Source of the DNA: an uncultured Rhodospirillaceae bacterium
GTDB lineage: Bacteria > Pseudomonadota > Alphaproteobacteria > UBA8366
Length of the DNA stretch: 55,856 nucleotides
Direction: 5' to 3'
Assembly: GCA_964585785.1 (NCBI GenBank)
Contig: CAZPFL010000005.1
Location: forward strand, 1-55,856
The notes under the pieces were generated by a model. The model worked only from the letters and a program-made list of their open reading frames with translations. It was not told the DNA's origin and did not search any database. Shown in pieces: positions 1 through 55,856 of the stretch; position 1 is the stretch's first letter, and every line of letters begins with the position of its first letter. A program made the position numbers and the translations under genes.

Positions 1-517
1 ACTGCTTGGCGAGACCGCGGGTGAAGCCGACGATGCCGAGCTTGACCATCGACTTACCGGGATAGGAGCCAAGATAGGGCGCAATGCCCGAGAAGTTGAC
101 GACTCGCCCCCAGTTGCGCTCGATCATGTGCGGGACGGCTGCCTTGCACATGTAATAGGGGCCGTGGAGGTTGACCGCGATATTGCGCATCCAGCTCTCG
201 ACCGGCTCTTCCAGGAGGTCGCCCTCGGACCGGTAGACCGCGTTGTTCACGACGACGTCGATCCGGCCGAACTCCTTGTGCGCACGCGCGACGAAACCGT
301 CGACGGCGTTCGGATCGGTGACATCGACCTGTTGGGCAATCACCTTGGCGCCGGCCTTTTCCGCCTCCGCCGCCGTGGCGTCGAGCCCGTCCATGTTGCG
401 GCTCGTGCAGATGGCGAGGTTCGCGCCTTCCTCGGCGAACATCACGGCCATGCGCCGGCCGATATTTCGCCCCGCGCCGGTGATCAGCACGGCGCGCCCT
501 TCTAGACCTGTCTTCAC
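1..517 (-). CDS. SDR-family NAD(P)-dependent oxidoreductase (3' end runs off the window)
   Basis: Not in the ORF track; translated by hand from GTG at 517 behind an AAGGAGA RBS: MKTGLEGRAVLITGAGRNIG...RIDVVVNNA...NWGRVVNFSG (TGxxxxIG and NNA motifs). Confidence 0.88.
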   Translation of the reverse strand, partial: MKTGLEGRAVLITGAGRNIGRRMAVMFAEEGANLAICTSRNMDGLDATAAEAEKAGAKVIAQQVDVTDPNAVDGFVARAHKEFGRIDVVVNNAVYRSEGDLLEEPVESWMRNIAVNLHGPYYMCKAAVPHMIERNWGRVVNFSGIAPYLGSYPGKSMVKLGIVGFTRGLAKQ

Positions 518-744
518 GGCCCGTTCTCCTTTTCCGTCAATGTTCCATGGCGTCGCTCGCCGGAGCCTCGCCCGGGCTCCCTGCGGCGGCTGTCGGATCG
601 GCGATCCCGATTGGGACCGCGCTCAGCCAGTTTAAGCGCGTTGCCGCGCCGCGCGCAACGGCGTGGGCTTTCCGCCGGATTGGTCGTAATCGACTGATTT
701 TATTCACATCCCGCCGACGAATCCACGGCAGGCTATGGCCGTCG

Positions 745-759
745 TTAACGCCTGGTTAA
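745..759. promoter_or_regulatory. CtrA-type binding box TTAA-N7-TTAA
   Basis: TTAACGCCTGGTTAA in the divergent intergenic region, about 170 bp upstream of the histidine kinase. Confidence 0.65.
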
Positions 760-926
760 GCAACGTGAACGATGATGGAAGCTATCGCTGGACCCGGCGC
801 CAAGCTTCCCCGGCAGCGGCGCGCGGCGGCCAAGAATTCACGTAAACGGCCACCGGCATGGCGCCGCCGTCGAAACAATAAGGACCCGGCCGCCGGCCGG
901 CGACGCAACAGGGACGCCGTTGGAAA

Positions 927-2672
927 TTGCATAGAGCCAGCAACCTCCGCCTCCTACTCTTGTTGGCGACCATCGGCGGCCTCGCTTACGCCTTTTTCCG
1001 CGCCCAATCCGTCGATTTCGACGAGCTCGCGCGCATCCGCTCCCGCCTCGAATCCCTGCGCCAGCTCGAGCAGACCGTCGACCGCGACACCTTGAAGATC
1101 CGCGTCGGGCTGCCGTCGAGCGACGATGCGCTGATGCGGCTGACCGACCGGATGACCGGTCTGCTCGCCGCCCTGCAAAAGAATATCAGCGAGTCCCTCG
1201 ACAACGCCCCGGAAGGGCTCGCCGCGTCGCTTCGCGACTACGGAGCCTTGCTGGAGAAGCGCAAGAACCTGCTGCGGCGCTTCCGCATGCGCAATGCCAC
1301 GGTCCGCGACTCGCTGCGCTCCTTCCCGGCGATGGCCGCGGCGCTGTCGGCCGCGGCGGGCGGCCAGTCGGGCACGCTCCAGCGCGCGCTCGACGCCTTC
1401 GAAATCGCGGTCCTTCGCTATCACATCGAGGCCTCCGCGGCCCGCGTCGCCAACATCAGCAAGAGCGTCGCCCGGCTGCAGCAGCTCGCGGCCGCGTCAT
1501 CGCCGCCGGTCGCGCAAAAAATCGCCGCGCTGCTCCGCGACGGCGAAGTGATCGTGACGCACCGGACCGAGGCGGACTGGACGCTGAAGGAGCTGCTCAC
1601 CGTGAGCGGCCTGCGCCTTCTCGACAACGTGCTGGAATCCTACCGGCGCAAGGAATCGGCCCTGCATGCCGAGAACAGCGCCTATCGGTCGGTCATGTTC
1701 GTCACCGCCCTGATCCTCGTGGGCTACATCGTCATGACGCTCGTCAGCCTGCTGCAGGTCCGCCGCGATCTGCAACGCGCCAACCGGGAACTGGAAATCC
1801 GCATCGCCGACATTTCGCGGGCGAAGGAAGAGGCCGAGCTGGCCAACCGTTCCAAGTCGGAATTCCTCGCCATGATGAGCCATGAGCTACGGACGCCGCT
1901 CAACGCGGTGATCGGCTTCTCGGATCTGATGCGTATCGAAGCGTTCGGCCCGGTCGGCAGCGCGCGGTACCGCGAATATGCCGGCGATATTCATGATTCG
2001 GCGCGCCACCTTCTGTCGCTGATCAACGATATCCTGGACCTCTCGAAGATCGAGCGCGGCTCACTGAAGCCGGACGAAGAGGAGCTCGACGTTCGCGCCG
2101 CTATCCGGGCCGTCGAGACCTTGGTCAAGGATCGCGCCGAGCGCGGTCGCGTCACCCTGAAGATCGATTGCCCGGAAACCTTGCCGCCGCTTCGCGTCGA
2201 CCCGCGTCAGTTCAAGCAGATGCTGGCGAACCTGCTGTCGAACGCGATCAAGTTCACCGACCCGGGCGGCCGCGTGTCGGTCACCGCGCTGTGCGATCCG
2301 GCGCGCGGCTTCGTCTTCGCGGTCGAGGACTCGGGTGTCGGCATGACCAAGGACGACATTCCGAAGGCGTTGGCGCCCTTCGTTCAGGTCGACCGGTCGC
2401 TCAGCCGCAAGCATGAGGGCACCGGCCTCGGCCTGCCTCTCACCAAGCGGATGATCGAGCTGCATGGCGGCAAGCTGGAGCTCGAGAGCGCGCCCGGCGT
2501 CGGCACCAAGGCGACGTTGATCTTCCCACTGTCGCGCATCGTGCGGCCCGCCAAGGACGGCGCGCCGGCCAATGCTGCGGGTAAGAGCGCGTCCAACGAC
2601 CTGAAGCCGGCCCCCGGGCCGGCGCCGATGCGCGGCCGCAGCGCGCCTTCGGGTGAGCCCGGCCGCCTCTGA
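927..2672 (+). CDS. Membrane sensor histidine kinase, PleC/DivJ-like HisKA-HATPase with an all-helical (DAHL-like) periplasmic sensor
   Basis: Two TM segments; H-box FLAMMSHELRTPLNAVIGFS, EAFGP..RYREY, NLLSNAIKFT, DSGVG, GTGLGL. Confidence 0.9.
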   Translation: MHRASNLRLLLLLATIGGLAYAFFRAQSVDFDELARIRSRLESLRQLEQTVDRDTLKIRVGLPSSDDALMRLTDRMTGLLAALQKNISESLDNAPEGLAASLRDYGALLEKRKNLLRRFRMRNATVRDSLRSFPAMAAALSAAAGGQSGTLQRALDAFEIAVLRYHIEASAARVANISKSVARLQQLAAASSPPVAQKIAALLRDGEVIVTHRTEADWTLKELLTVSGLRLLDNVLESYRRKESALHAENSAYRSVMFVTALILVGYIVMTLVSLLQVRRDLQRANRELEIRIADISRAKEEAELANRSKSEFLAMMSHELRTPLNAVIGFSDLMRIEAFGPVGSARYREYAGDIHDSARHLLSLINDILDLSKIERGSLKPDEEELDVRAAIRAVETLVKDRAERGRVTLKIDCPETLPPLRVDPRQFKQMLANLLSNAIKFTDPGGRVSVTALCDPARGFVFAVEDSGVGMTKDDIPKALAPFVQVDRSLSRKHEGTGLGLPLTKRMIELHGGKLELESAPGVGTKATLIFPLSRIVRPAKDGAPANAAGKSASNDLKPAPGPAPMRGRSAPSGEPGRL

Positions 2673-2722
2673 TTCCGCGCCTCGCCACCCGTCCGCGCGG
2701 ACGCCAGGCACTGCGGCTAAGC

Positions 2723-3016
2723 TTAGCCCTGCCCCGATTTCAGCGTGTGCTCGACCTTCCAGACCTGGCGGGCGAGCCAGATGCTCAGCCAGAGGCAGAG
2801 CAGGCCGAGCAGGGTCACGGCGGCGTAGGTGATGAGCGTCGGCAGGTGAAAAAGCTCGGAGGCGACGAAGATGCCGGGGACGCCATAGGCAATCATCTCG
2901 GAATCGATCAGGGCGACGACGCTGACGATGGCGACAATGGCGAGGAGGTCGGTGCGCAGGCTCCGGCGCTTGGCCGTTTTGTCGCTCCCCTCGGGATCAA
3001 CGACAGGCGAGGACAT
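2723..3016 (-). CDS. Small membrane protein of unknown function
   Basis: About 97 aa from the ATG at 3016 with 2-3 hydrophobic helices. Confidence 0.6.
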   Translation of the reverse strand: MSSPVVDPEGSDKTAKRRSLRTDLLAIVAIVSVVALIDSEMIAYGVPGIFVASELFHLPTLITYAAVTLLGLLCLWLSIWLARQVWKVEHTLKSGQG

Positions 3017-3160
3017 GGATGCGGAAACCCTTATTCGGCCGGGGACCCCATGCCGCCCGGACCGGCAGCGAACCATAGGCCCGCGGGGCTGGGTCCGGCA
3101 AGTGGCGCACAGCGCCGCACCCGGGGGGATGGATACCGTCGGCGATGGGATGGGAGAAAA

Positions 3161-3235
3161 TGGAGCGGGCGATGAGATTCGAACTCACGACATCAACCTT
3201 GGCAAGGTTGCGCTCTACCCCTGAGCTACGCCCGC
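3161..3235 (-). tRNA. tRNA-Gly (GCC)
   Basis: Reverse complement GCGGGCGTAGCTCAGGGGTAGAGCGCAACCTTGCCAAGGTTGATGTCGTGAGTTCGAATCTCATCGCCCGCTCCA: cloverleaf, GCC anticodon, TTCGA T-loop, encoded CCA. Confidence 0.98.
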
Positions 3236-3248
3236 GTTCCAGCGCGGG

Positions 3249-3276
3249 ATAATACCCATCGCGGTCGCCAAAGCAA
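3249..3276 (-). promoter_or_regulatory. Probable sigma70 promoter of tRNA-Gly
   Basis: Minus strand TTGCTT-N16-TATTAT just upstream of the tRNA. Confidence 0.45.
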
Positions 3277-3346
3277 GAAATCCGTGCGCCCGGCCCCCGC
3301 CCCCTGCGGTTGCGGCGAGTGCCCCGCCCGCGCTATGAAATCCGCC

Positions 3347-3862
3347 ATGACGGATGAGCAACCGCTTGGCGCGGAAGGGCTGTTCCAGCGGCTCGAGGCG
3401 CTTGGCATCGACTTTCAGACCCACAGCCACCCGCCGGTCTTCACGGTCGAGGAAGCCAAGGCGCTGCGCGGCACGCTGCCGGGCGCGCATGTCAAGAACC
3501 TGTTCCTGCGTGACAAAAAGAAGCGCATCTGGCTGGTTACGGCGCTGGAGGAGCGGCAGATCGACCTGAAGGCGCTCAAGCGGCGGCTTGGCGCCCAGGG
3601 CAGCCTGTCTTTCGGCAGCGCCGAGCTGCTGCTGGAAGTGCTTGGCGTGCAGCCGGGCTCGGTGACCCCCTTCGGCGTGGTCAACGACCGGGCAGGGCGG
3701 ACTTCAGTCGTGCTCGACAAGGGCGCGCTCGAAAAAGGCCCGGTCAACGCCCATCCGCTCCGCAACGACATGACGACCGCGGTCTCTCCCGACGGGCTGC
3801 TGCGTTTCCTGGAAGCGGAGCATCACGTCCCGGAGATCATCGATTTCGGTGCGCCGATATGA
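3347..3862 (+). CDS. ProX/YbaK-family prolyl-tRNA editing (deacylase) protein
   Basis: HPPVFTVEEA, KNLFLRDKK, LGVQPGSVTPFG, HPLRNDMT motifs. Confidence 0.92.
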   Translation: MTDEQPLGAEGLFQRLEALGIDFQTHSHPPVFTVEEAKALRGTLPGAHVKNLFLRDKKKRIWLVTALEERQIDLKALKRRLGAQGSLSFGSAELLLEVLGVQPGSVTPFGVVNDRAGRTSVVLDKGALEKGPVNAHPLRNDMTTAVSPDGLLRFLEAEHHVPEIIDFGAPI

Positions 3863-3953
3863 GGGAGGCCCTTGCCTTAAGGGTGCCAAGCGGCCATTTA
3901 ATCGTGTAAACCTCGGACCGCGATCACGCAGGCAGTAGCGCCGCTCACCGGCG

Positions 3954-4928
3954 TTGAAAGAACATGAGGGTATGTTGAGCATGCAGGACATTCTAGGCGG
4001 CGCAGCACCAGGGGCCGGCGCGACGGACCCCGCCGCGGACCGCGGCGCGCTCATAAAAGACACCACCACCCAGGCCTTCGCGGCGGACGTGCTCGAAGCC
4101 AGCATGACCGTGCCGGTGATCGTTGACTTCTGGGCGCCTTGGTGCGGCCCGTGCAAACAGCTCGGCCCGTTGCTGGAAAAGGCGGTGACGGAGCGGGCCG
4201 GCGCCGTGAAGCTGGTCAAGCTCGACATCGAGGAACACCCGGCGATCGCCCAGCAGCTTCGCATTCAGTCCATCCCCGCCGTTTTCGCCTTCGTCCGCGG
4301 GCAGCCTGTCGACGGGTTCGTCGGGGCGCTGCCGGAAAGCCAGATCAAGTCCTTCATCGAACGGCTGATCCGGGCGAGCGGCGGCGAGGTCGGCCCGACG
4401 CCGACCGAGCAAATGCTGGAGCAAGCCGCGGAGGCCATCGCCGCCGGCGACGTGTCGACCGCCGGCGCGCTTTACGGCCGCATCCTGCAGCAGCAGCCGG
4501 ACAACGTGAAAGCGATCGCCGGCATGGCGCGCTGCTATGCCGAGACCGGGCAGCCGGACGCGGCCGAGCAGCTGCTCGCCACCCTGCCGGAGACGAAGCG
4601 TAACGATCCGGATGTCGCCGCGGTTCGCGCGTCGCTCGAGCTGGCCGAGAAGGCGCAGGAAGCATCCGGCCGCATGCAGGAGTTCGAAAGCCGCGTGCAG
4701 CAGAACCCCAACGATCACGAGGCGCGCTTCGAGCTTGCGCTCGCCGCCTATGCCCAGCGCCAGGCGGAGCGCGCGATCGATGAGCTGCTCGAGATCGTGC
4801 GCCGTAACCGGACGTGGAACGAGGACGCCGCGCGCAAGGAGCTGGTCAAGATCTTCGACGCGCTCGGCCCAACCCATCCGGCCACCATCGAAGGCCGGCA
4901 ACGGCTGTCGTCGGTCCTGTTTGCATGA
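3954..4928 (+). CDS. cnoX: Thioredoxin-TPR chaperedoxin (YbbN/CnoX)
   Basis: VDFWAPWCGPCK thioredoxin domain followed by TPR helices, C-terminal RQRLSSVLF; exact start uncertain (3954/3972/3981). Confidence 0.92.
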   Translation: MKEHEGMLSMQDILGGAAPGAGATDPAADRGALIKDTTTQAFAADVLEASMTVPVIVDFWAPWCGPCKQLGPLLEKAVTERAGAVKLVKLDIEEHPAIAQQLRIQSIPAVFAFVRGQPVDGFVGALPESQIKSFIERLIRASGGEVGPTPTEQMLEQAAEAIAAGDVSTAGALYGRILQQQPDNVKAIAGMARCYAETGQPDAAEQLLATLPETKRNDPDVAAVRASLELAEKAQEASGRMQEFESRVQQNPNDHEARFELALAAYAQRQAERAIDELLEIVRRNRTWNEDAARKELVKIFDALGPTHPATIEGRQRLSSVLFA

Positions 4929-5581
4929 GCACCTTCGACCCCGGTTTCGACGCCTTGCCGTCGCAGATTGCGATTTTTCCCCTGACCGGGGTCCTGCTGC
5001 TGCCGCGCGGTGAGCTGCCGCTCAACATCTTCGAGCCGCGCTATCTGCACATGGTCGAGGACGCGCTCGGCGCGGGCCGCATGATCGGCATGGTCCAGCC
5101 GACCGAGCATGAAAACACGCAACCCAACCCGCCGGTCTACCGCACCGGTTGCGCCGGCCGGATCACCGCCTTCCAGGAAACCGAGGACGGCCGGTTCCTG
5201 CTGACGCTGAAGGGGGTCAGCCGCTTCGATATCGAGGAAGAGCTGCCGCTGAAACGCGGCTACCGTCCGGTGGTCGCCGACTGGTCGCGCTACCGGGGCG
5301 ACCTGAATGCGGAGGCCGAAACGCGGATCGAGCGGGCGCGCCTGATGGGGTCACTCAAAGGCTATTTCTCGGCGCACGGCATCTCGGCGGACTGGAACGC
5401 GATCGAGGCAAGCGCCGATGAGCGGCTGGTGACCTGCCTGTCGATGATCTGTCCGTTCGAAGCATCCGAGAAGCAAGCGCTGCTCGAAGCGCCGAATCTT
5501 CTGGAACGCAGCAAAATCCTGACGACGCTGGTCGAGATGTCGGCCCATGCCAAAGCGCCCGGCCACGCCGCCCCGCAATAG
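4925..5581 (+). CDS. LON peptidase N-terminal (substrate-binding) domain protein
   Basis: [23 protein letters not shown]; ATGA overlap with cnoX. Confidence 0.92.
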
Positions 5582-5582
5582 C

Positions 5583-5786
5583 ATGACGAAGGAAAAGACA
5601 ATGCCGACACGATCGGAAGTCGACCGGAAGCTGCTGGAGCGCCTGGTGTGCCCGCTGACCAAGGGGCCGCTGATCTATGACCGTGAAAATCAGGAGCTGA
5701 TCAGCGAGCAGGCCAAGCTCGCCTATCCGATCCGCGACGGCATTCCGATCATGCTGGTCGACGAAGCGCGCGTCATCGAAGACTGA
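5583..5786 (+). CDS. Trm112/YcaR-family protein (UPF0434)
   Basis: [10 protein letters not shown]...[18 protein letters not shown]. Confidence 0.92.
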
Positions 5787-5802
5787 GCGCAGGCGCGCTG
5801 TC

Positions 5803-6180
5803 ATGCCGACGGATGACTTCAAGACCGAGCACTGGCCGACCGAGATCCGGCTGCGCAAGCAGGAGAAAATCCTCGAGGTGGATTTCGACGACGGCAGCCG
5901 GTTTGCGCTGCCGGCCGAATTTCTGCGCGTCGAGAGCCCGTCCGCGGAAGTGCAGGGCCACGGTCCCGACCAGAAAACCCTGGTCGCCGGGCGGCGGCAT
6001 GTCGGCATCATGGGCGTCGAGCCGGTCGGAAACTACGCGGTCCGCATCAAATTCGACGACCTGCACGACACCGGCATCTTCAGCTGGGCCTATCTCTACC
6101 GGCTCGGACGCGAGAAGGACCAGCTCTGGCAGGCCTATCTCGACGCGCTCGCCGAGCACGGCTTGAGCCGCGACCCGTAA
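5803..6180 (+). CDS. DUF971 / GBBH-like N-terminal domain protein
   Basis: EFLRVESPSAEVQGHG, VGNYAVRIKFDDLHDTGIFSW. Confidence 0.92.
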   Translation: MPTDDFKTEHWPTEIRLRKQEKILEVDFDDGSRFALPAEFLRVESPSAEVQGHGPDQKTLVAGRRHVGIMGVEPVGNYAVRIKFDDLHDTGIFSWAYLYRLGREKDQLWQAYLDALAEHGLSRDP

Positions 6181-6193
6181 TTCCGAAACGACG

Positions 6194-7450
6194 TTAAAGC
6201 GCTTCGCCGCGGACGAGACGCGGCAGGTCGCCGACGACGCCCATGGCATGGCGCATCAGGAAGCGCTTCAGCGGCGGCAGCCGGTTGACCCCGGCGAGAC
6301 CGATATCCCGGGCGAGACGGATCGGCCCGATATCGTTCGAGAACAGCCGATTAAGCCCATCGGTTACCGCCGTCAGCAGCATGTTGTCGAACCGGCGCCA
6401 GCGTTCGTAGCGGTCGAGCACTTGGGGACCCGCGGGATCCAGCCCGAGGCGGTGGGAGTCGACGATTAGCTCCGCCAGCGCCGCCACGTCGCGCAAGCCG
6501 AGATTGAGCCCCTGGCCCGCGATCGGATGGATCGCATGCGCCGCATCGCCGATCAGCGCGAGCCGGGACGCCGTATAGCGCGCCGCATGCTGAACGCCGA
6601 GCGGGTAGGAAAAGCGCGGCCCGGTCAGGCTGATCGCGCCGAGCCAATCACCGAAGCGGCGTTTCAGCTCCTCCAAGAAGGCATCGTCGCCGAGCGCGAG
6701 GTAGGCCGCGGCCAGATCCGACCGCTCGCTCCAGACGACATTGCTGCGGTTTTCCGTCATCGGCAGCATCGCAAACGGGCCGCCTGGAAGGAATAGCTCG
6801 ACGGCGACGCCGTGATGCGCCCGCTCATGACGCACGGTGCAGACGATCGCGGTTTGCCGGTAGCGCAGGCTCGTCACCCTGATGCCGGCATCGCGGCGGA
6901 CTTGGGACGACCGGCCGTCGGCGGCGACGGCAAGCCTGGCGCGAATGCGCCGGCCGTCGGCGAGACCCGCCTCGACCTGATGGCTGTCCCGGGTGAGCGC
7001 CGTCATGGTCACCGGCGCCAGCAGCGTCAGCTTCGGTAGGCGCCCGGCAAAGGCGTGCAACGCAACGCGGATATGGCGGTTCTCGATAATATAGCCAAAG
7101 GGATCGTCACCCAGGTCGCGGTGGTCGTAATGCAGGAACAAGGGTGAGATGCCGCGTATCGGATGGCCGTCGGCCACCCGGATGTCGGCGATCGGCGAGG
7201 CATACGGCTCGAGCAAGGGCCAGACGCCGATGCCTTTGAACGCCATGGCGGATGCATGCGCGACCGCCGACGCCCGGCCGTCATAGTCGGGCGCGACCGT
7301 CGCCGCCGGAGGCTCGCGGTCGATCACCACAACCGCGATGCCGGCGCCGGCCAGCGCACAGGCAAGCGTCATGCCCGCCATGCCGCCGCCGACGATCAGA
7401 ACGTCGGCGTCCAGACGTTGCGGCGATTCGCCGTCCTCACCCTGCATCAT
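6194..7450 (-). CDS. UbiH/UbiL/COQ6-family FAD-dependent ubiquinone biosynthesis hydroxylase
   Basis: VLIVGGGMAG, VAADGRSS, LIGDAAHAIHPIAGQGLNLGLRD. Confidence 0.93.
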   Translation of the reverse strand: MMQGEDGESPQRLDADVLIVGGGMAGMTLACALAGAGIAVVVIDREPPAATVAPDYDGRASAVAHASAMAFKGIGVWPLLEPYASPIADIRVADGHPIRGISPLFLHYDHRDLGDDPFGYIIENRHIRVALHAFAGRLPKLTLLAPVTMTALTRDSHQVEAGLADGRRIRARLAVAADGRSSQVRRDAGIRVTSLRYRQTAIVCTVRHERAHHGVAVELFLPGGPFAMLPMTENRSNVVWSERSDLAAAYLALGDDAFLEELKRRFGDWLGAISLTGPRFSYPLGVQHAARYTASRLALIGDAAHAIHPIAGQGLNLGLRDVAALAELIVDSHRLGLDPAGPQVLDRYERWRRFDNMLLTAVTDGLNRLFSNDIGPIRLARDIGLAGVNRLPPLKRFLMRHAMGVVGDLPRLVRGEAL

Positions 7451-7511
7451 CCGCTTACCCTCGCTCCTGGTTGAGCAACCGTCCAGTCGTCAAACTGCCG
7501 CGCCTTATTTC

Positions 7512-7557
7512 CGCTCGAATCTTAAGCAAAAGCGCCTTTTTGCATAAATTTTGATCA
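7512..7557. promoter_or_regulatory. Tandem NtrC-like enhancer sites upstream of glnK-amtB
   Basis: 17-mers CGCTCGAATCTTAAGCA (7512-7528) and TGCATAAATTTTGATCA (7541-7557), about 100 bp upstream of a sigma54-like promoter. Confidence 0.55.
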
Positions 7558-7641
7558 TTCTGCCGCTATCGATTTGACCATCACTGCATCTGAATACCGT
7601 CATTCCCTTGGGAATCCAACCGAATCACGCGGCCGGACGAA

Positions 7642-7657
7642 TCGGCATGCTTCTTGT
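7642..7657 (+). promoter_or_regulatory. Sigma54 (-24/-12)-like promoter of glnK-amtB
   Basis: TCGGCATGCTTCTTGT (GG-N10-GT variant of TGGCACG-N4-TTGC). Confidence 0.65.
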
Positions 7658-7659
7658 AA

Positions 7660-8091
<432 letters not shown>

Positions 8092-8101
8092 GGGGAGTAT
8101 C

Positions 8102-9412
8102 ATGATCATCATGAATGTGAAAAAACTTTCGAAAATCGGCGTGCCGTTCACCGCGGCCGCTCTAGCGGTATTTGCGGCCGTGACCCCGGCTCTGGCGGCG
8201 GATGCACCGAAACTTGATACTGGCGACACGGCCTGGATGCTGACGTCGACCGCGCTGGTCCTGTTGATGACAATACCGGGCCTGGCGCTTTTCTACGGCG
8301 GCATGGTGCGCAAGAAGAACGTGCTCGCGACGTGCATGCAAAGCTTTGCCATCACCTGCCTCGTGACCGTGCTCTGGACGATCATCGGCTACAGCCTCGC
8401 CTTTGATGCCGGCAACTCGGTCGTCGGCGGGCTCGGCAAATTCATGCTCAAGAGCATGGGCAAGGACACCTTGTCCGGCACGATCCCCGAAAGCGTGTTC
8501 ATGACCTTCCAGATGACTTTCGCGATCATCACGCCGGCACTGATCACCGGCGCCTTCGCCGATCGCATGAAGTTCTCCGCCATGCTCGTCTTCATGACCC
8601 TTTGGTCATTGCTGGTCTACTCGCCGATCTGCCACTGGGTATGGGGCGGCGGCTTCCTCGGCGGCGCTGGCGTGCTCGACTTCGCCGGCGGCACGGTGGT
8701 GCACATCAACGCCGGCGTAGCCGGCCTCGTTTGCGCGCTCGTTCTGGGTAAGCGCCTCGGTTACCGCGAAGAGAACATGGCGCCGCACAACCTCGTCCTC
8801 AGCTTGATCGGCGCATCATTGCTGTGGGTCGGCTGGTTCGGCTTCAACGCCGGGTCGGCGGTCGCCGCGAACGGCTCGGCCGGCATGGCGATGGCGGTCA
8901 CGCAAATCGCGACGGCGGCAGCGGCACTCGCCTGGATGTTCGTCGAGTGGGCGTTCGTCGGCAAGCCCAGCGTCCTCGGCATCATTTCCGGCGCGGTCGC
9001 CGGCCTTGTCGCCATCACGCCGGCATCGGGCTTCGTCGGCCCGGGCGGCGCGCTGGTGATCGGCATCGTGGCCGGCGCGGGCTGTTGGTGGTCGGCGTCC
9101 AAGCTCAAGCTGATGATCGGATACGACGACTCGCTCGATGCCTTCGGCGTCCACGCCGTGGGCGGCGCGATCGGCGCGATCCTGACGGGTGTTTTCGCCG
9201 TCAAGGCGATCGGCGGCACGGCGGGCATGCTCGAAGGCAATACCGCGCAAGTTGGCCTGCAGTTCTATGGCGTGGCGGTGACGGTCGTCTATGACGCGAT
9301 CGCGACCTTCATCCTGCTGAAAATCGTCGATGTCATCATCGGCCTGCGGGTCGATGCCGAGACCGAGCGCGATGGTCTCGACCTCAACCTGCACGGTGAG
9401 ACCGTGCCCTAG
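8102..9412 (+). CDS. amtB: Ammonium transporter AmtB
   Basis: DTAWMLTSTALVLLMTIPGLALFYGG, DFAGGTVVH, WFGFNAGS, DDSLDAFGVH; start uncertain (8081/8102/8111). Confidence 0.97.
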   Translation: MIIMNVKKLSKIGVPFTAAALAVFAAVTPALAADAPKLDTGDTAWMLTSTALVLLMTIPGLALFYGGMVRKKNVLATCMQSFAITCLVTVLWTIIGYSLAFDAGNSVVGGLGKFMLKSMGKDTLSGTIPESVFMTFQMTFAIITPALITGAFADRMKFSAMLVFMTLWSLLVYSPICHWVWGGGFLGGAGVLDFAGGTVVHINAGVAGLVCALVLGKRLGYREENMAPHNLVLSLIGASLLWVGWFGFNAGSAVAANGSAGMAMAVTQIATAAAALAWMFVEWAFVGKPSVLGIISGAVAGLVAITPASGFVGPGGALVIGIVAGAGCWWSASKLKLMIGYDDSLDAFGVHAVGGAIGAILTGVFAVKAIGGTAGMLEGNTAQVGLQFYGVAVTVVYDAIATFILLKIVDVIIGLRVDAETERDGLDLNLHGETVP

Positions 9413-9454
9413 CCTTCCCTACTTCAGCACCGCCGGTGCCCGGCGGGAGGGACG

Positions 9455-9482
9455 GAAAAGGGGGGCTTCGGCCCCCCTTTTC
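9455..9482 (+). terminator. Rho-independent terminator after amtB
   Basis: GAAAAGGGGGGC-TTCG-GCCCCCCTTTTC hairpin. Confidence 0.85.
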
Positions 9483-9522
9483 TCATGCCGGTCCCCACCG
9501 CGGGACGACTGCGCATGCTGGC

Positions 9523-9635
9523 TGCTGATTTTTTAGGCAAATGCGCCTTGACCGGGCAGCCGGACAACCAGAGGCTCAAACGAGCGGATTATTCTTCAAT
9601 ATGTTAGGCGGTATCCCCGTCGGCACGTTTCTTGA
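9523..9635 (+). promoter_or_regulatory. NtrC-like sites plus sigma54-like promoter of the second P-II gene
   Basis: TGCTGATTTTTTAGGCA (9523-9539), TGCGCCTTGACCGGGCA (9542-9558), TCGGCACGTTTCTTGA (9620-9635). Confidence 0.6.
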
Positions 9636-9719
9636 TTATCCCCTTGGCTAAGGGGCTTTGCGCAATCGACTACCGCCGGGGCGTCGAATCGGGCCCACGG
9701 CCAGCGAAAGGAAAAACCA

Positions 9720-10058
9720 ATGAAGCTGATCATGGCAATTATCAAGCCCTTCAAGCTTGATGACGTCCGTGAGGCACTGACCGGAATGGGGATCGAAGGG
9801 CTCACGGTCACGGAAGTCAAAGGGTACGGCCGCCAGAAGGGCCAGACAGAGATTTACCGCGGCGCGGAGTACACCGTCAGCTTCCTGCCGAAGCTAAAGA
9901 TCGAAGTCGCCGTGACAGCGGACGTCGCGGACAAGGTCGTCGAGGCCATCACCGCCGCCGCGAAAACCAACCAGATCGGCGACGGCAAGATTTTCGTTAT
10001 GGATCTCCGCAAAGCGGTTCGCATCCGCACCGGAGAGACCGACGCGGACGCGCTTTAG
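9720..10058 (+). CDS. glnK: Second P-II protein (GlnK/GlnZ type)
   Basis: 112 aa [20 protein letters not shown]...[13 protein letters not shown]...IGDGKIFV. Confidence 0.95.
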   Translation: MKLIMAIIKPFKLDDVREALTGMGIEGLTVTEVKGYGRQKGQTEIYRGAEYTVSFLPKLKIEVAVTADVADKVVEAITAAAKTNQIGDGKIFVMDLRKAVRIRTGETDADAL

Positions 10059-10159
10059 TAGAAGCAAGGGATGGTCGTCGCCACGCGGCCATCCTTGTCG
10101 ATCTTGTCCGGGACAGGCAGCCATGCCCGGGCAAGTGGAGGCCGTCCCCTCCACACGAG

Positions 10160-10196
10160 CGCCCGGAAGGGTTCCCCATCCTTCCGGGCGTTTCTT
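10160..10196 (+). terminator. Probable terminator hairpin after the second P-II gene
   Basis: CGCCCGGAAGG-N9-CCTTCCGGGCG followed by TTTCTT. Confidence 0.65.
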
Positions 10197-10450
10197 CGCT
10201 CAATGTAAATAAAATAGTCGGCAAGCCGGCCATAATGTGGGCGGGCGAGTGCGCTTGTGTCCGGCGGCATCGGAAGCTAAACTCCCGCACGCAATTCTTG
10301 CAAGTTCGATTTATTACTTGCGGCGACTCAGCCAACATTTGCAGAGCTCTTGTGAAGATGTTGAATTTGAAATTCGGCAACCTGCAAAACGACCTTGTTG
10401 ATCGGCGGCAATCGCCGCCGGAACACAACGGCATGTCGGACGGATAGCCA

Positions 10451-12835
10451 ATGGCGTCTGCGAGTCAAAAAACCGCGTTCCTGCCGCCCGGCGCCGGGAT
10501 GTTCTTCAAGCGCCGGGCCAGCGAGCTGATCGGCCTCGCCCTGTGCCTTACAGCCGTCGCCCTGTTGCTCGCGCTGACGACCTACCGGCCCGCGGATCCG
10601 TCCTTCAATACGGCGAGCGGCCTGCCGGTCCGCAATCTCATGGGCCGGCCCGGCGCGATCGCGAGCGATCTCCTGCTGCAGACATTGGGCCTCGCGGCCG
10701 GACTGCTAATTCCCGTCTTCGGGGCCTGGGGCGCGCGGCTGATGCGCCGGCACGTGCTGGAAAACGCCTTGCTGCGGGTCGCCCTGCTGCCGGTCGGCCT
10801 CGTGCTCGCGGCGCTCGCTTTCGCCGCCCTCGACCGCCCGTCCGCCTGGCCGCTCGACACCGGCTTCGGCGGCGTCGTGGGCCGGGCGATCCTGGCGCGG
10901 CTGATCGGCGCGATCGCGCTGACGGGCGCCCATGTCGACGGTTTCATCATCTTCGCGATCTTCGGCGCCCTCGCCGGCACGGTCATGTTCTATGTCCTCG
11001 CCTACAGCGGCGAGGAATGGCGCAACGGCGCGGAATGGGCGCAGCGTATCGGCCGCCGCATCGGCTATGCGCTTTGGATTCCGGTACGTTGGCTGCGCGA
11101 GCGCCGTGAGCGCGAGGTTCCCATCGAGGTGCCGACCGGGCGCAGCCGCGTCCGGCGCGAGCCCGTGCTCAGCCGCAGCGAAGAACCGGCAGAACCCATC
11201 GCCGTGGCCGCGCCCGAGCCGTCGCTCCGGCGCGATGACCTCGTCGAAACGCCGCCGGTGCGGCCGAAGCAGAGCAAGCGCGGGCTCGCCGCCCGGCAGC
11301 GCTCGCTCAACCTGCCGCGCACCGACGAGGGCTTCGATCTGCCGCCGCTCGAGCTCCTGACCGAGGGGCCCGAGTTGCCGGCCGATGCTCGCGCCGTCAA
11401 CGAAGAGGCGCTGTACCAGAATGCGCGACTGCTCGAAAGCGTGCTCGAGGATTTTGGCGTCCGCGGCGAGATCGTCAAGGTGCGCCCGGGTCCGGTGGTG
11501 ACGCTGTACGAGCTGGAGCCTGCGCCCGGCACCAAGACCAGCCGGGTGATCGGCCTCTCGGACGACATCGCGCGGTCGATGAGCGCGGTCTCGGTGCGCA
11601 TCGCGGTCATTCCGGGGCGCAACGTCATCGGCATCGAGCTGCCCAACATGCGGCGCGAGACGGTCTATCTCCGCGAGCTGCTGGCCTCCAGCTCCTATGA
11701 AAAGGCCGGCGGCAAGCTGCTGCTGACGCTCGGCAAGGACATCGGCGGCGGGCCGGTCATCACCGACCTCGCCCGCATGCCGCATCTGTTGATCGCGGGC
11801 ACCACCGGCTCGGGTAAGTCGGTCGGGCTCAACGCGATGATCCTCTCGCTGCTGTACCGGCTCGATCCGGAAACCTGCAAGCTGATCATGATCGACCCCA
11901 AGATGCTGGAGCTGTCGGTCTATGACGGCATCCCGCATCTCATGGCGCCCGTGGTGACGGACCCGAAAAAAGCGGTCGTCGCGCTGAAGTGGGCCGTGCG
12001 CGAGATGGAAGAGCGCTACCAGTCGATGTCGAAGCTGGGCGTCCGCAACATCGAAGGCTATAACCGCCGGGTGACGGAAGCGGCGCGTAACGGCGAGGAG
12101 CTGATGCGCAAGGTGCAGACCGGCTTCGACCCGGACACCGGCGAGCCGATCATCGAGGAGCAGCCGCTCGACCTGTCGCCCCTGCCCTACATCGTGGTCG
12201 TGGTCGACGAAATGGCAGACCTCATGCTGGTCGCCGGCAAGGACATTGAGGCGTCGATCCAGCGGCTGGCGCAAATGGCGCGCGCCGCCGGAATCCATCT
12301 CATCATGGCGACGCAGCGCCCGTCGGTCGACGTCATCACCGGCACGATCAAGGCAAACTTCCCGACGCGGATCAGTTTCCAAGTCACCTCGAAGATCGAC
12401 AGCCGCACGATCCTCGGCGAACAGGGCGCGGAACAGCTGCTCGGCCAGGGCGATATGCTCTATATGGCGGGCGGCGGGCGCATTACCCGCGTGCACGGCC
12501 CGTTCGTCGGCGATGACGAAGTTGAAAATGTCGTGAATTTCCTTCGCGATCAGGGCTCGCCTACCTATATCGATGCTGTAACCGAAGATATGGAAGGTGA
12601 GTTCGGTGGTGAATTCGACGGCAGCGGAAACGGCGGCTCGGGCGACGACCTTTATGACCGGGCGGTCGCGCTTGTTCTCCAGGAACGGAAGGCATCGACC
12701 AGCTTTGTTCAACGGCACCTGCAGATCGGATACAACCGTGCGGCGCGCATCATCGAGCGCATGGAGAAGGAAGGTGTCGTTGGGCCTGCGAATCACGTCG
12801 GCAAGCGCGAGATCCTGGCTGGCGGCGGCTTTTAG
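10451..12835 (+). CDS. ftsK: DNA translocase FtsK
   Basis: N-terminal 4[36 protein letters not shown], gamma domain [13 protein letters not shown]. Confidence 0.98.
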
Positions 12836-13475
12836 CCGGCGCGGCGCGCTCGCCGCGGCGACCGCGGTCACCTTGCTGGCGTTTCCGCCGCTCGTACCGT
12901 CCGCGGGCGCCGTCACCCGGCCGCTCACCGATCCCGAAGCGGTCGGCGACATCAACCGCATCCAAGACTATCTGAACGGCATCCACACGATGGAGTCGCG
13001 CTTCATTCAGATCAATCCGGATGGCAGCGCCTGGGACGGCAATCTCTATGTCAAGCGGCCCGGGCGGTTCCGCTTCGAATACGATCCGCCGGTCCCTTAT
13101 CTTCTGGTCGCGAATGGAAGCTGGCTCTTCCATGTCGACCGCGCCCTGAAGGAGACCAACGTGATCCCGTTGGTCAAGACGCCGGCCCAGTTTCTCGTGC
13201 AAGCGAACATTTCGCTGAAAAGGGATTTCAAGATCACCAAGCTCGAGGAGCAGCCGGGAATCCTTCAAATCAGCCTTGTAACCCGCGACAACCCCGACAT
13301 GGGCGAGGTCACCCTGACCTTTTCCGACAAGCCATTGGAGCTGCGGAAATGGACCGTCCGGGACGTGCAGAACAACATTACCCAAGTAACGCTTCAGAAC
13401 ACGCGTTATGGGGTAAATCTTAACGCAGATCTGTTCAAATACGTCGAGCAGCCGGTGACGCAGAAAGCTGAATAA
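12774..13475 (+). CDS. lolA: Outer-membrane lipoprotein carrier LolA family protein
   Basis: [40 protein letters not shown]; follows ftsK; start uncertain (GTG 12774 behind GGAG). Confidence 0.88.
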
Positions 13476-13547
13476 ACGAAGGGAATCCTTGCATTTCGGG
13501 CGCTTTACCGGCTTGAAGCTCCCGCCAGACCGTGCGATTGTTAAGCC

Positions 13548-14348
13548 ATGAGTAAACAACCCTGCCCGATCATCGCCATCCCCGCTTGTATCGATGTCGT
13601 CGACGGCCGGACCAGCCACAGGGTGGGCCAAAAATACGTCGATAGCGTCATCGAGCTTGCCGGCGGCCAGCCTTTGCTCGTCCCCGCAACGGGGGAAACA
13701 AGTTGCTTCAACGCGCTCGTCCGCCGGTTTGATGGCGTCTTCCTGACCGGGGCCGCGTCCAACGTTGAGCCCCACCACTACAATGGCACGCCGAGCCGCG
13801 CCGGCACGCTTCACGACCCGGGCCGCGATGCCACCGCGCTGCCGCTGATTCGCGCGGCGATCGAGGCCGGGGTTCCGCTCTTTGCCGTGTGCCGCGGGAT
13901 TCAGGAGCTCAACGTCGCGCTCGGCGGCACCCTCCATCAGAATGTGCATGAGCTGCCGGGCAAGGGCGAGCACCGCATGAACCGCGCGCTGCCGTCAGAG
14001 CTTCGCGTCCAGGTGCGCCATCCGATCGAGATTCAGCCCGGCGGCATGCTGGAGCGGCTGTTCGGTCGGACCGGCGAGGTCATGGTCAACTCGCTGCATG
14101 CGCAGGGCATCGATCGGCCGGCCGACGGCCTGATCGTCGAAGCGATCAGCGACGACGGCATCGTCGAGGCGGTCAGCATGCCGGGCGCCAAGGGCTTTGT
14201 TCTCGGCGTGCAGTGGCATCCGGAGCACCAGGTTCCGATGCAATGGCCGCTGTCGAAGGCCATGTTCGACGCCTTCGGCCAGGCCTGCCGCGACTACATG
14301 GCGAAGCGGGACGGCCAGCCCGCGTCCTCCACCATCCGCGCTGCGTGA
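13548..14348 (+). CDS. Gamma-glutamyl-gamma-aminobutyrate hydrolase family (peptidase C26, PuuD-like)
   Basis: FAVCRGIQELNVALGGTL, VNSLHAQG, GVQWHPE catalytic Cys/His/Glu. Confidence 0.92.
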   Translation: MSKQPCPIIAIPACIDVVDGRTSHRVGQKYVDSVIELAGGQPLLVPATGETSCFNALVRRFDGVFLTGAASNVEPHHYNGTPSRAGTLHDPGRDATALPLIRAAIEAGVPLFAVCRGIQELNVALGGTLHQNVHELPGKGEHRMNRALPSELRVQVRHPIEIQPGGMLERLFGRTGEVMVNSLHAQGIDRPADGLIVEAISDDGIVEAVSMPGAKGFVLGVQWHPEHQVPMQWPLSKAMFDAFGQACRDYMAKRDGQPASSTIRAA

Positions 14349-14349
14349 G

Positions 14350-15300
14350 GTGGACGCCGCGTCCGGCTCCTTTCGGTCGATTCCTGCCGCCGATGCCTTC
14401 CTTTTCCACGCCGCGGGCGCGGACGGTGCGGCGCTCGCCGTCTACCGCCTGACGTCCGGAAACAACAACGGCCCGGCGCTTCTTTGCGGCCATGCGACGG
14501 GTATGGCGGCCGGTTCCTATCTTCCTTGGCTTCGCATGTTGTCGACCCGCGCCCGGGTCTACGCCTTCGATGCGCGCGGGCATGGCGGCTCGGCGGGCGA
14601 TGCCGCCTCGGTGACAATGGATATGTTGGCGCGCGACCTGCTGGCCGTGGCGCAGGCGGTTCAGGCCGATGCGAAGACGGCGCCGCTCTTCTATGTCGCG
14701 CATTCGATTTCCGGCGTCGCCGCGTTGCACCTCGGCGCGGGGCTCGGCGAGACGCCTTGGCGCGACCTGATCCTGTTCGAGCCGCCGGTCATGGTGGGGA
14801 AGGAGCATCCGGGCCACGCGGCGGCGATGGCCGATACCCTGGGGCGGGCTGAACGGACCGCGCGGCGCCGCGCCGTCTGGCCGTCGCGCGAGGCGTTTCG
14901 CGACTTGCTGCAGAGCCGCGGCGTCTTCGCGCGCTTCCGGCCGGACATGCTGGACGCGCATGTCCGCGCCACGCTGCGTCCCGATGCCGACGGCGGCTTC
15001 TGCCTCGCCTGCGATCCGGCGGTGGAAAGCGCCTTTTTTCGCTCCGTGCCGCTGAGCGGGGTATGGGACGAGCTGCCGCGCTTTCCCCTACCCGCGCGCT
15101 TTGTCGGCGGCGATCCCGCGCTGGCGGACCCGGGTTCCGAGCAAGCCCGCTGGGTTACGACGGCAGCGCCGGCGATCGCTGCGCGGGTGCCCGGCGCGCG
15201 GTTCAGCACCGTGCAAGACGCCGATCACATGATGATCTGCGAGCGGCCGGAAGTCTGCCGCGACCTCGTCTTCGCCATGCTCGACGACGCCAGCGCATAA
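14350..15300 (+). CDS. Alpha/beta-fold hydrolase
   Basis: HATG oxyanion motif, FDARGHGGS, nucleophile elbow AHSISG, C-terminal ADHM. Confidence 0.85.
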   Translation: MDAASGSFRSIPAADAFLFHAAGADGAALAVYRLTSGNNNGPALLCGHATGMAAGSYLPWLRMLSTRARVYAFDARGHGGSAGDAASVTMDMLARDLLAVAQAVQADAKTAPLFYVAHSISGVAALHLGAGLGETPWRDLILFEPPVMVGKEHPGHAAAMADTLGRAERTARRRAVWPSREAFRDLLQSRGVFARFRPDMLDAHVRATLRPDADGGFCLACDPAVESAFFRSVPLSGVWDELPRFPLPARFVGGDPALADPGSEQARWVTTAAPAIAARVPGARFSTVQDADHMMICERPEVCRDLVFAMLDDASA

Positions 15301-15401
15301 GCGGCGCGCGGTCTTGCCTGCCGGTCGGCGGCGGGGCATGGTACGCCGTCGATTCGCCGCCAAGGCTTTCCCGCCGTCTTGCGTTTCAAAGGATTGAGGC
15401 T

Positions 15402-16085
15402 ATGACCGATTACGCGATACCGCTTTGGGACACTCCATGCCTGCCGGTCGCCGGCGGCAAGCCCTTTCCCGTGCGGCGCATCTACTGCGTCGGGCGCAAT
15501 TACGCCGAGCACGCGCGCGAGATGGGACACGATCCGGACCGCGAGCCGCCGTTTTTCTTCACGAAAGCACCGGACGCGATTTTCACCGGCACGGAACTGC
15601 CTTATCCGGTCAAAACCAAGGACGTCCATCCGGAATGCGAGATGATCGTGGCCCTCGCCAAGGGCGGCCGCGACATTCCCGTCGCCAAAGCGCTCGACTG
15701 CGTCTTCGGCTACGGCGTCGGCTTCGACGTTACGCGCCGTGACATGCAATCGGAGGCGAAGGAGTTGCGGCGGCCATGGTCGCTGTCGAAGGATTTCGAC
15801 CAAGCCGCACCCTGCAGCCAGCTTCACACGGTGAAGGAGGTCGGCCACGTTTCCAAGGGCACGCTCCGCTTCACGGTGAACGGCGAGGTTCGGCAGGAAT
15901 CGGACCTCAACAAGATGATCTGGTCGGTGCCGGAGACGATTGCCTTCCTGTCCGGGCTGATCACGCTGCAGCCGGGCGACGTCATCATGACAGGAACGCC
16001 GGCCGGCGTGTCCGCCGTGGTCAAGGGCGACTCACTCGTCGGCCATGTCGACGGGCTGACCGACCTGAAGCTCAAGATCGTCTGA
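15402..16085 (+). CDS. Fumarylacetoacetate hydrolase family protein
   Basis: RRIYCVGRNYAEHAREMG, PFFFTK, DVTRRD, PGDVIMTGTPAGV. Confidence 0.93.
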   Translation: MTDYAIPLWDTPCLPVAGGKPFPVRRIYCVGRNYAEHAREMGHDPDREPPFFFTKAPDAIFTGTELPYPVKTKDVHPECEMIVALAKGGRDIPVAKALDCVFGYGVGFDVTRRDMQSEAKELRRPWSLSKDFDQAAPCSQLHTVKEVGHVSKGTLRFTVNGEVRQESDLNKMIWSVPETIAFLSGLITLQPGDVIMTGTPAGVSAVVKGDSLVGHVDGLTDLKLKIV

Positions 16086-16107
16086 CGCCGGTCCGGTCCC
16101 GCTCAGG

Positions 16108-16902
16108 ATGCGCATCGCCACGTGGAACATAAATTCGATCCGGGCCCGTCTCCCGCTGCTGCAGAAGCTGGCCGAAAGCGAGCGGCCGGACATCATCTGC
16201 CTGCAGGAGACCAAGGTCCCGGACGAGCTCTTCCCGGCGGATGACGTCCGCCAGCTCGGCTATCCGCATATCCTGGCCGCGGGCATGAAGGGGTATAACG
16301 GCGTCGCGATCCTCTCCCGCATCCCCCTCGGCCGGAGCGGCCGGCAGGACTGGTGCGGCCGCGAGGACTGCCGCCATCTCTCGGTCGAGCTGCCCGACGG
16401 GACCGAGCTGCACAATTTCTACGTCCCGGCCGGCGGCGACATTCCCGACCCGGAAGCGAACGACAAATTCGCCCATAAGCTCGCTTTCCTGGACGAGATG
16501 ACGGCTTGGTTCCCGGCCGAGCGCCGAGCCGGCCGGCCGATGATCCTGGTCGGCGACCTCAACATCGCGCCGCTCGAAACCGACGTCTGGTCGCACAAGC
16601 AGCTCCTGACGGTGGTCAGCCATACCCCCGTCGAGGTCGAGAAGCTGGGCGCGATCCAGGAGGCCATGGCCTGGGTCGACGCCGTGCGCCATTTCATTCC
16701 GGAATCGGAACGGCTTTACAGCTGGTGGAGCTACCGGGCACGCGACTGGAGCGCATCCGACCGCGGCCGCCGGCTCGACCATATCTGGGTCACGCCGCCA
16801 CTCGAGGAGCGCTTGGCCTCGGCTTCGGTGCTGCGCGACGCCCGCGGCTGGGAGCGCGCCTCGGATCACGTCCCGGTCCTCGTCGATCTGAAGCTCGACT
16901 AG
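16108..16902 (+). CDS. xth: Exodeoxyribonuclease III
   Basis: ATWNINSIR, CLQETK, YNGVAILS, GDLNIAP, YSWWSYR, RLDHIW, SDHVPV. Confidence 0.96.
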   Translation: MRIATWNINSIRARLPLLQKLAESERPDIICLQETKVPDELFPADDVRQLGYPHILAAGMKGYNGVAILSRIPLGRSGRQDWCGREDCRHLSVELPDGTELHNFYVPAGGDIPDPEANDKFAHKLAFLDEMTAWFPAERRAGRPMILVGDLNIAPLETDVWSHKQLLTVVSHTPVEVEKLGAIQEAMAWVDAVRHFIPESERLYSWWSYRARDWSASDRGRRLDHIWVTPPLEERLASASVLRDARGWERASDHVPVLVDLKLD

Positions 16903-17116
16903 GATTGTTTTGATCGCGGAACGAATATTCCGCGGCTTCGTTCCGGCTACAAAACGGTGTCCAGCCGGCGGCGACGGCAATTCACGTGTGATTGGGAAAT
17001 AGCGATCGGCGCAACAGAACCAGATAAAATACCTAATTCAATCCGTGTCACACGGATATGGCTAGCATCTATCCATGAAGTTGTCAGTGACCGCGGTCAC
17101 CGTCGGCGGGAAATTT

Positions 17117-17584
17117 TTATGCCGCCCCCGCGGCGCCGAGCCGGGCGTGCGCTTCGCGCAGCCGCGCGGTCGTCACCTCGAGACGGCGCGCCAGCTCGCG
17201 CATCATTTCGACGGCCATCTCGGGGAATTCCGCGAGCAGGGTGAAGAAGCGGTCCTTGGTGATGCGGAGCGCCACCAGCTCGCCGGCGGCCTTGACCGTG
17301 GCCGTGCGGGGCACGTCGCAAAGGATCGCGATTTCGCCCACGATCTCGTGTTCGTTGATGGTGGCAATCTCCAGGTTGCCGGTCGGCGTCTCGATTTCGA
17401 CCGTGGCGGAGCCGCTGAGAATGAAATAGGCGGCATCCCCCGCCTGCCCTTGCTTGAACAGCACGTCGTCCGCCGCGAAGACCAGGCGGTCGCTGGTAAA
17501 GGCCAAAAGCTTGAGGCGCGCCGGATCGATCTTCGAAAACAGCGGCACCCGGCGCAGCAGATGGACTTCTTCCTGCAGGGTCAT
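17117..17584 (-). CDS. Stand-alone cyclic nucleotide-binding domain protein (no HTH)
   Basis: 155 aa; LFKQGQAGDAAYFILSG, phosphate-binding cassette GEIAILCDVPRTATV. Confidence 0.92.
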   Translation of the reverse strand: MTLQEEVHLLRRVPLFSKIDPARLKLLAFTSDRLVFAADDVLFKQGQAGDAAYFILSGSATVEIETPTGNLEIATINEHEIVGEIAILCDVPRTATVKAAGELVALRITKDRFFTLLAEFPEMAVEMMRELARRLEVTTARLREAHARLGAAGAA

Positions 17585-17598
17585 GGCCGTTCCCTCTT

Positions 17599-20256
17599 TC
17601 ATGCCACGTCCAAAAGCCGGGACAGGTTGCCGCCGGCCTCCGAAAGCGTCTCGAAGCTGCCTTGCTCCGCGACCTTGCCGTCCTTCATGACAATGATTTG
17701 GTCAAACTCGCGCCCGGCGACAAGGCGGTTGGTCACCCAGACGACGATCCGGCCTTGGCATTCTGCCAGCACGTTGTGCAGCACGCGCCGCTGGCTCTGG
17801 GCGTCGAACACCTCGACCGCCTCATTGACGACCAGAAGATCGGGCCGCTTCAACAGCGCCCGGCCGAGCGCGACCTTCTGGCGCTGCATGAAGGAGAGCC
17901 GCGCCCCGCCGATGCCGACCGGCGCGTGCAGCCCGACCTCGATGATCGTCTCGCGCAGGGCGAGATCGTCGACGACGGTCTGGAGGAGCTTGCCCACCGT
18001 CTGCTCCGCATAGGCCTGGCCGTGCACCAGCTTGCCGAACAGGATGTTGTCCTGGATCGTCGCCGCTGCGTTGTAGCTCTGCTCGTCGAAGAAGGCGATC
18101 GCGCCCTTGAGCGCGGCCGGCAGGCCCTCCGCGAAGGCATGGCGCGCCGCCAGGATGCGCTCCTGCATCGACGCATCGATCAGGCCGAGCCGGTGCCGCT
18201 CCGCGATCAGCATGAAAGGCAGCGAGAGTAGCCGCAGCCGATCCTCATGCGACAGCGCCATGCCGCGCGACGCCTGCGTCACCAGCTGACGGTAGGCCGG
18301 CAGGTCGTGCGACGCGATGAAGCTGTATTGTTGGAAGAACTCATGGTCCGCCGGCAGGTCCGCGAATATCTCGATCATCGTCTCGGCAACCTTGCGGCCA
18401 ATCTCGATGAAATCGGCCGTCAGCCCGGCCCGATCGAGGACGCTCTGGACATAGGGATGCTCGGCGAGACGGTCCATGTCGAAGCGCATGTCGAGCGGCG
18501 CGCCGAAGAGCAAGTTTTCGCCCACCGTCGCGTTCCCGTTGTAACGCGTCTTGTCGAAGGGCTCGACGAGATGAGCCACCGCCGGGTCCTTCATACGGCT
18601 TCGCATCGCGCTGCGGGCGCGCAGGATCTTGGCGGCCGTCTCCGCGTGAATGTCGGGGTCGATGCAGCCGCGCAGCCCCATGGCATAGACGTCTTCGTCG
18701 AGATCGACGATGCCGAGCACCTCGACGGTGCGCCGACGCAGCGCGTCCGGGCCATCGACCGCCGCCGCGCCGTAGTCGATCCAGTCGGCGCCATAGTCGA
18801 AAGGTGAGTTGCCGGTGCGGGTCGCCTCATCCAACGCCGCCCCATGGCGCGTGGCAGTTCCACCCTCGGAGCCGGATTCCAGCGCCGGGGGATGATTCTT
18901 GAGGCCGTAAATCAGGTTCTCGCCGACGCTGGCGTTATTCAGATGCGTGTTGGCGCCGACATAGCCGACCCGCCGGCCTGTCGCCGCCCAGGGCAGACTT
19001 GCAAGGTCGCGCCCGCCAATCACGATCTTGCCGTGGGTCGGCCCCTGCAGGCGGGCAAGCAGCATGGCGAGCTCGCTCTTGCCGCTCGCGGCGTCGCCGA
19101 TGATCGCCGCATGGCTCGCGGCGGGCAGCGTCAGCGACGCGCCGTCAAGCCGGCGCACGCCGTCCTCGTCGATCAGGGTCACATTGACCACCGTCTCGCC
19201 GTCGAGGCGCAGCGTCCCCGCTCCTTCGTCCAGCCCCGGCGTCATGACCATGAGATCCGCCGGGTTGAATTGCTCGATCACCTGTTCGTATTTGACCTTC
19301 ACGTCCTCTTTCTGCTGGTACCAGACCAGCATTTCCCGCCAGGGTCCGGCGAGGTCCTTATACGCGGCCAGCACGGCGATCAGCGCGCCCAGCGTCAAAT
19401 CCCCGTCGATCACCAGGTACCCGCCGATCGAGAAGAAGAAGAATGGCGTCAGTTTGTCGATGAAGTTATTGATGAACTTGATGAAAAACTTGCGTCGGAA
19501 AATCTCGAACCGGATCGAATAGATCCGCCCGAGCCGCTGGGTGAAGCGGGCAAGCTCAAACGCCAGGGTATCGTTGGCGCGGACTTCGACGATGCCGAGC
19601 ACGGACTCGCCGATATGGTCCGACAGGCGGCGGACATTCTGGATGCGCTGTTTAGCGAGCCGGTTCACACGGCGCTGCATTTTCGGGATCAGGTAAATCT
19701 GAAACGGGTAGAAGAGGATCGCCGCGAGGCCGAGCAGCGGGTCTTGCAGGACGATAAAGCTCAGGATGATCACCAGCTGCCCGCCGAAGAACATCGGGTC
19801 GGCGTAAGCGGTGCCGATAAATCCGCCGAGCGGCTCGACCTCGGCGGTGATGATGGGAATGATCTCGCCCTGGCCGAGCCTGCGGAAGCGCGGCAGCGGG
19901 AAACGCAGCATCCGCTCGTAAAGCTGATACCGCAGGCGGCGCAGCAACCGCTCGCCGAGCTGCCCCTTGAACACGTTGATATGGTACTTGAACGCCCCAT
20001 TCACGAGGACGAGGAGCAGGTAGGTGAAGCTCAGAATGAGCAGATACTCGATCTGCGAGCTGTCCACCTCGGTCTTGAAGCCCATCAGCCGAAGCGTGAA
20101 GGGCGGGCCATGGCCTTGAATCGCCTCGTTGACGATGATCTTCGGCAACTCCAGCGACATGAATAGAAAGGGATAGGAGGCGACCGTAACGACCACCAGA
20201 TACAGCTGCTGCGGTGAGCTGTACCGCAGAATATATCGGAAGATCGAGTTTTCCAT
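17599..20256 (-). CDS. ABC exporter (TMD plus expanded, degenerate NBD)
   Basis: N-terminal ABC membrane domain; Walker A GDAASGKS; signature LSFMQRQK; Walker B-like LLVVNEA; large insertion inside the NBD. Confidence 0.88.
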   Translation of the reverse strand: MENSIFRYILRYSSPQQLYLVVVTVASYPFLFMSLELPKIIVNEAIQGHGPPFTLRLMGFKTEVDSSQIEYLLILSFTYLLLVLVNGAFKYHINVFKGQLGERLLRRLRYQLYERMLRFPLPRFRRLGQGEIIPIITAEVEPLGGFIGTAYADPMFFGGQLVIILSFIVLQDPLLGLAAILFYPFQIYLIPKMQRRVNRLAKQRIQNVRRLSDHIGESVLGIVEVRANDTLAFELARFTQRLGRIYSIRFEIFRRKFFIKFINNFIDKLTPFFFFSIGGYLVIDGDLTLGALIAVLAAYKDLAGPWREMLVWYQQKEDVKVKYEQVIEQFNPADLMVMTPGLDEGAGTLRLDGETVVNVTLIDEDGVRRLDGASLTLPAASHAAIIGDAASGKSELAMLLARLQGPTHGKIVIGGRDLASLPWAATGRRVGYVGANTHLNNASVGENLIYGLKNHPPALESGSEGGTATRHGAALDEATRTGNSPFDYGADWIDYGAAAVDGPDALRRRTVEVLGIVDLDEDVYAMGLRGCIDPDIHAETAAKILRARSAMRSRMKDPAVAHLVEPFDKTRYNGNATVGENLLFGAPLDMRFDMDRLAEHPYVQSVLDRAGLTADFIEIGRKVAETMIEIFADLPADHEFFQQYSFIASHDLPAYRQLVTQASRGMALSHEDRLRLLSLPFMLIAERHRLGLIDASMQERILAARHAFAEGLPAALKGAIAFFDEQSYNAAATIQDNILFGKLVHGQAYAEQTVGKLLQTVVDDLALRETIIEVGLHAPVGIGGARLSFMQRQKVALGRALLKRPDLLVVNEAVEVFDAQSQRRVLHNVLAECQGRIVVWVTNRLVAGREFDQIIVMKDGKVAEQGSFETLSEAGGNLSRLLDVA

Positions 20257-20307
20257 GGATCGCAGACCGGCCGCCCTCCGGTAAGCCGCAAACATGCGGC
20301 ATGCCGC

Positions 20308-20323
20308 TTAAAATTAACTTAAC
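20308..20323. promoter_or_regulatory. CtrA-type box TTAA-N7-TTAAC in the divergent promoter
   Basis: TTAAAATTAACTTAAC between the ABC exporter (-) and the glycosyltransferase operon (+). Confidence 0.65.
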
Positions 20324-20427
20324 CCACGGTGGAACTAGGGTAAATGCGCCCTTTGGCGGCCCGAACAGCCCTTTTGTCGGAGCGGGACCCGTGCCATAGT
20401 CCGCCAGCTTCGACGGGGGTTTTCGCG

Positions 20428-21657
20428 ATGGTACAGCCCGGACGGCGCAAGCGGGTGCTCGTCTACAGCCACGATTCCTTCGGTCTCGGCCATCTCAGGC
20501 GCTGCCGGGCGATCGCGCAGGGGCTCGTCGCCGCGGACCCGGAGGTATCGGTCCTGATCCTCTCCGGCTCCCCGATCATCGGCCGCTTCGATTTCGGCGA
20601 GCGCATCGATTTCGTTCGCATTCCCGGCATCATCAAGCTCGAAAACGGCGAATACACGACGCTGGCGCTTGGCACCGACCTCGAACAGACGCTGGCGATG
20701 CGCGAGGCGATCATCCGTCATACCGCGCTCGCCTACGACCCTGACCTCTTCATCGTCGACAAGGAGCCGCTCGGTCTTCGCGGCGAAGTGCGCGAGACGC
20801 TCATGCTGCTGCGCGGCCGCGGCTGTCCCGTCGCGCTTGGTCTGCGCGACGTACTGGACGACCCGGCGATGCTGTCGGACGAATGGCAGCGCAAAGGCGC
20901 CGACGCGGCGCTCGCCGAGCTGTATGACGAGATCTGGGTCTACGGCCTGCCGCAGATCTGCGATCCGCTGGATGGGCTGCAGTTGCCGCTGTCGGTGCGG
21001 CGCAAAACGGCATTTACCGGATACATCCGCCGCTCGCTGCCGTCGCCGGCAATCCCCGCGAACAACGCGGCGGCACATGTCTTCGGCGAAGACGAGCCTT
21101 TTCTGCTGGTTACCGCCGGCGGCGGCGGCGACGGCGACGCCATGCTGGATTGGGTCCTGCGTGCCTACGAGTCCGGCGCCGCGCTGCCCTGCCGGCCGCT
21201 CTTCGTGCTTGGGCCGTTCATGCCGGCCGACCGCCAGCAGCATCTGCGGAGCCGTATCCAGGCGGTGCCCGGCGCCGGCGCGATCACCTTCGACGCCTAC
21301 CTCGAGACGTTGATCGACCGCGCTACCGCGGTCGTGACCATGGGCGGGTACAACACCTTCTGCGAAGTGCTGTCCTTCGACAAGCCGGCGCTGATCGTGC
21401 CGCGCGAGCGGCCGCGGCAGGAACAGCGCATCCGCGCCGAACAGGCGGCCGCGCTCGGCCTCGCCACGATGCTGCGCGCAACAGGCCCGCTCGATGCAGC
21501 GACGATGGTCACCGCGCTCCGCCAGCTCAGCCAGCAACCGCCGCCGTCGCAGAGCGTCGTGCCGGGGCTGCTGGACGGGCTGGACAATGTGCAGCGGTTG
21601 GCGCGCCGGATCATGAGCCGCCCGACCGGCGCGCTCGTCGCCATCGCGGGTACCTGA
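20428..21657 (+). CDS. Predicted GT-B glycosyltransferase (COG4671 / GT28-C-like)
   Basis: VLVYSHDSFGLGHLRR, LLVTAGGGGDG, MGGYNTFCE, VPRERPRQEQRIRA. Confidence 0.88.
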   Translation: MVQPGRRKRVLVYSHDSFGLGHLRRCRAIAQGLVAADPEVSVLILSGSPIIGRFDFGERIDFVRIPGIIKLENGEYTTLALGTDLEQTLAMREAIIRHTALAYDPDLFIVDKEPLGLRGEVRETLMLLRGRGCPVALGLRDVLDDPAMLSDEWQRKGADAALAELYDEIWVYGLPQICDPLDGLQLPLSVRRKTAFTGYIRRSLPSPAIPANNAAAHVFGEDEPFLLVTAGGGGDGDAMLDWVLRAYESGAALPCRPLFVLGPFMPADRQQHLRSRIQAVPGAGAITFDAYLETLIDRATAVVTMGGYNTFCEVLSFDKPALIVPRERPRQEQRIRAEQAAALGLATMLRATGPLDAATMVTALRQLSQQPPPSQSVVPGLLDGLDNVQRLARRIMSRPTGALVAIAGT

Positions 21658-21670
21658 GGCGGAGCGCGTC

Positions 21671-22930
21671 GTGATGACCGTTGCGATCGTCGTCAAAGGC
21701 TACCCCCGGCTCTCGGAAACCTTCATCGCGCAGGAAATCCGGGGGCTGGAAAAGCGCGGCCTCGACCTCAGGATCGTGTCGCTGCGCCATCCGACCGATC
21801 CGGCGCGCCACCCGGTCCACGACGAGATCGCCGCGCCGGTCACCTATCTTCCGGAATACCTCTGGCAGGAGCCGCTGCGCTGTTTTCGCGCCTGGCGCCG
21901 CGCGCGGAAGATGCCTGGCTACCGCGCCGCGCGCGCCGCTTTCCTCGCCGACCTCCGCCGCGATCCGACGCCGAACCGCGTCCGGCGCTTCGGTCAGGCC
22001 TGCGTCCTCGCCGCCGAGCTGGACGGACGCATCGACTGGCTGCATGCGCATTTCCTGCACACGCCCGGCTCGGTCGCCCGCTATGCCGCCCGCCTGCAGG
22101 GCCTTCCTATCAGCCTGTCCGGCCACGCCAAGGACATCTGGACCACGCCGGACTGGGATCTCGCGGCGAAGCTGCGGGACGCCGCCTGGACCGTCACCTG
22201 CAGCGAGGCCGCCGCCGCGCGGCTGCGCGCGCTTGCGCCGGGGAAGACCGTCGAGGTGATGTATCACGGCCTCGACCTGACGCGCTTTTCCCCCAACGAC
22301 CCGCCGATCGCGCCGCGTGACGGCAGCGACCCGAATGACCCGGTCCGGCTCATCGTCGTCAGCCGCGCGGTCGAGAAGAAAGGCCTCGACCTGCTGCTCG
22401 CCGCCCTGGCGACGCAGCCCCCGGCCGTGGCCTGGCGCCTTACCCATGTCGGCGGCGGCCCCGACCTGCCGGCGCTGCGCCGGCAGGCGGCAGAGCTCGG
22501 CATCGCGGAGCGGATCGCCTGGCTCGGCGCACAGCCGCAAACCCGGGTTCTCGCCGCGTTGCGGCAGGCGGAACTGTTCGTTCTGCCGTCGCGGATCGCG
22601 GCGAGCGGCGACCGCGACGGCCTGCCCAATGTGCTGATGGAAGCCCAGAGCCAGGCATTGCCCGTGGTGGCGACGCGGCTGTCCGCGATCCCCGAGCTGG
22701 TCCTCGACGGCGAGACGGGGCTCCTCGTCCCGCCGGACGACACGGACGCACTGGCGGACGCGCTCCGACGGCTGATCGGCGACCCCCGGCTGCGCAACGC
22801 CCTCGGCCGGGCCGGGGCGCAGCGTGTCCGCGCCCACTTCGACTGCGAGCCCTGGCTCGACCAACTGGCGGCGCGCCTCGAGCCGTCCTTGCGCACGGCC
22901 GGCCAGCGTAACGGTGCGAGGGCTGCCTGA
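21671..22930 (+). CDS. Glycosyltransferase family 4
   Basis: KGYPRLSETFIAQEI, HAHFLH, SRAVEKKG, DGLPNVLMEA. Confidence 0.92.
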   Translation: MMTVAIVVKGYPRLSETFIAQEIRGLEKRGLDLRIVSLRHPTDPARHPVHDEIAAPVTYLPEYLWQEPLRCFRAWRRARKMPGYRAARAAFLADLRRDPTPNRVRRFGQACVLAAELDGRIDWLHAHFLHTPGSVARYAARLQGLPISLSGHAKDIWTTPDWDLAAKLRDAAWTVTCSEAAAARLRALAPGKTVEVMYHGLDLTRFSPNDPPIAPRDGSDPNDPVRLIVVSRAVEKKGLDLLLAALATQPPAVAWRLTHVGGGPDLPALRRQAAELGIAERIAWLGAQPQTRVLAALRQAELFVLPSRIAASGDRDGLPNVLMEAQSQALPVVATRLSAIPELVLDGETGLLVPPDDTDALADALRRLIGDPRLRNALGRAGAQRVRAHFDCEPWLDQLAARLEPSLRTAGQRNGARAA

Positions 22931-24054
22931 TGCATGTTGCGTTCTATGCCCCGATGAAGCCGCCGGACCACCCGGTACCATCGGGCGACCGGCGCATGGC
23001 GCAGCTGCTGGTCCGCGCGCTGCGGATGGGTGGCCATCGCGTCTCGCTCGCTTCGCGCTTTCGCAGCTATGACGGCACCGGCGACGCAGGCGCGCAGCGG
23101 CGCATCCACACGGCGGCACGGCGCATCGCCGCGCGCTATGCGGCGCGACGACGGCGGGATCCGCCCGACTTGTGGTTCACCTATCACTGCTACCACAAGG
23201 CGCCCGACCACATCGGTCCGCGGGTCGCGGACGCGCTTGGCATTCCTTTGGTGATCGCCGACGCGAGCGTCGCGCCGAAACAGGCCGGCGGCCCGTGGGC
23301 GACGGGCTATGCGGCGGCGAACGCGGCGGTGCGGCGCGCCGACCGGATCATCGCCTTCGATCCGCTCGACGTTCCCTGCGTCACCGCCCTGCGCGCGGGA
23401 CAAACGCCGGTTACGACGCTGCCGCCCCTGGCCGATCCTTCGCCGGCTAAGAATGAAGCCCACAGCGCGGCCCGGCGCCAACTAGCGGCGGCGCTCGGCC
23501 TCGATCTATCCCTGCCCTGGCTCGCCGTGACGGCGATGATGCGCCCCGGCGCGAAATGTCTTTCCTACGAGGTCCTTGCGCGCGCGATGCGACGCATTGC
23601 CGACCGGCCCTGGGCGCTGCTCGTCGCGGGCGACGGCCCGGCCCGGCCCGCGGTCGAGGCGTCTTTCGCCAGACTTGATCGCGTGCGCTTCCTTGGCCAG
23701 CTCGACGAAGCGGCCGTGCGCCGCCTGCACCTTGCGGCGGATCTCACGGTCTGGCCGGCCGTCGACGAGGCGTATTGCATGGCGCTCGTCGAGGCGCAGG
23801 CCGCGGGGCTGCCAGCCGTCGCAGGCGACCGACCCGGCATTTCCGCCGTGATCGACCATGAAACGACGGGGCTGCTGACGCCCGTCGGCGACGACAGCGC
23901 CTTCGCCCGCGCCGTCGCCGCGCTGATCGACGATCCGTCGCGGCGCCAGGCCCTGGCGGCCGCCGCGGCGCGCGCCGCCCATCGTTTCGATCTCGCGCGC
24001 GCGGCGCGTCGGATCGATGCGGTGCTGGCCGACGCGCGGCAAGGCGTCCGGTGA
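22930..24054 (+). CDS. Glycosyltransferase family 4
   Basis: FYAPMKPPDHPVPSGDRRMA, EAYCMALVEAQAAGLP. Confidence 0.9.
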   Translation: MHVAFYAPMKPPDHPVPSGDRRMAQLLVRALRMGGHRVSLASRFRSYDGTGDAGAQRRIHTAARRIAARYAARRRRDPPDLWFTYHCYHKAPDHIGPRVADALGIPLVIADASVAPKQAGGPWATGYAAANAAVRRADRIIAFDPLDVPCVTALRAGQTPVTTLPPLADPSPAKNEAHSAARRQLAAALGLDLSLPWLAVTAMMRPGAKCLSYEVLARAMRRIADRPWALLVAGDGPARPAVEASFARLDRVRFLGQLDEAAVRRLHLAADLTVWPAVDEAYCMALVEAQAAGLPAVAGDRPGISAVIDHETTGLLTPVGDDSAFARAVAALIDDPSRRQALAAAAARAAHRFDLARAARRIDAVLADARQGVR

Positions 24055-24061
24055 CGCGGCC

Positions 24062-24658
24062 ATGACCAAGCTCGTGCTCATCCGCCACGGATCGACCGAC
24101 TGGAACGAAAGCCGGCTGGTCCAGGGCCGCAGCGACATCGCCTTAAGCGCCGGCGGACGCGCCGAGGTCGAGACCTGGCAACTGCCGGCCGAGTTCACGT
24201 CTTTCGATTGGGTCGCGAGTCCGCTCCGGCGCGCCCGAGAAACGGCGGAGATCCTGCGCGGCGCGCCCGTTCCGACCGACGAAAGGCTGGTCGAAATGGA
24301 CTGGGCCGATTGGGAAGGCCGCACGCTCGAGGATCTCAGGGCGGAAATCGGCCACCTGATGACCGCCTGGGAAGCGCGCGGCCTCGACTTTCGCGCCCCC
24401 GGCGGCGAGAGCCCGCGCGAGGTCCAGGCGCGGCTGCGGCCCTTCCTGGTGGAGCGCGCGCGGGCGAAACGGCCGACGGTCGCGGTCTGCCACCGGGGTG
24501 TCATCCGCGCGGTCTACGCGCTGGCGATCTCTTGGGACATGACCAGCAAGGCGCCGCGCCGGCTGGCAGACGGCTGCGCGCAGGTCTTCACGCTGGCCGA
24601 GGACGGCACGCCCAGCGTGCACGAGCTCGACCGGCCGCTCGACGCGGGATCGTCATGA
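24062..24658 (+). CDS. Histidine phosphatase (phosphoglycerate mutase family)
   Basis: LIRHGSTDWN, SPLRRARET, LVEMDWADWEG, VCHRGVIR. Confidence 0.92.
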   Translation: MTKLVLIRHGSTDWNESRLVQGRSDIALSAGGRAEVETWQLPAEFTSFDWVASPLRRARETAEILRGAPVPTDERLVEMDWADWEGRTLEDLRAEIGHLMTAWEARGLDFRAPGGESPREVQARLRPFLVERARAKRPTVAVCHRGVIRAVYALAISWDMTSKAPRRLADGCAQVFTLAEDGTPSVHELDRPLDAGSS

Positions 24659-25821
24659 CCCGGCCGCGCGTCCTGTTCTACGTGCAGCATCTGCTCGGCA
24701 TCGGCCACACCGTGCGCGCGGCACAGCTCACCCGCGCGATGCAGCGCCAAGGAATGGACGTGACGTATGTCTCTGGCGGGTTCGACGCGATCGAAACCGA
24801 CCTCGCGGGCGCGGCCGTGCTGCGTCTGCCGCCGGTACGCGCCGCCGATCCCAGCTTCAAGGCGCTGGTCGGCGCGAACGGGACGCCGGTCGACGACACC
24901 TGGCGGTCGCAGCGCCGGGCCATGCTGCTCGACGCTTTCCACGGGACCGACCCGGACCTCGTGCTGATCGAGATGTTCCCTTTCGGCCGCTGGCGTTTTC
25001 GGTTCGAATTGCTGCCGCTGCTGGATGCCGCCCATGGCCGGGCGCGCATCGTCTGCTCGTTGCGGGACGTGCTCGTCACGAAGACTGAATCCTCGCGCCT
25101 CGCAGCCATCGCGGAAGCCGTCGACCGGTATTTCGACGCCGTCCTTGTGCATGGCGACCCGTCGTTCATCCGCCTCGATGAAACCTTGCCGCTCGCCCCG
25201 GAAGTCGCCCGCAAGATCCGCTATACCGGCTATGTCGCGCCGGAATCGCCGCGCGGCGGATCGCATGCGGCAGAGGTCGTGGTGTCGGCCGGCGGCGGCG
25301 GGACCGGCGGCGTCCTGATGCGGACGGCGCTGGCCGCGCGGCCGCTGTCCGGCCAGGCCGCCGCGCCCTGGCGCTTCCTCACCGGGCCCAATCTCCCGGC
25401 GGCGGATCGGGCGGCCCTCGCGCCAGAACCCGGCGTTACGGTCGAGCCGGTGCGGAATGATTTCCGCGAGCTGCTCGAAAAGGCCGTCGTCTCGGTCAGC
25501 CAGGCCGGCTACAACACGGTGATGGACATCCTGGTCGCCCGTGCGCGCAGCGTCCTGGTGCCCTTCAGCACCCACGGCCAGACCGAGCAGGCGTTTCGCG
25601 CGCGCCGCCTTGCCGACCGGGGCTGGACGCATCTCCTCGACGAGCCGTCGCTGACGCCGGACACGCTCGCGGCCGCGATCGATCGCGCGGCCAAGGGCAT
25701 CCGGCCCGAGCCCGGCGCTCTCGACTTCGACGGCGCCCGGCGGAGCGCCACGTTCTTGGCCGCGCTCCTGGAACGGCCATCAAGCCGGAGAGCGGACCTC
25801 GATCCGCATATGTCGCTTTGA
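24655..25821 (+). CDS. Second COG4671/GT28-like glycosyltransferase
   Basis: LFYVQHLLGIGH, EMFPFGR, VSAGGGG, SQAGYNTVMD, EQAFRA; ATGA overlap. Confidence 0.88.
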   Translation: MTRPRVLFYVQHLLGIGHTVRAAQLTRAMQRQGMDVTYVSGGFDAIETDLAGAAVLRLPPVRAADPSFKALVGANGTPVDDTWRSQRRAMLLDAFHGTDPDLVLIEMFPFGRWRFRFELLPLLDAAHGRARIVCSLRDVLVTKTESSRLAAIAEAVDRYFDAVLVHGDPSFIRLDETLPLAPEVARKIRYTGYVAPESPRGGSHAAEVVVSAGGGGTGGVLMRTALAARPLSGQAAAPWRFLTGPNLPAADRAALAPEPGVTVEPVRNDFRELLEKAVVSVSQAGYNTVMDILVARARSVLVPFSTHGQTEQAFRARRLADRGWTHLLDEPSLTPDTLAAAIDRAAKGIRPEPGALDFDGARRSATFLAALLERPSSRRADLDPHMSL

Positions 25822-26067
25822 GAATGGCGTCATGCCCCATATAGTCGGCGCCACCATGGCCGAACGCGAACCCAGCGGGTGGCGGGCTTCGTCGGCATGG
25901 GCCGGAAGCAGCGTTTCATTAATCCTTCGCGGCAATCATGGCGGCGATGGGCGAAGCGTTGCGAAACGGATCAGCGGCGGCCGGAGCGAAAGCGCCGTTG
26001 CCGCGACCGATTGGTCGTGGCGATGCCGCGCGTCCAACGGCCGGACAGGAGCTGGAAACGGCAACGC

Positions 26068-26585
26068 ATGATGTATCACCGCTACCCGCTGCGCAGCCTG
26101 ATCTGGGACTATTGCCGCACCGGCGCGGGCTTGACCATTGCCCTGGTTCCCCTGCTGCTGGGCAAGCCCGGATCGGTGCTTTCCACGCTGCTCATCGTCC
26201 TTGCGTTGCTGTTCCTCGGCTACGGCCTGCGCACGGTGCGCCAGCACATGACGGCCTACGAGATCAGGCCCGACGGCATCGCCAGCTACGGACCCGTCAA
26301 GCGTTTCTTTGCCTGGGACGCGATCAAGCGCATCCATCTGCGCTATTATTCGACGGCGCGCGACAAGAATCGCCGCGATCTCAAGCACGGATGGCTTGAA
26401 TTGAAGATCACCGCGCGAACGGGCAAGCTGCGTATCGATTCGGAGGTCGACGGCTTTCCGGTGATCCTCGATGCGGTCGCCAACGCAGCGTTGGAGCGGC
26501 AGATCGATATCGACGAGACGAGCCAGGAGAATCTGAAAGCGTTTCGCGGCGCCGCGCCGGCCGTCCCGACCCAAGGCGGAGACGA

Positions 26586-26589
<4 letters not shown>
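26068..26589 (+). CDS. Hypothetical membrane protein (2 TM plus soluble beta-rich domain)
   Basis: 173 aa, two hydrophobic helices; stop overlaps the start of the ABC ATPase. Confidence 0.7.
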
Positions 26590-28492
<1,903 letters not shown>

Positions 28493-28496
<4 letters not shown>

Positions 28497-30427
28497 CGGC
28501 CGGGGTCGCCCTTCTTTTCGCGCTCGCCGCGGCGCTTGTCCTGCCGGCGGAAGCGCACGCGCGCGGTCCCTATATCGAGCCGCCGATGCTGGCCGCCGAA
28601 GTCGCGGCGGGCAAGCTGCCGCCGGTCGCCGAGCGGCTGCCGAAGGACCCGTCGGTCGCCGCCTTCGCGCGGCCGGGGCAGACGCCGGGACGCTATGGCG
28701 GAACGCTCCGGATGCTGATGGCGCAGCCGCGCGACGTGCGGCTGATGGTCGTCTACGGCTACGCCCGCCTCGTGCGCTTCAATTACAAGCTCGACATCGT
28801 GCCGGACATTCTTGAGAAGGTCGACGTCAAGGACGGCCGCATCTTCACGCTGCATCTGCGCCCCGGCCATCGCTGGTCGGACGGCGTGCCCTTCACGGCG
28901 GAAGACTTCCGCTATTATTGGGAGGACGTCGCCAACAACCCGAAGCTTTCGCCGGTCGGCCCGCCGGAGGTGATGCGCGTCGACGGCAAGCTGCCGCGTT
29001 TCCAGGTCATCGACCCGTATACCGTGCGCTACAGCTGGGACAAGCCGAACCCGGAGTTCCTTCCGGCGCTCGCCGGCGCGCGGCCGCCCTTCATTTACCG
29101 CCCGGCGCATTACTTGAAGCGGTTCCACGGGCGCTACTTCGACCCGGCGGCGCTCGACAAGCTCGCGAAGGAGCGCGGCTTCCGCGGCTGGCCGGCGCTC
29201 CACAACAAGATGGACAACCCGGACAAGAACGATAATCCCGACCTGCCGACGCTCCAGCCCTGGGTGCTGACCACCGCCATGCCGGCCGACCGTTTTATTT
29301 TCGTCCGCAATCCGTATTTCCACCGGGTCGACCCGAACGGCCGCCAGCTGCCCTACATCGACCGCGTGGTGATGGATGTGGTCGACGGCAAGATCGTGCC
29401 GGCGAAGACCGGCACCGGCGATTCCGACCTGCAGGCGCGCTATCTCCGCTTCGACAACTTCACCTTCCTGCGCAAGAACGCGAAGACGGCCGGCTTTGCC
29501 GTGTATCTCTGGCGCATCGGCCGCGGCGCGCATATGGCGCTCTATCCCAACCTCAATGTCGAGGACCCGGTCTGGCGGCACTTGCTGCGCGACGTCCGGT
29601 TCCGCCGCGCGCTGTCGCTCGCGGTCAACCGGCATGAGATCAATCGTGTGATGTATTACGGCCAGGCGATCGAGAGCCAGAACACCGTCCTGCCCGAGAG
29701 CCCGCTGTTCAAGCCGTCCTACCAGACGAGCTGGGCCTCGTTCGACCTCGCCAAGGCCAACAAGCTGCTCGACGAAATCGGTCTGACCCGCCGCGACAGC
29801 CAGGGCATCCGCCTGCTGCCGGACGGGCGACCGGCCGCCATCATCGTCGAGACGACCGGCGAAAGCTCCGAGGAATCGGACGTGCTGCAGCTCGTGCACG
29901 ACAGCTGGCTGCAGGCCGGGATAAAGCTTCTCATCAAACCGTCGCACCGCGACGTCGTGCGCAACCGCATCTACGCGGGCAAGACGGTCATGGCGCTATT
30001 CCCCGGGCTGGAAAACGGCATCGCGACCGCAGACACGAGCCCGCAGGAGCTCGCGCCGGTTCATCAGACGCAGTATCAATGGCCGAAATGGGGCCAGTAT
30101 GCGGAAACCGACGGCAAGGCCGGGCTGCCGCCCGACATGCCGGCGGCGAAGAAGCTGCTGAGTTTGCTCGACGCCTGGAACAGCGCGACGACGCGATTGG
30201 AGCGTACGCACATCTGGTCGCAGATGCTGGCCATCCACGCCGACCAGGTCTTCACCATCGGGCTGATCTCCGGCACCTTGCAGCCGGTGGTGGTCAACCG
30301 GCGCCTGCGGAACGTCCCCGAACACGGCCTGTACAACTGGGACCCGGGGGCGCATTTCGGAATCTACGAGCCCGATACCTTCTGGTTCGACACGCCGGAA
30401 CAGGTGACGGAAGGGCGCCGACCGTGA
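28493..30427 (+). CDS. ABC transporter substrate-binding protein, family 5
   Basis: Signal peptide, GKLPPVAERLP, LRPGHRWSDGVPFTAED, RNPYF..VD..G.QLPYID. Confidence 0.93.
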
Positions 30428-30484
30428 TACGCGGCGTTTCCCGTCGCGGCGATCAGGCCGGCCGATAGAACGCAGGACCGCTCG

Positions 30485-31483
30485 ATGCTCGGATACACCG
30501 TCCGGCGCGTATTGATGATGATCCCGACGCTGCTCGCGATCAGCGCGATCGTCTTCGTCATCATCCAGCTGCCGCCCGGCGATTATTTCACCTCCTACCT
30601 GAATGAGTTGCAGAGCCGCGGCGAGTCGGTTGATCCGAACAAGATCGCCTTCTTGAAAGAGCAATATGGCTTCGACAAGCCGCTCTACCAGCAATATCTC
30701 TACTGGGTTGGCGGGCTGCTGCACGGCGACATGGGCTATTCCTTCGAGTACGATCTGCCGGTACGCACGGTCGTCGGCGACAGGCTGCTGCTCACCTTCG
30801 TCGTCTCGTTCACGACGATCCTCTTCACCTGGCTCGTCGCATTTCCGATCGGCGTCTACACCGCGGTCCGGCAATACAGCGTCAGCGATTATTCCCTCAC
30901 CTTCCTCGGCTTCATCGGCCTGGCGACGCCGAATTTCTTGCTGGCGCTGGTGTTGCAATATCTCGCGCATGTCTGGTTCGGCGCCTCGATCGGCGGGCTG
31001 ATGGACGCGCAGTATATCGACGCGAGCTGGAGCTGGGCGAAAGTAGGCTCGGTTTTGGCGCATCTCTGGATTCCGGTCATCGTCATCGGCACCTCCGGCA
31101 CCGCGGGCATGATCCGGCGCCTGCGCGCCAACCTGCTCGACGAGCTGCAGAAGCAATATGTCGTGACCGCGCACGCCAAGGGCATGCCGCCGCTGCGCGC
31201 GCTCTTGAAATATCCGCTTCGCATGGCGCTCAACCCGTTCATCGCCGACATCGGCAATCTTCTGCCGCAGGTGATTTCCGGCGCGGCGATCGTATCGGTC
31301 GTGCTGTCGCTGCCGACGACCGGGCCGATGCTGCTGCGCGCGCTGCAGAGTCAGGACATGTATCTCGCGGGCAGCTTCCTGATGTTCCTCGCCACGCTCA
31401 CGGTGATCGGCACGCTGCTGTCCGATCTCGCGCTGGCGGCGCTCGATCCGCGCATTCGGTTCACCGGACAGGCGGCGTCATGA
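30485..31483 (+). CDS. ABC importer permease (DppB/OppB-like)
   Basis: QLPPGDY, GDMGYSF, EAA-like loop YVVTAHAKG, LDPRIR. Confidence 0.94.
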   Translation: MLGYTVRRVLMMIPTLLAISAIVFVIIQLPPGDYFTSYLNELQSRGESVDPNKIAFLKEQYGFDKPLYQQYLYWVGGLLHGDMGYSFEYDLPVRTVVGDRLLLTFVVSFTTILFTWLVAFPIGVYTAVRQYSVSDYSLTFLGFIGLATPNFLLALVLQYLAHVWFGASIGGLMDAQYIDASWSWAKVGSVLAHLWIPVIVIGTSGTAGMIRRLRANLLDELQKQYVVTAHAKGMPPLRALLKYPLRMALNPFIADIGNLLPQVISGAAIVSVVLSLPTTGPMLLRALQSQDMYLAGSFLMFLATLTVIGTLLSDLALAALDPRIRFTGQAAS

Positions 31484-32658
31484 ACGACGCGTCGGACCCG
31501 CTGCCGCACTACGTCAACCGCGCGCCCTACGACCCGGATGCGGCGGAGCCGATGAGCGCGGCGCAGCGCCGCTTCTACAGCGCGTCGCAATGGACGCTGA
31601 TGTGGTGGAAGCTGCGGCGCCACCGGGTCGCCGTCGTGTCGGGCGCCTTTCTGCTTCTGCTCTATCTCGCCGCGGCCTTCGCGGAGGTTATCGCGCCCTA
31701 CGACCTGCAATCACGGCACACCGAGTACCTCTTCGCGCCGCCGCAGCGCGTTCACCTGTTTCACGATGGCGCGCTCACCGGTCCTTACGTCTACGGCCTG
31801 TCGGTGCGGCTCGACCTCGACAACATGCGCTGGGTCTATTCCGAGGATCGCACGCAGATCCACCGGCTGCGCTTTTTCTGCACCGCGGATGATTATCCCG
31901 GCGCGCGCTACAGCTTCTGGAACCTGTTCGAGACGTCTTTCCATTTGGTCTGCCCGGCGCCCGGCGGACAGCTCTTCCTGCTCGGCACCGACCGGCTCGG
32001 CCGCGACATGTTCTCGCGCATCGTCTATGGCGCGCGCATCTCGCTGACCATCGGTCTTCTCGGCATCTCCATCAGCCTGCTGCTCGGCGTCGTCATCGGC
32101 GGTATCGCCGGTTACTGGGGCGGCATTGTCGACATCTTGGTGCAGCGCTTGATCGAGGTGGTCCGCTCCTTTCCCGAGCTGCCGCTGTGGATGGCGCTCT
32201 CGGCGATCCTGCCGGTCACCTGGAGCCCGATCGCCGTCTATCTCGGCATCACCGTCATCCTGGGCCTGCTCGACTGGCCGGGTCTGGCGCGCGCGGTCCG
32301 CTCGAAGCTGCTCGCGCTGCGCGAGGAGGATTTCTGTCTCGCCGCGCAGCTCATGGGGGCGAGCCCGCCGCGCATCATCTTCCGTCATCTGCTGCCAAGC
32401 TTCTCGAGTCATCTGATCGCTTCGGCGACACTGTCGATCCCGTCGATGATCCTGGCGGAGACGGCGCTCAGCTTTCTCGGTCTCGGCCTCCGCCCGCCGA
32501 TCACGAGCTGGGGCGTCCTGCTGAACGAGGCGCAGAACATCAACGTCGTCGCGCTCTACCCCTGGCTCATGCTGCCGGTCGTTCCGGTCATTTTGGTGGT
32601 GCTGGCGTTCCAGTTCCTGGGCGACGGGTTGCGCGACGCGGCCGACCCGTATCGCTAA
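31480..32658 (+). CDS. ABC importer permease (DppC/OppC-like)
   Basis: LGTDRLGRDMFSR, AAQLMGAS, ETALSFLGLG, GDGLRDAADP. Confidence 0.94.
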   Translation: MNDASDPLPHYVNRAPYDPDAAEPMSAAQRRFYSASQWTLMWWKLRRHRVAVVSGAFLLLLYLAAAFAEVIAPYDLQSRHTEYLFAPPQRVHLFHDGALTGPYVYGLSVRLDLDNMRWVYSEDRTQIHRLRFFCTADDYPGARYSFWNLFETSFHLVCPAPGGQLFLLGTDRLGRDMFSRIVYGARISLTIGLLGISISLLLGVVIGGIAGYWGGIVDILVQRLIEVVRSFPELPLWMALSAILPVTWSPIAVYLGITVILGLLDWPGLARAVRSKLLALREEDFCLAAQLMGASPPRIIFRHLLPSFSSHLIASATLSIPSMILAETALSFLGLGLRPPITSWGVLLNEAQNINVVALYPWLMLPVVPVILVVLAFQFLGDGLRDAADPYR

Positions 32659-32665
32659 CGCACGG

Positions 32666-34018
32666 TCATCGCGCCAGCACGACGACGTCGACGGGCGCCT
32701 CGACACCCGCTACCTGGCTCGCCGGGCGGCGCTCGGGCGACGTCGCCGCGCGGTAGCCCTGCGCTTCGGCGAGCGCATAGGTCGCGGCGTCCGTGACCGC
32801 GCGCGTGCCGCACTGGCTGTTGTATTTCTCCAGCTTGGCGGAAAGGTTCACCGGCTCGCCGATGCAGGTGAATTCGAGCCGGGTATCCGCGCCGATTGCG
32901 CCAAAGATGATGCGCCCGCTGGTGACCGCGACGCCGATGCGTACCGGCGGCAGGCCCGCCTCCGCGCGGCGCTCTGCCCACGCGTCGGCTGCGGCAATGA
33001 TATCCGCCACGGCGCGCAGCGCATCGGCCGCATAGGTTTCGCTCAACACCGCCGCGCCGAAGGAAGCCAGGATGCCGTCGCCGAGGAACTTGTCGACCGT
33101 GCCGCCGTGTTTCTCGATGACCGGCACCAGCAGCGCCTGATACTCGGTGAGCAGCGCGATGAGCTCGGTCGGGCTCAGCCTGTTCGACAGCGCGGTAAAG
33201 CCACGGACATCGACCGACAGGATTGCCGCCGTCCGCGCCTCGCCTTCGCCGGCGCGGATCGCATGGTCTGATTGGGTGATCTGCCGCGCGATCTCGGGCG
33301 AGAAGAAACGCGACAGGTCGTGGGCCGCCGCCGTTTCGGCGACGGACCGCTCGAGCAGCCGCCGCGCGCGCGTCAGCGCCACGGCGATGATGCCGGTGAC
33401 CAGCAGGATCGATAACACCTTGTCGAACTCCGCGCCGAGCAACACGGAGTTCGAGGTCAGATAGGTCACGTAGTTCCGCGTGATCATCGTATCGGGATAT
33501 TCGGTCGTCACCGTGTAGAGCACGAGCAGCAGCCAGCACAGCGCGGCCGTCGCGCCGCACATCAGCACGTAGCGCGGCTCGAACCGAAGCGCCCGAAGCG
33601 CGATGAAGATGAAGACGTAAAGGAGCGTCGGCACCTTCAATGAAAAGGACGCCGGCTGGTGGTATTCCAGGTGGAAGCTCCAGATCAGCACGACCAGGAG
33701 CGCGACGTCGATGACGGCGGACAGGCCCGGCAGCCAGCGCGCCGACGCACGGCGCTCGGCGAGCGAGAGCCGCAGCAAGGTGAACAGGAAGTAGAAGGTC
33801 AACGCCAGCGCGGCGGGCGTCAGGAACGGGTTGTCGGGTGACGTCTTGGGCGAGATCGCATACAGCACGCCCATGATCGTCACGATCGCGAGCTGGAACC
33901 AGACAATCAGCTTTTCGCTGTCCTGCTGCTGACGCTGAATCGCAAGGCGCACGCGGTCGGGAACGGCGGTGCCGCCCTCGCCGAAGACGAACCGGGCGAT
34001 GCCTCCTCCGAGCGTCAT
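32666..34018 (-). CDS. Membrane-bound class III adenylate/guanylate cyclase
   Basis: About 6 N-terminal TM helices; ILSVDVRGFT, VDKFLGDG, FTCIGEPVNLSAKLE; ATGA overlap with the upstream methyltransferase. Confidence 0.93.
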   Translation of the reverse strand: MTLGGGIARFVFGEGGTAVPDRVRLAIQRQQQDSEKLIVWFQLAIVTIMGVLYAISPKTSPDNPFLTPAALALTFYFLFTLLRLSLAERRASARWLPGLSAVIDVALLVVLIWSFHLEYHQPASFSLKVPTLLYVFIFIALRALRFEPRYVLMCGATAALCWLLLVLYTVTTEYPDTMITRNYVTYLTSNSVLLGAEFDKVLSILLVTGIIAVALTRARRLLERSVAETAAAHDLSRFFSPEIARQITQSDHAIRAGEGEARTAAILSVDVRGFTALSNRLSPTELIALLTEYQALLVPVIEKHGGTVDKFLGDGILASFGAAVLSETYAADALRAVADIIAAADAWAERRAEAGLPPVRIGVAVTSGRIIFGAIGADTRLEFTCIGEPVNLSAKLEKYNSQCGTRAVTDAATYALAEAQGYRAATSPERRPASQVAGVEAPVDVVVLAR

Positions 34019-34947
34019 GGCTTTCTCACTCTGCTGCATGAAGCGCGATCTTCCGACATCTGTTCCTCTCCCGGAGACGCGGCCGCTTGTTCGCCGCCGC
34101 CGCGAGACCTCAGCCAGAGGCTCGCTTCAAAGGCACTCGGTAGCAGCGTCAGCGCGCCCGCCGCGCTCCGCGCGACCGCATCGCCAAAGCGGGTCACAGC
34201 GTAATGCGAGGCAAACTCGATACGCCAGCCGGCCTGGACGATCAGCAGCGCGACCGCCGACTGCTCGTTATAGCCGCGCCACGACCACGTCTCGGGATAG
34301 GGGTCGGGCAGAAAGATGTCGTGGAAATGCACGAGCACGCCCGCCGGCAGGATCGGCAGCACGGCGTTCAGCAGGAAGTCGACGTCGCTGCCCGGCATCA
34401 GCACATGGCCGGAGTCGATGCTGAGAATGTCGCCGGCACGCAGCGCGCGGAAGGGCGCGAGACCCGCCTGCTGCACCGGCGACTGAAGCGTCCGCAATCT
34501 GGGCAGCCCGGCGATGGACGCCCGCGGCGCCGGATCGATCGACAGAATATCGGTGTCGAGCGCTTCGTCCTGCGCTGCGCGGCAAAAGAAACGCGTCGAA
34601 TGCCCGCTGCCGATCTCGACGATGCGCCGCGGCCGCCGGCTCCGGATCATCGCATAGGCGATTGCCGCATCGAGACGGGGGAACCAGTCCTGCGTCCAGC
34701 GCGGCGCCGGCGGACCGTCCTGTCCGATCGCCCGCAGCGCCGCCGCATACGCGTCGAGACGCGCGAGCCAGTCGCGCATCGCCGCCGCACGCGCGGCGAA
34801 ACACGCGTCCAGGAGCGGCGACCGGCAGACCGCCGCATCCGCGTGCACGGCCTGAAGGCTCGGCGCGAAATACCCTCGCTTGCGGAGTCCGCTCACCGTC
34901 TGAAGGCCGAACCAGAAGCGCCGCAGCCGACCGCGTACCGGATTCAT
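34015..34947 (-). CDS. Class I SAM-dependent methyltransferase (Methyltransf_24-like)
   Basis: RIVEIGSGHST, SIDP, SIDSGH, HFHDIFLP, YNEQ. Confidence 0.85.
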   Translation of the reverse strand: MNPVRGRLRRFWFGLQTVSGLRKRGYFAPSLQAVHADAAVCRSPLLDACFAARAAAMRDWLARLDAYAAALRAIGQDGPPAPRWTQDWFPRLDAAIAYAMIRSRRPRRIVEIGSGHSTRFFCRAAQDEALDTDILSIDPAPRASIAGLPRLRTLQSPVQQAGLAPFRALRAGDILSIDSGHVLMPGSDVDFLLNAVLPILPAGVLVHFHDIFLPDPYPETWSWRGYNEQSAVALLIVQAGWRIEFASHYAVTRFGDAVARSAAGALTLLPSAFEASLWLRSRGGGEQAAASPGEEQMSEDRASCSRVRKP

Positions 34948-34972
34948 CGCCTGCTCCCGCGCCGCGCGGCGG

Positions 34973-35806
34973 TCACGGCATCAGCACCATGCCTTCGCGC
35001 GCGACCACCGTTCCCGGCCGGATCTTCTCCGCCGCCGCGGCGATGGCGTCCATCTGGTCGTCGTCGTGGTTGGGGTCGTGGTGAAAAATCACCAGCGTCC
35101 TGGCACCCGCCGCCTCGACCAGCCGCACGCCTTCCTGCCACGTTGAATGGCCGAAGCCGCGGTATCGCGAATACTCCTCGTCGGCATAGGTCGAATCATA
35201 GATCACCATGTCGGCGCCGCGGATGAGGTTGACGATATTTTTGTCGCGCTTGCCGTCCTCATGCTCGGTGTCGGTGACATAGCAGATCGACCGCCCGTCG
35301 AACTCGACGCGGTATCCGGTCGCCCGGTTCGGGTGATTGAGCGGCGCGGTGCGGATGGTGATGCCGTCGCCGGGCGACAGCACGTCACCGGTCGAGAAAT
35401 CGTGAAACTCCACATCCGCCTTGAATGCGGATGGCGGGATCGGAAAGAGCGGTGCCATCATCATTTCCATCAGCACGCGCTGAAGGTCCGTATCGGGCAC
35501 CAGATGCCCCGCCGCCAGCCGGATCTTGTTGCCGACCGTATACAGCGGCGCGAAGAACGGCAGGCCGCAGATGTGATCGAAATGCGTGTGCGTCAGGTAC
35601 AGCTCGGCGTCGATCGGTGTGCTTCCGTCAAGCTCGTTGCCGAGATCGCGTAGCCCGGTACCGGCATCGAAGATGAGAAGCCGGCCGCCGCAGCGCATCT
35701 CGAGACATGAGGTGTTGCCGCCGTAGCGCACCGTTCGCGGCCCCGGGCAGGCGATGCTGCCTCTCACCCCCCAGAACTTCACATAAAAGTCCGTTGTATC
35801 GGACAT
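34973..35806 (-). CDS. MBL-fold metallo-hydrolase (putative cyclic-nucleotide phosphodiesterase)
   Basis: FWGVRGSI, YGGNTSC, FDAGTG, THTHFDH, TDTEH, GHST, FHHDP. Confidence 0.88.
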   Translation of the reverse strand: MSDTTDFYVKFWGVRGSIACPGPRTVRYGGNTSCLEMRCGGRLLIFDAGTGLRDLGNELDGSTPIDAELYLTHTHFDHICGLPFFAPLYTVGNKIRLAAGHLVPDTDLQRVLMEMMMAPLFPIPPSAFKADVEFHDFSTGDVLSPGDGITIRTAPLNHPNRATGYRVEFDGRSICYVTDTEHEDGKRDKNIVNLIRGADMVIYDSTYADEEYSRYRGFGHSTWQEGVRLVEAAGARTLVIFHHDPNHDDDQMDAIAAAAEKIRPGTVVAREGMVLMP

Positions 35807-35965
35807 GCGCCTTCAAGCTCGTGTATCAACGGGTTCGGCGGCCTCACTCGGCCACAGTCTGCGTATTTGCCCGGAGGGTGTAAAGCACACTTGCGGCGGA
35901 CGGCACCACCATTGATGCTGGGACCCGGCTCCGCCACCCAACAATCGGATGCGTCCCGTCGAGCG

Positions 35966-37186
35966 ATGGCCCAGCAAGAAACGGACTCCACGATAAACTG
36001 GCCAGGCATCGCATACGGCCTTTCGCTTGCAATTCTCGCGGCGTATCAGCAATTCAAGCTGCCGCCGGTTCTGCCCCTGCTGATCGGGCACTACGGCTTC
36101 GGCCGCACTTTGGCGGGCGGCTTCATGTCGGTCTACGCCTTCTGCGGCCTGCTGCTGTCGCTTCTTCTCGGCAGCTTCATGCAGCGCCGCGACGCGACGG
36201 TTCTGCTGAACCTTTCATTCCTCCTCTTCATCGTCGCCGCGGCGGTGATGATGCTGTGGCCTGCCGCGGGCTGGCTGTTCGTCGCGGCGCGCGGGGTCGA
36301 GGGGATCGCCTTCGCCATCCTGGCGATTGCCGGACCGGCCATCTGCACCGCCAACGCGGGCGCCCGCGGCCTGGCGATCGCCGCCGCGCTGATCGCCACC
36401 TGGATCCCGGTCGGCGCGCTGATCGCGAACCTGCTGACCGCCGGCCTCGTCGACTGGGCGGGCTGGCGCGTGCTTTGGGGGGTCGGCATCATCGCCACGG
36501 CGGCGATGGCCGTCTGGACCGCGCGGGTGCGGAAATCAGGGCGCATCCACTTCGGCGGCGAGAGCGCCAAGGCGGCCCAATCCGACCCGCCGCCATCGCA
36601 TAGCGGCGCGTCGTGGCGCCTGATGACGCTCGGCGCATCGCTCTTCACCCTCTGGTCCATCCAGTTTTTCGCCTACTCGACCTGGCTGCCCGATTACCTC
36701 GTCAACGTCTACGGCCAGTCGCCGCGCGTCGCCGCGTCGCTCTTCATGATCCCGATGGCCGTGCTGACCGCCTTCAATCTCGTCGCCGCGCCGATCCTGC
36801 GCGCGGGCATGTCCGTTGCGATGCTGCTGGCGATCGCGCTCGGCATCCAGGCGGCGGTCTGGTTCCTGCTGCCGTATCTCGGTCCCGTTTCCGCCGGGAT
36901 TGCGGCATTTCTGGTTTTCGCCGCCGCCGCCGGCATCACGCCGACCTGCCTGTTCGCGCTGCCGGGCACGATTTTCGGCGTGGCGCGGGCAGGCGGACGG
37001 GCGTTCGGCGTGCTCATGACGGGGCGTAATCTCGGCGTCCTGTGCGGACCGTTGCTGACGGGCGCCTTGGTGCAGCTGACCGGCGGCTGGCGCCCGGTGC
37101 CGTTCGTGCTGGGGACCGCGGGCGTCATCGCGACCGTGGGCGCGCTCGGCCTGCATTTTCGCCTGCACCGGCCCAAACACCGCTGA
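35966..37186 (+). CDS. MFS transporter
   Basis: About 12 TM helices, QFKLPPVLP, ARGVEG. Confidence 0.85.
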   Translation: MAQQETDSTINWPGIAYGLSLAILAAYQQFKLPPVLPLLIGHYGFGRTLAGGFMSVYAFCGLLLSLLLGSFMQRRDATVLLNLSFLLFIVAAAVMMLWPAAGWLFVAARGVEGIAFAILAIAGPAICTANAGARGLAIAAALIATWIPVGALIANLLTAGLVDWAGWRVLWGVGIIATAAMAVWTARVRKSGRIHFGGESAKAAQSDPPPSHSGASWRLMTLGASLFTLWSIQFFAYSTWLPDYLVNVYGQSPRVAASLFMIPMAVLTAFNLVAAPILRAGMSVAMLLAIALGIQAAVWFLLPYLGPVSAGIAAFLVFAAAAGITPTCLFALPGTIFGVARAGGRAFGVLMTGRNLGVLCGPLLTGALVQLTGGWRPVPFVLGTAGVIATVGALGLHFRLHRPKHR

Positions 37187-37205
37187 TCGGGCAAATTCCC
37201 GGCGG

Positions 37206-37892
37206 TTACGGGATGAGCTTGTAGCCGCCCGGCTCGGTGACCAGGATTTCCGCATGCGCCGGGTCGCGCTCGATCTTCTGGCGTAGGCGATAGACATGCG
37301 TCTCGAGGGTATGCGTCGTCACCCCGGCGTTATATCCCCACACTTCGCCGAGCAGCGTGTCGCGGCCGACGACCTTGTCGCCGGACCGGTAGAGGTATTT
37401 CAGGATGGCCGTCTCTTTCTCGGTAAGCCGGATCTTCTTGTTCGTCTCGTCGTCGAGCAGGATCTTCGAGCTCGGCATGAAGGTGTAGGGCCCGACGCTG
37501 AACACGGCGTCCTCGCTCTGCTCATGCTGGCGAAGCTGGGCGCGCAGGCGGGCGAGCAGCACGTTGAGGCGGAACGGCTTCGTGATGTAGTCGTTCGCGC
37601 CGGCGTCGAGCCCAAGGATCGTGTCGGCGTCCGAGTCCGCTGCCGTCAGCATGATAATCGGCGATTTGACGCCGGCACGGCGCATCAGGCGGCACGCCTC
37701 GCGGCCATCCATGTCGGGCAATCCGACGTCGAGCAGAATGGCGTCGAAATAATCTTTCTTGGCGAGCTCGATGGCTTCGGTCGCCGTTCCGCAGGACGCG
37801 GTCGCGAACTCTTCGTGCAGCTGGAGCTGCTCGTCGAGCGATTGGCGCAAGACTTCGTCGTCGTCGACGAGAAGGATCTTTTTTCCGTTCAT
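37206..37892 (-). CDS. cenR: OmpR-family response regulator CenR/OtpR
   Basis: EQLQLHEEF, LDVGLPDMDGREAC, GANDYITKPF, RLTEKETAILKYLYR, WGYNAGVTTHTLETHVYRLRQKIE. Confidence 0.88.
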   Translation of the reverse strand: MNGKKILLVDDDEVLRQSLDEQLQLHEEFATASCGTATEAIELAKKDYFDAILLDVGLPDMDGREACRLMRRAGVKSPIIMLTAADSDADTILGLDAGANDYITKPFRLNVLLARLRAQLRQHEQSEDAVFSVGPYTFMPSSKILLDDETNKKIRLTEKETAILKYLYRSGDKVVGRDTLLGEVWGYNAGVTTHTLETHVYRLRQKIERDPAHAEILVTEPGGYKLIP

Positions 37893-38064
37893 AGCTGCAC
37901 TCCCAACCGCGGTGCTCTTACCGGGGTAGCGGTTCTTATCTGATGCGGATGGGCCCGCCATTCAAGCGTCCTGTTGTAGGATCGAGGGCCTTTTTAGCAA
38001 GCGCCCCGCTTACGGTTATTACCTGAATCGATTGAGTTTCTTGCCGTTTAGGTCTGCCGTGGGC

Positions 38065-38892
38065 TCACGGCAACGTGACGGTGTGTGAGTCTTGTTTTCG
38101 GGATCCGCCGCCGCGGAGGGTCGCAAAAAGGTCGACATGCCCGACGACCAGCGAGAGTTGCCGCCCGGCGACCTGCGCTTCGCGCCGCCGGCGCCAGGCC
38201 TTGATCTCGCTTGGCGAGGCCGCGCCGTCGCGCAACCCGACATCGGCGAAGCCGGCGACGAGCGCACACAGCATTGCGGTGTCCCCCGGACCAAGCCGCC
38301 AGTCGCTTCGCGCCCAGCGCACTCCGTAACCGTACTGCCGCAAGACCCGGGCGAGGCCGCGCGGCGCGCGCGGGCCCAGCGCGGGGCCGAAGCCCTTGTC
38401 ACGGGTCTGATCGCGCCGAAAGCAGTGCATCACAATCGCGTCGGACGGATCGCCCGGCGAAAACGCCACCCGGCCGTCCACGGTCAGGGCGAACAGAAGC
38501 GGCAGGCCATTGCGCGCAGCTTCCGCGATCGCTTTGTCGAGCCACGCCGCCGACACGAGATCACACAGGGCCGACGCGGTGACGCCATCGTACCGGTCGA
38601 GGCCGAGCGCGCGCCGCGGCCGGGCGAGGTCGAGGCTTCGCGCGTCGCCGCGGCGAAGCCGGCCGCGGGCAAGCGGCAGAAGCGTCCGGTCCGCATCGAT
38701 CAACGACCAGCGAATGTCATGCCGGCCCAGCGACATGAGATAGTGCGCGTTCGCGCCGGCGCCGCAGGCGAGATCCGCAACAAGGGCGTCGCGCGGCAGC
38801 GCATCCAGGAAGGCCCGCGCCAGGGCTTTCGATCGGGATGCCCGGTCGGAGGGCCCCCGCAGGGCGAGCCAATCCCGCGAGAATTGTTCCAT
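38065..38892 (-). CDS. SAM-dependent methyltransferase-like protein
   Basis: FSRDWLALR..D..SR, DLACGAGAN, TASALCDLVS, ALGP, SDWRL; start at ATG 38892 or GTG 38907. Confidence 0.82.
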   Translation of the reverse strand: MEQFSRDWLALRGPSDRASRSKALARAFLDALPRDALVADLACGAGANAHYLMSLGRHDIRWSLIDADRTLLPLARGRLRRGDARSLDLARPRRALGLDRYDGVTASALCDLVSAAWLDKAIAEAARNGLPLLFALTVDGRVAFSPGDPSDAIVMHCFRRDQTRDKGFGPALGPRAPRGLARVLRQYGYGVRWARSDWRLGPGDTAMLCALVAGFADVGLRDGAASPSEIKAWRRRREAQVAGRQLSLVVGHVDLFATLRGGGSRKQDSHTVTLP

Positions 38893-38903
38893 TGGCGCCG
38901 GGC

Positions 38904-39962
38904 TCACGGCTCGGACAAGGCGCGCGCAAAGGCTGCCGCCGTGTCCGCCCATCGCGGCAGCGGCCGCCCCACCTGCCAAGCGCCCTCGGCTTTGCCGCGG
39001 CGGTAGGCGGGATCGCCGATCATGTGCCGCAGCGCCGCGACGAGCGCGTCGTGATCGCCGACCGGGACGACGATGCCGGCCGCATCGGGCACTGTATCGG
39101 CGACGGCGCCCGCGCCGCTCGCGACGATGGGCAGGCCATGCGCCATCGCCTCGGCGAAGACCATGCCGTAGCCCTCGTAACGTGACGCCAACACGAACGC
39201 GTCCGCCGCCGCGTAAAGGCTCTCCAGCGCCTGGCCCCTTTGCGGTCCGACGAGACGGACGCGATCCGCAAGACCGAGCCGCACGAGCGCCGCTTTCACC
39301 TGCGCTTCGGTCTCCCCGCCCTCGTCGGGCGGGCCCGCGCAGACGAGCCGCCACGCCAGGTCGCGGCAATCGGCAAGCGCCTCCAACAGCGCCAAGTGAC
39401 CCTTGCGCGGCGTCAGCGAGGCGACGCACAAGAGCTGCACCGCGCCGCTCGTGGAGCCCACGGATCGCTGCGCCGGCTCGACGCCCGGCGGCACGACGCG
39501 AATGCGCGCTGCGGCGACGCCGAAGTCGCCGAGCCGGCGCGCCATCGCCGGGCTCGGCACGATGAATCGGCGCAACAGGCCGAACAGCCGCTGCTCGATC
39601 GCAAAGAGACCCTCGGACTCCGCCGCGCTTAAGCCTGTCTCGTCCGCTGTCGGGTGATGGATGAGCCCGGTGAACGACAGCCGGTCCGCGTGTTTCGCCA
39701 GCGCGCCCTCGAAGGCAGGAAGCGCAAGGCCGTCGACGACGACCAAGGCCCGATCCGGGATCGCAGCCAGCAGCCGGGACGCCGCCGCCCGGGTATCCGC
39801 ATCGCTCAGCGGAAAGCGGCCGGGCAGCTCGTGCAGCGTGACCTGCCAACCCATATCCCGCAGGCGCTCGATGACACCTCGATCATAGATCGTGCCGCCG
39901 GAAGCCTGGCCGATGGAGCCGGGGTGAATGAAGTGCAGCGTGCCGGGTTCTGTTTTGGGCAA
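38904..39962 (-). CDS. Glycosyltransferase family 4
   Basis: SGGTIYDR, VVDGLA, LIHHP, ASLTPRKG, EGYGMVFAEAMAHGLP. Confidence 0.92.
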   Translation of the reverse strand: MPKTEPGTLHFIHPGSIGQASGGTIYDRGVIERLRDMGWQVTLHELPGRFPLSDADTRAAASRLLAAIPDRALVVVDGLALPAFEGALAKHADRLSFTGLIHHPTADETGLSAAESEGLFAIEQRLFGLLRRFIVPSPAMARRLGDFGVAAARIRVVPPGVEPAQRSVGSTSGAVQLLCVASLTPRKGHLALLEALADCRDLAWRLVCAGPPDEGGETEAQVKAALVRLGLADRVRLVGPQRGQALESLYAAADAFVLASRYEGYGMVFAEAMAHGLPIVASGAGAVADTVPDAAGIVVPVGDHDALVAALRHMIGDPAYRRGKAEGAWQVGRPLPRWADTAAAFARALSEP

Positions 39963-39983
39963 GGGCTACCCCCGCGCTCGGGG

Positions 39984-40394
39984 TCAATCCGAGCGTACCG
40001 GGCCGCGATAGCTCGCCCAGGCGTTCGGCGTCTCGCGCAACGTCACCTCGATCTCGGCCAGCGCGGTCGCCGTGTCGCCGGACAAGCGGCCGGCGAGCAC
40101 GCCATCCCGGTAGCGCCTGAAGATCTCGAGCGCGAGGAACTCGGTCGTCGTGACGGTGCCCTGGAATTCCGGCAGCTCATCGAGGTTGCGGTAGGCGAGC
40201 GGCGCCAGCACCTCGACCAGGAGCGTCCGCGCGCGGCCGATATCGGCGACAATGTTGTCACGGTCGAGCGCGGCGCGGCGCAGCTGCACCTCGACCACAT
40301 AGGTCGCGCCGTGCAGGCGCTGGGCGGGGCCGAACACCTCGCCCTTGAGGCTGTGCGCGATCATGATGCTGTCGCTGACGGTGACGCTGAACAA
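39984..40394 (-). CDS. 6-pyruvoyl-tetrahydropterin synthase-like protein (COG0720, PTPS-IV type)
   Basis: IMIAHSLKGEVFGPAQRLHGATY, YRNLDE, TTTEFLA, LRET; FGPAQ in place of the QueD CxxxHGH. Confidence 0.9.
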   Translation of the reverse strand: MFSVTVSDSIMIAHSLKGEVFGPAQRLHGATYVVEVQLRRAALDRDNIVADIGRARTLLVEVLAPLAYRNLDELPEFQGTVTTTEFLALEIFRRYRDGVLAGRLSGDTATALAEIEVTLRETPNAWASYRGPVRSD

Positions 40395-40406
40395 GCCGGC
40401 GGCTCC

Positions 40407-41366
40407 TTAAGGATAGGTAATGACGTGACATAACGTGTCGCCGGGATCCGCGGCAAGCCGCGCCATGGTCTCCGGCAGGCGATCGAAGGGCGATTCGCCG
40501 GTGAGAAGGTGGTCGAAGACCGGGTCGCGCAGCAAGTCGAGCGCCAGGCACAGGCGGTCCCGCCGGCTACGGTTGGCGCGGCGCGACGGCGCGACCGAGC
40601 CAACCTGCGAGGAACGCAAGGTGAGGCGGCGCGAATGAAAATTCTCGCCGAGCGGGACCGGCACCGCGCCGTCGCCATACCAGCTCAGGTCCAGGATGGT
40701 CGCCTCGAACGCGGCGAGCCCGAGCGCGGTCGCGAGGCCCGCCGCCTTGCCGCTCGTATGAAAGACGAGGTCCACATCCGCCGTCGCGGCGTCCGGAAGC
40801 GCGAAGCGGACGCCGAGCGCCTCGGCGACGGCCCGCCGTCGCGGGTTCACGTCGATCAGCTCGACTTGCACCGCGGGATACCGCGCCGCCAGCGCCGCGA
40901 CGAAACAGCCGACGACGCCACCGCCGACGACCGCGATCCGATCGCCGAGATGGGGCGGTCCGTCCCACAGCGCATTCACCGCGGTTTCCATATTGGCCGC
41001 CAGCACGGCGCGCCGGTCGGGAACCTCCTGCGGAACCGGGACGGCGGCGTCACGGGGAACGACGAAGCGGTCTTGATGCGGATGAAGGCAGAAGACGCGT
41101 GCGCCGTCCTCGGTGCGTCCGGCCATCGCGTAGCCATATTTGACCGGCGCCGGAAAATCGCCCTCCTGAAACGGGCAGCGCATGACGGCATGCTGGCTTT
41201 GCGGAACCGCGCCGCGAAAGACCAAGCTCTCGGTGCCCCGGCTGACGCCGCTGGCGGCGGCATGGACGACAACCTCTCCCGAGCCGGCCGCGCGCGCCGG
41301 CGCGTCACGAATTTCGCCCCGCCCCGGCGCAACGACCCAGAAGGCGCGCTCGACACCCGCGCTCAC
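40407..41366 (-). CDS. MDR-superfamily (zinc-binding alcohol dehydrogenase-like) oxidoreductase
   Basis: SGVSRGTE, FPAPVKYGY, LHPHQD, ETAVNALWD, VGGGVVG, LSWYG. Confidence 0.88.
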   Translation of the reverse strand: MSAGVERAFWVVAPGRGEIRDAPARAAGSGEVVVHAAASGVSRGTESLVFRGAVPQSQHAVMRCPFQEGDFPAPVKYGYAMAGRTEDGARVFCLHPHQDRFVVPRDAAVPVPQEVPDRRAVLAANMETAVNALWDGPPHLGDRIAVVGGGVVGCFVAALAARYPAVQVELIDVNPRRRAVAEALGVRFALPDAATADVDLVFHTSGKAAGLATALGLAAFEATILDLSWYGDGAVPVPLGENFHSRRLTLRSSQVGSVAPSRRANRSRRDRLCLALDLLRDPVFDHLLTGESPFDRLPETMARLAADPGDTLCHVITYP

Positions 41367-42214
41367 GCGCCGCATCCGCGCAGGTCGCACTCGATCATCA
41401 GGTCCGCGCCGAAACGGAAATAGCGCACCGCGGGCCGGATGCTTTCCGACAGCGTCTGGACCTGGGGCAGCGAGATGCCCATGCGGCCCGACCCGATGAT
41501 CAGGGGCGCGATCGTCACCTGCAGAAAATCGAGGCCGCCCGCTTCGAGAAAGCGCGACACCGTGATCCCGCCGCCTTCGATGAAGAGGCGCGGCAAGCCG
41601 CGCGCGGCGAGTGTCTGCCGGATCGCGGCCGGGCACAGGCCTTGGCCCCGGCGCGGCACGCCGATCACCGCCGCGTCCCCATGGCGCGCCGCGGTGGCTT
41701 TGTCCTCGGCCGTCAACAGAAGCGTTTCCGCGCAGCCGTCCCGGAAAATCTGATAGCTCGTATCGAGCCGCCGCTCGGTATCGACGACGACCCGCACCGG
41801 ATTGCGGCCGTCGCAGAGCCTGACGGTGAGCTGCGGATCGTCGTGGCGCACGGTGCCCGCGCCGACCAGGACGGCGTCGCAGAGCGCCCGCATGCGGTGG
41901 TTATGCAGGATATCCTGCTCGCCGGTAACGTAATGCGACGCGCCGGAGGCGGTGGCGATCCGTCCGTCCAGGCTCTGACCGAGATGCGCGATGGCTGCCG
42001 TCGGGCCGATGGTGAGCAGGGGCCAATAGAGATCCTGGAGAGATGGCGCCGCGAGGTCTTTGTCGGCGGCGGGCTCAGTTTCATGCCGGACGGCAGTCCG
42101 CGCGCCCGTATCCCGGAGCACGCAGGGCGGATGCTGCGACAGCAGCAGGAGCGCATTCCACGCCGCGTCGGAATCGGCGTTTACGTCTGCAACATATTGT
42201 TCTAGCGGCCTCAT
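41363..42214 (-). CDS. RibD C-terminal-type reductase
   Basis: GQSLDGRIAT, HRMRALCDAVLVGAGTVRHDDPQLTVR, IEGGG, APLIIGSG. Confidence 0.9.
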   Translation of the reverse strand: MRPLEQYVADVNADSDAAWNALLLLSQHPPCVLRDTGARTAVRHETEPAADKDLAAPSLQDLYWPLLTIGPTAAIAHLGQSLDGRIATASGASHYVTGEQDILHNHRMRALCDAVLVGAGTVRHDDPQLTVRLCDGRNPVRVVVDTERRLDTSYQIFRDGCAETLLLTAEDKATAARHGDAAVIGVPRRGQGLCPAAIRQTLAARGLPRLFIEGGGITVSRFLEAGGLDFLQVTIAPLIIGSGRMGISLPQVQTLSESIRPAVRYFRFGADLMIECDLRGCGA

Positions 42215-42370
42215 TGCGGCCTACGATGCGGGGTCGGCCGCCTATTGGCAAGCACACATTGGAATCACATTTGCGCGCGCGGCCTCACGTTGCTGGTGCT
42301 TACACCACAATTAAATGCATCATCGGCGCGTTTTAGCCGATGGACTGGACCCGCTGGAGAACGCCCCGCG

Positions 42371-43123
42371 ATGCGCCAACGAAATGACGCGCTGATCCAT
42401 GAGTTGATGCCGGCGCCGTATGCGCTCAATCGAGCCGCGGCACAGGCCGTCGCCTGCGCGCTCGCCGTTTGGGCCATGGCAATGACGCTCTTTTCCTCGG
42501 CCCTGCCGGCGCTGATTGCGGAACTAATCTTCGGCGGCGTCGTGTTCTTCGTGCTCGCCGGCTTTGCCCGGCTGCGACCGCGTCCGGCGTTCGGGACGGC
42601 GAACGGCATAACACTCTTTCGGTCGGCCTTGATCGCGGTGCTCGCCGGCCATGCCATCGAGGTGCCGTCGTCCGGCGACGCCGCTTGGTGGATCGCCGTC
42701 GCGTTGGCGACAACGGCGCTGGCGCTGGATGGGGCCGACGGCTGGGTGGCGCGGCGCGATCGCACCGCGAGCGCGTTCGGTGCGCGCTTCGACATGGAGG
42801 TCGACGCGCTGGCCGCCCTCGTCCTCGCGGCCGTGCTCTGGCAGTCGGGCCGGATGGGGGGATGGATCCTGCTGATCGGCCTGCTCCGCTATCTCTTCGT
42901 CCTCGCCGGATGGGCATTCCCGTCGATGCGGCGCCCACTGCCGCCGAGCCAGAGACGTCGCGTCGTTTGTGCGCTGCAGGGTGTGTTGCTCGCCGCCTGT
43001 CTCGTCCCCGCCTGGCCGGCCGGGGTCGCCGCCGCGCTAGGCGCGCTCGCACTGGCCATGACATCGCTGTCCTTTCTGGCCGACACAGTCTGGCTGGTTC
43101 GTCGCCGGTGGGAGCCCGCCTAG
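42371..43123 (+). CDS. CDP-alcohol phosphatidyltransferase family protein
   Basis: ANGITLFR and signature DGADGWVARR..TASAFGARFDMEVD. Confidence 0.9.
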   Translation: MRQRNDALIHELMPAPYALNRAAAQAVACALAVWAMAMTLFSSALPALIAELIFGGVVFFVLAGFARLRPRPAFGTANGITLFRSALIAVLAGHAIEVPSSGDAAWWIAVALATTALALDGADGWVARRDRTASAFGARFDMEVDALAALVLAAVLWQSGRMGGWILLIGLLRYLFVLAGWAFPSMRRPLPPSQRRRVVCALQGVLLAACLVPAWPAGVAAALGALALAMTSLSFLADTVWLVRRRWEPA

Positions 43124-43142
43124 GCAGCTTCCGCCACGGACG

Positions 43143-43244
43143 CGGAAATATCTGCCGGAATTGGCTTTTTCTGCCGCGCCAATTTTCCGTCACGGTCCGA
43201 TCTTCCGCCGCGAATTGGCGCTGGCGCCATGGCACGCTCCTTGC
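43143..43244 (+). promoter_or_regulatory. Sigma54 promoter with upstream ftr-like enhancer repeats
   Basis: TGGCACGCTCCTTGC (43230-43244) is an exact TGGCACG-N4-TTGC; CGGAAATATCTGCCG (43143), TGGCTTTTTCTGCCG (43162), CGCGCCAATTTTCCG (43175). Confidence 0.75.
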
Positions 43245-43276
43245 GTTTCATGGTCCGCAAGCACAGCCACGAGCGC

Positions 43277-44248
43277 ATGTCGTATCCAGTCACGACCACC
43301 ACCGCTGCCCACCCGTCCCCCGCCGCGACCGCCGTGCCGTGGACCGGATACGAGGACGATCTCTACGCCGAGGGCAACAGCTTCGCCGGGCCGGAAAATG
43401 ACACGGATACCGAGATCAAGGCGCTTTTCGGCAAGGACGGGTTCACTTTCAAAGACTTCCTCGACATCATCAACCCGCTGCAACACCTGCCGGTGGTCGG
43501 CACGATTTATCGCGCCCTAACCGGCGATAAGCTCGAGCCGGGGCCACGGATCATCGGCGGAACATTGTTCGGCGGGATCGGCGGCTTCGTCTCCTCGCTC
43601 GTTAACGCCGTCGTCGAGGACGAGACCGGCTCGGACATCGGCGACAAGGCGCTGGCGCTCTTGACGGGAAACAGCGCCGAGGGAACCGCGGTCGCGGAAA
43701 ACGACACGGCGGCGGTCGCCAAATCGGCGGCGCCCGGAGCAGCGACCGCAGCACCCCCGGCGACCACAGCGACCACGACGATGTACAAAGCCAAGCCGGA
43801 CGCATTGGCCGCCGCCGCGCCGCAGACGCTGCCGATCCACGCCGGCCCGCCGACGAAACAGGACGAGCTTGCCGCGCGGGTCGCCGACGCCAAGACGGGA
43901 CAATCGGGCAGCGAAGATCCGACCGAGGCGCTGATTCGCGCACGCGCCGCCGTTCCGGCGCTCCGGCAGCCAATGTTCAGAGGCGTGCCGCCCGCCACGG
44001 CGCATGCGGCGGTCCGCCGAGCCTCTCGACCGACGACGTCACTCGCGCTGGCAAATACCGCACCCCATGAGGGGTCCGGGTCGGACACCGCCGCATCGGG
44101 CGGCGCAGGCACATCCGCGACAAAGGCCGCCGGGGCGTCGCCGCTCGCGCCGTCACCCGACGTCGCCACCATGATGCGCGACGCGCTCGACAAATACGAA
44201 GCATTGATGAAAAAGCGCACCGCCCCTAGCATTTCGGCCGAGTTCTGA
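43277..44248 (+). CDS. Hypothetical protein with a folded-looking N-terminal motif and an Ala/Pro/Thr-rich tail
   Basis: FKDFLDIINPLQHLPVVGTIYRALTGD...GGTLFGG; start moved to ATG 43277 because ATG 43229 lies inside the sigma54 site. Confidence 0.75.
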   Translation: MSYPVTTTTAAHPSPAATAVPWTGYEDDLYAEGNSFAGPENDTDTEIKALFGKDGFTFKDFLDIINPLQHLPVVGTIYRALTGDKLEPGPRIIGGTLFGGIGGFVSSLVNAVVEDETGSDIGDKALALLTGNSAEGTAVAENDTAAVAKSAAPGAATAAPPATTATTTMYKAKPDALAAAAPQTLPIHAGPPTKQDELAARVADAKTGQSGSEDPTEALIRARAAVPALRQPMFRGVPPATAHAAVRRASRPTTSLALANTAPHEGSGSDTAASGGAGTSATKAAGASPLAPSPDVATMMRDALDKYEALMKKRTAPSISAEF

Positions 44249-44295
44249 GCCCACTGCGGCGAAGCGCGCGGGATCGGCAAAGGCGGCTGCAAGAC

Positions 44296-44802
44296 ATGGA
44301 TATCGAGGTCTTTCCCGACAACAGACTCGTTCTCGGCGCGCGCAGCTTCCGTTGCGCGCTCGGCGCCTCCGGCGTGACGCGATCGAAACGTGAAGGCGAC
44401 AAGGCAACGCCCGCCGGGCGGTTTTCATTACGTCGCGTCCTTTATCGTCCCGACCGCCTCGCGGCGCCCGAAACCACCCTCCCGCTCAGCCCCTTGCAGC
44501 CGCAGGACGGCTGGTGCGACGCGCCCGACGACGCGCATTACAACCAGCCGGTCGTCCTGCCCTACGAGGCGAGTCACGAGCGGCTGTGGCGGGACGATCA
44601 CGTCTACGACATCATCGTCGTGCTGGGATACAACGACGCGCCGGCCGTTCCGGGCAAGGGCAGCGCGATCTTCATGCATGTCGCCCGGCCGGACTATGTT
44701 CCGACGGAAGGCTGCATCGCGCTGACGCTTCAGGACCTCAAGACGGTGCTCGCCCAGTGCCGGCCGGGCGATTGCGTCCACGTCCACGCGGCGGAAGCGT
44801 AA
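44296..44802 (+). CDS. L,D-transpeptidase (YkuD) family protein
   Basis: KREGDKATPAG, GSAIFMH...PTEGCIAL. Confidence 0.9.
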   Translation: MDIEVFPDNRLVLGARSFRCALGASGVTRSKREGDKATPAGRFSLRRVLYRPDRLAAPETTLPLSPLQPQDGWCDAPDDAHYNQPVVLPYEASHERLWRDDHVYDIIVVLGYNDAPAVPGKGSAIFMHVARPDYVPTEGCIALTLQDLKTVLAQCRPGDCVHVHAAEA

Positions 44803-44826
44803 GCGGAGGAGCCGCCGCGCCGGCGG

Positions 44827-45501
44827 TCAATTGCGGTGACCGAAGATCGCGGTGCCGACCCGGACATAGGTCGCGCCGAAGGCGATCGCGACGGGATAAT
44901 CGGCCGACATGCCCATGCTGAGCTGGGCCAAGCCGTGCCGGCGGGCGATCTCGCGCAGCAGCGCGAAATGCAAGGACGGCTCTTCGTCGACCGGCGGAAC
45001 GCACATCAGGCCGATGATGGGAAGCTTGAGGTCTTCGATGCATTCCCGGATGAACGCGTCGGCCTGATCCGGCAGGACGCCGGCTTTTTGCGGCTCCGCG
45101 CCGGTGTTGACCTGGATGAAGCAGTCGCGCCGGAGCCCGGTTTTCTCCAATTCGTGGACCAGCGCGTGCGCAAGCTTCGGCCGGTCGACCGTCTCGATCA
45201 CATCGAACAGCTCGACCGCCTTGCCGACCTTATTGGTCTGCAGGGGGCCGATAAGGTGAAGCCGGATGTCCGGCTGCGTGGCGCGCAGCGCCGGCCATTT
45301 GTGCTCGGCTTCCTGGACCCGGTTCTCGCCGAAGACCCGCTGACCCGCGGCGATCGCCATGGCGACGCGATCCGCCGGCATCGTCTTGCTGACGGCGACA
45401 AGGGTAACATCCGCCGGGTCGCGCCCGGCCTCCCGCGCCGTTTCTTCGATCCGCGCCCGAACCCGCCGAAGGTTCTGCGCAACGTCGAGGACTTCGCTCA
45501 T
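44827..45501 (-). CDS. yggS: YggS-family PLP homeostasis protein
   Basis: LVAVSKT, FGENRVQE, HLIGPLQTNK, LSMGMSAD, VRVGTAIFG. Confidence 0.96.
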   Translation of the reverse strand: MSEVLDVAQNLRRVRARIEETAREAGRDPADVTLVAVSKTMPADRVAMAIAAGQRVFGENRVQEAEHKWPALRATQPDIRLHLIGPLQTNKVGKAVELFDVIETVDRPKLAHALVHELEKTGLRRDCFIQVNTGAEPQKAGVLPDQADAFIRECIEDLKLPIIGLMCVPPVDEEPSLHFALLREIARRHGLAQLSMGMSADYPVAIAFGATYVRVGTAIFGHRN

Positions 45502-45773
45502 GCTACCGAGGCCGCCTGCCTATACGGTGTTGTTTTCATTGAAAAGGGAACGCGTAAATTCCCATCAGGGCTGCTGCCTAAACGTCACAATACTAAAGAT
45601 TCGCATCCGAAACACCCTTTCCACCAAGTATTGATTTATATATTTTTGGCCCGACATGCTAAAAGGCGGGAACTGAGTAGTCTCTTGCATGCGGATGGGG
45701 CTGATTTCGCCGCTCGTGAAGGTATGGTGGCTCGCTCGATTTGGTGTAAGGACGACAAAGGAATCAGATACCT

Positions 45774-46631
45774 TTGAAGACTCTGACCACCACTGTTAAT
45801 GGCTCTGCGGTTTTGGCGCCGTTCCGGTTCCGAAAGCGTGTTGCTGTAGCCATGACGGGCATGGCGGTCGCGGCCATCGCGATGGCGATTACGGCGGGGC
45901 CCGCGTCCGCAGGGTCGAAGGGCGCATCCGCGTCTCCGGCCAGTGACGATCATTACCAGGTCTATATTGGCGATCCGGTCCATTCGTTCGGTTCAGGCAG
46001 CTCCTCCGACGCGCTGAACGGCGATTGGGGAAGCCTGCAGTTGGCCGAGCCGGGGCGGATAACGCCCGCCGGCCAGTTCCGGTCGCCGTCGCTGAACGGC
46101 GCCGCGGCAGGGACGGGCATCACCTATTTCACGCCAAGCGTTTCCGGCGTGCGGGTCGGCGTCGGCTTCCTCGCCTCGCCGCAAGAAGGGGCGCGGGATA
46201 CCAAGAGCAGCGCGCAATACAGCAGCCTTGGTCCGCGCGTTGCGCAGCCGCACGACGGAGCGGGCAACTGGCAGGTCGGCGGCAAGGTCGGTTATTCGGG
46301 ACTCGAGATCGGCGCGAATATCGGCGACCACACCGATCCGACCTGTGAGTCAGGTGCGTCGTGCAAAAAGAATGATTTCTGGGATATCGGCGTCGCGCTC
46401 CGCATCGGTTCGGGCGCCATCGGGGCGGGGTATACCGCCTCGCAGCCGCGCACCCCGCGCGCCGACGACGTGAGCCGTATCGATGTCTTTTCGCTGAATG
46501 CCGGCTATAGGGTTCATTCGCGCCTGGACATCTATGGCGGGGTCGATTGGATCGACCTCCACAACAACAGCGATACGACCGAAGCGCCGCTTGATACGCG
46601 CTTCATGCTGGGAACCAATCTGCGCTTCTAA
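45774..46631 (+). CDS. Outer-membrane porin-like beta-barrel protein
   Basis: Signal peptide, ITYFTPSVSGVRVGV, amphipathic strands, C-terminal Phe (GTNLRF); start uncertain (45774 or 45852). Confidence 0.75.
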   Translation: MKTLTTTVNGSAVLAPFRFRKRVAVAMTGMAVAAIAMAITAGPASAGSKGASASPASDDHYQVYIGDPVHSFGSGSSSDALNGDWGSLQLAEPGRITPAGQFRSPSLNGAAAGTGITYFTPSVSGVRVGVGFLASPQEGARDTKSSAQYSSLGPRVAQPHDGAGNWQVGGKVGYSGLEIGANIGDHTDPTCESGASCKKNDFWDIGVALRIGSGAIGAGYTASQPRTPRADDVSRIDVFSLNAGYRVHSRLDIYGGVDWIDLHNNSDTTEAPLDTRFMLGTNLRF

Positions 46632-46748
46632 ACGCGCGCCGGGAAGACGTATAACCTTCGCTCCATGCTGCGACATTCTTGCCCGGCCAATCCCGGCCCC
46701 TTAGAAAGCGCTGGAACTCCGTTACAGTTTTCCGGCATATAGACGGCT

Positions 46749-47264
46749 ATGGCGATCCGCAGTCCTTATTTCTTGCCGGCGATCCTTGGCGCGACCGCGC
46801 TTATTCTCGCCGGGTGCGCGTCGAAGCAGGCGGAGCCGGAGCCCCGGGAGGTTGTGGCCAATTCCCCCGGGGGGAATGGCGGCCTGCTGGATGGGCTTAT
46901 CGGCTCGGTCGCGGGCGGCGGCGGGCACAGCGGCGAGAACATCACCGTCAACAGCTACCTCTGGCGGGCATCCCTCGACACGATTTCCTTCCTGCCCCTG
47001 AGCACCGCCGACCCGTTCGGCGGCGTGATCATCACCGATTGGTACAGCCCGCCGGAATCGCCGAACGAGCGGTTCAAGGTGACGGTGTATATTCTCGATC
47101 GTGAATTGCGGGCGGACGGGCTACGGGTGGCGGTTTTCCGCCAGACACGCACGCCATCGAGCGCCTGGGTCGAGGCGAAGGTCGACGACCGGACGGCGCG
47201 CGATCTCGAAAACGCGATCTTGAAGCGGGCGCGGCAAATGCGTATTCGTGGCGGCGCGGGCTAG
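46749..47264 (+). CDS. DUF3576 lipoprotein
   Basis: Lipobox LAGC; [33 protein letters not shown]. Confidence 0.9.
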
Positions 47265-47359
47265 ACTTCGAGAAAGGGTCTAGCGACGGCCTGACGTCGG
47301 ACCGCCGTGTCAGCCACCGCTATGCCCTTTTCACTCGTCCGTGCCGGATACCGCGAGAC

Positions 47360-49927
47360 ATGAGCCGCTATAACTTCAAAGAAACCGAGTCCAAATGGCA
47401 ACGCGTCTGGACGGAGCGCCGTTGCTTCGAAGCGCGCGAGGATTCCGACCGTCCGAAATACTATGCCCTTGAAATGTTTCCCTATCCATCCGGACGGATT
47501 CACATGGGGCATGTCCGTAACTACACGCTCGGCGATGTTGTCGCCCGCTACAAACGGGCGCGTGGGTTCAACGTTCTCCACCCGATGGGATGGGATTCCT
47601 TCGGCCTGCCGGCCGAAAACGCGGCGATGGAGAACAAGGTTCACCCGGCGAAGTGGACCCGTGAAAACATCGCCGCCATGCGCGCGCAGTTTCAGTCGAT
47701 GGGCCTTTCGCTCGACTGGAGCCGCGAGCTGTCGACCTGCGAGCCCAACTACTACCGGCACGGACAGCATATCTTCCTCGACTTCCTCGAGGCCGGGCTC
47801 GCCTATCAACGGGAGTCGTGGGTCAACTGGGACCCGGTCGAGAACTCGGTCCTGGCGAACGAGCAGGTGATCGACGGCAAGGGCTGGCGCACCGGCGCAC
47901 CAGTCGAAAAACGCTTGCTGAAGCAATGGTTTCTCAAGATAACCGAATTTTCGGACGCCTTGCTGGAGGGCCTCGAGACACTTGAGCGGTGGCCGGAGAA
48001 GGTACGGCTGATGCAGCATAACTGGATCGGCCGCTCGGAGGGTGCGCACATCCAGTTCCAGCTCAAGGAGCGAAGCGACCGCCTCGAGGTCTTTACCACG
48101 CGGCCCGATACGCTCTTCGGCGCGTCTTTCTGCGCGATTGCCGCGAATCACCCGCTCGCCCAGTCACTGGCGAAGAATGACCCCCTGCTCAAGGATTTCA
48201 TCGCCGAGTGCAACCGCATGGGCACGAGCGAGGAAGTGCTGGAAACCGCGGAAAAGCGCGGCCGCGACACCGGCCTCAAGGCGCTTCATCCATTCGTCGC
48301 GGGCAAGGAGCTGCCGGTCTATGTCGCGAATTTCGTGCTCATGGAGTACGGCACCGGCGCCATCTTCGGCTGTCCCGGCCACGATCAGCGCGACCTCGAC
48401 TTCGCGCGGAAATATGGCCTGCCGGTGGTTCCCGTTGTCGCGCCGCGCGACATCGACCCGGCGACCTTCACGATCGGCGATACCGCCTATGTCGAAGACG
48501 GCGTCGTCATCAACTCGGACTTTCTCAACGGCCTCGACGTGCCCGCGGCGAAACGCGCGGCCATCGACCGGTTGGCCGCGCAGGGCGACGGCCAATCGGC
48601 GATTACCTATCGGCTGCGCGACTGGGGTGTTTCCCGCCAGCGCTATTGGGGGTGCCCGATCCCCGTGATCCATTGCCCGAGCTGCGGCGTCGTGCCCGTG
48701 CCGGTGAAAGATCTGCCGGTGCTGCTCCCCGACGACGTCACCTTCGATGCGCCCGGCAATCCGCTCGCGCGCCATCCCACATGGAAAAATGTCGCCTGTC
48801 CGACCTGCGGCGGCGCGGCCGAGCGTGAGACCGACACCTGCGACACATTCTTCGATTCGTCCTGGTATTTCCTGCGCTATTGCTCGCCGCAAGACGCCGA
48901 CCAGCCGTTTGCGCGCGCCGCGGTCGACTATTGGATGCCGGTTGATCAGTATATCGGTGGGATCGAACACGCCGTCCTGCACCTGCTGTATTCCCGCTTC
49001 TTCGCGCGGGCGCTGCGGCGCTGCGGTCAGCTCGGTCTCGACGAGCCTTTCGCCGGCCTGTTCACCCAAGGCATGGTCTGTCACGAGACCTATCGCGACC
49101 CGCGGGGCCGCTGGCTCTTTCCCGCCGAGGTTAAGGCCGGCGACGGCGGTTCTTTCGTCGACGCCAAGACAGGCAATCCGGTCGTGCGCGGACGCTCGGA
49201 GAAAATGAGCAAGTCGAAGAAGAACGTGGTCGATCCGGAAGCGATCATCGGCGCCTACGGCGCCGATACCGCGCGCATCTACATGCTGTCAGACAGCCCG
49301 CCGGAACGCGATCTCGAATGGACGGAAGCGGGCATCGAAGGCGCCTGGCGCTATGTCAACCGACTGTGGCGCATGTTTACCGAGAGTCCGGGAGCGATCG
49401 CGCCGCTCGGCACGCCGCAGCCGGCAGCGCTCGGCAATGTGGCGGACAAAGCGGCGCGCGCGATCAACCGAACCGTGGCGGATGTCAGCGCGGATCTCGA
49501 CAAGTTCCACTTCAACCGCGCGGTCGCCCGCATTCGCGAGTTGACGAACCAGTTGGAGGCGCTGCAGGGCGACGACGCGGACATCGCCTGGGCGCGGCGG
49601 GCCGGGCTCGAGGCGATCGCGCAGCTGATTGGCCCGATCATGCCGCACCTGGCCGAGGAGCTGTGGCAACAGCTCGGTCATTCGGATCTGCTTGCCGAAA
49701 CGCCTTGGCCGGACTTCGACGAAGCCATGCTCGCGGCCGAATCGGTCACCATTGCCGTCCAGGTCAACGGCAAGCTGCGGGGAAAGATCATGCTTCCGCC
49801 GGATACGGCGCAGGCCGAGGCGGAAAGCGAAGCGCTTGCGCTCGAGAACGTGCAGCGCGCCATGGGCGGGCGGGCGCCGCGAAAGGTGATCGTCGTGCCC
49901 AACAAGGTGATCAATGTGGTCGTATAG
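47360..49927 (+). CDS. leuS: Leucine--tRNA ligase
   Basis: [28 protein letters not shown]. Confidence 0.98.
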
Positions 49928-50444
49928 GCGACTGGCTCCCCTGCTCTTCGCCGCAGCGTTGACGGCCTGCGGCTTTCATCCCCTTTACATGAAGGACACT
50001 GCCAACGTCGCGGGCGTGACCGACGATCTTGCGCGGGTCAAGATTGCCACCGTCCGGGCGGCGGATCGGGAGTTCGACCGGCTGGGTCAGCAGATGCACA
50101 GCTTGTTGGTTCAACGTCTTAATCCGGACGGCACGCCCGCCAATCCGCGCTATCGGCTTGAATGCGACATGAGCGTTCAACGGGAACGCACCGGCATCCA
50201 GATCACCGAGGAAGCGACGCGCGCGCGCCTGACCGTTTCGGTCAACTTCCGCCTGATGCCCGCTGCCGGAAAGAATGTGCTTTATTCCGGCTCGGAACTA
50301 TCGGTGAATTCCTACAATATTGCCGATTCGCAGTATGCCTCGATTAGCGCGGAAAACGATGCCGCGCGCCGAGCGGTACGCGAGATCAGCGAGTCGATAA
50401 AGCTGCGCCTGGGGCTCTATTTCCAGAATTTGCACCGCGGTTGA
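49914..50444 (+). CDS. lptE: LPS assembly lipoprotein LptE
   Basis: Lipobox [10 protein letters not shown]; leuS-lptE-holA synteny. Confidence 0.88.
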
Positions 50445-50454
50445 GCGTGGCGTC

Positions 50455-51492
50455 GTGAAGCTGACGGGCAACAAGATCGACGCCTTCATCGCCAAGCCCG
50501 TGGCCGCGATTCGGACCGTGCTGGTGTACGGGCCCGACACCGGGCTCGTGCGCGAGCGTTCGGACGCCTTGATGCGCACCGCCGTCACCGATCTTTCCGA
50601 TCCCTTTCTCGTGGCGGAGCTTGCGGCCGAGACAGTCGTGCGGGATCCCGCCCTGCTCGCCGACGAAGCGGCGGCGATCGCGCTTACCGGGGGGCGGCGC
50701 GCGATCCGTGTTCGCGATTGCGGCGACGCGATCGCTCCAGCGGTCAAGTCGATGATGCAGCAACCCACCGGCGACAGTCTCGTCGTCCTTCAGGCAGGCG
50801 ACCTCGGGCCGCGCTCGGCGCTCCGCAAGCTGTGCGAAGACGCCGACGACGCGGCCGCCGTGCCCTGCTACGCGGACGACGCACGCGATCTCGACCGTGT
50901 CGTGCATGAAACTCTGGCGGCGGAGCATCTTAACGTCTCGCCGGAGGCGAGCGCCTATCTCGTGGCCAATCTTGGATCGGATCGGGGAATCACCCGCTCG
51001 GAGCTGCAGAAACTGGCGCTTTACGCACGCGGTCGTCAGCGGGTCGAGCTGGACGACGCCGCGGCGGTGGTCGGCGACAGCGCCGCGCTGTCGCTGGACG
51101 ATCTCTGCTACGCCGTCACCGACGGCGACATGGCCGGGCTCGACCGGGCGATGGAGCGCAGCCTGCAAGAAGGGCAGTCCGAGGTCGCCATTCTGCGCGC
51201 GGTGTCGCGGCATCTGCTCCGGCTGCAGGTGACGGTCGATCGGATGAGCCGGGGCGATTCGGCCGAGCACGCGATCAAGGCGCTTCGACCGCCGGTTTTT
51301 TTCAAGCGCGCCACGCAGTTTCGGCGGCAGGCGCAAGGCTGGCGCTCCGACCGCATCAAGCGGGCGCTCGAACTCGCGCTTTCCGCGGAAATCGGATGCA
51401 AGCGCACCGGCATGCCGGCAAGCGCGGTGTGCGGCCGTGCCTTGATGCAAATCGCGGCGCTTGCGCGGCAGGGTCAGCGCGGCCGCGATTAG
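50455..51492 (+). CDS. holA: DNA polymerase III delta subunit
   Basis: LVYGPDTGLVRER, LGSDRGITRSELQKLALY, PPVFFKR. Confidence 0.94.
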   Translation: MKLTGNKIDAFIAKPVAAIRTVLVYGPDTGLVRERSDALMRTAVTDLSDPFLVAELAAETVVRDPALLADEAAAIALTGGRRAIRVRDCGDAIAPAVKSMMQQPTGDSLVVLQAGDLGPRSALRKLCEDADDAAAVPCYADDARDLDRVVHETLAAEHLNVSPEASAYLVANLGSDRGITRSELQKLALYARGRQRVELDDAAAVVGDSAALSLDDLCYAVTDGDMAGLDRAMERSLQEGQSEVAILRAVSRHLLRLQVTVDRMSRGDSAEHAIKALRPPVFFKRATQFRRQAQGWRSDRIKRALELALSAEIGCKRTGMPASAVCGRALMQIAALARQGQRGRD

Positions 51493-51505
51493 CGCCGGCT
51501 TGGCG

Positions 51506-52402
51506 TCAGCTGTTTCCGTCGGAAAGGCGTTGCAGCAGGTCGTCGAGCTGTTCCAGCGTTTCGTAGTGAATCGCCAGCGTGCCGCCTTCCCCATGCTCTT
51601 CGATCGAGACCTTCAGGCCGATCATCGCCGCGAGGTCGCGTTCCAGGGCGGCGGTGTTGGGATCTTTCGCCTTTTTCGGCGGGCGGCCCCGCGGCCGACC
51701 GGTTGTGCCCGGCCTGCCCCGTTGCGCGAGACGTTCGGTCTGCCGCACGTTGAGCCCTTTGGCGATGGCTTCGTCAGCCAGCGCTTCCGGGTCATCGGCG
51801 GTCAGGAGCGCACGCGCATGGCCGGCGCTCAGCGTGCCGTCGCGGATGTGCTGCTTGACCGGCTCGGGCAGGGTGAGAAGGCGGAGCGTATTCGCCACAT
51901 GGCTGCGGCTCTTGCTGATCGCCTGGGCCAGCCGCTCCTGGGTATGGCCGAATTCATCGATCAGCCGGCGATAGGCTTCCGCTTCCTCAAGCGCGCTCAG
52001 ATCCTCGCGGTGCAGGTTTTCGACGAGCGCGATTTCCATCGCGTCGAGATCGCTGAAGCCGCGCACGATGACGGGGATCTCGTGCAGCTGCGCCCGCTGG
52101 GCGGCGCGCCAACGCCGTTCGCCCGCGATAATCTGGTAGCGGTCCTCCTGCCCCGGTACCGGGCGAACGAGAACCGGCTCGAGCACGCCTTTTTCCCGGA
52201 TCGACGCCGCCAGCCCTTCGAGCGCCTCGTCGTCGAATTGCTTGCGCGGCTGGTAGGGGCCGGGGCTGAGATGGCCGACAGGCGCGGTTCGGAGGCCGTC
52301 ACCGGCCGCGTCGCCGCTTTCCGGCACCTCCCCTTCCTCGCCGAACAGCGCCGAAAGGCCGCGGCCGAGACCGCGCCGTTTCCCTTCGTCCACGGCAACC
52401 AT
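51506..52402 (-). CDS. parB: Chromosome partitioning protein ParB
   Basis: RRGLGRGLSAL, QPRK.F, IIAGERRWRAA, ENLHREDL, HTH KSRSHVANTLRLL. Confidence 0.97.
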   Translation of the reverse strand: MVAVDEGKRRGLGRGLSALFGEEGEVPESGDAAGDGLRTAPVGHLSPGPYQPRKQFDDEALEGLAASIREKGVLEPVLVRPVPGQEDRYQIIAGERRWRAAQRAQLHEIPVIVRGFSDLDAMEIALVENLHREDLSALEEAEAYRRLIDEFGHTQERLAQAISKSRSHVANTLRLLTLPEPVKQHIRDGTLSAGHARALLTADDPEALADEAIAKGLNVRQTERLAQRGRPGTTGRPRGRPPKKAKDPNTAALERDLAAMIGLKVSIEEHGEGGTLAIHYETLEQLDDLLQRLSDGNS

Positions 52403-53229
52403 CAGGCGGCCACCCCTTCGCGCTTCAGTATCTCGCTCGCAAGGTGGATGTAGGCCTGGCTGCCCGGGCAACGCCAATCATACAAAAGGACTGGTTTCCC
52501 GTGGGACGGCGCCTCCGAGACGCGGACGTTGCGCGGAATGATCGTCTGATAGACCTTGTCGCCGAAATGCGCGCGCACGTCCGCGGCGACCATTTCCGAC
52601 AGGTTGTTGCGCTTGTCGAACATGGTCAGGACAACGCCGAGGATCTCGAGCGACGGGTTGAAGGCGCGGCGGACACGCTCGATCGTGCTGACCAGATGGC
52701 TCAGCCCCTCCAGGGCATAGAATTCGACCTGCAGCGGCACCAGCACCGCATCGGCGGCGCAAAGGGCATTCAGCGTGAGCAGGTTGAGCGACGGCGGACA
52801 GTCGATCAACACATAGTCGAAGTCCGACACGCACCCATAAATTGAATTTCTAAGTCTGAACTCTCTCTGATCGCGCTCGACCAGCTCGAGCTCCGCGCCG
52901 GCCAGGTGCACCGAGGACGGCACGATCGACAGGCCCGGAATGCTTGTCGGCATCACCGCCCGCTCCAGCGGCACGCCGTCCATCAGCACATGGTACGAGG
53001 TGATCTTGCGGACGGCGCGGCCGACGCCGAGCCCCGTGCTGGCGTTCCCCTGGGGGTCGAAATCGACGACCAGCACTGACTTGTGGACCGCGGCCAAGGC
53101 CGTGGCGAGGTTGACGGCCGTCGTCGTCTTGCCGACACCGCCCTTCTGGTTGGCGACGGCAACGACCCGTGGCCGTTTCCTAGGACCTGCTGCCATTTGG
53201 CCGACCTCCCGTTCCAGCAAATCATCCAC
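52402..53229 (-). CDS. parA: Chromosome partitioning ATPase ParA
   Basis: NQKGGVGKTTT, DPQGNA, DCPPSL, IPRNVRVSEAPSHG. Confidence 0.97.
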   Translation of the reverse strand: MDDLLEREVGQMAAGPRKRPRVVAVANQKGGVGKTTTAVNLATALAAVHKSVLVVDFDPQGNASTGLGVGRAVRKITSYHVLMDGVPLERAVMPTSIPGLSIVPSSVHLAGAELELVERDQREFRLRNSIYGCVSDFDYVLIDCPPSLNLLTLNALCAADAVLVPLQVEFYALEGLSHLVSTIERVRRAFNPSLEILGVVLTMFDKRNNLSEMVAADVRAHFGDKVYQTIIPRNVRVSEAPSHGKPVLLYDWRCPGSQAYIHLASEILKREGVAA

Positions 53230-53848
53230 GACCGATTCCTTCCAATTTTAGAATAACACCGGATGGGTCCGTCTCGCTTGGAATTTTTTCCAGCGTCATC
53301 GTCCATCGCTTGCGGGCTTGCGCAATTTCAACGTCCACCCGACGCCCTTTATGAAAGAGGCAAACCGTATTCGGTGTTATATATAATTTGATCCGATCCA
53401 AAAGTAAATCCAAGGATGCGACGGCACGGGCAGTAATTATATCGGGCGGCTGGATTCGATCGGCCAGCCGCTCCAGGCGGTCCGCCAGGATCGTGACCCG
53501 GGTGCCCGTCTCCCGCGCCACCTCCCGCAAAAAGGCGCATTTCCGGCCGTCGGATTCGACCAGCGTCACCCCCTCGACACCGAGAATGGCGAGCACCAGG
53601 CCGGGAAAGCCCGCGCCGCTGCCGACATCGAGCAGGCTGCGCGTCCCCGCCGGAATGAGCGGCAAGAGCTGGGCGGAATCCCAGAAATGCCGGCGCCACG
53701 CGTCGGTGAGGGAATCGGCGCTGACCAGGTTGATCGCCTTTTGCCAGCGCCGCAGGAGCGCGTCATAGCGGCGAAGCCGGCTCAGTGTTTCACGTGAAAC
53801 ATCGCAGCGGACGGCGAAGGCCTCCGCGGTCAGAGGCTCAGCGCTCAA
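53222..53848 (-). CDS. rsmG: 16S rRNA (guanine527-N7) methyltransferase
   Basis: [39 protein letters not shown]; TTG start overlapping the mnmG stop. Confidence 0.94.
53786..53801. other. parS: parS centromere site inside rsmG
   Basis: Perfect palindrome TGTTTCACGTGAAACA. Confidence 0.93.
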
Positions 53849-55721
53849 GGGAGGGCTGGTCGCGCTTGACGTGGCGCAGCAAGGCCAGGAGCGCCGCCGG
53901 CGTGACCCCCGAGATTCGGGACGCGGCGCCGAGGGTTTCCGGCCGCTGGGCCGCGAGCTTTTCCCGCACCTCGGCCGAAAGGCTGCCGACAGCGGCGTAA
54001 TCCAGGTCCGCCGGCAGACGCAGCGCTTCGTCCCGGCGGTAGGCCCGGATATCCGCGTCCTGGCGTTCGATATAGCCGGCGTAGAGCGCATCGATTTCAA
54101 GCTGCTCGCCGACGTCGGGCTCAATTGCGCCAAGCGCCGGCCAGATCGGCGCCAGTTCGTGCAGGCCGATCCCTGGAAACGCCAGGAGCTCGATCGCGCT
54201 TCGGACCACGCCGTCCTGGCTGACCCGGATCCCCTGCGCCGCGAGCTGTTGCGGCGTCGCACGTAAATCGCCCGCCAGGGCACGTGCCGCCTTTAAGGCA
54301 CGGTGCTTTTCCCGCCAGATCCGGCGCCGTCTACTGGAGATGCAGTCAACGGCCTCGCCAATCGGCGTGAGCCGCTGATCCGCATTGTCCGCACGGAGCT
54401 TGAGCCGGTATTCGGCGCGTGAGGTGAACATGCGATAGGGCTCATTCGTCCCCTTGGTCACCAGGTCGTCGATCAGCACGCCGATATAGGCGTCCGCACG
54501 GTCCAAGACCAGCGGCGCCGCATCGCCGGCCGCACGTGCCGCATTCAGACCGGCCATCAGCCCCTGGGCGGCCGCCTCTTCATAGCCCGTGGTACCGTTG
54601 ATCTGCCCGGCGAAATACAGCCCCGGGATACGCCGGGTCTCGAGCGTCGGCTTGAGCTCTCGCGGATCGACGAAATCGTATTCGATGGCGTAGCCCGGGC
54701 GAATCATCGAAGCGCGCTCCAGGCCGGGGATGGTCGCCAGTAGCGCCGCCTGCACATCCCGAGGCAACGAGGTCGAGATCCCGTTCGGATAGACCGTGTG
54801 GTCGTCCAGCCCCTCCGGCTCGAGAAAGATCTGGTGCCGGGTCTTGTCCGCGAAGCGCACCACCTTATCCTCGATCGACGGGCAGTAACGCGGCCCACGG
54901 CCCGCAATTTGACCCGAGAAGACCGGCGCCCGATCGAGATTCTCGCGGATCACCGAATGTCCGGCTTCATTCGTATAGGTGATATGGCACGGGACCTGCG
55001 GGGTTTCGATCCGATCCGTCATATAAGAGAATGGCACCGGCGGCGTATCGCCCGGCTGCTGGTCCAGGCCTTGCCAGTCGATCGTCCGGCCGTCCAGACG
55101 GGGCGGCGTCCCGGTCTTGAGCCGGCTAAGGGTAAAGCCGAAGCGTTCAAGCGTCGCCGAAATCCCATAGGCCGCCGCCTCGCCCACCCGCCCGGCCGGC
55201 ACGCGTTCGGTCCCAATATGAATGAGCCCCCGCAGGAAGGTGCCGGTTGTCAGAACCACCCGCCCCGCGCCCAGGCGCCGGCCATCGCCGGTGACCACCC
55301 CGGTGACGCGGCCATCCGGGGAGAGGGTCAGCTCCTCGACCGATGCCGCCAGGATAGCGAGATTTTCCTGCTCCCGAAGCGCGGCCTGCATAGCCGCCCG
55401 ATAAAGCTTCCGGTCGGCCTGGGCGCGCGGGCCACGCACGGCCGGGCCTTTGCTCCGGTTCAGCATACGGAACTGAATGCCGGCGCGATCGATCACCCGG
55501 CCCATCACGCCGTCCAGCGCATCGATCTCGCGGACGAGATGTCCCTTTGCCAGCCCGCCGATCGCGGGATTGCAGGACATCTCGCCGATGGTCTCCAGCT
55601 TGTGGGTGATCAGCAGGGTCCGGGCGCCGACGCGGGCAGCCGCGGCCGCCGCTTCGCAGCCCGCGTGTCCACCGCCGACGACGATAACGTCCCAGCTTGC
55701 CGTCCCAGCTCCTGCTGTCAT
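53838..55721 (-). CDS. mnmG: tRNA uridine-5-carboxymethylaminomethyl modification enzyme MnmG (GidA)
   Basis: [49 protein letters not shown]. Confidence 0.98.
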
Positions 55722-55793
55722 GGCGCGGAATTTAGGGTCGCGGCCCCCGGAAGTCAAAGGACGGACGCGGCAGCCGGGTCATCGTGGATCGAG

Positions 55794-55809
55794 CGTTTCA
55801 CGTGAAACA
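55794..55809. other. parS: parS centromere site upstream of mnmG
   Basis: CGTTTCACGTGAAACA (15/16 match to the perfect palindrome). Confidence 0.92.
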
Positions 55810-55856
55810 TCGCCCGATGCCGTTCTGCTCCCCGACTCCTACTTCCCGATGCAGAA

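Follow-up and report, generated by a model that had tools for sequence, protein, structure and literature searches.

Organization of the Locus

The window, a 55,856-nucleotide stretch of DNA from an uncultured Rhodospirillaceae bacterium, contains at positions 17117–35806 a set of 15 listed genes, every one of which lies where the earlier note had placed it, as confirmed by Pfam, NCBIfam, and the translations. A first unit on the minus strand comprises the gene for a cNMP-binding protein (17117–17584, or to 17602 for the open frame) and that for an ABC exporter-fold protein (17599–20256, or to 20295). The plus strand carries, in order, the genes for the glycosyltransferases GT1a, GT4a, and GT4b, a histidine phosphatase, the glycosyltransferase GT1b, a small membrane protein, and the ATPase, solute-binding protein (SBP), and two permeases of an importer. 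The second minus-strand unit contains the genes for a cyclase (32666–34039), a Methyltransf_24 protein (34015–34947), and an MBL hydrolase (34973–35806), all co-directional, with a 25-nt gap after the MBL gene and then an overlap; the cyclase gene converges with the importer operon, and 7 nt separate the two stop codons. The tight coupling claimed for the glycosyltransferase genes is evident from the coordinates: consecutive genes are separated by 13 nt at the first junction, overlap by 1 nt at the second, are separated by 4 nt at the third, and overlap by 4 nt at the fourth.

The spacer that separates the divergently oriented ABC gene and GT1a (20257–20427) includes an AT-rich element at about 20306–20325 that is shared by the four closest loci, and a GTGCCATAGTC-like box that is more widespread. 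The locus is set among the housekeeping genes FtsK, Amt, LeuRS, and MnmG, and an additional GT4 gene is located 3 kb away, at 38904–39965. In agreement with the earlier note, no member of the Wzx, Wzy, or Wza families was found among the 30 ORFs of the window that were scanned against Pfam.

Conservation of the Gene Set

Loci from Alpha-, Beta-, and Gammaproteobacteria were compared using GT1b as the anchor. A GT1b orthologue is present in 36 of 41 relatives (E ≤ 1e-40) and in 70 of the 201 genomes that were sampled from the class (E ≤ 1e-60). The comparison covered 97 loci, namely the regions of 20 relatives and 77 further unique loci; 63 unique loci span at least 20 kb. The cNMP and ABC genes are each present in 19 of the 20 relatives' regions, the importer in 18, the MBL and methyltransferase genes in 16 each, and the cyclase in 11. 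Of the 63 longer loci, 58 carry the cNMP gene, 56 the ABC gene, and 51 the complete set of four importer genes; GT1a, GT4a, and GT4b occur in 58, 59, and 55, respectively. Named carriers among the 77 further loci are Rhizobium, Pararhizobium, Mesorhizobium, Phyllobacterium, Inquilinus, Sneathiella, Dongia, and Marinobacterium, and the locus is also carried by Sinorhizobium pSymB. The genes remain together despite rearrangement: in Rhizobiaceae the importer is upstream of the glycosyltransferase genes, and in Marinobacterium-type loci whole blocks are inverted. Three Agrobacterium loci (L071, L101, and L105) comprise the importer, GT1a, GT4a, and GT1b, with neither an ABC nor a cNMP gene within 10 kb. 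The earlier note had made its reading depend on whether the cyclase, MBL, and cNMP genes accompany the glycosyltransferase and ABC genes in other genomes, and such co-occurrence was found. The arrangement is more than chance, as the layout recurs both in relatives and in distant taxa.

The cNMP-binding Protein and the ABC Exporter-fold Protein

The cNMP-binding protein (minus strand, 17117–17584) is a stand-alone protein of 155 residues with no DNA-binding domain; PF00027 (67.3 bits) is its sole Pfam domain. Its ORF also opens at 17602. In 15 of 16 orthologues the initiating Met corresponds to residue 7 of the ORF in the window, and the start is therefore placed at 17584, 14 nt past the stop codon of the ABC gene, exactly the spacing that had been noted earlier. 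Seventeen orthologues show little or no variation in the phosphate-binding cassette, G89-E90...P98-R99-(T100)-A101, and the cNMP-binding residues are, as judged from the sequence, canonical. In 66 of 70 loci this gene immediately follows the ABC gene in the same orientation; in the remaining four, which are of Beta/Gamma type, it is instead less than 1 kb from a six-TM cyclase gene.

The ABC protein (minus strand, 17599–20256) is an exporter-fold half-transporter (TMD plus NBD) of 885 residues counted from Met14, which is invariant in the alignment of homologues; the ORF opens at 20295. It matches PF00664 and PF00005, the latter only over model positions 1–80 of 137, and residues 727–895 match the C-terminal part of the NBD in NCBIfam. 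The two halves of this NBD match are held apart by an insertion of about 265 residues (about 470–735; minus strand, 18091–18888), in which many columns are invariant and for which a family search found no family. Residues 560–720, within the insertion, are 31% identical to the 715–898 region over 54 residues (pairwise E 4e-6). The nearest solved relatives of the protein are generic ABCB-type exporters. Its ATPase motifs are degenerate: of 70 locus-linked homologues, 59 have Asn and 4 have Asp at the Walker B position, 11 retain the H-loop His, 15 retain the Q-loop Gln, and 18 have a Ser or Thr following the Walker A Lys. The protein is therefore not a conventional pump.

A model in which the cNMP-binding protein and the ABC protein form a complex, based on input alignments compiled in this analysis, has an ipSAE of 0.69 (median of three runs) as compared with 0.00 for the best control; 58 of 80 solved complexes scored this high in the calibration, as did 2 of 110 mismatched pairs. 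At least 86% of the contacts are common to the runs, and the pLDDT of the partner is at least 83. The cNMP-binding protein is predicted to dock on the NBD insertion, where the interface is formed by residues 639–657 and 701–704 and includes the invariant residues T639, E642, F644, F653, and H701-L703. A paralogue in which ABC and cNMP-binding portions are fused into a single protein of 1066 residues is encoded in the same genome, and PF00027 is carried by 48 of the best 120 homologue clusters. The ABC protein thus seems to be controlled by a cAMP-binding partner of its own. The earlier proposal of export through a cNMP-gated transporter stands as regards the pairing, which is seen in the gene adjacency, the fusions, and the complex model, but not as regards a conventional pump, given the eroded motifs. 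With such motifs the protein may transport nothing and act instead as a sensor or scaffold.

Glycosyltransferases and Associated Enzymes

GT1a (plus strand, 20344–21657, probable start Met29 at 20428) is a GT-B glycosyltransferase with a MurG/GT28-like C-terminal domain (PF04101, E 1.1e-6) and a partial NCBIfam match to TIGR00661. It shares about 30% identity with its paralogue GT1b (plus strand, 24655–25821; PF04101, E 1.1e-9), a second MurG/GT28-like GT-B enzyme, the profile of which best matches MurG and YjiC. The two other enzymes belong to glycosyltransferase family 4. For GT4a (plus strand, 21671–22930; PF13692 and PF00534 at E 1e-31), the best NCBIfam matches, EpsE (142 bits) and WcaL (106 bits), are both under the cut-offs; for GT4b (plus strand, 22930–24054; PF13692, E 1.8e-24), the best solved relatives are BshA, a sucrose-phosphate synthase entry, MshA, and PimA. 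The branch 1 histidine phosphatase (plus strand, 24059–24658; PF00300, E 3e-40), encoded in 48 of the 63 loci, has glucosyl-3-phosphoglycerate phosphatase (GpgP) as its best solved relative (7e-13), a match nearly tied with phosphoserine, PhoE, and ribazole phosphatases (51.9 versus 51.5 bits) and hence not discriminating. GT4b and the phosphatase resemble enzymes that use small or phosphorylated acceptors, which agrees with the earlier appeal to glycosyltransferase and phosphatase pairs that yield small glycosides derived from sugar phosphates. GT4 and MurG-like enzymes are also builders of lipid-linked glycans.

Between GT1b and the small membrane protein gene there is a gap (25822–26067) at a site that in 77 of the 97 loci is occupied by a gene for a CE4-fold deacetylase or esterase of 260–270 residues, the model of which (pLDDT 88) matches CE4 esterases and deacetylases. 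No tblastn match to this gene was obtained anywhere in the genome (G000), and this deacetylase gene of the ancestral locus is evidently lost here. A promoter-like site is found by the gap, at 25818–25845. The small membrane protein (plus strand, 26068–26589), present in 44 of the 63 loci, has two predicted TM helices, read from the sequence by inspection, and a possible bacterial PH-like domain. It has no Pfam or NCBIfam match; its atlas neighbors are unnamed, and the nearest named clusters are bPH families (score 0.93), a lead only. Both this protein and the loss of the CE4 gene had been overlooked previously. The SAM-dependent methyltransferase (minus strand, 34015–34947; Methyltransf_24, PF13578, E 8.5e-12) has no NCBIfam or PDB sequence match; it was counted in 31 of the 63 loci, an undercount because the gene sits at the edge of the fetched DNA.

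The Importer

The importer ATPase (plus strand, 26586–28496) is GsiA/YejF-like and consists of two fused NBDs (PF00005 twice, E 2.5e-60; oligo_HPY); it scores 588 bits against the GsiA model, below the cut-off, and both halves have a canonical Walker A, signature, Walker B (DE), and H-loop. The two permeases (plus strand, 30485–31483 and 31480–32658), each present in 58 of the 63 loci, contain PF00528 together with BPD_transp_1_N and OppC_N, respectively. The periplasmic family-5 SBP (plus strand, 28493–30427; PF00496, E 4e-57) has a signal peptide, and its best solved relatives are 5ipw (1e-83), the pectin-binding SPH1118 (4e-77), and an α-galactoside-binding protein (5e-34), whereas peptide binders match at 1e-9 or weaker, more than 20 orders of magnitude further in E-value. 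According to PMC9314435, SPH1118 recognizes pectin rather than oligopeptides, and 5ipw, the closest structure to our SBP, has no known ligand. The closest solved relatives with known ligands thus bind pectin oligosaccharides and α-galactosides, as expected for an SBP of the sugar rather than the peptide type.

The Cyclase and the MBL Hydrolase

The cyclase (minus strand, 32666–34039) is a six-TM class III nucleotide cyclase (PF00211, 34.7 bits; cut-off 21.9) that scores 26 bits against the 6TM_PilS model (cut-off 27) and has Cya2 (2w01, 6fht) and CyaB (3r5g) as its best solved relatives. Residues D277, D321, K317, T391, N398, and K402 are invariant in nine orthologues, and the TM region is highly conserved. 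These motifs indicate that the enzyme has both metal-binding Asp residues and the Lys/Thr pair expected for ATP. Class III cyclases normally carry a transition-state Arg, the canonical position of which is occupied here by an invariant Lys. A six-TM cyclase is present in 19 of the 41 relatives and in six of them (G007, G010, G027, G030, G032, and G034) lies away from the GT1b locus, so that the self-contained cAMP circuit of the earlier note applies to some genomes only. A different cyclase, annotated as such in S. meliloti, heads the locus in Rhizobiaceae (7 of the 63 loci). Some cyclase is found in 28 of the 63 loci as compared with about 0.03 expected by chance, a rate per 20 kb derived from seven PF00211 matches in the 5.19 Mb of G000.

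The MBL-fold hydrolase (minus strand, 34973–35806; PF12706, E 2.7e-21) belongs to the RNase Z/PhnP/YhfI phosphodiesterase branch. Its H73-x-H75-x-D77-H78 motif is invariant, and its model (pLDDT 85) has RNase Z, YhfI, ELAC1, ZipD, and PhnP as the top Foldseek matches, with yeast PDE1 at rank 41. Family tests gave no membership in the class II PDE or Apyc1-type cNMP phosphodiesterases, and among the 20 relatives' regions the protein also occurs in loci lacking a cyclase. These results do not support its proposed role as the eraser of cNMP, and just a phosphodiesterase-type MBL fold remains.

Proposed Function of the Locus

The best explanation of the data as a whole, which we put forward tentatively, is that the 18.7-kb stretch is one conserved functional unit for glycoside synthesis, cAMP-gated downhill release, and ATP-driven re-uptake, rather than three unrelated operons. 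The four cytoplasmic GT-B enzymes and the histidine phosphatase would convert a sugar-phosphate-type intermediate into a glycoside or oligosaccharide that is small and soluble; the methyltransferase might O-methylate it, and in most other species the CE4 deacetylase, lost here, would also act on it. The product would leave through the ABC exporter-fold protein, which, given its eroded ATP-hydrolysis motifs, we take to be a gated conduit for downhill flow and not a pump, and the gate would be the stand-alone cAMP receptor docked on the family-specific NBD insertion. The compound or a precursor would be recovered by the canonical ATP-driven family-5 importer with its carbohydrate-type binding protein. 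In this genome the six-TM class III cyclase beside the importer would supply cAMP locally, and the co-transcribed MBL phosphodiesterase may remove it or trim a phosphodiester in the product. We infer a sugar-type cargo from the SBP relatives, the GT4b relatives BshA, sucrose-phosphate synthase, and MshA, the top phosphatase match GpgP, and the CE4 fold. The energetics would fit the release and recapture of an abundant cytoplasmic solute, as in an osmolyte-type cycle, or of a signal. Direct findings in this picture are the genes present, their conservation as a set, the states of the motifs, the fusions, and the assigned folds, whereas the kind of product, the direction in which it flows, cAMP gating, and the part played by the MBL protein are inferred. 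Counting against the picture are the patchy occurrence of the six-TM cyclase and its Lys in place of Arg, the family tests of the MBL protein and its occurrence in loci lacking a cyclase, and the Agrobacterium loci devoid of the ABC/cNMP pair.

The glycosyltransferases might instead build a glycan, either lipid-linked or periplasmic (a glycolipid, an LPS or EPS side branch, or an OPG-like glucan), that is flipped or exported by the ABC protein in the manner of MsbA, PglK, or NdvA, with the importer recycling breakdown products and cAMP only tuning the system. We regard this as the strongest of the alternatives, albeit unlikely. GT1a and GT1b resemble MurG, the acceptor of which is lipid-linked; the best family matches of GT4a are EPS and colanic-acid enzymes, though below cut-offs; in NCBIfam the ABC protein best matches MsbA, HepA, and glucan exporters, although every score falls far short of the cut-off; the usual CE4 substrates are polysaccharides or peptidoglycan; and the extra GT4 gene lies nearby. 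However, the 30 scanned ORFs of the window include no priming transferase, Wzx, Wzy, Wza, or acyltransferase, and the ATPase motifs required by an MsbA- or PglK-type cycle are eroded. A histidine phosphatase is set amid the glycosyltransferase genes, GT4b has relatives that use small acceptors, and the importer is linked to the glycosyltransferase genes as tightly as these are to one another.

The minimal Agrobacterium loci, which lack the ABC/cNMP pair, and the SBP relatives that bind plant-derived pectin oligosaccharides and α-galactosides would also suit a pathway in which an exogenous plant or algal oligosaccharide or glycoside is imported and then remodeled or stored by the glycosyltransferases, phosphatase, deacetylase, and methyltransferase, the ABC/cNMP pair releasing the product where present. 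This appears considerably less probable, as the locus encodes no glycoside hydrolase or kinase detectable with Pfam, lies among housekeeping genes, and is carried alike by marine, soil, and host-associated lineages, as judged from record titles. That three independent operons (ABC and cNMP; glycosyltransferases and importer; MBL, methyltransferase, and cyclase) are side by side by chance is very improbable. There are three transcription units on two strands, and the cyclase, methyltransferase, and MBL genes are the least conserved members, but the units are found together in three proteobacterial classes and have stayed together through rearrangements, so that the synteny counts contradict this view, and the locus has recruited cyclases that are not orthologous to one another.

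The interpretation in the earlier note is thus partly supported. Its statement that no characterized pathway has such a layout agrees with our literature searches, which turned up no paper on this locus or layout, and the locus is apparently an unstudied, widely conserved bacterial gene cluster. Its ABC protein differs from a canonical ABC exporter of the same genome, which retains all of the ATPase motifs that are eroded in the protein of the locus.

Organization of the Locus

The window is the entire contig C5 (55,856 bp) of G000, the genome of the uncultured Rhodospirillaceae bacterium, a draft of 407 contigs. GC-third-position filtering and family scans place 15 genes in three units between 17117 and 35806, and the gene inventory of the earlier note is thereby borne out. 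The first unit, on the minus strand, comprises the gene for a protein with an ABC exporter fold (17599–20256, with the start at the invariant Met14) and, 14 nt behind it, that for a 155-residue cyclic nucleotide-binding (cNMP) protein (17117–17584), whose Met start is shared by 15 of 16 orthologs. The second unit (20344–32658, plus strand) encodes, in order, the MurG/GT28-like glycosyltransferase GT1a, the family 4 glycosyltransferases GT4a and GT4b, a histidine phosphatase, a second MurG/GT28-like enzyme (GT1b), a small membrane protein, a fused ATPase with two nucleotide-binding domains (NBDs), a family 5 solute-binding protein (SBP), and two permeases; its junctions are mostly overlaps or gaps of 1–13 nt. 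The third unit (35806–32666, minus strand) is convergent with the importer, with 7 nt between the stop codons, and encodes an MBL hydrolase, a Methyltransf_24 protein, and a class III cyclase with six transmembrane (TM) segments. The flanks are housekeeping genes (FtsK, ammonium transporter, exonuclease III, LeuRS, and MnmG).

The importer is of the family 5 SBP-dependent ABC type (Opp/Dpp/Gsi), with an SBP_bac_5 protein, two BPD_transp_1 permeases, and an ATPase that has an oligo_HPY tail and whose two halves both carry canonical motifs; none of the NCBIfam equivalogs for peptide, nickel, or glutathione transport reaches its cut-off. The small membrane protein has no family in Pfam, NCBIfam, or Atlas, and the Methyltransf_24 protein has no sequence relative in the PDB. 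Among the 30 window open reading frames scanned by family, none corresponds to Wzx, Wzy, or Wza, as the earlier note had also observed, or to a priming transferase, and the flippase, polymerase, outer-membrane export protein, and priming transferase of a Wzx/Wzy- or Wza-dependent exopolysaccharide cluster are missing from this set.

Rfam yields no riboswitch in the window, its sole match being a tRNA, and the promoter and terminator scan is at or below shuffle expectation except for a promoter-like site at 25818–25845. No CRP-like palindrome was seen on reading the divergent promoter regions by eye. An AT-rich element (GCTTAAAATTAACTTAACCC) at 20306–20325 in the divergent promoter region is kept in the four closest loci; some 80 nt further downstream, a GTGCCATAGTC-like box is more widely conserved. 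An OmpR-type response regulator (37206–37961, minus strand), which could be a transcriptional input, lies two genes past the MBL gene, and a similar regulator is found beside the MBL end in 10 other loci. A further family 4 glycosyltransferase (38904–39965, minus strand) lies 3 kb past the locus and adjoins two open reading frames (40434–41423 and 43124–44248) with no Pfam match.

Conservation of the Gene Set

With a threshold of E ≤ 1e-40, 36 of 41 relatives from six families of the order have an ortholog of GT1b, the anchor for all comparisons. When 20-kb regions from 20 of these 36 relatives were searched with the 15 window proteins, the cNMP and ABC genes were each found in 19, GT1a in 17, all four importer genes in 18, the methyltransferase and MBL genes each in 16, and the cyclase in 11; gene order was almost always as in the window. 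A wider search with a GT1b profile (A1) against contigs from one genome per species gave at least 594 related stretches. The best 80 of these come, within the Alphaproteobacteria, from Inquilinus, Sneathiella, Dongia, Kiloniellales, Rhizobium, Pararhizobium, Agrobacterium, Mesorhizobium, Phyllobacterium, and many metagenome-assembled genomes and, outside that class, the Gammaproteobacteria Marinobacterium and Pokkaliibacter and metagenome-assembled Burkholderiales. Together with the 20 regions, and after removal of three duplicates, they give 97 unique loci, of which 63 span at least 20 kb of DNA. Within these 63, the cNMP gene occurs in 58, the ABC gene in 56, and both together in 55; GT1a, GT4a, and GT4b are found in 58, 59, and 55, the phosphatase in 48, and the full four-gene importer in 51. 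The corresponding counts for the MBL gene (33), the methyltransferase gene (31), the six-TM cyclase (22), and any cyclase (28) are too low because these genes fall at the +10-kb limit of the DNA retrieved.

The genes remain together across rearrangements. In Rhizobiaceae the order is a cyclase of a different type, importer, GT1a, GT4a, GT1b, ABC, cNMP, a 598-residue metallophosphoesterase, and MBL, and the same gene set is found on Sinorhizobium meliloti pSymB. In a sample of the class, GT1b orthologs (E ≤ 1e-60) are present in 70 of 201 genomes, representing 64 of 184 genera. The co-occurrence of cyclase, MBL, and cNMP genes with glycosyltransferase and ABC genes in other genomes, on which the earlier reading depended, is confirmed by both the 20-region and the 63-locus counts. 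Chance adjacency of the units is excluded, and the locus is almost certainly a real conserved unit.

Full-text literature searches, whose reach ended short of supplementary tables, found no published work on the locus. The MsbA2 cluster of S. meliloti, which we take to have an acyltransferase and a gene order unlike that of the locus, was set aside as a counterpart. A paper on the Clr regulon deals with other pSymB clusters (PMC5498481).

The ABC Protein and Its Probable Cyclic Nucleotide-binding Partner

The ABC protein matches PF00664 (82 bits) and PF00005 (57 bits) and is a half-transporter of the type IV exporter fold, with a transmembrane domain followed by an NBD; its matches among solved structures are of the ABCB type, with E values down to 1e-63. 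A competent NBD has a Walker B Asp-Glu, an H-loop His, a Q-loop Gln, and an LSGGQ signature. Compared with a canonical ABC exporter encoded in G000, the window protein has Asn-Glu in Walker B, Asn in the H-loop, Ala in the Q-loop, and LSFMQ as its signature, and its NBD therefore does not have the motifs of a catalytically competent domain. Similar losses are seen in 70 locus-linked homologs. At the Walker B position 59 carry Asn and 4 carry Asp. The His of the H-loop survives in 11 and the Gln of the Q-loop in 15, the Walker A Lys in 44 and the Ser/Thr that follows it in 18, and the catalytic Glu in 37; three Rhizobiaceae forms (L090, L112, and L126) lack even the Walker A Lys. In contrast to the NBD motifs, the transmembrane domain is highly conserved. 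The designation "ABC exporter" thus holds for the fold but not for the degenerate ATPase motifs, and judged by its sequence the protein is no ordinary pump.

The NBD match is split by approximately 265 residues (about 470–735), many columns of which are invariant. A segment of 54 residues shows 31% identity (pairwise E of 4e-6), with a recurring N-A-T-V-x-E-N-L-L-F-G-like motif, so that the insertion resembles a partial duplicate of the stretch that follows the Q-loop. It has no family in Pfam, NCBIfam, or Atlas.

The cNMP protein has a cyclic nucleotide-binding (CNB) domain (PF00027, 67.3 bits against a cut-off of 27.5) with the canonical Gly-Glu and Arg-Thr-Ala contacts; Gly89, Glu90, Arg99, and Ala101 of the phosphate-binding cassette are invariant and Thr100 is nearly so among 17 orthologs. 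It is not a CRP/FNR transcription factor. PF00027 is the sole domain in a chain of 155–161 residues that has no C-terminal helix-turn-helix or other DNA-binding domain, and the CRP model, which aligns with the CNB part only, gives 45 bits (cut-off 266). The cNMP gene directly follows the ABC gene in 66 of 70 loci; in four loci of the Beta/Gamma type it is instead found within 1 kb of the six-TM cyclase. A 242-residue protein with no known family is encoded between the cNMP and six-TM cyclase genes in loci of this type (L108:1974–2702, plus strand; also L069, L098, L114, L117, and L122).

Complex prediction with NBD residues 360–898 and the cNMP protein gave an ipSAE of 0.69 (median of three runs), as compared with 0.00 for the best control. 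That value was attained by 58 of 80 solved complexes as against 2 of 110 mismatched pairs, a calibration that is rough here since custom alignments were used. At least 86% of contacts are common to the runs, and the pLDDT of the partner is at least 83. The predicted interface is formed by residues 639–657, 701–704, and 759–762 of the ABC protein and residues 7–12 and 28–48 of the cNMP protein, with invariant residues on both sides. The model supports, rather than shows, binding of the cNMP protein to the NBD insertion, and we regard a partnership between this receptor and the ABC protein as fairly probable.

A paralog on contig C32 of the same genome has the ABC protein and the cNMP domain fused in one chain of 1066 residues (L133:12457–15657, minus strand). 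Its gene overlaps by 8 nt a gene of the HGSNAT_cat family (transmembrane glucosaminide N-acetyltransferase-like; L133:11295–12464, minus strand), and SecDF, GST, and phytochelatin synthase-like genes are nearby. Among its 120 best homolog clusters, all of which carry only generic database names, 48 contain PF00027, and 15 of those 48 also contain GGDEF. The GGDEF (PF00990)-bearing forms are approximately 1170–1190 residues long (P0020–P0028, P0030, P0031, P0036, P0042, P0045, and P0068), and such a chain would link cAMP sensing, c-di-GMP synthesis, and the ABC fold in one protein.

Cyclase and Candidate Phosphodiesterases

The cyclase scores 34.7 bits with PF00211 (cut-off 21.9); among the seven matches that the genome scan gives in G000 it is the weakest, at 37 bits. 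Class III cyclases have two metal-binding Asp residues, a substrate-selecting Lys with Asp or Thr, and a transition-state Asn. Residues Asp277, Asp321, Lys317, Thr391, and Asn398 align with these positions in Cya2 and CyaB, the closest alignment partners, and are invariant in nine orthologs; the Lys/Thr pair is the one expected for ATP. The transition-state Arg of the VNxxxR motif is replaced, the invariant Lys402 aligning with the Arg of 2w01 and 3r5g. The six-TM region is conserved to the same degree as the catalytic domain. In 28 of 63 loci the retrieved DNA contains a cyclase of some type, against approximately 0.03 expected (7 cyclases in 5.19 Mb), and in Rhizobiaceae a non-orthologous cyclase has been recruited to the same locus. 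These two observations and the position of the cNMP gene, directly behind the ABC gene or, in four loci, close to the six-TM cyclase, tie cAMP to the locus. The six-TM cyclase was found in only 19 of 41 relatives and in six of these (G007, G010, G027, G030, G032, and G034) is encoded away from the GT1b locus, which speaks against the self-contained circuit that had been proposed.

The model of the MBL protein (pLDDT 85) has RNase Z, YhfI, ELAC1, ZipD, and PhnP as its top Foldseek matches (E values from 2e-14 to 3e-12), with yeast PDE1 at rank 41. The protein falls in the RNase Z/PhnP-like branch of MBL phosphodiesterases, with invariant HxHxDH residues (His73, His75, Asp77, and His78), and on the strength of its sequence and model it is a phosphodiesterase-type enzyme. 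Assignment to Apyc1 or to the class II cNMP phosphodiesterases was rejected by family-level profiles: no class II family is listed for it at E ≤ 0.01, NF041851 gives 44 bits against a cut-off of 400, and nothing in the window matches Apyc1 (PF23023) at E ≤ 1. The MBL gene also persists in loci without a cyclase. Its suggested role as the eraser of the signal, although possible, is unsupported. In Rhizobiaceae-type loci, a 598-residue calcineurin-like metallophosphoesterase is encoded between the cNMP and MBL genes (L126:16267–18063, minus strand; also L087, L090, L093, L109, and L112). It could be the eraser in these species because the class III cNMP phosphodiesterases belong to the same calcineurin-like superfamily.

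Clues to the Cargo

The SBP carries a signal peptide. Its closest solved relatives are 5ipw (1e-83), the pectin-binding protein SPH1118 (4e-77), and an α-galactoside-binding protein (5e-34); peptide and nickel binders match at 1e-9 or more weakly. Of these, 5ipw is a Thermotoga protein with no known ligand complex, and SPH1118 recognizes pectin, not oligopeptides (PMC9314435).

GT4b is nearest to BshA, sucrose-phosphate synthase, MshA, and PimA, and GT1a and GT1b are MurG/YjiC-like. The best match of the histidine phosphatase is glucosyl-3-phosphoglycerate phosphatase, by a negligible margin; a specific assignment as GpgP was dropped because the top scores are tied. The methyltransferases that recur are of the Methyltransf_24 type in the window and of the class I and FkbM types in S. 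meliloti, and a Methyltransf_17 gene adjoins the cNMP gene in 30 of 63 loci.

An extra gene lies between GT1b and the small membrane protein in 77 of 97 loci. The model of its product (pLDDT 88) has a CE4-like deacetylase/esterase fold, matching CE4 enzymes at E values of 2e-8 and weaker with TM scores of 0.5–0.68. CE4 enzymes have a NodB-type fold with an Asp-His-His metal triad, and Asp49/Asp50, His103, and His107 are invariant in the extra protein. It has no sequence family in Pfam, NCBIfam, or Atlas and no PDB sequence match. The gene is absent from the window and from all of G000 (93% complete); a gap at 25822–26067 corresponds to L039:9229–10047, and the loci of the closest relatives (L031–L036) have the same short gap. 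Because this gene is missing, the product in G000 probably differs by an acetyl group. The sigma-70-like site at 25818–25845 lies in the scar of the lost gene.

Proposed Mechanism and Alternatives

Our preferred reading is that a small, soluble glycoside, primed by a sugar phosphate, would be made in the cytoplasm, leave downhill by way of the pseudo-ATPase ABC conduit under the control of the cAMP receptor, and be recaptured uphill by the canonical importer; in G000 the local six-TM cyclase would write the cAMP signal. The whole chain of synthesis, release, and recapture is a tentative proposal, to which we give a little under an even chance. The same MurG-like and family 4 glycosyltransferases may instead build an envelope glycoconjugate, a rather unlikely alternative that has to be set beside the lack of Wzx, Wzy, Wza, and a priming transferase among the 30 open reading frames scanned and the close linkage of the importer to the glycosyltransferase genes. 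It is quite improbable that an external sugar is imported, modified, and exported. A chance neighborhood, which the looser attachment of the six-TM cyclase might suggest, is scarcely credible given the counts over 63 loci.

The synthesis, release, and recapture of a glycoside can be carried further. The ABC protein, having given up ATP hydrolysis, may have become a cAMP-gated conduit in which the receptor clamps the duplicated NBD segment and so opens or closes the path of the glycoside, the cyclase and the sugar-type importer completing an autocrine osmolyte-valve or glyco-signal circuit. This fuller version we consider unlikely, but its implications would be wide. To our knowledge, bacterial cAMP effectors are nearly all CRP-type transcription factors, and direct action of a dedicated cAMP receptor on a membrane conduit would extend their outputs to the post-translational level. 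If true, the conduit would be a new class of non-transcription factor effector and a counterpart of CFTR in logic, and the circuit would occur in approximately one-third of alphaproteobacterial genera and on S. meliloti pSymB. The ABC family combines eroded ATPase motifs, an internal NBD duplication, and cNMP (sometimes GGDEF) partners or fusions, under generic names in the databases searched. A possibly abundant glycoside may await identification. The hypothesis is directly testable because the locus is common and present in tractable bacteria (S. meliloti pSymB and species of Rhizobium, Inquilinus, and Marinobacterium), and we regard the locus as a widespread candidate for a non-transcriptional cAMP effector.

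Comparison with Known Systems

The closest known case of a CNB domain attached to an ABC exporter is HetC of Nostoc PCC 7120, a peptidase-containing exporter with an N-terminal cyclic nucleotide-binding domain that binds ppGpp in vitro and is needed for HetC function (PMC10986499). In HetC the domain is N-terminal and fused, the ligand is ppGpp, and the protein exports peptides, carries a C39 peptidase, and has an ATPase residue that is essential. In the window the CNB protein is separate (with C-terminal fusion in paralogs) and has canonical cAMP-contact residues and predicted docking on the NBD insertion, and the ATPase motifs are degenerate. The "bacteriocin-type transport-associated" proteins of TIGR03896 are also stand-alone cNMP-binding proteins defined by an ABC exporter neighborhood, but the window protein is not a member (45.7 bits against a cut-off of 161) and its context is one of glycosyltransferases rather than bacteriocin genes.

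Known routes to small glycosides include GpgS/GpgP for glucosylglycerate (the mycobacterial GpgP being a histidine phosphatase), SPS/SPP, and MshA followed by a phosphatase and a deacetylase. The locus resembles them in having a retaining GT4-type enzyme and then a phosphatase, followed in most loci by a putative deacetylase as in early mycothiol synthesis. Among solved structures GpgP ranks first for the phosphatase and BshA, SPS, and MshA rank highest for GT4b, although these scores are low and non-discriminating. The locus differs in that it has no GT81 or GT20 enzyme, its putative deacetylase is of the CE4 rather than the LmbE fold, and it adds three further glycosyltransferase genes, the ABC-fold protein, and the importer. 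SPH1118 of Sphingomonas and the Agrobacterium α-galactoside-binding protein are in the same family 5 subgroup as the window SBP, whose gene context is biosynthetic, not catabolic.

Glucosylglycerol in Synechocystis combines compatible-solute synthesis with ABC re-uptake. The proposed cycle, in which a solute would likewise be made, lost or released, and recaptured by a binding protein-dependent importer, would follow the same logic, but we know of no compatible-solute cycle in which a pseudo-ATPase ABC conduit has its own cAMP receptor. CFTR, an ABC protein that functions as a channel under cAMP-dependent control, has a degenerate nucleotide site; it senses cAMP indirectly, through phosphorylation of the R domain by PKA, and still hydrolyzes ATP at one site. 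By analogy only, and with no homology claimed past the shared ABC fold, the locus would provide an ABC exporter fold with impaired hydrolysis that passes a solute downhill under cAMP control, the difference being that cAMP would act here through a directly bound receptor.
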